Source: Schmidtea nova (taxonomy: Eukaryota). From it: a stretch of 64,000 bases of DNA. Where the stretch lies: contig CM097883.1 of assembly GCA_044892505.1 (NCBI GenBank), forward strand, positions 424,080,001-424,144,000. The letters run 5' to 3'. The translations under genes were made by a program, and so were the position numbers. A model generated the notes under the pieces. It saw nothing but the letters and a program-made list of their open reading frames with translations. It was not told the origin of the DNA and searched no databases. Numbering within the stretch: position 1 is the first letter of the stretch; each line of letters begins with the position of its first letter. Shown piece after piece: positions 1-64,000 of the stretch.

Positions 1-629
1 TGATAAGCTCCATATTTCTCAAGACTTCTTGAATTACGATCCTGACACTTGGGAAACTCGACAGGAGTACACAGATGGCATGTTGATCGTGTCTAAGCTA
101 CTAGTCACCAATGATAATGCAGAACGTGGAGTTGCCCTTGTTCAGGAGCTAAACAAGTGTATCACATACGATGAGGACCAGTTTCAGTTTCTGCTGCAAG
201 TTGTGGCAGACCATCGTCGTCAGTATGCAACCTGTCAGAAGTCGTTATTACATTGACTTAGTTGCGGAATGCGGAGTGCGGACATCGTCTTTGGTTGGAC
301 CGACTGACACTGACAGTCTAGAACATTTATTCCTATAAATAAATCTTAACAATAGATTCTGTACATTACGGAGTTTCATATTTCCTAGTCATTTAATAAC
401 ATAATAAAACGTTACCAATTTCAGTTTAGTAATAAAAATACTATACTATGCTCAAGTCAAATTTTTTGGTCATTTTAATAAATTGTGAGCTGTTGGGCGA
501 CCTCTAAACATTATCTGATCATTAAAAAAATTTGCACAGTATCTTATGGCATCAAATGGAACATTTTAAAAGGGTGGGAGACATCCAATTGTGAGAAAAA
601 ATATTACCATTGGTCTAAGGACCACCCTA
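1..629 (+). mobile_element. 3' end of a hAT-like (probably hATm-type) DNA transposon
   Basis: Transposase C-terminal ORF runs in from the left edge. Candidate terminus ...GGACCACCCTA ends at 629 (reverse complement TAGGGTGGTCC), a terminus type I recall for hATm elements. The other end is outside the window, so the TIR pair and TSD cannot be checked. Confidence 0.5.
2..256 (+). CDS. C-terminal fragment of a hAT-like DDE transposase (5' partial)
   Basis: Frame is open from base 2 (DKLHISQDFLNYDPDTWETRQEY...LLVTNDNAERGVALVQELN...LLQVVADHRRQY). The V-x-N-D-x-A-E-R-G-V motif is typical of invertebrate hAT-related transposase C-termini. Confidence 0.6.
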   Translation, partial: DKLHISQDFLNYDPDTWETRQEYTDGMLIVSKLLVTNDNAERGVALVQELNKCITYDEDQFQFLLQVVADHRRQYATCQKSLLH

Positions 630-779
630 ATCTACAGCTGGGAAACCAATAATCTAATTAATAAACACTAAATTAATAGTTCAAAGAGTTCGATGTGAAT
701 CTTCAGTATTAATTGGACATCAAATTGGGTGTAATAACAAACATGCAATTTATTCGGTAAAATCAAAAGAAATCGTATC

Positions 780-1279
780 TTTTGCAATCGGTAAATGTGC
801 ATCATCATTTTATAAGGAGCAAATATTTGGAGATAGAATGTCTAATTTTATTCTTGAAGCTTTTCAAACTGAAAATCAATATAATTGATCTTATTCTGCT
901 TCTTCATCTACATTCAAACATTTCAATATAACTTCATTATCTCTGTCGAAAAATACTGATTATCGAGAAACATATAATCAAGATTTTGAAAATGATAATT
1001 TTAGTGCCTCATATATGCAGTCTTGTCCGAAATTTAGGATATTTGGATTAAATCTTGAATTGCGGCATAAGTCTCGATGAATTTAAATCAAGTTATCCAT
1101 TCTTTACTTTTGTTCTTGCTCTAGATTTTGATTTGAATCAAAGTCAAATGCCTCAAAATGGGATTTTACGATTAGATATCAAATTTGGTAAAGCTTTTGA
1201 CGAACCGGTTTATGTAATAATATATGGAGTCTTTGAAAATGATGTACAAATTACTTCAAATCGAACAGTATTAGTTTGA
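780..1279 (+). pseudogene. Polinton/Maverick major capsid protein, C-terminal part, disrupted
   Basis: Frame from 838 reads MSNFILEAFQTENQYN*SYS...TFKHFNITSLSL...YNQDFENDNFSASY. It then frameshifts into NCGISLDEFKSSYPFFTFVL...GILRLDIKFGKAFDEPVYVIIYGVFENDVQITSNRTV. This matches the C-terminus of Polinton capsid proteins, and a Polinton protease follows directly. Confidence 0.75.
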
Positions 1280-1393
1280 AATCTGTTCAAAAAGTACTGG
1301 TTTGATCAGAGTTTGAACTTTCGTATAAATGAACCAAAAGATAGTAATAATTGTCATGGAGTAAGTTTTATAATTTGTAAAATAATTAATTAA

Positions 1394-1732
1394 ATTAGTT
1401 CTGTTCAGATATATAGATTTGGTAAAAAACTATTCGGAAATCAATTTATTGGAGTTTATCCATTAGATAAAATTCCGTATTTGGATATTAATCAAGCCAT
1501 CATTGTAAATACTCAGACATCTTCTTTGGGCGGTGAACATTGGATTGATGTTTACGTGAAATCGGATCGAATACATGTATTTGATCCATTTGGATATTAT
1601 TATCCCAATTTATTAGTTAGTAAATTGCAGACTATGGGTAAAGTGATTGTATATAACAAAATTCGGTATCAACACCCATTCTCGACTACTTGTAGTCAAC
1701 CTTGCCTTGCATGGTTAAAATCTATGTTATAA
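1394..1732 (+). pseudogene. Adenain-like cysteine protease of Polinton type (no ATG start, degenerate)
   Basis: FIGVYPLDKIP...IIVNT...GEHWIDVY...FDPFG...YQHPFSTTCSQPCL shows the His (GEHW), Asp and Q...C layout of Polinton/adenoviral proteases. The frame is open from about 1394 but lacks an ATG. Confidence 0.8.
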
Positions 1733-1764
1733 ACAATTTAGTTTACTAAATTTTATTGTAAACA

Positions 1765-2130
1765 ATGGTTTGTTATTTTATTGATATTTACGGTTATAAT
1801 AAAATTGGGGGAACAATTATTAAAGAATTATGTATAATGAATGTCAAAAATATTTTTAAACCAAAGTATTATATTTATTTAGATTTACTATTCTGGGCTG
1901 GTATTTATGGTCGATTGGAATGGAATGAAGGACAAGATTACTTTTGCCCAACATGTATTATGAATGATATCGAAGATACTAGTGCTATTTTATAGTTCAC
2001 TGATAATGAAAAACTACAATTGTTGAAGAAATATTTCCCAAAATTGAGATTAATTAAATATAATTTTAAAGAATTTGAAGATTTTCCAGAAAATATTTCG
2101 TGTCCATAGTATATGTGCATATAAAAGATG
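1765..2130 (+). pseudogene. Small Polinton accessory gene, possibly DEDD-nuclease-like, with stops
   Basis: FIDIYGY...IIKELCIM...IFKP...GIYGRLEWNEG...*FTDNEKLQLLKKYF resembles the D-x-E-G/KEL/GL-x-W-x-x-G small ORF often found in Polintons. It sits next to the protease. Confidence 0.45.
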
Positions 2131-2507
2131 CTTGCGTGATGTTATAGATTATTTGAAACAATAAATACATTATTTTATGTTTTTATTGTTTTATTATTAT
2201 TAATTAAAATTATTATTATTTTGATAAATATTATTATTTTATTAGTCAACAGTCACGATAATTTCACGGCAAAGCAAACAAAGACACATGAGGTCATGAA
2301 CTTACATGTCTTTATCTAGTCACCTAACAACTATCGTGACATAAACAAACATTCAGTACGTGTGCACGCATTTATCTATTCTATCTCGATTCTGATTGGA
2401 TGGTTAATAAAACTTGAAATTACCTGCTTTATATACACTATACTTTTATTTTTTAGTCACTTTTAATCACAAATTTTAAACCGACTAATCACCTATTCAA
2501 AGTCAAA

Positions 2508-2903
2508 ATGTTCAGTTTCATAACTACAAAACAAAGACAACTCGCTGGAGGAATTAATGGTAAATTTATTATTTTAATATTTTTTATTTATTTTTTATTT
2601 TAGAAATTAATATTACGAATAATATCGCGAATACTCTTACCGCAACGACCAGCGAAAATGGAGCCGTATCATTAGTTGGACAATCAAACATAAATCGAAA
2701 TAATGGTAAATTTTTTTAAATGATTATAATTATTATTTTTTAAATTTTTAGAAAGTTTAATGTTTAATATCTCGAAATCTCATGCTCCTAATAATATTGA
2801 AAATATGGAAAATGGAACAAATTTAAATATGCACAATTATGGATTCGATTTAAATGTGTTGAATACCTCTTATTATGAAAAGAAGAAATGTAAGCATTTA
2901 TAA
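2508..2903 (+). CDS. Candidate short spliced Asn-rich gene (exons 2508-2559, 2604-2705, 2752-2889 or -2903)
   Basis: Two AT-rich GTAAA...TTTAG introns of 44 and 46 nt (2560-2603, 2706-2751), both phase 1, keep one open frame from ATG 2508 (MFSFITTKQRQLAGGINEINIT...YYEKKK). A third donor GTAAG lies at 2890. ATTGG and TATATA motifs lie upstream. Confidence 0.45.
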
Positions 2904-3661
2904 ATTTTTATAATATGTTAAATTTTAATATTTTGTTTTTTAAATAAATCTTTTATAATGATTATTAATTACAATTTTATATCTGATGATTTTTATGTAA
3001 AGATTAAATGATGAAAAAACGAGAAATTTTATGATGATTTTTATGAAAAGAATAAATATTCTATGATTTTTGAACAAGAAACTTATATGATTTTGAAGAA
3101 AAACAATTTATTATTAGTGGAAAATTTTAATATTTTGTGAAAATTATAATATTATGTGAAAATTTTAATATTATGTGAAAATTTTAATATTATGTGAAAA
3201 TGCATATTGATATTAATTTAAAATGAAAGTTTTTATGAATTATATTATTTTTTAATATTTATATTATTATAAATTGAAAATTTATATTATTTATATTAAT
3301 AAAAATTTTAACATTTATATTATTATAAATTGAAAATTTTTTATGATTTATATTAATAGAAATTTTAACATTTATATTTTTACAAAATTAAAATTTTTAT
3401 GATGAGGATTTATTATTTTAAAATTAAACAATACAATCTTTCTTTATGATGAAGTATTACTATTAAAAAAAATATTTATTTTAATGTTATCTTTAATGTA
3501 TGATATAATAGTTTTTAAAAACTATTATATAATATGTTAAAGATAAACATGTTTTTATAATGTTAGATGATATTTTTCATTTTTAATATTTTTCATTATA
3601 TTCAGGTTCAATTTATAGTAATTTTTGTAATAGTAGTTTACATAATAACTGTCATGTGATT

Positions 3662-4721
3662 ATGGAAAAATACTATTCCTACAAATATAATAGTGTCACT
3701 CACCTCCTCTGTCCTACATGTAAAATAATTGAAATTATCCTTTATAGCGAATTTTTTTATAGACATCAAAGTCATCTCATCGAATATACACCTTCTAAGA
3801 AAGCACTGTTTTATAGCTTGTACCAAAATTTTATCTCCAACAACAATCAAAATATTAACAGCAATCTTAATAACGTAAATAATAAAAACAATAATTTTTT
3901 AAACACCAATAATCTTAGCAATTTTAATAACGTAAATAATAACAATTTTCTAAACACCAATAGTCTTAATAACATAAATAATAACAATAATTCTCTAAAC
4001 ATTAATAATCTTACAACATTAATCAAAATAATATCAATTTAAATAATAAAAATTTAAATAATAACATCATTCAAAATAATAAAAGAAAAAGCATAAATAT
4101 TCAGGATTCAGTTCCTACGAAAATACAAATTATCGACATCAGTGATGATGAAGATATTATTAACAATATAATTATCATCATCAGTGATGATGAAGACACC
4201 CAAATGAATAATTTAATAAATATTCAAATTGGACATGGATTAGTCGAAGCTAATTCTGACTTGAACGACATAACTGAATGTTCTTCCAGATGCCACTGAA
4301 AAGATTTGTGCACTGGGTTCGAAAGTTGAGAAGCTGCTTCTTCCGCACTATCCAAAGAGGAACTACGTTCTTTATTGGAGACTTTTGCAACTGTTTATTA
4401 AATTAGGTGTTAAAATATAAAAAACACATCAAGCAATAAAATTCACACAAGATAAAATTTTTCAAAATTATATCAATACAAATACGGCGTTACGAGCAGC
4501 GTCGACAAATAAATTAGATAAAAACTTTTATAAATTACTTAACAACATTCTTTATGGCAAGACTGTTGAAAATCTTAAAAAACGTATAAATTTGCGTATA
4601 TGCAATTCGTCACTGAAGTTAATGACTTACTGCTCCAAACCGACTTTCCGTAAAACCACTAAAATTGACAATTACTTGATTTCTGTTATGTTAAGGAAGG
4701 AATCAGTGTGTTTGGATAGAC
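3662..4721 (+). pseudogene. Internally deleted protein-primed DNA polymerase B (second, diverged Polinton copy)
   Basis: The N-terminus MEKYYSYKYNSVTHLLCPTCK matches MGKYYRYSYKGVTFFICPVCK of ORF 13404. From about 4283, PDATEKICALGSKVEKL...YKLLNNILYGKTVENLKKRINLR...ESVCLDR matches the motif-B region of ORF 9655-10860. The exonuclease, motif A and motif C regions are missing. Confidence 0.85.
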
Positions 4722-5736
4722 TGACTATACATTTTCTTTCTTTATAAATTAATCAGCAAAACCCAACACAGAACAATTTATTTATCTTGTCAAAACAATA
4801 AATCACAATTGTTAGAAGATTTACACTCTTCGTTGGAAAAAACAAATTTGGTTTCCGTTTGTATTTTTTCTGTTGTCGTCCTGCTGTCCTTTTGTTGTCC
4901 TCTTGCTGTCCTCTGTCTTTCAACAGATCCGCTTTCTATACTGGCATTGTCAAAACATAATAATCAAATAATAATAATAATAATTATTATTATTATAAAT
5001 TGAATATAAGTACCTTTTTCTTTTGAATTGAAACTGTATAAATTATTATATATTTTAAAAAAGAAATATGATAGAAAATATTCTAAAAACTGAATATATT
5101 ATTATAATATAAAAAATTGAGTTGATAACAACAAATTTTAAAGAGTAAAATCAATTTCTAAATACGATTTAAAATAATTGCGAATGAATATATAAACATG
5201 AATAAATTATGTTACATGAATAGAATATGTTATATTTGATTCCGAATCAAATATCTTTTTAATTAATTTAATTTATTCAGAGTTTTCTAAATCAAATTAT
5301 TGATTGTAAAATTATATTTATTAACAAGTATTTTTTTAATGTTAAATAAAATAATATTATAATAATATATATGTAAAAATACCAAAATGTTTTTCAATAA
5401 CAAAGTTATTTATTTGTAAATATAGATAAAAAAACTTAATAAATTATATGTTAAATTTAATTTGTGTCTTAAAAACTATAAAAAGGTGTCAATAATTTTA
5501 AATGACAAGATGCAATAATAATTTGATAAGATTTTTCGTTATCAATAAATAATTAAAAATGGAATTTTATTTTTAGAATGAATTATTTTTAATTTATCCT
5601 AAAAAGAATCATGAGTATTATATTAAATGACTTAATATGATTTAAATAAGTAAATTTAAAAAAATTTGTACTTTGAATATTTAATAACAAGGATTTCGAT
5701 TTATTTTTAGAATGAAAATATAAAGGAGGGTCGAAA

Positions 5737-6333
5737 GGCACTTATTCACTTTACGCCCCCCAGGGTTGAATAAAATTATAAAATAATAAATTATTAAAAT
5801 AATAAAATAATAAAATAATATTCACTTTACGCCACCCCAGGGTTGAATAAAATAATAAAATAATAAAATAAAAAAATAATAAAATAAAAAAGTATTATTA
5901 ATAAATTAATAAATTAATTAATTAATAATTGTGTAGATATAAGGCGAAAACGTTTAGCCAGATTTTATTCTAAACCATATTGACATTTTCATTCATGTTT
6001 TCAATGTTTTTATAAAGTAATTTAATATGGTCAAAAAAAGTGGAAAATGATTTTCCAAATCTTTGACGCCAAAGAAATTCAATTAAATGTGATCCAAAAG
6101 TTGTTCTGGCAGTTCCATATCTTATGATATTTCTCATTTAGACCTTTTGCCACCAACTTTCTTGGTGGTTTGTAGTGGCACCTGATATAGGATCCACGTA
6201 ATTCTCTTCGTGGTTTACTTTGAAGTGAAAATATCCTAAAACAGTAAGGTCACCATAAGCTGCCCAACAATCTATTATTTTATTATTTTATTATTTTATT
6301 CAACCCTGGGGGGTCGTAAAGTGAATAAGTGCC
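5737..6333 (-). mobile_element. Non-autonomous Merlin (IS1595/IS1016-like) DNA transposon remnant
   Basis: TIRs GGCACTTATTCACTTTACG(C/A)CCCCCCAGGGTTGAATAAAA at 5737 and inverted at 6333. The left TIR core is duplicated at about 5821-5850. An internal transposase fragment is present. No TSD was recognised. Confidence 0.8.
5970..6272 (-). pseudogene. Merlin/IS1595-family transposase C-terminal fragment
   Basis: Hand translation gives DCWAAYGDLTVLGYFHFKVNHEENYVDPISGATTNHQESWWQKV*MRNIIRYGT...HLIEFLWRQRFG. This contains the DxWxxY, VNH, VDP..G..TN..ES.W and EF.WR motifs. Confidence 0.85.
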
Positions 6334-8486
6334 AATTATTAGACGTTTGAATCCTTCATTTGTTTTATTTTGTTATAACTCTATTTAGAAAATTGATTTG
6401 TTTAGGACTAAATACTCCATTTAATCAAAATAAATGATTTAGAGGCTCTGATCTACTTAATTAAATCCTCGTCATTTATTAGAAATAGAAAATTAAACTA
6501 ACACTCAATTAAATTTTATGATATATAAAAGATTACTATTACTATTTTGCTATTACTATTAAAAGATTTTCGATATATTAATAATATGCCACATTAAAAT
6601 TGGAATATAGCAACTTCAAAGATCGGTATCTTCTAGCAACAGATCAGTTTCAGAGTTGATTATTTAAAAGAACAAAGATTTATTTGTATAATTTAATGAA
6701 TCCATATTGTAGCAATGCTATTTGAAAGCTAGAATTTTCAATGCAATACAATTGAAAATAAATTGATTGTAAATTCCAATTTATTTGTTTAAAACCACAT
6801 GAAAATAATTAGAATTATTATTAGTAATTAGTTATGTTTATTATTTTTATAATAAAAATTATTATTATCATTATAAAAGATAAAACAAAATTATTAAATT
6901 CTATTTCATGACATCACAAATCATTATTTATATCTAGGATATTAGACTGTTATGGAATCATGATTATGAATTATGAGACTTGATTCATCAAATGCTTATG
7001 CATGCAACAATACACACATTCATACATCACACAATTATTTAATTTAATTATTAAGTACTTATAATTATTATAAATAAAAATAAAAAATGTATAATTTGCT
7101 GTAAAAGTATTTAATAAATATTCAGTGATTTTTAACTACAGTCTAGTTTCTAGTTTATTTGGCTATCATCGGTGCTTTGTGTTGGATTTAATTAACTCAT
7201 TTTGTTAATTGATTCCAAACTTCTCTAAAACAAATATAAACATTTAAAATTTGTTTATATAAGTAGATAATTGTAATAAATAGATTTTTCAAATAATGTA
7301 AGAAACTCAATTTCATTTTAGAATTGAACCAAGTGACTTCAAAATTAAAAATTAATAGCCAATATAAAATTTAGAAATAAATCGAATTTTTAACAGTGTT
7401 GGGTGGTATGAGTGTTGTTAAAACATTTATTAACGATTTTTAGGGATTAATACAGCCCAAAGCGCAACATAAATATTAATCTACCACACTCGTGTATCCT
7501 TAGTTATTCCCTAACTAATTATGTTGGTACTGTACACGGTGATGAGAATCTGGTCAGCAAGTGAGCTTCGTTGCCGAAACTACTCCTCGTTATATTCTCT
7601 CTTTCGGGTTCCTGCTGCCGAAAGAAGGACTTAGCATCTGCTTACTTTTTGGTCCTATCACATCATTACCCCCAGCTATTAAATATCTACCTTTATTCAT
7701 TCACAAACAATTATATATCAATTTATAAAATATTTTACCAAAATGATGAATGTCTATATGTAACCCCCTTTACTCCCGCCCAAATTTAGTTCAAAGTCAC
7801 CGCATCAGCGCAACTCCCAAAAGAGTCGCGACCGAGAGGCTTTTCACCTCGGGGTCAACAACTACCGAGGGGCACTTTATATATTTTACCTCGGATATTA
7901 TGAGGGTTTACCCATAAATAAATAAAAAAATACAAATGAATACAAAATTACAATTCAAAATATGTATTAAGCACCATTGCAGTTTATAGAAGCTCCCAAA
8001 TTATACAAAATAACAATAAAACATACCTGAGTAATTCATAAAATGATTAAAACTGGCTGGTGGAATCACTGTTGCAAATTTTTGGTTTAAGAAAATCGTT
8101 CCAAAAATGAAATTCGAACGCCTATCTATATAATTTTTGAGTGGCTGTGTGTTCACTACCGATACGGGTTTGCCATACAATGTTAGCAAAACTGTAGCTG
8201 CGGCTTTTCTATCATCTCACCGATCCCCAACACCAGTCGCTCGCATGTTGACTCGGTCGAGACTGCATGAGTTTAATTTTCAAATTTTTTATGTTACTAT
8301 TTTAGTAACATTTTCAACTCTATACATGATTTATCAATCGCCCACCACACCATTCCGCTATCAACCAAACCAAAGTACATTAACCGCAAATCGTGTGGTA
8401 ACTCGCACATCAGATGAATGCCCAACAATACCAAGTCATCACCAATGAAAGTATGTAAATTATCGATTTATTCATTTTACTACATT

Positions 8487-8605
8487 AGTAGGGGAAAGTG
8501 AGCGCACAGCCCCACTTTTTTCAACTAGCAACGGTTGCTAGGGTAAATACACACATCAAGATATTCCTCAATTCAGGTGTTGTCAGGGTGAACGTGCACA
8601 CACAT

Positions 8606-8661
<56 letters not shown>

Positions 8662-9475
8662 CCCGATGAACCTGTTGCCAGGGTTAACACACTCATCAAT
8701 ATATTCCTCGAGGCAGTTATTGCTAAGGTAAGCACACACATTAATATATAATTACCGGGAAGATATTGCTAGGGTAAATACGCACATTAAAGTGTAGTGC
8801 ATTGGAATCTGTTGCTAAGATAAACACGCGCGTATAAAGAGTCCCCAAGGAACCTGTAGTTAAGGTAAACACACACACACATATCATTATATATTCACTG
8901 AGGAACCTGTTTCCAGGGTAAACACACACACACATCAATATATATATATATATTCATATAGCCAGATGTTGCTAAAGTTAACACATACACATCAATATAT
9001 AGTCCTGGGGAAGATATAGTTAAGGTAAACACACAGATCAATATATAGTCCCGGGGTAAATACATACATTAAAGTATAGTCTCCCTGTCACTATTGCTAA
9101 GGTAACCACACATGTTAATATTTAAGTCCTGAAGTAACTATTGCTAAGATAAACACACCATTGTGTAACCCCCATGACTACTGTTGGTAACGTCAAAATA
9201 CACAACATATTAATTATTATCCGTACAACAAACGAAAACATGTTCTTTACTTAATTAAATGAAATTTTTGTTTGAATGTACTGGCTAACATTTTGAGTAA
9301 TTGTTTTTTAACTGATAACTTTAGAAAATCGAATGTGGCAACTATGAAAACAGATGGAATTAATTCGAGAATTGTGACAATAGTCAAAATTTTAAAGACG
9401 ATTCAACAGAGTGCAACTGCAAGAACAGATGAAATTTATTAATATTTGTAAACAAAAACAATTATTTTTACAATA
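8487..9475 (+). repeat. Left terminal inverted repeat, built of ~13 degenerate ~45-bp units plus a (TA)n tract
   Basis: Recurring core (G/A)TTGCTA(A/G)GGTAAACACACACAT(C/T)AATATA between 8534 and about 9200. (TA)n tract at about 8608-8658. Confidence 0.9.
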
Positions 9476-9654
9476 AATAAAAACGAATTACACAAATCCT
9501 TAAAATATTACACTAATCAGGTGAAAACCCTGAACGATAAAACCAATTCAAATCTGGATAACACATAAAATTTTTAAAAACAATTAAACATAACAGTCTA
9601 AAGAAATATAAAACTAAATATAATGAAACCAATTATTTTTTAACAAAGTTTTAT

Positions 9655-12600
9655 TCAATACAAATCTGAATTGGATATATAATTTGAATTGAGAGCTGGA
9701 TCTGAAACTGGAACACCAACCTGATCTTTTGATTGGTCTATAAACGAGCCACATCCTTTATAATGTCCGTATGCAAGACTTTCATTTTTATCAACCCAAA
9801 GTCTTTTATCATCAAGATTAGTCAAGGCAATTTTCGAATATTTATTAGTAAAGAGTTGGTGATTCTTACTAACTATTCTCGACTGATCAACAGAAACTAT
9901 TGAATTATTATTATAACAATCCAGATACGACTGATGATTCAGTTTAGTATCCTTCAATGTTATACCCTTAGCCTTAATGCACTCTTCATCGCCTAAAAGA
10001 CTATAACACTTTGGTCTAAGGAATACCCACTCATCATACTTGAATCCTTTATTCTCGTCTTTGAATTTACCAATGACGGAATCTAGGTTCCTACTGTATA
10101 ATGGGTGATTCGGATCATAATTAGAAGTGTCAAGTAAGTTATCTCTTATCATCGCAGGTAACAGAACATCTAACCTACAATTTCTAATCTCCAAGAAGAA
10201 AGAGTCAGTATCGCCTGCAACTATATTAATCTCATAGTTGAATTCATTACGATATTTTTGTAATTCTTTATACTGGAGTTGATACATCCTAAGTTTCGAC
10301 AAATCCAGTACAGTTTGGCCAATGTAACTGGGTCTATCTAAACACACAGAGTCCTTATTAAGTAAGACAGAAATTAGGTCATCGTCAATCCTATGAGTTT
10401 TTCTAAAGGTAGGTTTTGAAGTATATGTAATCAGTTTTGATGCTGAATTACATAGTCGTAAATTGAGTCGTTTCTTAAGATTTTCAACCGTTTTTCCGTA
10501 AAGACTATTATTTAAAAGTTTGTAATAGTTTTTATCTAAAGCTGTAGAAGATGCTGCCCTAAGTTCAGTGTTTGTATCTATATACTCTTTAAATATAGAT
10601 TTCTGATTGTACTGAACAGCCCGATGAACTCGTGTTATTTTAACACCCAAAGAAACAAAAAGCTTGAGAAGCCTCCAATGAACAACATAGTTGAACTTTG
10701 GATAATGCGTCAGCATTAACTTCTCAACCTTTGAACCCGGAGCACACATTTTCTCTGCTGCTACCGGAAAATCATTTAATTTATCGTGAATTTCTGAATG
10801 TATTTCAAGATCCACTTCAAAAGTCACGCCATAAGTCAAAATAGCCAAATCAGTATCCATTAATTTAATTTATTTATTTAATTTATTCTCATCAGTGATC
10901 CATTTAAATTCACCATAAGGTAATTTTTGACTTAAAGCCCACCCGTATAAATTATTTATGTCAATGTATAAAAGTTCAGTCGTTTCGGAGGATACTACAT
11001 GGTGCTTGTTGACAAATGTCAAACCACCACGGATCCCCCCTTCGAAAAAATTATAAATCTCCATATCCTGGAGCAATTCAATAGGTTCTTCCAAGGTAAT
11101 AAGCGCAGAAGCCCACGACATACCTGGAATCCCCAAAAAATTCAAAGGCTCAAGTTTATTGTGAGCTATAGATTTAGCCCTAAACTGTTGAAAGAAATCA
11201 GCAAGAAGAAAAACATCCAGTTTAAGGTAGACCATCATATAGTCACACAGAGTGTGACACTGGGATTCCCTCCAAATCACCAATGCCTTGTCATATTCAT
11301 CTTGTTTAACACCTTTCCAGATTGGTGGCAACTCATAAGTGTTGTTAAGAATTTCTAAAGATGTTGCAAAATCATAAGGAAAAATACCCTTACAGTCAAC
11401 AATAGTCCCGGTGAATTCAGATCTAGTCAAAGGCAAACAATTAAGAGTCTTAACAGCGTCATTTAAGCTAGAATTTACAAACTGACAAGAATCGATGAAT
11501 TTAATTGTTAAATCGCCGACTCTTGCAGACAAAGTAAGGAATTTTTCACTCGAAGTTGGAATACATGATATTTTCCAAGTTGAAAAGTTTGCCAATCCAT
11601 ATTTAAGAATATGGTGCATGTCATAACCCTTTAAATTATGAAAAATAACGGGTAAAAACTTGTATAACCGACGGGATTGATTACAAGAATTACATGCTGC
11701 ACCCAAATATTCACCAGTGTAGTGATCATGGTCTCTGACTGGTTGTACTAAAGTTTTCTTACAAAGATAACAAATAGTAGCAAAATCAAAAGATTGTTGA
11801 TTAGCCGCTGTCATAAAAAGAGGTTTCTTGTAATTAGTTTTATAAAAAGGATAAACAATAGTTTCAGAAATATCACTAATTTCAGTAAGAAACTTAGTAA
11901 CGCAATCAAGACCTAAGAAACTCCTGTAAATATTTTCTCCAGTAAAGTTATTTACAAGTAAAAGACCGGCAGATATTGGGACATATCTTTGAAAGTACTT
12001 ATCATCAGTAGGTAAAATTGCCTCAAAATCGGCATAAACAACAAAAGGTGGGGTAATTGTTTTGCCCCAATTACTAAATTGTAAATTTTTATTTCTAGAC
12101 AGAGTATAAAGAGTTGTGCCTAATTGATTTTTAGCACACAACTGTTGATGACAATCGAATGCTTCCTGTTTTCGAAATCCATTCAAGCATCGATGACACC
12201 ATATACTTTGTACGCGAGCAACAGAAAGAGATTTATTGTCGTAATTTAAAAGCCTATCAATATCGGTAACTGCAATATAATGATATGCATCACCACTTTC
12301 CAACAAAATCAAGTTAATAGGAGTACCACCGACAACTTTTGACCTATGAATTATATCGACACAAGGGTGTTTAAAAACTTCAGGATTTGCCAAAGTATCT
12401 ATAAGAGCATCCTCATCATAAGAAAGAACGTTAATTGCAAGTCCAGGGTTTATAGCCTCAAATTTCGGAATATTACAAAGTCTCATGGGCATTTCTGAAG
12501 GGTCAAAGTCAAGATCAGAAATATTATAATTATTTGCTCTATTTCTATTATTACGATCAGTTACCTCATCATATTTCAAAATAGCTAAAATACTATAAAT

Positions 12601-13404
12601 GAAACATAAATCATCGGAATTAATTACATTTACTGTACAATGTTTCGCAACTAATGATTGAGGGGTATTTATATGACCTCTGCCACTCAATCGACTAATT
12701 TGGGCAAATTTAGTTAATACAAAATGGATTTCATTAACTTTGTTAATAACCCAATTACTCCCTTTATCGTTAATTAATGCTATTTTTTCATTTAAAAGAG
12801 TGATACCTTCATCAAAAAAGTTATCACTCATGGGTCTCGCAGAATTTGAAATGATAAATGATTGAAATTCACCATCTTTTTCAAACTCTACATCAATACA
12901 AAATTGTATTTTCACTGAACCCATCTCATTAATAACATTATTTAATTTATTAATTAAAATATCAGGTAAAATTAAAGTTTTCAAAACCAAGTGAGAAACA
13001 TCTATTTTTACAACAGCGTGAGATTTTCTCAAATCAAATTTAACGTTAGGAAGAAGGGACCCACCATATTGAACATCTATGGTGTTAATGTCATTATTAA
13101 AACTTGTGTCAGAGTCGGAAAGAATTTTCATATCGGACATTACCTCGTCAACTATATTACTTAATTTTCTAACTTTTGTAGGTAGTGGATTATCGATAAG
13201 GATTTTTCTTTTATTATTAATAACATTGATATCACTATTATTTATTGTTAAATTAAAAAGAGATTTTTTCGAAGATCTAAATTTCCTTAAATGATCCTTA
13301 TGGTCATCATAAAAGTTCAAAAAAGTCGAATTTTGGGTGGTCTTACATACGGGACATATAAAAAACGTGACTCCTTTATACGAATATCGGTAATATTTTC
13401 CCAT
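9655..13404 (-). pseudogene. polB: Protein-primed family B DNA polymerase (Polinton type, with endonuclease VII-like Zn insert); one in-frame TAA
   Basis: Exo I PFVVYADFEA, Exo II VIFHNLKGYD, Exo III DVFLLADFF, EndoVII-like CYLC...DHDH.TG.Y.GAACNSCN, motif A YIDINNLYG, motif B KLLNNSLYGK and motif C GDTDS. The two track ORFs are in the same frame and are separated only by TAA at 10872-10870 (...ENKLNK*IKLMDTD), giving about 1249 codons. Confidence 0.93.
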
Positions 13405-14205
13405 TAATTCAATACATTTATTATCATGAATTGATGATCGGCAAAAATTCGGAAAAAGTTTACCTTAAATATAAAAAATAATTAAAAATATGAAAAATAA
13501 ATGACAAGTATTTTAATATTAAAATTAATGTCATTATACAATAATTAATTAATAATTACAATAATAAAAATTTAATTAAATAATTTAAAAATTATGAAAA
13601 ATAATATTAATTAATTTCAATTATTATATTCTTAATTATAATTGTTTTAATAATAAGTTTTACTCAAAGATGTGAAATTTAAATTATTTACAAGTAATTT
13701 AAAAATATTAATTTAATATAATAATTTTCATATAGAACACATTATTTACTATGATAGAAAATTATTTATTAATAATTAATTTACAAAAACTTTAATTACT
13801 AGAATATTATTAAAAAATAAAGCAATAAGTAATAATAATCAATATTCAAATTAATTTTATATTCAAGTTAATTAATTATTATAAAAAATTAGAATAATTA
13901 TAATTAAAACTAGAATTGTTTTAATAATTAGTTATAAAATTCAAATTCTAATTATGTAAATAATTTTCAAAAATTAATAAACACTACAAAATTAATTAAA
14001 AAATAATTAATAACTTAAATAATATAGTTAATTATTTTAAGTTGTCATTAGTATTTATTCACTTATCAATGATAAATATTACAAATTCTATTGAATAATA
14101 AATAAAGATTATCCGTTAAATTACAAAATTGATAAAGAAAACTAATTATTAAATAATCTAAATTAATTTTTATGTACAAAGGTATTTAATTATAAATTGC
14201 ATTCA

Positions 14206-14391
14206 TTAAATAAATCGATACTTACAGTTATTTTCTTTTCTCTTTTCATCGTTAATTTTATTTTCTTTTGAATTATCCATTGTTTCAGATGCTTCAACAT
14301 TGTAAGCAATAGCATTGATCATGTTGTTTTCGACATCGTTGTTGTAATCATTGATCATGGTAATATCCATATTATTGTTGGTATTGTTCAT
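14206..14391 (-). CDS. Candidate short Asn-rich spliced gene upstream of pPolB
   Basis: A 48-nt GTAAG...TTTAG intron (14444-14397) lies just before ATG 14391. A donor GTAAGT lies at 14225, after KRKENN. ATTGG and TATAAA motifs lie upstream. The layout mirrors 2508-2903. Confidence 0.35.
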   Translation of the reverse strand: MNNTNNNMDITMINDYNNDVENNMINAIAYNVEASETMDNSKENKINDEKRKENNCKYRFI

Positions 14392-15380
14392 TTTATCTAA
14401 AATAAGTTGATTATTTAAAAACTTTAAAACAAAAATTAACTTACCAAATTTAGGTTGCGGTAAAAAGTGATTCTTAAATGAAAAACTATTGTTTATATAC
14501 TAAATTCAAAAATTTTTAACCAATCAAATTCGAGGAAACATACACACACGTTTGTAAATACCACAGTGTAATTTATTTCTACAATTAAATTTTGTAAAAT
14601 TATTGAACACATAATTTATTGTTATAAATATATGTCATCAATTAATGTTAAATATAAATTATTATTAAAATACAATTTAATAAATTAAGATTAATTTTAA
14701 AGTTAAATTACACTAATAAATTATAAAAATTATTACAAGTAATTAAAATTAATTATTAGATAAATTGTAAATTAATTGAAATAAAAATTAATTAATTAAA
14801 ATAAAAATTAATTAATTAAAAGAAAACTAATTATTCGCAAAGTTATTAGTTTTTACATAATGATTATTGTAGAGAATTAGAATATAAATTGTTACAGTAA
14901 AAACACAATTAAAGTATCAAATAAAATCAATTATTTACAACAAAACCCATATGTAACACGATAATTTTTAAATTTCTAATCAAACAATTTAGTGGAAAAT
15001 TTATACATATAATGAAAACTCTAAAAAATTATTTTAAAATTACAAAAATAACAAGAAAAAATGTGTGCAACAAGAAAAATGACTAATTTTATATTTTAAT
15101 TTAAACCATTTTATAGGAAATTAAATTCTACATATACACTGTTAATGTGAAAACTCATTATCTTTATTACAACTTCAAAGAAAACAAATTAATATCAACA
15201 AAACATGTGTGCAGCGCGCAAAACACAACATTTTAAATTTTCATTTCGGCCATCTTGTAGAGAGTAAATTTCTGTCTATACATTGTTACAGCGAGAAAAA
15301 CGAATAATTTCAATTTGAGGCATAAATAAAGAAAAAAGAAAAATTAAAAATGTTGATAGTAGAGTAGGGGGAGCGCCCAA

Positions 15381-15899
15381 TATTGTAAAAATAATTGTTT
15401 TTGTTTACAAATATTAATAAATTTCATCTGTTCTTGCAGTTGCACTCTGTTGAATCGTCTTTAAAATTTTGACTATTGTCACAATTCTCGAATTAATTCC
15501 ATCTGTTTTCATAGTTGCCACATTCGATTTTCTAAAGTTATCAGTTAAAAAACAATTACTCAAAATGTTAGCCAGTACATTCAAACAAAAATTTCATTTA
15601 ATTAAGTAAAGAACATGTTTTCGTTTGTTGTACGGATAATAATTAATATGTTGTGTATTTTGACGTTACCAATAGTAGTCATGGGGGTTACACAATGGTG
15701 TGTTTATCTTAGCAATAGTTACTTCAGGACTTAAATATTAACATGTGTGGTTACCTTAGCAATAGTGACAGGGAGACTATACTTTAATGTATGTATTTAC
15801 CCCGGGACTATATATTGATCTGTGTGTTTACCTTAACTATATCTTCCCCAGGACTATATATTGATGTGTATGTGTTAACTTTAGCAACATCTGGCTATA

Positions 15900-15940
<41 letters not shown>

Positions 15941-16281
15941 ATGTGTGTGTGTGTGTTTACCCTGGAAACAGGTTCCTCAGTGAATATATAATGATGTGTG
16001 TGTTTACCTTAACTACAGGTTCCTTGGGGACTCTTTATACGCGCGTGTTTATCTTAGCAACAGATTCCAATGCACTACACTTTAATGTGCGTATTTACCC
16101 TAGCAATATCTTCCCGGTAATTATATATTAATGTGTGTGCTTACCTTAGCAATAACTGCCTCGAGGAATATATTGATGTGTGTGTTAACCCTGGCAACAG
16201 GTTCATCGGGGAATATATATATATATATTTATGTGTGTGCACGTTCACCCTGACAATACCTGAATTGAGGAATATCTTGAT
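15381..16281 (-). repeat. Right terminal inverted repeat (outer end truncated)
   Basis: Reverse complement of 8555-9475. Confidence 0.9.
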
Positions 16282-18071
16282 TCATTTTCCCACTTGACTG
16301 GCGACTGATCGATATATTTGCATTCAATACAATTTTTTACCACATTCTATATGACGTCTCGAGGGGCATCTGGGTTTTCCAACTGAACAAAATAAATAGA
16401 TTTATCTAGACCAAAATGTTGTTTGCTCTGACGGTACTTTACTTGTTCTGAGGATAATCCCATGTATCCAAAAGACGCTCTAGACTTCAACTATTTCTTT
16501 AATACGCGCATCAGTATATCGGCTCGGTTTAACGCTGATTTCACTAATTGTACATGAATAAGAATTCTATAATTTTCGATAATCTCTTTTATTATTTCCA
16601 AACTACGTCTAATTAAAGTCTCTGAAATCCTATTTATTGTTAAGAACTGTTCTCAGCCAGCCTACCACCGTCGCCGATTCCACCATCACTTCGATTTTTT
16701 AAACGCCAATGTGATTGCTATGTTTGCGCCTTTAAGATGTGCATCGAGCTCAGCGATGTTTATATGTGAATGGTCAAGACCAAAATCTAAGACCAAATCC
16801 TAGTCTTGTGAGATACTATGTCCTCTTTTTATAGCGAATCTTTGGGAATTCCTAACGATCTTTACATACATATAACTGCAATTAAGCTTTTTTTTAAGTC
16901 AAGCATCGATAACTGTTCTCCTGCCTGCCTCCGTCTTTTTACACTCTCACCACAAACATCACTATCGCTAGTGTGACTCTTCACGAGTTCTTTGAGTTCC
17001 TTAAAGTCAAGAACGGGTCAAACTTTCCCCTTATATTCTTGTACTGCAGCTAGAAGAGGAAGAATGCCGCAGCCGGTATTCTCAGAGGGGGTTAGCTAGC
17101 CCTCCATTATCCATCACTCCACCTTAGCTTTATATTCTTGTCGCACTTCAGGATAAATTACGTATTCGGCAACGTTGTTCCGCATTATATAGGGGGTTTG
17201 TCTTTCCTATTCGAGGATATTGTCCACTTGTCTCGGTCAAAACTTGCTGCAAAATCATCGTCATAGATAATGCTGGCACAGATACTCGAGTACATTCACC
17301 AAGCTGTATGCCATAATTGTCAATTGAGACTCCCCTAAGACGTTCAATCGCATTGAGACTAATAATAACATTCACTCCGGCTATAAGATTCGTCATTATT
17401 AAAGCAATTTAACACAAAACTTGTTCCTCTAACTCTCTCCTTCATAGTGGACTCTTCTACCATTTACTGCAACAACATCTCTAGCTTCAGCACTCTCTTC
17501 TGCACAGATCCGAGAAACAATGGTTTACAAATATCAAGAGTCGACTAGTCCAGTGCATGACTTTCCATTCACTCTGAGTCTGACAATTATTTGCGCCACC
17601 CTTGACTTTACTGAAAAACCGCTGATGCTCCAGTTTCTCTTCTGGCGTTTTCCTGCGAGCTTGAAGAGCATTGTCTGGACAAAAGCCCCTTGATTCCACA
17701 TGTCTAACACTCTTGAGAAGGACATTTATTTTTGAAATGTCCAGATTTTCCACATCAATAGCACAGTTTGATTTCTTTACCCGGCACAAAACCACTTTCC
17801 TTCACTGCAATTAGACCAGAAGAGCCGTTTTGTTTGGATATTAGTGGTCGAGCTTGTCGAACAACTTCTGAAAGTTTCATTTTGAAGATCCTCGCTGAAA
17901 CTTTAAGCTGGTGGGAGACCATAGATGGAAGTCCTACTACAAACGCTATCTTGAGAAGCCCGTCATCATAAATCCAAGCCAGCGTAGCCAATCACTGAAG
18001 ATACGCAAGAAACACATCAACTGGCTCACAATTCCATAGTCGATTGTGAAACGTGTCGTAAGCCTGGAAGC
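16282..18071 (-). mobile_element. Decayed older Ty3/Gypsy retrotransposon (gag 3' part, protease, RNase H; RT not seen)
   Basis: Gag-like FQAYDTFHNRLWNCEPVDVFLAYLQ*LATLA...LLKIAFVVGLPSMVSHQLK. Protease-like LRVNGKSCTGLVDS. RNase H-like HINIAELDAHLKGANIA...VESATVVGWL at about 16660-16780. Many stops and frameshifts. Confidence 0.75.
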
Positions 18072-18881
18072 TGTTGGGGTTTAGTAAAAATTAGAAAAAT
18101 ACAAAAATAAAAATCATAAAAATTTAGTAAAAATCAATAAAGTATAAAATTTTCAAAATTAATTAAAATTTAGGTAAAATTCGAAAACCGAGAATTAGCG
18201 GGGGAAATTGGTATGGGTGGATGCCGAATATTGAAACGAATCCAAAAATAATAAAACAAAGTCAATGGGGGGTCCCCAGAAAGAAATAATTAAAATATTA
18301 AAATATTAATTAATAATTAATTGGCTAAGGGAAAGCCCGAGCAAATGGGAAACCCGAGACAATGGAGAACCCGGAGAGTGTGGGAAACCCGGACAAGCAA
18401 TATGACAGGTAATAATTCCTGAGAAAAATAACTTTGGAATAGACCCGGAGAGTAACCGACAGATGGAAAATTAAAACGTCAAATCTTAAAGTACCATTTG
18501 ACAGTTGCAGCGAAGTGGGAAACCAATCACCAGAAACAGTATAAAAGGGAACGACAAATACTAAAGTTTGCCAGAATGGTCGAAGAAAAAGTGAGTGAAT
18601 TCAGCAAGTGAGGAGTTAAGAGCGATATTTGAAAAGTTCCAAACCAAATTTATTATTCCAGCGTACCAGAAAGGGAGATCTTCCTTGGGGAGACTTATCC
18701 CTACGCGAAGTCGGAGAAGCAGTGATAAAAGTTATTGTGAAATTTTAAAGAGACTTAGTGTGTCAAAAGTGTGATTGTTACAAATAAATTCTTCTGTGTT
18801 GGGTTATTTTATTGAATCAAATTTAAAGAACACCGAGGAGTCAGACTAACAGCACCGACTAAACATCGCAAATACCCAACA
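18072..18881 (+). repeat. 5' LTR of element 1
   Basis: Direct repeat of 34518-35327; I saw one substitution (AAATCTTAAA vs AAATCGTAAA). CCAAT at 18523, TATAAAA at 18540, AATAAA at 18783. Confidence 0.97.
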
Positions 18882-18884
18882 TTT

Positions 18885-18902
18885 TGGTGAGCCCGACGTG
18901 AT
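18885..18902 (+). promoter_or_regulatory. Primer-binding site, tRNA-Trp
   Basis: TGGTGAGCCCGACGTGAT lies 3 nt after the LTR. Its reverse complement ATCACGTCGGGCTCACCA matches the animal tRNA-Trp 3' end as I recall it (ATCACGTCGGGGTCACCA) at 17 of 18 positions. Confidence 0.85.
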
Positions 18903-19165
18903 CCAAAGTCGGTGAAAGGTTATTAAAAGGAAATACTCAAAATTCCGAAGCGAGCAAAGTAACAAAATGAAAGCAAATTGAATAATTATTGATTAAAACG
19001 TAAACGTTACTCGTTGAAATTGTAAAGGTAATCGAATAAAGTTGTGGAAAGCAGTTCAACAAAAAGTAAAATTTTATAATTGATACATTAAAATTCAGAA
19101 GAGATAAAGTTATACCAACCAGACCATTTTACGATTTGAGAAGCAACAGGAAACCAGAAGACGAA

Positions 19166-20261
19166 ATGAACAACCCAAACGGTCATGATGATACACCCAT
19201 GTCCACAAGCAATACCGGAAATGGCAATGACTATGCTAGCTGCCAAAAATTACCAGTTAACCAATATGGGGGCGATCCAGTGGAATTTGTCGACTTTATG
19301 GCAGATTACTATATGTATGCCACAGCCTATGGATGGAGCCAATCAATAATGGTGCAAAGACTACCGCTGTATTTAAAGGGAGCAGCAAGAGAAGCCTGGC
19401 AACAAATTGACAAAAGGACAATTGCCAATGACTGGACAAAACTGAAAGATGCCTTAGCCGCGAAGTTAGTCGGAGGAGACATCAAACGGATAATGAGGCA
19501 GAAATTCTATAATAGAGTACAAAAATCAGACAAATCCGTAAGTGAATTTACATACCATTTGACCACGCTTGCAGAAAAGGCCTTCGAAGTAAAACCGGAA
19601 CAGATTGAAGTGGCAAAGCAGGTAAAGGAACTATTACAAGATCAGTTCTTAGCGGGAGTAAAAGGGGAAATCAAAAAAGCCTTATGTTATGTAGATTTCA
19701 ATAACTTCGATGAGTTAATCAAAAAGGCTATGAAAATTGAATTAAATTTAAAAAGTGCAAAGCCGAAATCAGAATCCTTCGCCATTATCAATGAATCAAG
19801 AGAAAGATCCAATTCTCCAGTCAGAAACAATCGGCTCCAGCAATCAAGTAGTCCATCACCAAAATTTAGACCAAATTTTGAGATGAATAACACGTGTTCA
19901 AATTGACGAAAAAGAACAACCAATTCAATGCAGTTATTGTCAACGGATGGGACATCATGCCGATCAATGTTGGTTCAAGAACCGATCGCAAAAAAGCCCA
20001 ACTCCAATTCAATGTGATCACTGTCAAAAGATTGGTCACAATAACAATCAATGCTGGTCTAAAAATAATGTACAACGAAGCCCAAAACGAATGTGGCCAG
20101 ATTGAACTAATGATAATATACAATGCTACAATTGTGGAAGGAAAGGACATGTTTCACGTAATTGTTTTGCTAGTTCGAGATCTCCATCCACTTCGCCATC
20201 ACCACAACGAGATAGAGTGAACCTTCAAGGCCAAATTCAATGTCATTCATGTCGAGACTAT
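19166..20261 (+). pseudogene. gag: Gag (capsid domain plus four CCHC zinc knuckles), interrupted by a +1 frameshift and a TGA
   Basis: Capsid motifs WSQSIMVQRLPLYLKGAAREAW, QKSDKSVSEF and DQFLAG. In the frame of ORF 20217, upstream sequence reads CSYCQRMGHHADQC, CDHCQKIGHNNNQC, then TGA at 20103, then CYNCGRKGHVSRNC and CHSCRDYGHMARSC. The frame switches at about 19887-19903. Confidence 0.9.
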
Positions 20262-23200
20262 GGACATATGGCTAGATCATGCCCGAGAAATGTCGATAAA
20301 TTTCAGAAACCAATATTAAAAAAATCAATTCGTTTTCAAAATGATAGAATGCCAGCAGAAAATGTTGCTTTTGTTCAATTAGACGAATTTAATGATAGAA
20401 TTGAAAGTCAATTGAAAGAAATGGGTCGACGCTTGGATCGTTTAATGTCTAAGTTTGAATCTGATGAGGAATTAGATAATCACATGATGTATGGGTCGGA
20501 TATGACTGAAACGGAAGCGAAAGGAGTATGTACAAAGGACGATTTGGAAAGCGAAAAAGTTACAATAATGATGAAGAGACTTGAGAAATTGCTAGAAGCT
20601 AGCGCAAAAGAGTCATCCAAAATATTAATGTCAATTAAAAAGTTGAGTCAAATGTCACTGAGTATGAGAAAACTAAAATGCGTGATTAATTTGTGTGCAA
20701 ACTATTATCAAATAAATTTAGCAGATAGAGATGAAATCAAAGAGTTGATGAAAACATTTGGAAAAGCATTCCGAGAAAATGGATGGTTAGATTTTATTTT
20801 TATTGATGTTGTTAATGAATGTGATAAAAGTCTGATTACTTTTCGATGTGAAGCCTATGATTGTGTTAAAGATTTAAAAAGGAGACTAAGAGAAAAATGC
20901 GAAGGATGGGTAGTAGAATTAAAATTTAAAAATAGAGAATTAGATAACGAGGAATATTTGGTAGACTGTGGGTTTATACCAGGAGATAAAAATGAGTTAC
21001 AAATAGTCAATATGAGGAGTAGTTGTGAAATGGTGAAAAGTGATCCGAGGGAAGTGTTAAGGGAGCTATCTGATGTTTTATATATTGGCGATGAAAGCGA
21101 AATAAATGAAATAGTGAAATTAATTGAGAAATCTGAATTTGAGCAAAAGGATAAAATAGAAATTATCAACGTAATACGACCGCATCTGTTTAAAAGAACC
21201 AGATATAGTAGAAATTTAAAGAGATTACTGAGAAAATTGGGCAAAGAGCTTAGAGAAGATAGAGCAGAATTGAATTTATTAGTAATTGCAATAGAATACG
21301 AAGATATTAGAAAAACTGAGTATGTAGAAGAGCATTGGTGTACGAAAGTGCGGAAAATACGTAGAAGAGCTACGGAGATGTTAGGACAAGATGGAATTAT
21401 AGTATTGAAACATAAAGGTGAAGCACTGGATGACGATGAATATTTATACGACTGTGGATGCATGCCACAAGAATTAGATGAATATGGATATTTAAGTACT
21501 GACGGAAGTCAGGGATATTTAATTAACCATATAATAGCAAATAAAGAATTTAACCAGAGAATGCTTGGCAACGGGGAATCCTCCGACACAGAAGAAAAGA
21601 GAGATGAAATAGGAGAAAATGAAACCGCAATAGCTAACGATGAAGGTGATGATCAGAAAGAAGTCAATATTCAGGTAGCAGAAACTACAATTAGCAGAGA
21701 GACAAATGTCGAGAAAGTGGAAATGAATAATTGGAGTACTAAACCTAGAACTTTATATGAGATGAAGAAATATTTGGTAAATATAGAGCGGGAAGTTGAT
21801 GAAACTAAAGGAATAATAAGAAACCTAGTTAAAACTGTTTACCCAATTCTAAAAATAAAACCAGAAGCTGAGGAGGAATTGAAAGGGATGGTTGAGGAAG
21901 TGAAAGAGAGACTTCCAAAAATTGAGCATGAATTTGAAAAAAAGGGTGATTTCTGTAAAAGAGAAAGGATTGAAAAATTGATCGAAAATGGAATCGATAG
22001 AAAAACAGTGTTAACAAGTTTAACACATGTGGTTTCCGAAATTGGTATTCGTGCATTTACTAGGCCAGATCAGATTGAGAATTTGATTGACACTGCGGCT
22101 CGACTATTAAATGAATGTTTGATGAAAGGGATAAAAGAGCTTGGAGGGTGGAAAGCATTAAATTCATCTATAACAAAGAAAAGAAAGAAACAAGAAGATG
22201 AGAATCCACCTCAAAGAAAGTTGAACGAAAAAGTAGACCCTAAACTAAGAAAAACTACGATATTCCCTTGGGTGCTGTTCATGATGGTTATTTTATGCAC
22301 AATAATTGCACAAGCTACTTCATTGGTGGCATACGATTGCTCACAAACAGAAATGGGGAAAATTTATTCTGTGGTCGATATGACAGAATGCCCAGATGCA
22401 TACCCAAGAAAATTAAAAATTGAAAATGAAGCAAAATATCATGTTTACCAAGAATCCGATTTACGGCGTTCTCAAGTTAGGGAATGTATCGTTAAACGAA
22501 CCACGTTCGTATTCTTTTGTGGCAAATGGAGCCATACTTCGATGATAAAAATGCATGCTATTCCACGACCGGTGGACGTGTTACCAGAAAACTGTTTAAC
22601 GGCATTTCAAACAGGGGAATTAAAAATTAGTCCTGAAATTCGATTGAAAGCTCGAGTAAACCATCAAATCAGAGAAACATTAATTGTGAAAGGAGTAATG
22701 AAATCAGACGGCGATTGTGAGGGAGAACCGTATAAAATAAATGATCAAGTGATAAAACAAGCAGTAGTAATAGAGGAATATCTAACAGAATTGAGAGTAT
22801 TCGAAGGGTCGTTTGATGACGATACAGGAAAGTTACAAACTCATCCATTCTGTAATATGAAACAAACTAGTTGTCACACTGGGGAATTGATTCTTGTCTA
22901 TGATGTCAAGACTAATATATGCAATTTATCCCATTTAAAAACTATTAATTTCAAAGAATTGAGCGGAGAGCAATTTAGGGAAAGACCGGACAATTTTAAT
23001 GTGAATTATAAACCGAACAATACAGTTAGATCAACCCAAGTTTGGACGAGACAAACGGCAACAGTGTTAATGTCAACATTGCCAGCAGACAGCATGCGAT
23101 TCATAAAAAAGGACATAACGAGTAAATGTGGTCAAACTGTATATGCAACAAATTACAAAGGAGTTTATGTATCTAAAACAATCGTATATGAGGCTAAAAC

Positions 23201-45983: not shown

Positions 45984-46678
45984 TGTGAGACCGTGAGGCC
46001 CCACAACGACGACTCGGACTCCCTCGCCGCGTGAGCAGCATAGGAAGTATAACTATATGCATTAAAATATAAAAAAAGGAATATAAGATAACGTTTACAT
46101 ATAAGATTTTAATTAAACTAAAAATCATGGGTACATCATATAAGATAAAAAAATAAAAAAATTACTTCCGTACTTGAATATGTGGTTCCTTGTATGAAAT
46201 TCGGTTTTTCCAAAAAAAATTTACTCAAATCAAAGTTTAGTCTTGATCTTGAGTGAAAAGTAAAAGTCTCCGTCTGTGATTTTTGGATCGGTATTTATAC
46301 TGATCCGTCTGGTTGGATTGACCAATCAGGATCAGGCCGTCCATCAAAGTATTTTTATTATTTTAATCTAATCTAAACATTATTTTGTTTCCTTTTCCGG
46401 TTTCTCGCTGGGTGGTCCTGATTTTCCAAGTAATTAATTAATTATTTGTACTATTATTTTATTTAATTCTATTTTTTCTTATTTCAGGCCCCCTTTTGCG
46501 GTTGTTTACCGGTTTATTTTCAAAATTTCCTTTTACTGAAAATTTATCAATTATTATTTGTCGTTTTATTGTTATTTTTAATTTGTTTTTCTTGCTATTT
46601 TTATTTTTATTATTTCTTTATTGTTTCATGCTTTTGTTCGTTTTATTGTGTTTTTTAGGTGATTTGGCGGGCCCAACA
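45984..46678 (-). repeat. Candidate LTR (probably the 3' LTR of element 2)
   Basis: Starts TGTTGGG on the minus strand, as element 1 LTRs do, after a G-rich tract. A-rich U3-like stretch. CAATCCAACCAG...CAGTATAAA (TATA at 46300-46292) parallels CCAATCACCAG...CAGTATAAA in element 1. It ends ...CTCACA. The partner LTR is outside the window, so this is unverified. Confidence 0.45.
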
Positions 46679-46884
46679 TCACCCGGGGACCCCTAAAATT
46701 GCGTCCCGCAATTAATTATACATAAATACTTATATTCATCATCCATAAAAAGTTTTATAAAGTTATACATGCAAAGAAAAAAAAATCACATAAGGTGATC
46801 GAATTTATACATATCATAAAGTTTGTCACTAAATAGTCAAAATGTAATGATTTGTCACAATAGTTCGATAAGTTATCATAATGT

Positions 46885-47454
46885 TTATACAATTTGTTCG
46901 ATCGTCTGGCTCGCTTGGGGTTGAGTTCGGGTCCTCTCGTTGATCATTTGTAGCTCGTAGTGGGTTTGAATGTGGTTGAGATGGCTCCTTATTCGTCTTT
47001 GAGCTCGGTTATCTCGTCTGGAGGTTTGGTTGTAGATTTTCTGCTTTTGTTTTAGGATTTTTATTCTATACGAGGCAAGCAGGATTGTGATTGCGATGAT
47101 AGTTGTGCTGACTGCTAGGATTATGATGATTGCTATGATCCATTTCTCTTGGTATTCTATTTCAGCTTGGGATAGGCTTTTTATGGGTTCTCTACCTTCT
47201 TTCAGGATTTTTCGGGTTTCTTCTAGTTTCAGTTGTTGGTTATCGAAGATTTGTTGGATTTGATGATCTTGATTGTAGGGATATTTCTGTCGGAATTCGT
47301 TGATTTCTTTAATTACTTCTTCGATCAGGCTGTCTACTTTCTGGTAGATTTTGTCGGGTAGAACTCGTAATTGGGTTTCGGTTAGTTGTAGATCTTCTCT
47401 CTGTAGGGTAATGGTTGTTAACCATAGGAGTGTTGTTATTGCGAGCTTTCTCAT
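46885..47454 (-). CDS. Small type I membrane protein (accessory gene)
   Basis: Likely start MRKLAITTLLWLTTITL (signal-like), a helical ectodomain, TM WIIAIIIILAVSTTIIAITILLA, and a basic cytoplasmic tail. Confidence 0.65.
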   Translation of the reverse strand: MRKLAITTLLWLTTITLQREDLQLTETQLRVLPDKIYQKVDSLIEEVIKEINEFRQKYPYNQDHQIQQIFDNQQLKLEETRKILKEGREPIKSLSQAEIEYQEKWIIAIIIILAVSTTIIAITILLASYRIKILKQKQKIYNQTSRRDNRAQRRIRSHLNHIQTHYELQMINERTRTQPQASQTIEQIV

Positions 47455-47529
47455 CTCTTTTATACATTGGTCAATACAGCTTGACACTTTTTATTTTACA
47501 TAATTTATTTACACTTGGTTTTCGCACGT

Positions 47530-48591
47530 TTATACAAGGGTTTCGTTGGGTTCGTAAAAACCTTCGTCTTGAGGTTCCACCTGATTTATGGGGAGTGGCA
47601 TCCATATTACCGTGCTCCTCCACATTTCGACTTCTTCTCGGTATGTGTGGGATATCTGGATCTCTTCATCTAATAAGTATTCCAGATAGTTCGCCTGTTC
47701 TGTTAGGGTTTCAATTTGTTTTTCTAGTTCTGCCAATTTTTACTCTCTCTCTTCCTTCTCCATCATTTCGGTCACTGCTGCTGTGATACTTGTTTCTTTT
47801 ATTGGTGTTGGTTTTTCTGCCAACTTCTTTCTCAGTTCTTCGTTTTCTTTTGTCAAATTTGTTATGTTCTCTTCATAACTCTGCCTCGTTTCTTCCAGTC
47901 TTTCTTTAGTTCTTTTTAATTCTATTTTCTTCTGGGTGATCACTCCTTGATATCCATTTATGTCTCTTTTCATGTTTTCTTCCTTGTGATTCCACATTCC
48001 GGTCAGCATACCTTTTAATTGTTCTTGATTGGCTAAATCTTCTCCCATTCTTTGTACTTGATAAGTTAATTCTTTTATTTTCTTGGCTTGTTCTCTGATG
48101 AATTGTTGTCTTTTCTTACTCCATACTTTATTTGACGCTTCTTGACTGATCTTTTGCCCTAATTCCTCTTTTAATTCATCGATCTCTTTAAACAGTTTCC
48201 AATCATCGCTGTACGCTGTTCGTTCTATTATCTCCCTTGCTTCCTTGTAAGAGTCTTTTGCCTCTTTCTTCCAATATCTTGCTTGTTCTGTAATTGACTG
48301 TATCTTATGGTCGGTTTTTATCTGTTGTCTATCTCTATCCTCTCGTCGCTCTTTCATCATCTCTTTGTAGTATTCATTTTGTTGCCTTAGCAGTTTGTAG
48401 ACTTCTTCTATTTTTTCTCGACTTCTTTGATTCGTTTCCTCGGCTTCTCTTAGTGCTTGGGTTTGTCTTTCCAATTCCTCCTGTTTTCGATAATAGGCAT
48501 GAATCCATATCCCAATCCGCTCCATGTGATTTCTGATCATTTCGTCTTGATGTACTGTTACTTCTTGTAAGGTTACTTCTATATTTCCCAT
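47530..48591 (-). CDS. Long coiled-coil accessory protein; one in-frame TAA at 47742-47740
   Basis: Track ORFs 47740-48591 and 47530-47736 are in the same frame (...EKEERE*KLAELEKQ...). E/K/Q-rich heptads throughout. Confidence 0.6.
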
Positions 48592-48709
48592 TTCTATAAT
48601 TACAGATAAAACGAATATTTAATCATTTTTATTTTTATTTTTATTGTTTTTGATTATTTGTTAATTCATATTGTTTCTATACATTTTATTTACATGGTTA
48701 CTTCCTTCA

Positions 48710-50086
48710 TTACGCCAACCATCCTTTTTTTTCCGTTTTCTCATGCCTCTCCATCTCTATGTATAGCGTATCTGCATATAGTTGCTCCCATAGGTTTTCT
48801 TTCCTTATAAACATTGGTTCTCCTGCTGCTAGTTCGCATTCTGTCGTTGGTTTTTCGCTCGTACTCGAATGTTTGTCTGTTTCAAAGAACTTTTCTACTG
48901 GTTTTCCCATACTTTTGATTCTTATAATGACTCCTATTTTCAAGGGCCATTCTATTAGGTCATCGTATTCTCCTTTACATAGTGAGAAGAATATTGACAC
49001 GTGTGTTCCTTGTCCTCTTCCGTCTCCATTTGGGTATACTTTCAATCTTATTTTAACCCCGTTTTTCCATAAATAAAATGGTGGGCTTATTACTGTTGTT
49101 TTCGTCATATTTCTGGCTTCTGCTAGTTTGTCTCTGAAATCTGTTACCTTCCATAGGTAAGGTGCGATTGGTAAGTCCCTTCTTTCGTCAATTTCTCGTA
49201 TTAATTGATTATATTGTATTTTCATTCCTTTTCCTAATTCTTCTATGGCTATTATTTTCTTTTCCATTCTTTCGCGAGTTAGTTCAAACTGCTCTCTTGT
49301 TTCTAGTAGTAAACTCATCATTATCTTATGTGATTCTACTTCTTTTTCTAATTTCTGGATTGTCTGTTTCGTTTCTTTTGTCGTTTCGTTTATCATTTCC
49401 ACATGCGTTAGTGCTGCTTCTTCTAGGTGTTGTTTCATTGATTGCCGCGTCCGCTTTTCTTTGCATCCCTGTTTGTTATATGGACATTCTCTTGGTCTTT
49501 CGGTACATACTTTCAAATGTTCATGTAACTTTACTTCTTCTGTTATTTCGCAATTGTTTGGACATTTACTTACATATTGTCTGCATACTTTCTCCTCTGT
49601 TATATTCAAGTGTTCCTCTTCGATTTTTCTCCTTGTTTCTCGGACTTCACAATACTCGCATGCGATTTCTTCTTCTTTACATTCTTCCTTGTGTTGTTCT
49701 CTCTTCTTTAGAATTATTGTCTGTTGGCACTTCTCGCATTCGGTTCTTTTCTCCTCGCACTTTTCCATATGGTTTTCTAGATTACTTATTTGTCCTTGCC
49801 ATGTACAAGGTGTATTTACGCACTCCGTTGTGGTGCTCATAATTTCTCTTTGGGTTGCTTTGTCCGTTCTGGTTTCGTTCAACACTATTCTTCCTTCTTT
49901 ACATTCTGGGCATGTTGTTATTCCTATTACATCTAATTCTTGTATACACTTTGTACATATTCTGCATCCACATATCGTTTGTCTGGGTTCTCGTAATAAA
50001 TTGTTACACTTCCCGCATGTGAGTCTCTTGCTCCATTTTCTGTTTTCTAGTCTCAAAATTTCGATTATTCGTTCTTCTCTGTCCAT
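48710..50086 (-). CDS. TRAF-family protein (RING, TRAF zinc fingers, coiled coil, MATH domain), intronless
   Basis: RING CGKC...EPRQTICGCRICTKC...CPEC. TRAF fingers ECVNTPCTWQG...LENHMEKC and CPYNKQGC...HL. MATH YLWKVTDF...SPPFY...G.K.RLKVYPNGDG.G.GTHVSIFF...GEYDDLIEWP. Confidence 0.93.
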   Translation of the reverse strand: MDREERIIEILRLENRKWSKRLTCGKCNNLLREPRQTICGCRICTKCIQELDVIGITTCPECKEGRIVLNETRTDKATQREIMSTTTECVNTPCTWQGQISNLENHMEKCEEKRTECEKCQQTIILKKREQHKEECKEEEIACEYCEVRETRRKIEEEHLNITEEKVCRQYVSKCPNNCEITEEVKLHEHLKVCTERPRECPYNKQGCKEKRTRQSMKQHLEEAALTHVEMINETTKETKQTIQKLEKEVESHKIMMSLLLETREQFELTRERMEKKIIAIEELGKGMKIQYNQLIREIDERRDLPIAPYLWKVTDFRDKLAEARNMTKTTVISPPFYLWKNGVKIRLKVYPNGDGRGQGTHVSIFFSLCKGEYDDLIEWPLKIGVIIRIKSMGKPVEKFFETDKHSSTSEKPTTECELAAGEPMFIRKENLWEQLYADTLYIEMERHEKTEKKGWLA

Positions 50087-50179
50087 TTCCTACAATAATA
50101 TATACATTCGACTTGTCATTTATTTTTGGTTTTTTCTTGTTTTTATTTTTACATATTTACAATTTTCCGCTTTATTTAT

Positions 50180-50536
50180 CTATGGCTCATTCGTTGAATC
50201 TGGTTCCGCTTCGTTGTTTAATCTATTTATTACCCAACTCATCCATCCTTCTTCGGATCCTTCTCTTTCTCCTCGTGTTAAATGGTTTATTTCTATTGCT
50301 TGTCTTTGATTGATATTGCTTATATTTTGATTTTCTCTGGTGAGCTCGGTTATCACTCTTTGTTGTTCTTCTATTCTGTGTAATTTCTCGAAACAGTTGT
50401 TATAACTTTCTGATAATAACATTTGTCTTTCCGCTAATTGGTTCTGTAATGAGTTGACTGTTCGTACTAATAAATCACATTGTGCTTTCCATCTCATAGC
50501 CATAGTTATTTCAGTTGTTTCGTCCTGTTCGGTCAT
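50180..50536 (-). CDS. Short coiled-coil accessory protein
   Basis: 118-aa ORF with heptad pattern and the same composition as its neighbours. The ATG is preceded by ATTTAG|AAA. Confidence 0.55.
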   Translation of the reverse strand: MTEQDETTEITMAMRWKAQCDLLVRTVNSLQNQLAERQMLLSESYNNCFEKLHRIEEQQRVITELTRENQNISNINQRQAIEINHLTRGEREGSEEGWMSWVINRLNNEAEPDSTNEP

Positions 50537-50661
50537 TTTCTAAATTATATACATCATTTACTTTGTTTTTCTAGCTTTTTACAATTTTTATAATATCGAT
50601 ACCCATACTATTACGGTAATGCTTTGTTATTTACACTATTATTTACAGTCATAATCCGCCC

Positions 50662-53600
50662 CTATACCATCATTATCGTCTTTTCCTCGTATCGTTCTTC
50701 ATCTTCTATTTGTTTCCAGAATTCTTTACCTTTCGTTCTTCTTTGAAATTCTTTCTGTATCTCCTCTGGTATTTCTATTCCTAGTTTCATGATTTTGATA
50801 TCTGGCCATTGTATGGCTGTCGCTTTGTTTCTCTTTCTGTATCTCCAATATACTATTATGCTTGTCGTCAGTATTCCATATGCTATTAATATTCCTATAC
50901 TCATTAATCCTATTATTGTTTTTCCACTGTTTGTTTCTCTTTTATTCTGGTTCGCTTTTATCTCATTTTGGGTTTGAGCCTCTGGCTTCTTCTCTTTCTG
51001 TATTTGACTCTTAACTTTGTTCATTACTTCTTGTGTAGACCAATGGCGGTTTAGTAGTTGTTTGACGTTATTTTCTTTTGTTCGGTTTTCCATGTTTCCT
51101 GGTTCGATCTGTTGTTGTAGTTTCTCTGAGATCTGATATAATCCGCATTCTGGTTTTTCTGAACTTTTTCTGGTGAAGGTACATATCGCGTATGTCCTAT
51201 TTACTTTCATTTTCTTTAATTCGACTTTTTCTTTATTCTTTATTTCTTTACAGTGGGTTAGGTTGTCTTCTTCCCCTTCTGGGTTATGCTTTGTCCAACA
51301 TATTCCTTTAACTGTCTGATCGAGTCCTGTTAATGTCAGAGTTCTTTCTGTCTTTGTTAGTTCTTCTTCATCGAATTTCAGTATCTCTCCTTTTTGGAAT
51401 GTCTTGCAATGCTCTATTCCCTCTTGGATTCCTTTCTCCCAGATACATATACTTCCTTCTTCATTCATTTGTATTTCTTGTATTTCGATTTCCTTGTTTG
51501 TTCGTGATTCGTCGCTTGTCTGAACTTGGTATTCCTTCCTTGGTTCGTTGTATGTTCCCCAGCATAGTTTGTTGCTACTTGTTTTCCTTATTGTTATGGC
51601 CATTTGTTCTATTATTATTCCTTTATCGATACGTTTGGACATTGCTAGTATTAATGCTATGCATACGCACTCTTGTTGGGGTGATATTCTTTCTCTCGTT
51701 TTATTGGTGCTTTTCTCTCCTTCTCCTGGTTTATCCGTTGTGTTTCTTATCTGAGTTGCTGGTTGATCTATGGTGTTTTTGATTTCTTTCTTTGTTGGTT
51801 TTACTCTATACCATTCGAGTCCAGGCGTTTCATATTTTTGGCATACGACTGTCTTAGGTAGCCCCGCCTTCTTTTCCTTTCCTATTATGCATATTCGATG
51901 CATGATTCCTCTATACATCCCTTCTATTCGTACTACATCCTGGTCGGATTTTCTGATTATGCATTTTAGTGGGTTATCTTTCCCAATTGGTTCATCCTCT
52001 CTATTCCAGCATATTTTCCCGACTTCCTGGACATTTGTTACTTTTATCCCTGTCTGTGGGTTTATTGCTTCTTCCCTATTGATTAATGTCAATATTATTG
52101 TTAGACCCAACCATTTTGAACTCTGCGGTAGGCTTCTGGTTCGCCTTTCATATTTTTTCTCTTCGCCTTTAATCTCTTTTATTTCCTTGTCTTTGTTGTT
52201 TATTCCTAGTTTTCCGCTTTTCGCTTCTTTCTTATTTGGTTCTTCTCGTGCTTTTTCTTCTAGTATTTCTACTCCATGGCTTGTATTATCTATATTTAGC
52301 CATTGGGTTGTTGATTTTCTTGGGCTTATCTTGCGTAGCCATATAGCTGATAACGCGATTATTACTGGTATGGTTGCTGTTAATATTCCTAAGCCGATTA
52401 GTTCTTTAATTTCTTTATTCTCGTCTGTTTGTGTAGGTTCGCTTTGGTTGAACATTATTCCGTATTGTCCCTTTAGTTTTCTCATTAATTGTTCTCGTTC
52501 CTCTTGCTTTCTTTTGACTTCTTTGATAACTTCTTCGGGTGTCCATTTTGCTTGAGGGTCGGTTATTGTTTTTTCTGCGTCCATTTGTTCATTCGTTTGG
52601 CTTAGTTCCCTGAATTCGAGTTTCCTTGTTATTCCTTTTGATGTTGCGTTCGCTGGTGTATAGTAGGTTTCGCATCTTTCTTGTTGGTTTCCTAGTGCGT
52701 CCGTTTTTTCTATTGTACATACTTCGTACTCGCTATTAAATTGTAGTTTTTCGATCTTGATTTCTTTATTTGTTTTTCTGCACTCTCTTGATTGTCTTCT
52801 TATATATTTCTGGACTATTATCCAACATATCTCCAATGTTTTATTCTCTATTTTCCATAATGTCAGAGTTGCTGATGTCTTTTTCTCGGATTTTGTCGTA
52901 ACTTCTTGGCTTATCGGTTGTTTATTGTTTTTAAAGGTAGTGGTGTACTTCGGTTTCCCTTTGTTTCGTTGTCTTCTTTTATTTTTTCGTGTTAACGTTT
53001 TAGTTCTTGTTCCGGATGAAGTGGTGTATATTCCGCATTCTAGGTCGTTTATCGTTATCTGATCATTTTTCTTTACCAGACATATTTCGTAGGTTTGTTT
53101 ACTTTCTAGACCTTTTATTTGTATCGTTGTTGCTCCTGTGCTTGTTTGACATTGTGGTGTCGTTCTTTTATTTGTTTCCTTTTCGTACTTCCTCCAGCAT
53201 ACTCCTTTCACATTTGGTTCTATCTCTTTTATTTCTAATGTTATGTTCATTTTCCGCTTGATTTGTTTATTTCTCTTCCTCGTTCTCCTTCTGAACTTTA
53301 TTACTTCTCCGGGTTGAAATGTTTTACATTTTGTGGTACCTTTCTTGTTTGTCTCTTTTTCTAATAGGCATAGTTTGTACATCTTATCTGCTTTTACTTC
53401 GGATACTTTAATTACTTTGTTTGTTGTTGGTTTTCGACTTTTCCTTATTTCATTTACGCCGATTTCCTCGTTATTCCTCGCCCAACATTTTATGTTAGTA
53501 TTCTGTGTATCTTCTACTTCTGTTATTGTCATAGTTTCAATTTCTATTCCTTCCTCTAATCGTTTTATTATTATTAGTATGAGTGCTAAGCATAATACTT

Positions 53601-56600
53601 CCATTTGGTAAGACACTCTTTCAGTTTCGTTTGTGGCAACTCTTGCTTCGGGCCTCTTTATTGTAATTCGTATAGTTGGTGTTGTTTGCTTATCTATTAC
53701 CTGGGGATTTTTGTTTTCTGTTCCCTGTGTCTCTGTTCTTCCACATTTTCCGAGGATGTAATCTCCTTTGGGTGACTGTTGTATTGTCATGGCTGCTTTA
53801 GGTGTTTGGTATTTTGCACATGCGATTGTGTTGTGTGATCTTGGATGCTTTTGTTTTCTAACGGTGCATATTTTGTACCAGGTATCTAGATCTAAGTCAT
53901 TGATCTCTATGATCTCTTGCTCGTGTTTTGAGATTCTGCAATCCATCGGGCTATTTTGTTCCGTGGTTTTGTCCTTTTTCGACCAACATACTCGTTCGAT
54001 TCCTTTTGCGTTTTTTATTTGTATTATTGCCCTTTCTTCACATGTCATTCCCTGACTTGGATTAATTAACGTTATAATCATTGTTAGTAATAGTAATTCT
54101 GGTTTGAAGAATGGTTTTATGGTTGATTTATAACCTGTTCTTTGGGTGTCTCCTTGGTCGTTTGTTCCTTGTTCTCTCTCTTCATCTCTTTGTTTTTCAT
54201 CTTCACCTTTCTTTCCTTCCTTGTCTCGTTTCTTGTCTTTTCTCTCGTTTTCCTCTTTATCGGGTGGTTCGTGATCGCTTGAATTTTCTGAGTTGTTACC
54301 GTCGTCACTATCTGTGTTGTCATCTCCCCCTGGCTCGTCGAAAATGTTGTCCTCGACATTGATTTCTTCTATTAGTTTCGCATACGCTAATGTCGTTAGA
54401 TTACTTGCCTCAAATTCTTGTGTTTCTACCTGCTCCGGTATTACTTTGTTAGTGGATTTATGTTCCAAGATTTCCTTTTTGGCCTTGATCCAATTGTTGA
54501 TGTATGTCTTCATCAATTCTTTCCATTTGCCTGTGTATTTTTCCTCTTTCGGGCTGGTTGTGATTTTTAGATCTTTTCTTTCCATAAACATCTTCAATAT
54601 CTCTGGCCATTTATACGTTATTAAGGCACTTCTTATGCACCAGTTTTGGTTATGTTCGGTAAACTTATTGATCCTGAATGCTGGTTCGTTAGTATTAGGA
54701 TTTATCCACGTAAGTATTGATTCTGTTAGTTCGACGTTGTTCATCATTGCTAGTACACTGGGTTTCTTGACCGTATCAGTTAGGTGATCTATTTCTTCCT
54801 GATTTGGGACGGTTTTAATGAAATTGACCATTTCCCAATTGTGTGTTAATAATGCTACATCCAATATCGAATTATCTTTATCTGTCTTTCCTGTAAGTCC
54901 TGCACCTGCTTTGTATAGTTCTTCTAATACCTTTGTTTTCGTTTTGGCCCTTGCTGCAAATACCATAAGTGTATCTCCTTTCTCGTCTATCATATTCATA
55001 TTGCTTCCGCAATTTAGCATTACTCTTGCAATTTCCATTACTTTCCTATCTTTGCCATTTCGTAGAGCTCTATGTATGGGCATTATTCCGTCTTTTGGTA
55101 ATAGGAATGTTACTGGCATCTCCTTTTTTATTATTACTATGTCGTTACCATTGTATGTTCCTTTTGCGTATGCGTGTACTTTTTCAACTAATGCGCCGAG
55201 TATTTCCAGTGCATGTTTACTATTCTCGAATTCCGGTAACAATTCTTTTGCTTTTTCTTGTATCGCATCTAGTCTAGCTTGGTATGGTGCTTCTGCTTTG
55301 AAGAGTGGTGTGAGTTTCTTGTTACTTTCTCTTTCTTTTTTCTCTAAAACCTGTTTGCATTTTTCGGGATGGTTTAAGATTTTTACTAATTCCTCATATT
55401 CGCTTACTATCGTCTGGTATTTCTCGTTAAAATTGTTTATATCTTTGTATGTTATTAGTTTATCAAGTGGTTTCGCACACCATTTCCTAATCTTATTGAA
55501 TAAGGCTTCCTTCTCTTTATCGAATTTGTATTCTTCTTCATTCTTTGTGATGTTTATGTTTCCTCTGTCTAATAAGGTTAGTAATGTCTTCTGATCACAA
55601 GTAAATTTCAAAAGGTATCTTAACAGTGCGTTTTGTCCTTCGCTGTATACTTCGTTTATGTCTAAGACCCATGTATCATCTTCTGGTCGTTTCCATTTGA
55701 TTAACTTACGGATCGTGTTGCATTTACCAATTTTGATTGCCTCTTCGATAATGTCTCCTTTAACTAGTTCGTCTATCTCCCAAGTGGAGTTAGCTATTAT
55801 GTATTTCAGCATTGGTTGGTGAGAACTCCATATTACGTGATTTAGCACTGTTTTGTCCTCTCTATCTCGTTCTGTCCAACTGAAATGAGCTTTTATCAAT
55901 AGGTCTATCATTTCTTTATCTGCTTGGTGGATTGCGGCTGTCATTAATGGAGTTTCTTGTTCCCGATTCCCTACGTCCAAGTTTTGGTTTGTTTCTTTTG
56001 CGATTTTTAGGAATTCTTTTGCTCTTTCAATGTTTTTACACTCTATCGCATTATGTAAGGCTGGTTGTCCTCCTACATCTTTCAATAAGAGTATTTCAGG
56101 GATTTTTTCCAATAATTCAGAAATAATTGGTTCGGTTGGTAATCCTTGTGCGTAACGGCTAATTATATGTCTAATATCCCTTGATATGCCTGCTTCGTCT
56201 CTAACATGCCATCTTCCCATTATCTCTCTCGCCTTCAATATGATTTCTTTATTTCTGATTTCCTTTTGCCTTATTTCTGCTTTGTCGTCTTTAGTTGCGT
56301 TAGTTCTGAGCATATTTATCCTGGCTGTTTGTGATCTAGTTATTATTCGATTTTCTGGTGTTGTAGTTATCGTTTTAGGCACCTTCTTACATCTGCAGGT
56401 GTTTACGTATATGGGTCGTATTAACGGTCGATTTATTAGCTTAACTTTGACATTGTTGTCCTTTTTGTATATAATTTCATAAGGTCCTCTTCCAGGTCTT
56501 TGGAGTTTCTTAACAGTTCCGGGTATTATTTCGGGAGTTTCTATTATCACCCAATCTCCTGGTTTTAGATCGTTCGCTTTAACATTTTTCTTCTGGTCGT

Positions 56601-59600
56601 GTAAGTCCTTATAACTTTCCTGATAAAATTTAATGTTGAGTTCTGCCGTTTTCCATATTTCCTGCATTCTTTCTTTGAATTTGGTTACGTAGTCGTCATC
56701 TTCCATATATTGCGATAATGGTGGCTGATACTCTAAATCTATGGGCATGTTGCATTCTCTTCCATACATAAGTTGAAATGGGCTTAGTTTTGTTGCTGCA
56801 TGTATCGACATTCGGTATGCCATTAAACATAATTTTATGTATTCATCCCAGTCAGTTTGGTGTCTGCTGACGTAGTTTGATAACATTCTAATCAATGTGC
56901 CGTTGAATCGCTCCGTTTGTCCATTCGTTTGCGGGTGATATGGTGAAGTTCTCAATTTTGCTATTCTGAAGTAGTTTGTCACCTCGTTCAATAATTCACT
57001 CATAAAATTAGTTCCTTGGTCTGTGAGTATTTGTTTTGGAGTTCCGTATCTGCAACATATTTCTTCCACTAGAATTTTTGCTACGGTTTTTGCTTTTTGG
57101 TCTTGCATGGCAAATGCTTCCGGGAATTTCGTCAGATAATCCGTTATTACCAATATATAAATATTTCCGTTTAAACTTTCTGGTAATGGCCCTATTACGT
57201 CCATTGCTATAGTTGTCATTGGCTCTGCTGGTATTGGCATTGGTTGTAGTGGGTTTTTCCATTTCTTCCCACTATCCTTTCTGGTTGCGCAGGTTAGACA
57301 ATTTTTAATCCATTCCTTTATATCTTCTTCCATTGTTCGCCAATAATATTTTTGTCTCATACGATTTATGGTCTTTTTCTCGGACATATGACCTCCCAAT
57401 TTCCCATCATGGTATTGGATCATTATCTCTTTCCTTCTGTTTTCCGGTAAACACATCAATCTCTTTTCCCCGTCGTGTATTAATAACCATCCTTTATTTA
57501 TTATGTAGCGATGTTGATATTTTCCTATATGTTCCTTTAATTCCTTATTATCCTTAAATACCTCCATATTTCGAGACGTTAGGAACTCTATGATCTGTCC
57601 CAATTCTTTGTCTTCCTGTTGATCTTTCTTTAACTCACTAAAATCTAGATCCTCCGCTATTAATACACAAATTCGTTGTACATCAGGATCGGTTAGTTCT
57701 GGAAATGTCAGTCTTGACATACAATCTGCATTCGCATTCGCTCTTCCTGATTTAAATTTTATGTCCGGTGAGTACTCCTGTAACTGCATTGCCCATCGCA
57801 TTAATCTACTGGATGTTTCCTTGTGCTGTCCTAACCATACAAGCGGTTGGTGATCTGTTGTTATGCAGATGATGTGTCCCCATAATAAATATTTAAAATG
57901 TTTTATTGCTAGTATAATCGCTAATGCTTCCCGTTCTGTTACTGAGTAATTTTTCTCATGCTTTTTGAATGTCCGGCTATAATATCCGATTACGCGTTCC
58001 TTTCCTTCGTCGTCGTATTGTCCTAATACGGCTCCTGCTGCATATCCGCTTGCATCTGCTGCAAGTAGGAATGGTTTCTTGAAGTCTGGGTGTACCAATA
58101 TAGGTGCGGTTATCAGTTTATCTCTTAATGTCTCGAAAGCTGTCTGCTGTTCGTCTCCCCATATGAATGATACATCTTTCTTGACTAGTTCCTGTATAGG
58201 TTTTGCTATTCCGGCGTAATCTTTTATAAACTTTCTGTAGTATCCACACAACCCAAGAAACTCTTGTATCTGGGTTATTGTTTTTGGTACTGGACATTCT
58301 TTTACCTTGTCGATATTTCTAGGATCCGGTTCTTTTCCTTTTGCTGACACTATATGTCCTAAAAATGTTACTTTCTCTTTCGCCCAGTCACACTTGGATG
58401 GCTTGAGTTTTAACTTCCATTGTCTAAGTCTAACGAATACATCTCGAATATCCTGTATGTGTTGTTCAAACGTGCTAGAATAAATCAATAAATCGTCTAT
58501 GTAGACCATACACTGCTTTATCCCATGGGTGACGAAATTCATGCATCTCTGAAATGATGCTGGTGCGTTTGTTAGTCCAAATGGCATCTTTCGAAATTGA
58601 TATAGGTCTCTACCGATGGTAAAGGCAGTTTTCTCCTTATCTTCTTCCTTCATTTTTATTTGCCAATATCCGCTTTTCAGATCTAACGACGTAAAATATG
58701 CTGCTCCTTGTAATGTTAATAGCATTTCATTAATGTCTGGTAATGGGTAAGTATCCCTTTTTGTCACTGTATTCAATCTTCGATAATCTATACAGAATCT
58801 CTGTGTTCCATCTTTCTTCTTTACCATTACCACTGGAAATTGCCAGGGTGAACAACTTGGTTCGATTACTTCTGCATCCAACATTTTCTTCACTTCTGCT
58901 TCTGCTACTGCTTTCTGTGCTTCCGCTAATTTGTACGGCCTTAATGCAATTGGTGTTTCATCTGTTAATGGTATTGTATGTAGTGTGACATCACATGTTC
59001 CTAGATCTAAATCGGATGCTGCAAATATATCCTTATACTCTATCAAAAGTTTTTCTAACTGCTTCTTTTGATCCTCGTTTAATAATTCACTATCAATATT
59101 CCAGGTTGGTTCTTTATCTTTCTCTGCCCCTTCTATTGGCAGTTCAATATCCATCATTGGGGTTAGTTTGCCTAATCTTTCGTTTTCGTAGATTATTTTG
59201 TCCTCTTCATCGAAGTTTACTATGTTTATTGGGATTTCTCCATTGTCATTTATGTTGACTAGTCCTCTTGCCATTGGCAACGCTTTTCTTTTCTCGAATC
59301 TTTTACTTGGTTCGAAAATCATATCGCCTTGGATTGTCGGATCTATTTTTACGTAACATATTTTCTCCTTTCTTGCGGGTATTATCATTTGCTTTGAACT
59401 TGTCACTTTGGCTTCTATTGCGCATATTTGTCCTGTGCGATCTTTTAGTCTCATTGTTCCGAGATCGATTACAATCTCTTTAAATAAGGCTGGCATCAAA
59501 TCTGTTCCGATAATGCAAGGCACGCTTAATGCTGGTATGACTGCTACGTACGTATCGATTTCCGTATTTAAGTGGCGTATTTTTACCCACCATCTTCCTG

Positions 59601-62600
59601 CTACTTCTACAACTTCTTTGCTACATGCAATTACATGGACGTTTGTCCTTTCTATATCTCGTCTTTGCTCTTGTGGTATCCATTTGATGTCGATGGCGGA
59701 AATGTTTGCTCCAGTGTCGATCATTGCTTCGATTTCTCTTCCATTAATTTCTATTGTCGTGGTTAGTACTGGACCTGTGTTTGATGACATTACTGCGATC
59801 GTGTGTGTATCTCCTTGTGGATCTACGCTTCTACATCTTCTCATTTTATAATCTTCTGGTATCATGGGGTATACATTTGTCATTGGCATCATTTGCATCG
59901 TGCTATTTTTTCCTCCTTGTAGTGGTTCTTGATACATGGTTGGTGGAGGTGCGTAACATTTCCATGCGTCGGCTGGATTCTTTTCGATGTATTGTGGTGC
60001 TTGGTTCTTATACACTTGTTCTCCCTTATAGTCGTCATCGTCATCGTCGTCGTCACTTGAATCATTTTGGGTTTTATATCCTTTCATCCTCTCCCATAAA
60101 CCTTTTCTTTCTCCCTTGAGCTGTTGTCTTGCTTGTTCGTCATTCATTATCTTTTTAAATTTTCGTCCTACTTCTTCATCTGTTCCCTTCATTTTTGCGA
60201 GTATCTTCAACAATCTCTTTATTCGATGTATGTCCTTTGAGTGTCCGTGCAACACCATCGTTTTCGCAAGGAATGGTAAAAATCCTACTACCATTTTCCA
60301 ATTCACTTTCTTTTCTCTCTTGTAGATGTCAAAACACGCGAGCATTTGCGTTATTATCACTCTGACGATTTGGATTATTAATATTACCCCTAGTATTCCA
60401 GCCATCATTTGTCCGAATATCAAGAATCTTCCCCACATTGCTTTCATCATATTTTCGGTGGCTTTCTTGAAATGTGCTGGTGACAACAACAGTTCATAAT
60501 TCGGTCCTTCTCGATAATTCGTTCCTCCCGTTATCGTTACGATATTTGACAGTAATGCTTCTCTTCTCGCTGGAAATAATATATTCTGCCTTGCTGCTTC
60601 TAAATCCTTTGGACTATATATTCCGTTGTTTGAGACATCTACGTCGCTGAATTGCCTATCCTTTGACAACTGCATTAGCTCGAATTCTCTTGGTGCTATC
60701 ACTTCGGATCTTCCTGGGAACATAACCCATTTACCATCTGGTTTCTGATAAAGCGGTCCATACGCATTACTACAGTTGAATGGATTTGGTTCGAATCCTG
60801 GTGGATTGATGATTCTCGTCACTGGTTGAACGTATCGTACTTTTCCTTTGTAATCGATTTCTAACTCATTTGTACAGGTTCCAGGTTTCAACTGTGTTGT
60901 TGCTGCTAGTGACGCGTGTGTCTTTTCGCAAATGTATACATACATTGCTTCTCCAACCACTCTTCCGAAATGTCCTTCTCTTAGTGGTAATAATGGCATC
61001 GCGCTATCTGGATTCGTAATCGCTATGGCCAACTTTGTCTTTAATATTTCTCGATTCAGTATACAATCATTGTTTATTAGATCGTAGTACACTTTTTGTA
61101 ATGAGGCTTGTCCTCTATGGAATAGGAAATCCATTTTATTATTCACATACAGGTGTAGTTTGATATCTATTGTGTCGATTTTGTGTTTCGCATTCGGCAC
61201 TTCTTGTTTTGACACATATATTCCTGGGTAATTTGTTTCGTATACCGTTGTACTACACTTAAGGGTTGCTTTCCCTTTTATGAACCTCATTCCCACATCC
61301 TGATTTGTGGTTATCAACACTGTTGGTGTGGCTCTCATCTCTATCCGTTTTTCTCTATGATCCGTTTTCAGTTGTCTTTTATTCTCTAAAGCTTCCTTGA
61401 GATGCTTTGCTCTAGCTTTGTCGTCATCGTCTTCTTCCTGAAACGTTTTTCCTTGAATTTCGTCGAATTTTGCTCCTTGTAGCAGTTGTAGTTGACATTC
61501 ATTTACCTTTGGTTTGTATATTAATGTTGACATTCCCGTTTGACACATGCTCCTATCGATTTGACACATGGATAACGTTTTCATTTCTCCTGTTGTTGGT
61601 TCGAAGAATGCTTCATAGCTTTTTAATTCGACTATATACGTATCCATCACCACTAAGTTAGTTGCGGGTACTCCGAATATCGGGTAGGTTTCTCCTTGAC
61701 AATATCCTTCTCCTCCCGTAATCCGTCCTGCTACATAGTATGTCTGTTGCATCATCATTCCTGGCTTTCCTCTTATCTTGATTTTATCTCTTGTTGTTAC
61801 TTCTCCATGTTTAAACAGTGCTTCGCAGTCTTCTCCTTGTAACACGATTGGTTCTCTTTCCGTTCCTGGCATGACAATTGCTGAATAGTGTCCTCTCCCG
61901 CAGTAGAATGCGAATCTCGTCTTCTGCACCTTACATTCATTCACCATTGTCTTTATAAGTTCTGCTTCTTGATACACGTGGTACCATTGTTCCTTTTTAA
62001 TCTTTTGCAACTCTACTGGAGTCGCATCTTTGCATTGCTCCGTACCTCTCAATGAATACTTTTCTCCTAACTTCATTTGGTCGCAATCAAACACTTCGAA
62101 TGCTGTTGCGCTATCGGTGCTAATCATCCATATCAACATCATCATTATTATAGAACTCAAATTCATTGATGACTTCGCGTTTCCCGTTCCTGCTTGTTCT
62201 TTTGCTAACTCTTCCAATATTTTTTCGAATTTCTTTTTCATATTCTTCGCTTGCGTTTTCTTCTGGTTAGTTTTTATAAATGTTTCCCATCCTCCTTTGT
62301 TAATGACGTATGGTTCTATTTCTCTCGCTATAATTTTTGCGGTATTTTTTATATGTCTCTCTAATGCAGTGGGTTTTGGTCGACCTCTACTCAATGTCAA
62401 CAGATTGTATATCGTGTATGCAATGGCTATTACGTATTTGTTATCCGTTTCCGCTCCTTCTGTCAGCTTCTTTATTAACATAGTGGTTCCTTGCCAGTCT
62501 AAATGGTTTGACTTCGTCTTTTCTTTTATGAATTCCGGTAAGATGGGTGCGATTGCGCTGTGTAGTGACTTCGCCTTTTCGCTTATCTCAGTTATACGCC

Positions 62601-63999
62601 AGCATTTTCTTAATTCCGGATCAATTATTGCCAATATTTCCATTATTGTTTTCGATATCCATTCCTCCCCCTGACATATTGGTGTTGTCTCTTTTTCTTT
62701 CATCTCCGCAATTTTATTTAGTTTCCTTAGGCATAATTCCCATTGATCTTGTCTCTTTTCATCTTTATTTCTTATAACTACAGTTGCTGGGTCTGTCTTA
62801 GGTCTACCTCTAGGTCGTTTATCCATTCCTGTACCTGTTTCCACAAACCTTGTTGCCCGTCCTGTTTCTTCCGTGACATCTCTTGGTTCGTTAGCTCTTT
62901 CTTCTAACCATCTTTCCATTTCCTGGGTTAATTGTACATTTTCGGCATACGCTCCTCTGGTTTCATCTTCTGTTAAATCGTTGACTTCTTCTACTATTAT
63001 TTCCTGTTCGACTTCTGTTTCTCCGGTGTTGGTTACTTGTATTGCCGTAGGTAATTCTTGTATTCTTTCGAAAATATTGTCGTCTTTTTCCTTTGTTAAT
63101 TCGGTTAATTCTTCTATCATATCGTCGCTGTCTGTAAATATTTCGTCCACGTCATATGGTTGTGGTGGAGTCCTTTCTCTATTTCCTCTGGGTGTTGTCT
63201 CAGATCGTCTCGAACTTGTCCCTGGTGTTAGTGCTGATTTCATCGGGCTCGGCGTACTTATACTTCCGTGTGGTTTATGGTTTTCTTCTTTACGTTTCAA
63301 TGGTTGACCCGCTATTGCTTCTACTGTCAAGGTATTCATGAGGTCTAATTGTGCTGGTGTTATTCCGATTTCCAAACTGTTATCTAATGATCGTCCTTGG
63401 TGTTGTAAATGGAATGGTGGTTCGTATCTCAATTTCTTTTTAATATCTCGAATTTTTTCTGCTATTCCTACCCACAACTCTTCCTTATCCTTGTTTGGGT
63501 ATATTATTCTTAAATGTACTTTTTGTGGAATTTCCTGCGAGAATTCTTGATTTCTCCATTTCCTAATTACGTGGTCTAGTTGTTCCGGACACCACTCGTT
63601 AACTCTTTTATATTCCGCGATTGCTTTTGCTACTTTACGCAAGCATGTTATATCCTCCCCATTTACCACGAAAAAATCTGCGAGACCCTTTATTACTTTT
63701 CTCTTACCGTGCGCATTAGTTTTTAATATCTCGACAAATTCTTCCGTTTTTTGCTTTTCCCTTTCTAACCACATAGCCGCTGTTTCTGGTCCATCTAGGT
63801 CTATTGGCGTAGCTTTCCTTGTCACCATGCAAACCCTTCCTATCTCTGGTTCGCAGTCATCTTCAATTCCTCTTTTATATTCTTCTTCATATTCCCCTTC
63901 TTTTGGTTCCCAACATTTTCCTTTCTCGTTCCATTGTTTTTCTACGGGTGTTCGTATTCGTCTGTTGAGATTGAGTTCTTCTAATACATTTTCCCACTC
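50662..63999 (-). CDS. pol: Giant polyprotein (>4400 aa, 5' partial): UBL, Bcl-2-like, signal plus chuvirus-like glycoprotein, PR, RT, RNase H, INT, ankyrins, two FN3-like membrane proteins
   Basis: Hand translation shows the frame stays open from 63828 to the window edge, so the true start and gag lie outside. Signal plus FEVFDC at about 62160-62083, TM at about 60430-60250, MIDTG at about 59715, YIDD at about 58500, the RNase H motifs DAS...EREA...TDH, HHCC plus D..D..E integrase at about 57420-56750, ankyrin motifs at 56085-54815, and TMs at 52402-52336 and 50917-50845. Confidence 0.95.
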   Translation of the reverse strand, partial: EWENVLEELNLNRRIRTPVEKQWNEKGKCWEPKEGEYEEEYKRGIEDDCEPEIGRVCMVTRKATPIDLDGPETAAMWLEREKQKTEEFVEILKTNAHGKRKVIKGLADFFVVNGEDITCLRKVAKAIAEYKRVNEWCPEQLDHVIRKWRNQEFSQEIPQKVHLRIIYPNKDKEELWVGIAEKIRDIKKKLRYEPPFHLQHQGRSLDNSLEIGITPAQLDLMNTLTVEAIAGQPLKRKEENHKPHGSISTPSPMKSALTPGTSSRRSETTPRGNRERTPPQPYDVDEIFTDSDDMIEELTELTKEKDDNIFERIQELPTAIQVTNTGETEVEQEIIVEEVNDLTEDETRGAYAENVQLTQEMERWLEERANEPRDVTEETGRATRFVETGTGMDKRPRGRPKTDPATVVIRNKDEKRQDQWELCLRKLNKIAEMKEKETTPICQGEEWISKTIMEILAIIDPELRKCWRITEISEKAKSLHSAIAPILPEFIKEKTKSNHLDWQGTTMLIKKLTEGAETDNKYVIAIAYTIYNLLTLSRGRPKPTALERHIKNTAKIIAREIEPYVINKGGWETFIKTNQKKTQAKNMKKKFEKILEELAKEQAGTGNAKSSMNLSSIIMMMLIWMISTDSATAFEVFDCDQMKLGEKYSLRGTEQCKDATPVELQKIKKEQWYHVYQEAELIKTMVNECKVQKTRFAFYCGRGHYSAIVMPGTEREPIVLQGEDCEALFKHGEVTTRDKIKIRGKPGMMMQQTYYVAGRITGGEGYCQGETYPIFGVPATNLVVMDTYIVELKSYEAFFEPTTGEMKTLSMCQIDRSMCQTGMSTLIYKPKVNECQLQLLQGAKFDEIQGKTFQEEDDDDKARAKHLKEALENKRQLKTDHREKRIEMRATPTVLITTNQDVGMRFIKGKATLKCSTTVYETNYPGIYVSKQEVPNAKHKIDTIDIKLHLYVNNKMDFLFHRGQASLQKVYYDLINNDCILNREILKTKLAIAITNPDSAMPLLPLREGHFGRVVGEAMYVYICEKTHASLAATTQLKPGTCTNELEIDYKGKVRYVQPVTRIINPPGFEPNPFNCSNAYGPLYQKPDGKWVMFPGRSEVIAPREFELMQLSKDRQFSDVDVSNNGIYSPKDLEAARQNILFPARREALLSNIVTITGGTNYREGPNYELLLSPAHFKKATENMMKAMWGRFLIFGQMMAGILGVILIIQIVRVIITQMLACFDIYKREKKVNWKMVVGFLPFLAKTMVLHGHSKDIHRIKRLLKILAKMKGTDEEVGRKFKKIMNDEQARQQLKGERKGLWERMKGYKTQNDSSDDDDDDDDYKGEQVYKNQAPQYIEKNPADAWKCYAPPPTMYQEPLQGGKNSTMQMMPMTNVYPMIPEDYKMRRCRSVDPQGDTHTIAVMSSNTGPVLTTTIEINGREIEAMIDTGANISAIDIKWIPQEQRRDIERTNVHVIACSKEVVEVAGRWWVKIRHLNTEIDTYVAVIPALSVPCIIGTDLMPALFKEIVIDLGTMRLKDRTGQICAIEAKVTSSKQMIIPARKEKICYVKIDPTIQGDMIFEPSKRFEKRKALPMARGLVNINDNGEIPINIVNFDEEDKIIYENERLGKLTPMMDIELPIEGAEKDKEPTWNIDSELLNEDQKKQLEKLLIEYKDIFAASDLDLGTCDVTLHTIPLTDETPIALRPYKLAEAQKAVAEAEVKKMLDAEVIEPSCSPWQFPVVMVKKKDGTQRFCIDYRRLNTVTKRDTYPLPDINEMLLTLQGAAYFTSLDLKSGYWQIKMKEEDKEKTAFTIGRDLYQFRKMPFGLTNAPASFQRCMNFVTHGIKQCMVYIDDLLIYSSTFEQHIQDIRDVFVRLRQWKLKLKPSKCDWAKEKVTFLGHIVSAKGKEPDPRNIDKVKECPVPKTITQIQEFLGLCGYYRKFIKDYAGIAKPIQELVKKDVSFIWGDEQQTAFETLRDKLITAPILVHPDFKKPFLLAADASGYAAGAVLGQYDDEGKERVIGYYSRTFKKHEKNYSVTEREALAIILAIKHFKYLLWGHIICITTDHQPLVWLGQHKETSSRLMRWAMQLQEYSPDIKFKSGRANANADCMSRLTFPELTDPDVQRICVLIAEDLDFSELKKDQQEDKELGQIIEFLTSRNMEVFKDNKELKEHIGKYQHRYIINKGWLLIHDGEKRLMCLPENRRKEIMIQYHDGKLGGHMSEKKTINRMRQKYYWRTMEEDIKEWIKNCLTCATRKDSGKKWKNPLQPMPIPAEPMTTIAMDVIGPLPESLNGNIYILVITDYLTKFPEAFAMQDQKAKTVAKILVEEICCRYGTPKQILTDQGTNFMSELLNEVTNYFRIAKLRTSPYHPQTNGQTERFNGTLIRMLSNYVSRHQTDWDEYIKLCLMAYRMSIHAATKLSPFQLMYGRECNMPIDLEYQPPLSQYMEDDDYVTKFKERMQEIWKTAELNIKFYQESYKDLHDQKKNVKANDLKPGDWVIIETPEIIPGTVKKLQRPGRGPYEIIYKKDNNVKVKLINRPLIRPIYVNTCRCKKVPKTITTTPENRIITRSQTARINMLRTNATKDDKAEIRQKEIRNKEIILKAREIMGRWHVRDEAGISRDIRHIISRYAQGLPTEPIISELLEKIPEILLLKDVGGQPALHNAIECKNIERAKEFLKIAKETNQNLDVGNREQETPLMTAAIHQADKEMIDLLIKAHFSWTERDREDKTVLNHVIWSSHQPMLKYIIANSTWEIDELVKGDIIEEAIKIGKCNTIRKLIKWKRPEDDTWVLDINEVYSEGQNALLRYLLKFTCDQKTLLTLLDRGNINITKNEEEYKFDKEKEALFNKIRKWCAKPLDKLITYKDINNFNEKYQTIVSEYEELVKILNHPEKCKQVLEKKERESNKKLTPLFKAEAPYQARLDAIQEKAKELLPEFENSKHALEILGALVEKVHAYAKGTYNGNDIVIIKKEMPVTFLLPKDGIMPIHRALRNGKDRKVMEIARVMLNCGSNMNMIDEKGDTLMVFAARAKTKTKVLEELYKAGAGLTGKTDKDNSILDVALLTHNWEMVNFIKTVPNQEEIDHLTDTVKKPSVLAMMNNVELTESILTWINPNTNEPAFRINKFTEHNQNWCIRSALITYKWPEILKMFMERKDLKITTSPKEEKYTGKWKELMKTYINNWIKAKKEILEHKSTNKVIPEQVETQEFEASNLTTLAYAKLIEEINVEDNIFDEPGGDDNTDSDDGNNSENSSDHEPPDKEENERKDKKRDKEGKKGEDEKQRDEEREQGTNDQGDTQRTGYKSTIKPFFKPELLLLTMIITLINPSQGMTCEERAIIQIKNAKGIERVCWSKKDKTTEQNSPMDCRISKHEQEIIEINDLDLDTWYKICTVRKQKHPRSHNTIACAKYQTPKAAMTIQQSPKGDYILGKCGRTETQGTENKNPQVIDKQTTPTIRITIKRPEARVATNETERVSYQMEVLCLALILIIIKRLEEGIEIETMTITEVEDTQNTNIKCWARNNEEIGVNEIRKSRKPTTNKVIKVSEVKADKMYKLCLLEKETNKKGTTKCKTFQPGEVIKFRRRTRKRNKQIKRKMNITLEIKEIEPNVKGVCWRKYEKETNKRTTPQCQTSTGATTIQIKGLESKQTYEICLVKKNDQITINDLECGIYTTSSGTRTKTLTRKNKRRQRNKGKPKYTTTFKNNKQPISQEVTTKSEKKTSATLTLWKIENKTLEICWIIVQKYIRRQSRECRKTNKEIKIEKLQFNSEYEVCTIEKTDALGNQQERCETYYTPANATSKGITRKLEFRELSQTNEQMDAEKTITDPQAKWTPEEVIKEVKRKQEEREQLMRKLKGQYGIMFNQSEPTQTDENKEIKELIGLGILTATIPVIIALSAIWLRKISPRKSTTQWLNIDNTSHGVEILEEKAREEPNKKEAKSGKLGINNKDKEIKEIKGEEKKYERRTRSLPQSSKWLGLTIILTLINREEAINPQTGIKVTNVQEVGKICWNREDEPIGKDNPLKCIIRKSDQDVVRIEGMYRGIMHRICIIGKEKKAGLPKTVVCQKYETPGLEWYRVKPTKKEIKNTIDQPATQIRNTTDKPGEGEKSTNKTRERISPQQECVCIALILAMSKRIDKGIIIEQMAITIRKTSSNKLCWGTYNEPRKEYQVQTSDESRTNKEIEIQEIQMNEEGSICIWEKGIQEGIEHCKTFQKGEILKFDEEELTKTERTLTLTGLDQTVKGICWTKHNPEGEEDNLTHCKEIKNKEKVELKKMKVNRTYAICTFTRKSSEKPECGLYQISEKLQQQIEPGNMENRTKENNVKQLLNRHWSTQEVMNKVKSQIQKEKKPEAQTQNEIKANQNKRETNSGKTIIGLMSIGILIAYGILTTSIIVYWRYRKRNKATAIQWPDIKIMKLGIEIPEEIQKEFQRRTKGKEFWKQIEDEERYEEKTIMMV

Positions 64000-64000
64000 T

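What the first reader, a model, noticed from the sequence alone, without database searches (positions are those of the whole stretch)
20217..63999. Two related giant Ty3/Gypsy elements carry a chuvirus-like fusion glycoprotein inside the polyprotein, between gag and protease
Seen: both elements have an internal signal peptide, then a ~600-aa Cys-rich ectodomain and TM, then PR-RT-RH-INT in the same frame (element 1 at 22263-24115, element 2 at 62160-60250). The two ectodomains align by eye: LVAYDC vs FEVFDC, YHVYQE in both, CIVKRTTFVFFCG vs CKVQKTRFAFYCG, and NDCKLNKEIL...AITNP vs NDCILNREIL...AITNP. Established: env-bearing LTR elements normally place env 3' of pol as a separate ORF. The xYDC start and C-x-LN motif resemble Chuviridae/Jingchuvirales glycoproteins, which are known to have been captured by BEL/Pao elements. 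Inference: this is a lineage of potentially infectious, enveloped Metaviridae whose polyprotein is threaded through the ER and cut by signal peptidase plus the element's protease. Two diverged copies with the same layout argue for a conserved design rather than a chance fusion.
Basis: partly seen in the sequence, partly recalled or inferred. Interest (0 to 1): 0.95.

Follow-up and report, generated by a model that had tools for sequence, protein, structure and literature searches.

The report
Gypsy retroelements with built-in viral envelope
Two large Ty3/Gypsy retrovirus-like elements carry a chuvirus-type, herpes-gB-fold membrane-fusion glycoprotein inside their polyprotein upstream of the protease, a real and conserved design that has already been described in planarian Burro elements and in nematode, bryozoan and flatworm gag-env-pol Gypsy elements.

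Summary
Element 1 (18072-35327, +) is a complete LTR element. Element 2 (minus strand, 50662 to beyond 63999) is a frame of at least 4,445 codons without a stop.

Both carry, upstream of PR-RT-RH-IN and in the same frame, a signal-peptide-like segment, an ectodomain of about 550 aa with 14 cysteines, and a TM helix. This module matches Pfam PF24664 (E 5e-84 and 1.5e-70). Named relatives are chuvirus glycoproteins. AlphaFold models of both (pLDDT 88 and 82) match herpesvirus gB in the PDB and chu-like virus glycoproteins in BFVD, so it is a class III fusogen.

At least 12 further diverged polyproteins from metagenomes share the module in the same position, and glycoprotein and pol identities co-vary. 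The design is therefore inherited, not a chance fusion.

Both assembly gaps lie in the non-coding 3' part of element 1 and affect no claim. Element 1's gene is broken at least three times. Element 2's gag lies off-window.

The design is already published: Burro (2019), nematode elements (2022), and GAG-ENV-POL gB-type errantiviruses (2023/2026). The ER-threading and signal-peptidase mechanism is plausible but untested.

Verdict: new member of a known kind, modest interest.

The parts
18072..35327 (+). Element 1: complete LTR retroelement. Its length of about 17.3 kb includes two assembly gaps of estimated size.
   Evidence: 810-nt direct repeats at both ends, 99.88% identical. TG..CA termini and AAGC on both flanks.
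18072..18881 (+). Element 1, 5' LTR
18885..18902 (+). Element 1 primer-binding site (starts TGG, 3 nt after the LTR)
   Evidence: read from the sequence; inference from the usual LTR-element layout
19166..29219 (+). Element 1 gag-GP-pol gene, broken. The gag part is out of frame with the rest (1-2 frameshifts, possibly 1 stop). The pol part has one premature stop. At least 3 disruptions in all.
   Evidence: tblastn of intact relatives uses two frames; stop counts; Pfam domains
19364..19630 (+). Element 1 gag (Retrotrans_gag) domain
   Evidence: PF03732 E 1e-08. Homologous to the N-termini of P0001-4, P0014, P0022 and P0023.
20238..20285 (+). Element 1 CCHC zinc knuckle (nucleocapsid)
   Evidence: PF00098, weak, E 0.005-0.009. 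Aligned to the CCHC region of relatives.
22242..22322 (+). Element 1 internal signal-peptide-like segment: basic n-region, hydrophobic core, A-x-S before the mature end
22323..23960 (+). Element 1 glycoprotein ectodomain (14 Cys), chuvirus-like class III fusogen
   Evidence: PF24664 E 5.3e-84. AF2 pLDDT 88. Foldseek gB E 5e-15. Chu-like virus glycoproteins E 1e-43.
23961..24017 (+). Element 1 glycoprotein transmembrane anchor
   Evidence: Kyte-Doolittle 2.35 over 19 aa; long helix in the model
24540..24833 (+). Element 1 aspartic protease
   Evidence: PF00077 / PF13975
25485..25961 (+). Element 1 reverse transcriptase domain
   Evidence: PF00078, in two pieces
26148..26537 (+). Element 1 RNase H
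   Evidence: PF17917 / PF17919
26853..27413 (+). Element 1 integrase (H2C2 zinc finger plus catalytic core)
   Evidence: PF17921, PF00665
29628..31091 (+). Element 1 accessory ORF: ISG20/REXO-like DEDDh 3'-5' exonuclease
   Evidence: PF00929, weak. Profile against the PDB: ISG20L2 E 3e-20, ISG20 E 1.9e-17. Same gene 3' of pol in L001, L002 and L006.
31337..34284 (.). Element 1 non-coding 3' region with (TAT)n and other tandem arrays. Holds the first N run (33081-33230) and ends at the start of the second (34285-34436).
34504..34515 (+). Element 1 polypurine tract
   Evidence: read from the sequence
34518..35327 (+). Element 1, 3' LTR
50662..63999 (-). Element 2 polyprotein frame: at least 4,445 codons without a stop, still open at the window edge. 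The N-terminus, including any gag, lies off-window.
62101..62181 (-). Element 2 internal signal-peptide-like segment (A-x-A before the mature end)
60409..62100 (-). Element 2 glycoprotein ectodomain (14 Cys), chuvirus-like class III fusogen
   Evidence: PF24664 E 1.5e-70. AF2 pLDDT 82. Foldseek gB E 1.8e-13.
60352..60408 (-). Element 2 glycoprotein transmembrane anchor
   Evidence: Kyte-Doolittle 2.55
59488..59760 (-). Element 2 aspartic protease
   Evidence: PF00077
58348..58824 (-). Element 2 reverse transcriptase
   Evidence: PF00078 E 8.5e-37; Ty3 is the best PDB hit
57772..58161 (-). Element 2 RNase H
   Evidence: PF17917 / PF17919
56878..57447 (-). Element 2 integrase
   Evidence: PF17921, PF00665
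54814..56088 (-). Element 2: two ankyrin-repeat blocks inside the polyprotein, C-terminal to integrase
   Evidence: PF12796; PDB ankyrin/DARPin hits in two places
48710..50086 (-). Element 2 accessory ORF: TRAF-like (TRAF zinc finger plus MATH domain)
   Evidence: PF22486 E 8.6e-21, PF02176 E 7.7e-09. About 25% identical to animal TRAF2/4-like proteins.

Best explanation
Both loci are Ty3/Gypsy (Metaviridae-type) LTR retroelements of the gag-env-pol type. A complete precursor of a chuvirus-like (Jingchuvirales-type, Pfam PF24664) class III, gB-fold fusion glycoprotein is built into the single polyprotein. It sits upstream of protease-RT-RNase H-integrase and keeps its own signal peptide and C-terminal membrane anchor.

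The module was acquired once in an ancestor of this lineage and has since diverged together with pol. These points are shown.

The likely working (inference) is as follows:
1. The cytosolic gag part is translated first.
2. When the internal signal emerges, the ribosome is targeted to the ER and the ectodomain is translocated.
3. The TM helix stops transfer, so PR-RT-RH-IN is made on the cytosolic side as a very long tail.
4. Signal peptidase frees the glycoprotein's N-terminus in the lumen, and the element's own protease cuts on the cytosolic side.

This gives gag, Env and pol in equal amounts at one membrane, as needed for an enveloped particle.

Element 2 is coding-intact as far as the window shows. 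Element 1 is a young insertion (LTRs 99.88% identical) of an already defective copy.
For: Identity of the glycoprotein:
- PF24664 at 282.8 and 238.4 bits.
- Exhaustive phmmer found 1,387 relatives. The 650-aa stand-alone relatives include the Lishi spider virus 1 and Soybean thrips chu-like virus 2 glycoproteins, matched end to end.
- The AF2 models are confident.
- Foldseek's top 50 PDB hits are all herpesvirus gB for both models. The BFVD top hits are chu-like virus glycoproteins, TM 0.54-0.66.
- A profile of A2 against PDB sequences gives 30 of 31 hits to gB.

Retroelement identity:
- Ty3 Gag-Pol is the best PDB hit, E 6.5e-114.
- LTR, TSD, PBS and PPT are present in element 1.

Conserved design:
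- In 14 of 14 polyproteins (element 1, element 2, P0001-4, P0009, P0010, P0013, P0014, P0016, P0020, P0021, P0022) there is a hydrophobic core just upstream, a TM just downstream and exactly 14 ectodomain cysteines.
- The n-h-c signal followed by a D-C dipeptide mirrors the N-terminus of stand-alone chuvirus glycoproteins.
- At least 8 relatives have the glycoprotein followed by RT-RH-IN in one ORF (P0017 as far as RH). P0001-4 and P0022 also have gag in that ORF.
- Glycoprotein and RH-IN pairwise identities co-vary.

No conserved methionine precedes the signal in these polyproteins. This argues for translation as part of the polyprotein.
Against: - No experimental or expression data exist. 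Signal-peptidase cleavage and the topology rest on hydropathy and the (-3,-1) rule only; SignalP and DeepTMHMM were not available.
- N-glycosylation sequons are few and not enriched in the ectodomain.
- Fusion loops and trimerisation were not examined.
- Element 1 is defective, and element 2 is incomplete in the window.
- A spliced env-pol message cannot be excluded.
- In one relative (L006) the gag-CCHC part is a separate ORF from the glycoprotein-pol part, so a single ORF is not universal in the lineage.
Confidence: 0.8

Rival explanations
1. The same elements, but Env is produced mainly from a spliced subgenomic RNA, as in retroviruses and Drosophila gypsy. On this view the in-frame position is a by-product of compact coding, and the internal signal acts as an N-terminal signal of the spliced product.
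For: Spliced env messages are the rule in retroviruses and errantiviruses (established knowledge). In L006 the gag-CCHC part and the glycoprotein-pol part are separate ORFs.
Against: No conserved start codon precedes the signal in the 14 polyproteins. After the TM the frame runs on into PR-RT-RH-IN without a stop in element 2 and in at least 8 relatives, so any such message would still encode an Env-pol fusion.
Confidence: 0.15
2. The glycoprotein module no longer serves particle infectivity. It is kept for another use, such as anchoring the polyprotein to membranes or mediating cell-cell fusion and spread between tissues of one animal.
For: The sequence cannot tell these uses apart. Burro1 RNA is tissue-enriched in planarians (PMC8532177).
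Against: The whole class III fold, all invariant cysteines, the signal and the TM are retained over deep divergence. This is what a working fusogen needs.
Confidence: 0.1
3. A chance event: a chuvirus-derived endogenous viral element landed inside a Gypsy copy and happens to be in frame, or the arrangement is an assembly chimera.
For: Chuvirus glycoprotein EVEs are often found next to LTR-element fragments in arthropods (PMC10084718).
Against: Two elements only 32-37% identical share the layout. At least 12 further polyproteins from independent assemblies share it. Glycoprotein and pol co-diverge. The gaps lie outside the coding parts.
Confidence: 0.01

Closest known systems
Burro / GYPSM1 giant Gypsy elements of dugesiid planarians (Grohme et al. 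2018; Arkhipova and Yushenova 2019, PMC6431247)
   Same: Both are Ty3/Gypsy with a very long single polyprotein (4,873-5,140 aa in Burro, at least 4,445 aa in element 2). In both, env lies in frame between gag and pol and hits mononegavirus-type fusion glycoproteins. Both carry ankyrin repeats and a MATH/TRAF module, and both sit in an AT-rich host genome.
   Different: No BIR or BCL2-like domain was found. The dUTPase-like domain between PR and RT is only hinted at. In element 2 the TRAF-MATH module is a 3' accessory ORF. In S. mediterranea Burro it lies inside ORF1, and in the Dugesia tigrina element it is an upstream ORF. Element 1 is half the size and carries an ISG20-like exonuclease gene that is not listed for Burro. 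The host was not identified, and no Burro sequence was available for direct comparison.
GAG-ENV-POL Ty3/gypsy 'errantiviruses' with HSV/gB-type ENV in Nematoda, Bryozoa and Platyhelminthes (Chary and Hayashi, eLife 2026, PMC13524379); nematode elements of Sacco et al. 2022
   Same: Same gene order. Same gB-type class III Env, flanked by a signal peptide and a TM. Env co-diverges with pol in both.
   Different: That work treats gag, env and pol as ORFs allowing gaps between them. Here env and pol, and in relatives gag too, are one continuous frame. Their element sequences and host list were not available for comparison, and Sacco et al. is not held in the library.
Anakin: mosquito BEL/Pao elements with a captured chuvirus glycoprotein (Dezordi et al. 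2020, PMC7642597)
   Same: An LTR retroelement that captured a Chuviridae-like glycoprotein.
   Different: A different superfamily (BEL/Pao, not Ty3/Gypsy). There the glycoprotein is a separate gene, not part of the polyprotein.
Glycoproteins of Jingchuvirales (chuviruses), Pfam PF24664
   Same: Full-length homology at 22-28% identity. The cysteines are invariant, and the signal/mature-end motif and the fold are the same.
   Different: No chuvirus polymerase or nucleoprotein gene is present in the window. The glycoprotein sits in a retroelement polyprotein and forms its own sequence cluster at 28-44% identity.
Drosophila gypsy and other classical errantiviruses
   Same: Ty3/Gypsy backbone with an acquired viral fusogen.
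   Different: In classical errantiviruses env is a separate ORF 3' of pol and of the baculovirus-F/paramyxovirus-F type (class I). Here env is class III, upstream of pol and in frame.
Polyproteins of flaviviruses, pestiviruses and alphaviruses with internal signal sequences
   Same: Proposed working only: internal signal and stop-transfer segments thread one polyprotein through the ER membrane, and host signal peptidase plus a viral protease cut it (established knowledge).
   Different: No homology. This is an analogy for the mechanism, not membership.

Membership tests
Ty3/Gypsy (Metaviridae-type) LTR retroelements | Domain order PR-RT-RNase H-integrase, with pol closest to Ty3-type pol | tested here: met
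   Pfam order in both elements. The best PDB hit is Ty3 Gag-Pol 7q5b at E 6.5e-114, ahead of caulimovirus, foamy virus and MLV.
Ty3/Gypsy (Metaviridae-type) LTR retroelements | LTRs with TG..CA ends, 4-6 bp target-site duplication, PBS and PPT | tested here: met
   Element 1: 810-nt LTRs 99.88% identical, TG..CA, AAGC on both flanks, PBS starting TGG, and a purine tract. Element 2: not testable, because the 5' end is off-window and the 3' LTR could not be delimited.
Monjiviricetes/Jingchuvirales fusion glycoprotein (Pfam PF24664) | Score above the curated cut-off over most of the model | tested here: met
   282.8 bits over positions 5-635 of 653 (element 1) and 238.4 bits (element 2), against a cut-off of 27. 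Named chuvirus glycoproteins come back as hits.
Class III viral fusion proteins (gB / rhabdovirus G / gp64 type) | Multi-domain, beta-rich fold with a long central helix, matching solved class III structures | tested here: met
   AF2 pLDDT 88 and 82. Foldseek probability 1.00 at E 5e-15 and 1.8e-13 to gB over about 630-660 columns; all top-50 hits are gB.
Class III viral fusion proteins (gB / rhabdovirus G / gp64 type) | Hydrophobic bipartite fusion loops; trimer | not tested
   Model coordinates cannot be inspected with these tools, and no multimer prediction is available.
Burro giant Gypsy family (planarians) | env in frame in the polyprotein between gag and pol | tested here: met
   gag lies in the same ORF in relatives P0001-4 and P0022. 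gag is off-window for element 2 and out of frame in the defective element 1.
Burro giant Gypsy family (planarians) | Giant size (internal region up to 25 kb, ORF1 of about 4,900-5,100 aa) | tested here: inconclusive
   Element 2 has at least 4,445 codons and is incomplete. Element 1 is only about 17.3 kb.
Burro giant Gypsy family (planarians) | Accessory domains: ankyrin and MATH/TRAF | tested here: met
   Element 2 has two ankyrin blocks in the polyprotein and a TRAF-MATH module as a 3' ORF. Neither is present in element 1.
Burro giant Gypsy family (planarians) | Accessory domains: BIR, BCL2-like, Ubi2/SUMO-like | tested here: not met
   No such Pfam hit, even at E up to 5, in the regions searched. 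HHpred-level sensitivity was not available.
Burro giant Gypsy family (planarians) | dUTPase-like domain between PR and RT | tested here: inconclusive
   A profile of the PR-RT linker gives two dUTPases as the only non-RT PDB hits, but at E 0.9-1.3. There is no Pfam dUTPase hit.
Burro giant Gypsy family (planarians) | Host is a dugesiid planarian; sequence similarity to Burro-1 to -4 / GYPSM1 | not testable with these tools
   The host was not identified. No Repbase or planarian sequences are at hand.
Exogenous chuvirus (Jingchuvirales) | RNA polymerase (L) and nucleoprotein genes accompanying the glycoprotein | tested here: not met
   All ORFs of 150 aa or more in 18-64 kb are accounted for by retroelement or accessory domains. 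There is no Mononegavirales polymerase hit.

The most novel reading that the evidence does not exclude
These elements may sample a broad lineage of enveloped Ty3/Gypsy retrovirus-like agents that is still active and extends well beyond planarians. At least 14 polyproteins below 50% mutual identity turn up in unrelated environmental assemblies. Members translate gag, a class III Env and pol as one ER-threaded polyprotein. They also carry captured host-type innate-immunity genes (an ISG20-like exonuclease, a TRAF-like adaptor, and RING and ankyrin modules) as accessory genes. That combination has not been described as a unit.
Probability: 0.25. Interest if true: 0.6.

Novelty: new member of a known kind. 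Interest (0 to 1): 0.3.

Why it matters
Capture of a viral fusogen is the step that turns a retrotransposon into a retrovirus-like agent. This lineage shows an unusual solution: env lies inside the polyprotein and uses an internal signal peptide. That solution is stable over deep divergence, and it gives a natural series of sequences for studying how class III fusogens and retroelement polyproteins co-evolve.

The main point is already in the literature, so the value here is confirmatory. This work adds four things:
- a clear assignment to the chuvirus-type family and the gB fold for both copies;
- a conserved signal, 14 cysteines and TM across 14 polyproteins;
- the absence of a conserved start codon before the signal;
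- a shared ISG20-like accessory gene.

Tried and rejected
- **Host identification failed.** The TRAF-like ORF is not on record as an exact protein. Its homologues are animal TRAF2/4-like proteins at about 25% identity, with no taxon signal. The window has no tRNA genes and no Rfam matches.
- **Word-indexed searches found little.** The stand-alone glycoprotein search gave only 4 hits. The exhaustive search was needed.
- **Plain sequence search of the glycoprotein against the PDB gave nothing**. Only the profile and the fold search showed gB.
- **Several regions stayed unidentified.** These are element 2's in-window N-terminus (613 aa), element 1's region between CCHC and the signal, and about 1,600 aa after element 2's ankyrin blocks. 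None has a Pfam, PDB or in-family match.
- **dUTPase between PR and RT is inconclusive**.
- **Element 2's 3' LTR could not be delimited** without the off-window 5' LTR.
- **The relatives' contigs show no terminal repeats**, so DNA or RNA origin cannot be told.
- **Two papers are not held in the library:** Grohme et al. 2018 and Sacco et al. 2022. No supplements are held for PMC13524379.
- **One coordinate slip was corrected:** one search was mis-framed and was repeated correctly.
Full report
**What is in the window**

A self-comparison shows two 810-nt direct repeats, 18072-18881 and 34518-35327, that are 99.88% identical. They start with TG and end with CA and are flanked on both sides by AAGC. 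A TGG-initiated primer-binding site follows the first repeat, and a purine tract precedes the second. This defines element 1 as a complete LTR retroelement of about 17.3 kb on the + strand.

On the minus strand, the ORF listing reports one ORF of 4,388 codons ending at 50662. The same frame stays open for the 57 further codons up to the window edge. Element 2's polyprotein therefore has at least 4,445 codons, and its N-terminus lies outside the window. At the coding-strand composition, a frame this long has a chance probability of about 1e-140.

**The assembly gaps (tested first, as asked)**

The two N runs are at 33081-33230 and 34285-34436. Both lie in element 1 between its last ORF (ending at 31091) and its 3' LTR. 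That stretch is made of (TAT)n and other tandem arrays. No reading frame claimed by the finding crosses them.

Only two things depend on the gaps: element 1's total length and the scaffold link between its body and its 3' LTR. That link has independent support from the purine tract directly before the 3' LTR, the identical 4-bp flanks and the near-identical LTRs.

**The observation**

In both elements a short, strongly hydrophobic segment sits directly before the ectodomain, preceded by basic residues and followed by small residues at -3 and -1. A 19-residue TM segment follows the ectodomain. Protease, RT, RNase H and integrase follow in the same frame. The two elements are 32% identical over 1,195 residues and barely alignable as DNA.

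**What the inserted module is**

- **Family.** Pfam PF24664 (Monjiviricetes_fusion) matches at E 5.3e-84, covering model positions 5-635 of 653, in element 1, and at E 1.5e-70 in element 2.
- **Relatives.** An exhaustive phmmer search of 1.84 billion representatives with element 1's module found 1,387 relatives. The closest, at 28-44% identity, are embedded in long proteins. Behind them is a large set of stand-alone proteins of about 650 aa, matched end to end at 22-28% identity.
- **Named relatives.** These are the glycoproteins of Lishi spider virus 1 and Soybean thrips chu-like virus 2, and a beetle endogenous copy.
- **Structure.** An 89-sequence alignment (A2) gave a confident AlphaFold model (pLDDT 88, pTM 0.65). 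A 49-sequence alignment did the same for element 2 (pLDDT 82.4).
- **Fold search.** Against the PDB, Foldseek returns only herpesvirus glycoprotein B in the top 50 for both models (E 5e-15 and 1.8e-13, probability 1.00, about 630-660 aligned columns). Against BFVD the top hits are chu-like virus glycoproteins (E about 1e-43 to 1e-40, TM 0.54-0.66), followed by other Monjiviricetes glycoproteins and gB.
- **Profile search.** A sequence profile of A2 also finds gB weakly but almost exclusively (30 of 31 hits).

The module is therefore a chuvirus-type class III fusion glycoprotein. This is more specific than the 'gypsy Env-like' HHpred hit reported for Burro in 2019.

**The backbone**

The best solved relative of element 2's PR-IN region is the Ty3 Gag-Pol polyprotein (E 6.5e-114 over RT-RH-IN), ahead of caulimovirus, foamy virus and MLV enzymes. 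Element 1 has a Retrotrans_gag domain and a CCHC knuckle upstream.

**State of the copies**

Element 2 is uninterrupted as far as the window shows. Element 1's gag-GP-pol gene is defective:
- Its gag part is in a different frame from everything downstream. This needs one or two frameshifts, possibly with one stop.
- Its pol part carries one premature stop.

That is at least three disruptions. With LTRs differing at one position, element 1 looks like a recent insertion of an already defective copy. Sequencing or assembly error cannot be excluded.

**Is the layout a conserved design?**

Yes.
- A search restricted to giant proteins found four polyproteins of 3,700-4,057 aa with the glycoprotein at 37-39% identity.
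- The exhaustive search added more. One cluster holds a 4,844-aa member.
- Mapping element 2's domains onto these shows the glycoprotein followed by PR and/or RT-RH-IN in one ORF in P0001-4, P0009-11, P0013, P0015, P0017, P0020-22 and P0028.
- Element 1's gag is homologous to the N-termini of P0001-4, P0014, P0022 and P0023. So gag, glycoprotein and pol sit in one ORF in at least five relatives.
- In all 14 polyproteins examined, the ectodomain has exactly 14 cysteines, with a hydrophobic core just upstream and a TM just downstream.
- The signal has the n-h-c layout of the N-terminal signal of stand-alone chuvirus glycoproteins, and no methionine is conserved before it.
- Pairwise identities in the glycoprotein and in RH-IN rise and fall together. 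This indicates one ancestral capture followed by co-divergence.

**How it most likely works**

The domain identities, their order, the single frame, and the conservation of signal, TM and cysteines are shown. The rest is inferred:
1. The internal signal targets the nascent polyprotein to the ER and the ectodomain is translocated.
2. The TM stops transfer, so pol is made in the cytosol as a long tail.
3. Signal peptidase cuts after the signal, and the element's protease makes the cytosolic cuts.

This resembles in principle the processing of flavivirus, pestivirus and alphavirus polyproteins. I put about 0.6 on this mechanism and more than 0.9 on the identity statements. The main rival is a spliced env-pol message. 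It cannot be excluded without transcript data, but it is weakened by the lack of a conserved start codon and by the frame running on into pol.

**Comparison with what is known**

- Arkhipova and Yushenova (2019, PMC6431247) described planarian Burro/GYPSM1 elements. These have ORF1 of 4,873-5,140 aa, env in frame between gag and pol, and hits to arthropod and fish mononegavirus fusion glycoproteins. The authors called it the first such case. Ankyrin and MATH/TRAF modules are also listed.
- Chary and Hayashi (bioRxiv 2023, eLife 2026, PMC13524379) report Ty3/gypsy elements of Nematoda, Bryozoa and Platyhelminthes with gB-type Env in GAG-ENV-POL order, and Env co-diverging with pol. They cite Sacco et al. 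2022 for nematode elements. They also note that the chuvirus-like glycoprotein is gB-like and occurs next to gypsy pol.
- Dezordi et al. (2020, PMC7642597) described chuvirus glycoprotein capture by BEL/Pao elements.

Element 2 shares Burro's size class, its ankyrin repeats and a TRAF-MATH module, here as a 3' ORF. BIR and BCL2-like domains were not found, and dUTPase is inconclusive. The host could not be identified, and no Burro sequence was available. Membership in Burro proper is therefore open. If the host is a dugesiid planarian, these are probably just copies of a described family.

**Novelty and score**

This is a new member of a known kind. The added details are modest:
- both copies are unambiguously assigned to PF24664 and the gB fold;
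- the signal, 14 cysteines and TM are conserved in 14 polyproteins;
- no start codon is conserved before the signal;
- an ISG20-like exonuclease gene is shared by element 1 and three relatives.

Interest is 0.3.

- Alignments across element 1's breaks were summarised as counts and outer bounds only.
- Consensus lines printed by the alignment tool were not used.
- None of the fetched contigs looked human.

Noticed in passing
window 8555-16281: Inverted repeats of about 920 nt, 92.8% identical (8555-9475 against 16281-15381), flank a protein-primed family-B DNA polymerase. The polymerase is split into two ORFs (9655-10860 and 10870-13404, minus strand; PF03175, plus a weak endonuclease VII hit). 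This looks like a degraded Maverick/Polinton-like or other pPolB-bearing element. A further 68%-identical fragment lies at 4277-4721.
   Followed up: partly
window 29628-31091 (+); also L001 13798-16390, L002 12169-13473, L006 21702-22841: A conserved accessory gene 3' of pol encodes an ISG20/ISG20L2/REXO-like DEDDh 3'-5' exonuclease (profile against the PDB, E 3e-20). It is present in two copies in L001. A retroelement carrying a relative of an interferon-induced antiviral exonuclease is curious.
   Followed up: partly
window 48710-50086 (-): Element 2 carries a TRAF-like ORF (TRAF zinc finger plus MATH) just 3' of the polyprotein. It is about 25% identical to animal TRAF2/4-like proteins and lacks the RING domain that most of those hits have.
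   Followed up: partly
window 50662-55550 (-), residues about 2760-4388 of element 2's in-window frame: About 1,600 residues after the ankyrin blocks have no Pfam, PDB or in-family match, yet the frame stays open. They include two strongly hydrophobic TM-like segments (in-window residues 3811-3829 and 4308-4326).
   Followed up: partly
L001, L003, L006 (relatives): Some relatives have two or three protease-like domains and ankyrin repeats between the glycoprotein and RT. L006 also has a RING-finger ORF after the exonuclease gene. Accessory content varies widely within the lineage.
   Followed up: partly
window 35639-36167 and 42613-42794: Short direct and inverted repeats, 87-90% identical and about 7 kb apart, lie between the two elements. 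They may be the ends of another mobile element. No ORF longer than 123 aa lies between them.
   Followed up: no
window 44000-46000: A stretch richer in G+C (0.39-0.47) with two minus-strand ORFs (44006-44602 and 44780-45277) that have no family match. It could be element 2's 3' LTR region, but this could not be shown.
   Followed up: no

Follow-up and report, generated by a model that had tools for sequence, protein, structure and literature searches.

Burro elements and planarian TRAF proteins

Burro elements are already known to carry TRAF/MATH cargo (PMC6431247). The Burro/GYPSM1 passages of that review describe elements of about 30 kb with one huge polyprotein, a gag with three CCHC knuckles, an in-frame env that lies between gag and protease, ankyrin repeats, a BCL2-like region, a RING, and TRAF-type cargo. 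The element that we describe here shares these features, except that its BCL2-like region is only probable. In those passages, a MATH_TRAF_C domain is placed within the polyprotein (in Schmidtea mediterranea) or in an upstream accessory ORF (in D. tigrina), and no other TRAF domain is named. In contrast, our element has a full gene for RING, zinc fingers, coiled coil, and MATH, which lies downstream of the polyprotein in a cassette of four ORFs.

A regulator of cell death is likewise found on Burro1, whose B-IAP guards stem cells against apoptosis (Lee et al. 2026, Dev Cell, as described in a passage of PMC13465017). B-IAP is an IAP with RING and BIR domains and a demonstrated effect, whereas the cargo here is a TRAF that we know from its sequence. 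In S. mediterranea, BURRO1 is transcribed and is repressed by PIWI (passage in PMC8532177). S. mediterranea also has a large and unexplained expansion of TRAF/MATH genes, with 121 and 282 transcripts reported (PMC6109357, PMC7586133), and knockdown of host Smed-TRAFs leads to lesions and lysis (PMC7586133). The TRAF passages of these two papers do not tie the expansion to elements, and the string "transpos" is absent from the available text of PMC7586133.

We analyzed a 64,000-nucleotide stretch of the Schmidtea nova genome (the window; contig CM097883.1, positions 424,080,001 to 424,144,000). What is new here is the complete anatomy of an intact copy, a set of five families that share one inherited cassette, and unbiased estimates of selection; we also remove two false clues and describe an operon-like layout with acceptor-like sites. 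In titles and the beginnings of abstracts, we found no report of a full-length TRAF cassette or of spliced accessory mRNAs in Burro elements, which does not establish their absence from print.

A TRAF gene inside a Burro-like Gypsy element

The TRAF ORF (48710-50086, minus strand, as are all the features of this element) lies in the internal region of an env-bearing, Burro-like Gypsy element of 29.9 kb. The 3' LTR is 3141 bp long (43538-46678). Its twin, the 5' LTR, is beyond the window in the neighboring stretch (L031), at 70261-73400 if the numbering of the window is extended. Only 4 mismatches and 1 gap separate the pair; both LTRs have TG..CA ends, and a 4-bp target duplication flanks them. 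The initial annotation had put the TRAF ORF inside the 3' LTR, which was wrong: the ORF is about 2.0 kb from the LTR's edge. Just past the 5' LTR, the stretch at 6230-6260 of L031 may resemble a tRNA-Pro primer-binding site. The LTR itself contains ORFs of 158 aa (44780-45256) and 198 aa (44006-44602). Both have homologues at the equivalent place in families C and D (see below), and the 198-aa ORF has a further homologue elsewhere (L109).

Within the window, the polyprotein (50662-64000) includes env, protease, reverse transcriptase (RT), RNase H, integrase, and ankyrin repeats, as identified by Pfam. Its length had been given as 4388 aa, which became 5484 aa once the sequence past the window was included. 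The full polyprotein begins with a gag that has three CCHC knuckles (beyond the window), followed by a probable Bcl-2-like domain, a Monjiviricetes-type fusion protein, protease, RT, RNase H, integrase, and ankyrin repeats. The match to the fusion glycoprotein is at 60319-61341 (PF24664, E = 1.5e-70), between gag and protease. The Bcl-2-like domain (62239-62682) is probable, given weak profile matches to Bcl-2/Bcl-xL (E of about 1) and a low-confidence model (pLDDT 49); every fold match listed for that model is in the Bcl-2 family (E = 0.03-0.14). Neither Pfam nor a single-sequence search of the PDB gave a match for this region. The tail of the polyprotein (50662-54378) has repeated cysteine modules that resemble receptor ectodomains, a weak match to fibronectin-III (E = 0.29-1.3), and hydrophobic segments; such modules are absent from the Burro passages of PMC6431247.

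Downstream of the polyprotein are ORFs of 118, 458 (the TRAF), 283, and 189 aa, and then the 3' LTR. The two ORFs that flank the TRAF, of 118 aa (50180-50536; no family assigned by Pfam) and 283 aa (47740-48591; charged and probably coiled-coil), each have an acceptor-like site before the start. The 189-aa ORF (46885-47454) has hydrophobic segments, and no acceptor-like site was found before its first ATG. The initial annotation was thus right that the TRAF ORF is packed between other accessory ORFs and is in the same orientation as the polyprotein. Upstream of the polyprotein, a 153-aa ORF (5471-5932 of L031) encodes an IAP/MDM2-type RING (PF13920, E = 2.8e-11) without a BIR, and it has an acceptor-like site before its start.

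The element is of the Burro type by its described features, as opposed to a sequence comparison with the named Burro1-4. It is 29.9 kb long with 3.14-kb LTRs, has a single polyprotein with three knuckles in its gag, and has env before protease (PF24664), ankyrin repeats, a RING, and a MATH_TRAF_C, with the RING and the MATH in separate ORFs. The BCL2-like motif that Burro elements have before env has no Pfam match here, and the Bcl-2 matches in our element are weak yet consistent. Similarly, the dUTPase-like region between protease and RT has no Pfam match (on 59230-59589), and the passage of the review that describes this region detected it only by HHpred (PMC6431247). A BIR domain, which is listed for Burro1/GYPSM1, was not found in the polyprotein or in the accessory ORFs that we scanned; this argues against Burro1 itself but not against the wider Burro group.

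A complete TRAF protein

The 458-aa ORF has no stop or frameshift, and its domains are in the order of the TRAF family. The RING (residues 24-62; 49901-50017) was identified from PDB matches to the N terminus and from the alignment of copies; it is followed by five TRAF-type zinc-finger units (residues 89-228; 49403-49822), as seen in the Cys/His spacing in the alignment and a zf-TRAF match, a predicted coiled-coil helix (residues 225-301; 49184-49414), and a MATH/TRAF-C domain (residues 310-448; 48743-49159). Pfam matches are to MATH_2 (E = 8.6e-21), TRAF-mep_MATH (E = 6.9e-20), and zf-TRAF (E = 7.7e-9). In a PDB sequence search, matches cover both the RING with its zinc fingers and the MATH domain, and N-terminal structures of TRAF6, TRAF5, and TRAF2 match the RING region. 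In the AlphaFold model (mean pLDDT 88.9), residues 225-301 form a long helix and the MATH domain forms a sandwich; by fold, the model best matches TRAF1/2/3/5. These results bear out the claim of a complete and lesion-free ORF.

The RING is not canonical: its motif reads TICGCRIC, with a Cys where C3HC4 has a His. Seven of the eight RING ligands are kept in 30 of 30 copies, and C62 is kept in 29 of 30. The A-rich coding strand that the initial annotation pointed out also sets the TRAF apart from host genes, as the proportion of third positions that are A is 0.56 in the TRAF ORF, 0.47 in the element's RT-integrase region, and 0.31-0.35 in four host TRAFs. Because the third positions of the TRAF are like those of the element and unlike those of host TRAFs, they point to long residence in the element.

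Copies in five element families

We found at least 432 TRAF-bearing copies across five element families (A to E), and the gene order is common to the copies that were read. These are exact matches to family-specific start patterns (130 for A, 114 for B, 13 for C, 87 for D, and 88 for E), so the count is a lower bound; backwards controls gave 0 matches. (As the acceptor motif is part of the patterns, the counts give no separate evidence about acceptors.) A DNA search gave 564 candidates, and 40 of the 40 that we scored were full length (97-100%). Among the top copies of family A that we fetched, the flanking genes were common to 30 of 30. The other families were found by protein search, and their TRAFs are 52% (B), 43% (C), 76% (D), or 67% (E) identical to that of family A. 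For families B, C, and D, one copy each was read out to RT and integrase: the RT is 91-99% identical, and integrase and the same cassette adjoin the TRAF. Family E was read for the cassette and the end of the polyprotein only, and the cassette was present at 7 of 7 loci. Between families, the TRAF differs by 24-57%, while the RT differs by 1-9%.

The presence of the TRAF in other element copies was one of the checks suggested for this locus, and it is present. A single-copy gene with host synteny that is absent from other elements does not describe this TRAF, which is multicopy and lies in element cassettes. Relative to the 13 non-element loci that we found (see below), element-borne TRAF starts are in excess by about 30 to 1, with an incomplete list of host loci. 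If the same is true of S. mediterranea, then TRAF counts, wound-response signals, and RNAi results from that species may partly concern retroelement genes. In one region (G000:C1:590.84-590.94 Mb), four copies of family A are about 33 kb apart, which could be a tandem array.

Selection on the element TRAF

The TRAF is almost certainly element cargo that is kept under selection. The initial annotation had called for dN/dS among copies, which we computed by pairwise Nei-Gojobori, without a correction for transition bias. Because the 30 best-scoring BLAST copies (dN/dS = 0.156) were considered a biased sample, we repeated the analysis on two other samples. First, we went along contig 1 in the order of the genome and took 40 copies, without ranking, from among the first 100 pattern matches listed, minus the loci that had been picked by their TRAF (L001-L030). 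The ORF was 458 aa long in 27 of these copies and 451-452 aa long in 2, and the remaining 11 were broken; 8 of the 40 were dropped from the dN/dS analysis because of frameshifts or large deletions. For the other 32, dN/dS was 0.120 (bootstrap 0.091-0.157), with a dS of 0.204 and a dN of 0.025. Second, for copies picked by the end of the polyprotein, dN/dS was 0.144 (29 of 30 copies used); all 30 had the first 325 codons, and these were open in 29. For family B, dN/dS was 0.097 (21 of 23 loci used). Overall, values of 0.10-0.16 indicate purifying selection.

In the unranked sample, dN/dS was below 0.17 for all four TRAF domains, and it was 0.13-0.16 for the RING and zinc fingers. Among the neighbors, dN/dS was 0.09-0.15 for the 118-aa ORF, 0.07 for the 283-aa ORF, and 0.32-0.41 for the tail of the polyprotein, which is less constrained.

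The TRAF ORF might instead be a passive hitchhiker that is intact merely because the copies are young. The copy in the window is indeed very young (5 differences between its LTRs over about 3141 positions), and 11 of the 40 unranked copies are broken, but youth does not account for a dN/dS of 0.12 at a dS of 0.20, or for the retention of the full architecture over five families at 43-76% identity. We give hitchhiking hardly any chance.

Origin of the element TRAF

The phylogeny with host TRAFs that had been proposed places the element TRAFs among those of triclads. Our first tree (57 rows) was a quick search only, so we used two smaller careful trees instead, one that lacks 26 of the 57 rows and one with a changed set of 38 rows; these should be read with the caveat that the tree program flagged a biased amino-acid make-up in the element rows. 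In the 38-row tree, the element TRAFs form one clade (support 100/99). Its sister (99/98) is a set of three unnamed database proteins (P0032, P0163, and P0164), and a triclad group (100/100) encloses the element clade along with TRAFs from Dugesia and Dendrocoelum and the nine non-element loci of the CGC clade that were in the tree. In the smaller careful tree, placing the element rows with non-triclad rows was weakly rejected (p-AU = 0.032). The branching of the TRAFs, (C,(B,(A,D))), agrees with the order of RT identities. No host gene in this genome, from an incomplete list, is the direct sister of the element clade in the 38-row tree. A scan of metagenomes for P0032 gave no locus, and a homologue search gave only unnamed close relatives. 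From these placements, the element TRAF very probably derives from a host gene, and since the element TRAFs form a single clade within the triclad TRAF radiation, one ancient capture before the five families split is likely.

The closest named relatives are in the triclad TRAF2-like family (D. japonica TRAF2A and D. lacteum TRAF-2/4/5), which has the same domain order, the Cys-for-His RING, and the same place in the tree. The element TRAF differs from that family in being mobile and multicopy, in its low identity (27-32%), in its proportion of K/E (0.26 vs. 0.12-0.19), and in its altered MATH pocket.

In this genome, a search that was not exhaustive found 13 non-element chromosomal TRAF loci, of which ten are in the clade that is related to the element TRAFs and three are TRAF4-like. 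One locus, the orthologue of Dugesia japonica TRAF2A (71% identity), encodes its protein in one open frame. Eight of the ten loci in the clade are single open frames, and the other two are broken. The Cys-for-His RING is present in 7 of the 10 (by pattern; one has Asn), and also in three Dendrocoelum proteins, in three echinoderm TRAF3-like proteins, and in 17 of 98 parsed homologues overall. Both of these results bear on what can mark a capture. The intronless state of the ORF had been read as showing retroposition of an mRNA, which is not borne out, because host paralogues are also intronless. The Cys was correctly noted, but host planarian TRAFs share it, so it is neither specific to elements nor a clue to capture. 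Capture through RNA is the usual route for LTR elements. Host TRAFs with a single ORF also form three tandem clusters, at G000:C2:452.92-452.99 Mb, C2:416.82-416.83 Mb, and C3:43.80-43.90 Mb.

The single open frames at 8 of the 10 loci would also be expected if the flow were reversed, with elements spreading TRAFs and the intron-free host paralogues being domesticated element copies. But none of the host loci that we found nests within the element clade, Dugesia japonica and Dendrocoelum lacteum have TRAFs related to them, and they lack both the composition of the element and the neighbors from its cassette, so we consider this very improbable.

Acceptor-like sites and spacing of the accessory genes

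A gene that lies 3' of a 16-kb ORF would need its own mRNA. A predicted splice acceptor (50090-50100, minus strand), which is a T-rich stretch ending in AG, is 3 nt before the ATG of the TRAF. This acceptor-like site is invariant in 30 of 30 copies that were picked without regard to the TRAF. Across all five families there is such a site 1-3 nt before the TRAF's ATG, including 7 of 7 loci from family E. Because the distance from AG to ATG varies between families, the site is not simply an in-frame stop.

The other accessory ORFs show a similar pattern. In the window copy, YAG is found within 3 nt of the ATG for 6 of 7 accessory ORFs, as compared to 81 of 702 positions in the spacers; at internal ATGs, with a 9-nt window, YAG is found at 33 of 129. 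With a stricter test for a T-rich acceptor, the counts are 4 of 7 accessory ORFs vs. 2 of 129 internal ATGs. In families A-D, a site lies within 6 nt of the ATG in 11 of 12 cases for the three core ORFs; these cases are not independent, as the families are related. Where measured, 89-125 bp separate one core ORF from the next, which is similar to the peak at roughly 100 bp for the spacers of trans-spliced operons in Macrostomum, as given in a passage of PMC8629364.

Together, the acceptor-like sites and the spacers of about 100 bp suggest that the accessory mRNAs are spliced or leader-trans-spliced. The TRAF is probably expressed via a spliced mRNA, in cis or by spliced-leader trans-splicing, and the layout of the acceptors would offer a simple and testable mechanism of expression. 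Near the 5' LTR, we found no convincing splice donor; one match lies outside the element. We also considered AATAAA poly(A) signals, which are in 3 of 5 spacers, but we discarded them because they also occur at 2.7 per kb in the polyprotein. Contigs from four runs, of unrecorded kind, cover spacers and genes alike, and among the matches listed none has a junction or a free end at an acceptor, which is not evidence either way.

Proposed role and alternatives

We put a probability of roughly 60% on the whole of our reading, which is that a complete TRAF was captured once, was fixed as an accessory gene, is expressed by splicing, and acts as a pro-survival adaptor. The TRAF would have been taken from among the TRAFs of the planarian host itself before the five element families diverged, and it would be expressed through the acceptor just 5' of the ATG, by cis-splicing or spliced-leader trans-splicing. 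The protein would form trimers via its coiled coil and would bind host partners with a MATH groove whose hydrophobic pocket has changed. As an adaptor or ubiquitin ligase, it would shift the host's death and immune signaling so that the cell bearing the element survives, next to the probable Bcl-2-like domain and the IAP-type RING that the element also encodes. Burro elements would thus have a whole signaling adaptor among their means of controlling cell death. Modulation of host immune or death signaling, as the initial annotation had it, is plausible; that the role is specifically pro-survival, which we propose by analogy with Burro1's B-IAP and the knockdowns of host TRAFs, has about even odds.

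We mapped the hot spots of TRAF2, as listed in a passage of PMC6125299, onto the alignments by eye. The element TRAF shares the MATH fold with vertebrate TRAF2/3/5 (TM-score to target of 0.72-0.85) and keeps the equivalents of Y395 and F410 and the S-S-T serine site. Besides the Cys for the RING His, it differs from the vertebrate proteins in having Lys for R393 (as do several host TRAFs), Ser for F456, and Glu for C469. Across the three receptor hot spots, the polar and serine sites are largely kept, and 2 of the 5 positions in the hydrophobic pocket are clearly changed. The F456 position is Ser in families A, D, and E and is Tyr or Phe in 6 of 6 parsed host loci. Judging from these positions, canonical receptor binding may have been lost through the changed pocket. 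Because the RING and the zinc fingers are constrained, the best reading would be an active adaptor with shifted partners that favors survival of the host cell.

The TRAF could instead be a decoy that enters the trimers of host TRAFs or sequesters their partners, thereby dampening immune signaling against the element, with no relay towards survival. The hydrophobic pocket is altered in 3 of 5 families, element copies are in large excess over the 13 non-element loci found, and the TRAF diverges rapidly between families as compared to RT, which fits a conflict with the host or a decoy as well as it fits our reading. However, purifying selection on the RING and all of the zinc fingers (dN/dS of 0.13-0.16) goes beyond what a bare decoy would need, and the receptor serine and polar sites are kept. 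We consider a decoy unlikely.

Another alternative is that the TRAF serves the element's own membrane proteins (the C-terminal modules of the polyprotein, or the 189-aa ORF) as one half of a receptor-adaptor pair, analogous to LMP1 of EBV with host TRAFs. The cysteine modules, weak fibronectin-III match, and hydrophobic segments in the polyprotein's tail are consistent with such a receptor, and the changed groove could suit a private ligand. However, there is no clear Px(Q/E)E motif, by eye, in the predicted cytoplasmic tails. This pairing seems less probable still than a decoy.

Returning to the pro-survival adaptor, a broader version is doubtful but not far-fetched: the cassette would be a eukaryotic operon that the host's spliced-leader machinery divides into individual mRNAs and that delivers a re-targeted TRAF from hundreds of copies, and most TRAFs in such genomes, perhaps including much of the planarian expansion, would be element cargo that shapes the survival of stem cells.

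Other elements in the window

The window contains a second Gypsy element (18072-35327, plus strand), with 810-bp LTRs that are 99.9% identical, a gag, and the same type of env before the protease. Its RT is 48% identical to that of the large element, and matches to TRAF and Bcl-2-like domains are absent from it. Its pol is split between 25709 and 25767, and it has an ORF similar to DEDDh/RNase_T (29628-31091). A third element (8555-16281) has long terminal inverted repeats. It encodes a protein-primed DNA polymerase B, which is split into two ORFs (9655-10860 and 10870-13404), and has a weak match to endonuclease VII.

Follow-up and report, generated by a model that had tools for sequence, protein, structure and literature searches.

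A Bcl-2-like domain directly before the in-frame Env in two Burro-like Ty3/gypsy retroelements of Schmidtea nova

In a window of 64,000 nucleotides from Schmidtea nova (the whole stretch of DNA analysed here; assembly GCA_044892505.1, contig CM097883.1, positions 424,080,001 to 424,144,000 of the forward strand), we found two retroelements whose polyproteins each contain a Bcl-2-like domain. The reading that we favor, and hold to be about evenly balanced between right and wrong, is that these are Burro-type elements with a Bcl-2-fold domain, likely captured once from the host, which acts as a membrane-tethered mimic of pro-survival proteins and keeps the element-producing cell alive.

Background

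The Burro elements of planarians have been described as encoding Gag, CCHC, MATH_TRAF_C, Ubi2/SUMO-like, and BCL2 domains, an in-frame mononegavirus-like Env, PR-RT-RH-IN, BIR, and ankyrins, with the BCL2-like motif located between the ubiquitin-like domain and Env [PMC6431247]. In that review, the BCL2-like motif is attributed to Grohme et al. 2018, and its link to apoptosis is considered to merit testing. As this motif was already published, the presence of a Bcl-2 module is not new, and the statement in the initial annotation that no LTR retrotransposon with such a module was known does not hold; both the cargo and the kind of element are already known. A Burro1 IAP (BIR-RING) module reportedly shields the stem cells of planarians from apoptosis and aids regeneration (Lee et al. 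2026, Dev Cell, as given in PMC13465017), and BURRO1 is transcribed upon PIWI loss (PMC8532177). In the literature searched, with most subscription journals outside the search, we found no functional or structural study of the Burro BCL2 motif, and the accessible parts of PMC11410931 and PMC13238120 contain nothing on BCL2.

The present study adds support for the fold, one probable origin across many families, weak purifying selection (omega 0.31), the absence of the NWGR glycine from all but one of 32 aligned rows, and the Env signal peptide as a would-be tail anchor.

Architecture of the two elements

Element 1 is a Ty3/gypsy LTR retroelement of 17.3 kb on the plus strand (18072-35327). Its LTRs (5', 18072..18881; 3', 34518..35327) are 810 bp long, begin with TG and end with CA, and are identical at 809 of 810 positions; the target duplication is the 4-bp AAGC. 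The coding part is split into three plus-strand frames (19070-19906, 20106-25709, and 25710-29219). The first contains the capsid part of Gag (19070..19906; Retrotrans_gag, E 1.2e-8) and is broken before the zinc knuckles, and the second ends at a premature stop (25707-25709) inside RT, within the segment for PR, RT, RNase H, and integrase (24540..29219, +). Between Gag and PR, the plus strand encodes two putative ubiquitin-like repeats (20790..21485), the Bcl-2-like domain (21780..22181), the internal signal peptide of Env (22260..22322), and Env (22323..24221; PF24664, E 4.8e-84). The frame of this family is about 3400 aa long, and the copy in the window is broken. The Pfam scan of element 1 gave no ankyrin or MATH/TRAF match. 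Downstream, an ORF at 29544-31091 (+) has a weak match to the RNase T/DEDDh exonuclease family (E 2e-4, under the Pfam cut-off), and the 3' non-coding region (33785-34272) contains two near-perfect palindromes with arms of about 100 nt beside ATT repeats.

Element 2 is a Ty3/gypsy LTR retroelement of about 29.9 kb that lies on the minus strand and runs past the end of the window. Its frame at 50662-63999 (-) gives 4445 aa in the window, is open at the window's end, and reaches 5657 aa in the genome. The 3' LTR (43537..46678, -; 3.14 kb) and the 5' LTR, which lies outside the window, share 99.8% identity. Both elements are young insertions. The order of domains is the same in the two: gag, Bcl-2-like domain, signal peptide, mononegavirus-type Env, PR, RT, RH, and IN.

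In element 2, Pfam places Gag and CCHC knuckles ahead of the Bcl-2-like domain. They are followed on the minus strand by the motif RPRGRPK (62797..62817), which we take to be AT-hook-like, an extra helix a0 (62695..62742) that precedes the Bcl-2 fold and does not align to solved Bcl-2 structures, and the Bcl-2-fold domain itself (62254..62685; model residues 21-164, with helices from a1 at 62623-62670 to a7/8 at 62263-62289). Then come the hydrophobic internal signal peptide of Env (62101..62163), which has small residues at -3/-1 and is predicted to be retained as a membrane anchor of the Bcl-2 domain, and Env (60265..62100, the lower bound being approximate), a Monjiviricetes-type fusion glycoprotein (PF24664, E 1.5e-70). 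PR, RT, RNase H, and integrase (56932..59760, -) and ankyrin repeats (55789..56058, -; Ank_2, E 1.3e-11) complete the series. Such an AT-hook-like RGRP motif occurs 150-170 residues before BH2 in three of nine families checked (element 2, L107, and L054) and in the proteins P0008 and P0011.

Between ORF1 and the 3' LTR of element 2, a single full-length frame (48710-50089, -) encodes a TRAF-like protein with a RING-like start (read by eye), TRAF zinc fingers (zf-TRAF), a coiled coil, and MATH (E 8.6e-21). Between the 5' LTR and gag, an accessory ORF (L043:7471-7932, -) encodes an IAP-type RING (zf-C3HC4_3, E 2.8e-11); no BIR was matched by Pfam in its frame, and neither BIR nor dUTPase was matched in the frames scanned (those longer than about 120-150 aa).

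Several further features of element 2 were noted. Past the integrase and ankyrins, the polyprotein (50662-55700, -) contains more signal-like or transmembrane stretches around repeated cysteine-bearing modules that have no Pfam match; in element 1 and the copy L082, the tail is shorter but built alike. An ORF of 202 aa lies within the LTR and is thus present twice (44006-44614, -, and L043:8729-9337), and L044:4836-5447 is a similar ORF outside the element. Other accessory ORFs on the minus strand (47740-48618, 46885-47490, and 50180-50539) are coiled-coil and membrane-like, and the first two of these gave no clear Pfam family.

Both elements fit Burro-type Ty3/gypsy retroelements in their architecture as compared with the published descriptions of Burro. 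Burro/GYPSM1 from dugesiid planarians (Jurka 2007; Grohme et al. 2018; Arkhipova and Yushenova 2019, PMC6431247) and element 2 have in common a giant ORF1, Gag, CCHC, a BCL2-like motif, an in-frame Env, PR-RT-RH-IN, ankyrins, MATH/TRAF, and a length of about 30 kb with LTRs. The mononegavirus-like Env (PF24664) before PR and the Bcl-2-like domain directly before Env are Burro features that occur in both elements. The differences are that ORF1 is longer in element 2 (5657 aa, against 4873 and 5140 aa in Burro), that the review has only a MATH_TRAF_C domain whereas the MATH of element 2 lies in a downstream, full TRAF-like ORF, and that Burro has BIR and dUTPase, neither of which was matched in the proteins of element 1 or 2 that were scanned, while an IAP-type RING ORF lies upstream of gag in element 2. 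Element 1 differs from Burro as a 17-kb relative without ankyrin matches. As for the Ubi2/SUMO-like domain (PF11976) upstream of Bcl-2, one of five candidate segments matched it (E 0.0018), the profile matched a redesigned ubiquitin (E 0.38), and P0008 matched ubiquitin (E 0.005). Env also lies between gag and pol in the Ty3/gypsy GAG-ENV-POL errantiviruses of Platyhelminthes, Nematoda, and Bryozoa (PMC13524379), and the main text of that paper mentions neither 'bcl' nor 'burro'.

Detection of the domain by sequence

The initial annotation proposed a Bcl-2-like domain in both polyproteins, and this was borne out by a profile that left out the clades concerned, by shuffled sequences, and by the fold model of element 2. 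Its placing just ahead of the glycoprotein signal peptide was likewise correct: both domains lie 36-42 aa before the hydrophobic stretch and the Env start. The landmark peptides of element 1 are KLIEN at 21975 and GGWKA at 22143 in the plus-strand frame 20106-25709 (span 21975-22157); those of element 2 are KLTEG at 62469-62455 and GGWET at 62295-62281 (-; span 62469-62281).

Single sequences gave little. Neither domain of the window had a Bcl-2 match in single-sequence Pfam and PDB searches, and the two domains alone gave no significant alignment to each other (BLASTP E 1.1). The metagenome locus scan with the domain of element 2 found no relative. A search with a single domain against longer proteins found no homolog, and a search with a profile found only two proteins, both already in the alignment.

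Profiles did detect the domain. The window contains 965 open stretches of 30 aa or more, in which GGW occurs twice. A profile of 15 rows built without either clade of the window found 21780-22181 (iE 1.3e-15) and 62257-62661 (iE 4.8e-12) among these stretches, the next-best match being at iE 0.79. When the sequences were shuffled with GGW held fixed, none of 1000 reached the real score, for each domain and with each of two profiles. Homology to PF00452 over BH1-BH2 was reached via sister families, which exceed the Pfam cut-off, and via profiles, not via the domains of the window alone; nine of the 11 rows of the first alignment match PF00452 at E up to 1. A profile from 20 element rows matched Bcl-xL across BH1-BH2 (E 3e-9), a match that is not independent because the element rows were chosen partly by their Bcl-2 likeness: for those from the same genome, a Bcl-2 search and the Env start motif were among the means of selection. 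The profile without the clades of the window is the cleaner test of homology.

Predicted fold

AlphaFold was applied to the domain of element 2 with an alignment of 32 element rows that contained no known cellular Bcl-2 protein, and gave a model with pLDDT 86 and pTM 0.78. Element 1 is tied to this prediction by profile homology. The model suggests an eight-helix Bcl-2 bundle (a1-a8) around a central hydrophobic a5-a6 hairpin. From the single sequence, AlphaFold gave pLDDT 50, and Foldseek on that model found no meaningful match.

A structural search, a kind of check suggested in the initial annotation, placed Bcl-2 folds on top: in a comparison with 48,161 chains (VIA), each of the 35 highest rows is a Bcl-2 fold, with Z reaching 13.8 (137 residues, rmsd 2.8), and Z is down to 5.9 at the first chain from outside the family. 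The comparison tool carries a warning that helical bundles may commonly give Z below about 13; the assignment of the predicted fold rests on the unbroken run of one family and on the cover of the full domain rather than on Z by itself. The PDB rows listed by Foldseek were all of the Bcl-2 family (best E 0.008, TM about 0.62), and the BFVD rows were mostly viral Bcl-2 homologs; no match in PDB or BFVD reached E 0.001.

Cellular, herpesvirus, and African swine fever virus (ASFV) homologs scored Z of about 11-14 against the model. The element domain resembles cellular pro-survival proteins (Bcl-xL, Bfl-1/A1, Mcl-1, Trichoplax trBcl-2L2, and schistosome sjA) in the predicted a1-a8 fold, the GGW of BH2, the scaffold of BH1, and a hydrophobic stretch after a8. 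It differs from them in its low identity (8-18%), the lost NWGR glycine, a degenerate BH3 of its own, and the extra helix a0; moreover, it is made within a polyprotein, and its putative anchor is the Env signal peptide. Viral homologs (KSHV KsBcl-2, EBV BHRF1, ASFV A179L, poxviral M11L/F1L/N1L, and A46/A52/B14) also represent a captured and diverged Bcl-2 fold on a mobile element, but they are stand-alone genes of large DNA viruses, whereas the element domain is an in-frame module of a retroelement polyprotein. Among them, similarity was lowest to the poxviral signaling inhibitors A52, B14, and A46 (Z 8.0, 6.7, and 6.5). Thus, of the proposal that these are divergent modules like the viral Bcl-2 proteins, the Bcl-2 fold stood, while the analogy to viral NF-kB inhibitors became weaker, since the model is nearer to the cellular and herpesvirus/ASFV types.

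Motifs and selection

The initial annotation also stated that NWGR is missing. The literal motif is indeed gone, element 2 having TDNK and element 1 DRKT in its place, but BH1 is not simply lost. The glycine was retained in one of the 32 rows, and Arg or Lys occupied the fourth place in 18 of them, element 2 included; none of the 14 rows of element 1's clade has a basic residue there. The glycine and the arginine have been described as important for interactions within the family, although some viral homologs bind with an incomplete set of contacts (PMC9027176). The BH2 motif (W/Y-I-x-x-x-GGW) is present as PYVINKGGW in element 2; in the window copy of element 1, G replaces the W of BH2, which close sister families keep. 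The BH3 position of element 2 reads ISEKAKSL (register set by hand) and lacks the Gly-Asp pair, which argues against a Bax/Bak-like killer. By hand count, 40 residues separate its BH3 from BH1, the same spacing as in P0020, a Bcl-xL-like protein. A deletion of helix a3 had been considered and was dropped, the BH3-to-BH1 spacing being about 37-40 residues.

Selection was studied in 13 copies of element 1's clade, two of which were dropped for stops. In the remaining 11 stop-free copies (123 codons), omega of the domain was 0.31 (2dL 120 against omega 1). The lowest value within the domain was that of a5 (0.19), a1 was fairly constrained (0.29), and the groove-side a2-a3 was least constrained (0.51). 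Outside the domain, omega was 0.20 in the signal, 0.08 at the Env start, and 0.41-0.44 in the linkers. Selection on the domain is purifying but weak.

No other folded part of the polyprotein changes as fast as the domain. When element 1 was set against a sister family, identity was 61% in the domain and 82-98% in the Gag side, the ubiquitin-like part, Env, PR, and RT, and the pairwise omega of the domain (0.41) matched that of the preceding linker (0.40). Between element 1 and the family with a frame of 5000 aa, identity is 33% in the domain, 54% in Env, and 91% in RT. In two pairs of families, 124 of 124 and 141 of 141 domain residues align. The fold is preserved, and the surface is not.

Other families and origin

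The genome search gave at least 150 matches for each domain of the window, most of them without an internal stop (1091 and 1624 first-look candidates). Among the matches listed, all copies of element 2's domain were 93-100% identical, and those of element 1's domain 60-100%. A search with PF00452 gave at least 150 matches; the 30 loci read comprised 14 host-gene-like loci and 16 element copies. These 16 belong to two other families, in which the PF00452 match is immediately followed by the same signal peptide and the start of Env. One full sister copy, read by eye, has Gag, CCHC, ubiquitin-like, Bcl-2, Env, PR, RT, RH, and IN in a frame of 3073 aa, and the full frames of further families are about 2990, 3070, 3230, 3345, 3390, 3400, 5000, and 5660 aa.

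A profile search of 1.84 billion representatives found 20 proteins, 10 ordinary Bcl-2 proteins and 10 that we treated as element-type, including three short ones (P0009, P0017, and P0025) counted as such without visible Env or Gag context. The Env start was present in six of the element-type proteins and a Gag-type sequence in one. In a tree of 41 rows, which has only 78 columns and no sure root, one branch separated 22 element rows from 19 cellular rows (support 96/94). One origin of the domain across many families is probable from these sequences, and the domain was likely captured once from a host gene.

Of 11 host sequences, the paralog L050 scored best against the element profile (32 bits) and has a tyrosine in a5 in common with it. 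L050 was dropped as the donor gene, and no donor is named, because several outside Bcl-2 proteins outscored it and the tree does not join it to the elements. An expanded group of diverged host paralogs (L050, L052, L056, L064, L070, and L073) also lacks the NWGR glycine (WSR, WSK, or WSH). For the Bax/Bak-like host loci L049 and L051, a BH3 exon was not found within about 20 kb.

Membrane anchor and possible functions

In all 18 elements compared, a hydrophobic stretch begins 20-56 aa past GGW; this count is not free of selection, because the elements were picked for the Env start motif. The stretch closes with small residues at -3/-1, immediately ahead of the start of Env; the -1 residue is small in 17 of the 18. 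In six cellular Bcl-2 proteins, the tail anchor starts 14-35 aa after GGW. We propose the following arrangement. Signal peptidase would cut after the hydrophobic stretch and leave it on the piece composed of Gag, the ubiquitin-like part, and Bcl-2, so that the retained Env signal may serve as a C-terminal anchor in the ER membrane, like the tail anchor of cellular Bcl-2 proteins. The Bcl-2 domain would then lie on the cytosolic side, whether or not the protease of the element frees it from Gag, and could bind host pro-death proteins through a rewired groove. The groove is taken as rewired because the glycine of BH1 is lost and the BH3 of the domain lacks the Gly-Asp pair. A pro-survival role is favored because the fold is kept in every family found, the basic residue of BH1 is often kept, and IAP-type RING and TRAF-like ORFs accompany the domain. 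Against it count the retention of the NWGR glycine in a single row, the non-basic Arg slot throughout element 1's clade, the rank of the domain as fastest-changing folded part, the weak constraint on a2-a3, and the lack of a Foldseek match at E 0.001 or better.

Alternatively, the domain may now be structural, a matrix-like spacer that holds Gag at the membrane beside Env via the shared signal stretch and has lost its death-regulating role. The domain is always at the joint between Gag and Env, its groove residues and a2-a3 drift, unlike the conserved core helices, and its divergence is near that of the linkers. However, a mere spacer would have no need to preserve all of the a1-a8 fold across families that are 15-35% identical, with every domain residue aligned in the two pairs above, nor a basic residue in the Arg slot in more than half of the rows, and the element carries other cell-death modules. 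We consider this explanation rather unlikely.

The loss of the BH1 glycine, together with rapid change of the surface, as would suit an arms race with the host, could also point to a groove-independent blocker of innate-immune or TRAF/NF-kB signaling, like poxviral A46, A52, B14, and K7, and the TRAF-like ORF and ankyrins of element 2 would suit such a role. The model is much closer to the BH3-binding homologs (Z about 11-14), although this may mirror ancestry and not function, and the spacing from BH3 to BH1 in element 2 equals that of P0020; such a blocker is, in our judgment, unlikely.

Cellular Bcl-2 and herpesvirus M11 act at the ER on autophagy or calcium release. The Env signal anchor would put the element domain in the ER rather than in mitochondria, helix a1 is fairly constrained (the omega of 0.29 given above), and the M11-Beclin 1 structure was among the structural matches to the model of element 2. 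Nevertheless, we regard an action at the ER outside the mitochondrial BH3 network as distinctly improbable. Finally, although single sequences matched nothing and the single-sequence model was poor (pLDDT 50), a chance GGW in an ordinary helical linker is refuted by the profile without the clades of the window, the shuffles with fixed GGW, the Pfam-positive sister families, and the alignment-based model.

A bolder version of the pro-survival reading, which we think doubtful, would trace the whole Burro radiation to a single captured Bcl-2 gene of a host and derive the Env signal peptide from its tail anchor. An active death blocker, anchored in the ER, would then remain after the production of each Env; together with the captured IAP and TRAF modules, it would amount to a multi-level kit against apoptosis and immune signaling like that of large DNA viruses, carried by hundreds to thousands of young copies that reshape planarian stem-cell survival. 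If the Bcl-2 module is active in many families, each of which has at least 150 close copies, it would be a second retroelement route for tuning host cell death. The fold model, the map of conserved sites, and the geometry of the anchor make a functional test concrete.

A neighboring element

The window also contains an element of about 7.7 kb (8555-16281) with long terminal inverted repeats (98% identical over 557 nt) and a broken frame for a protein-primed DNA polymerase B (PF03175, E 8e-10), which is presumably a Polinton/Maverick derivative.
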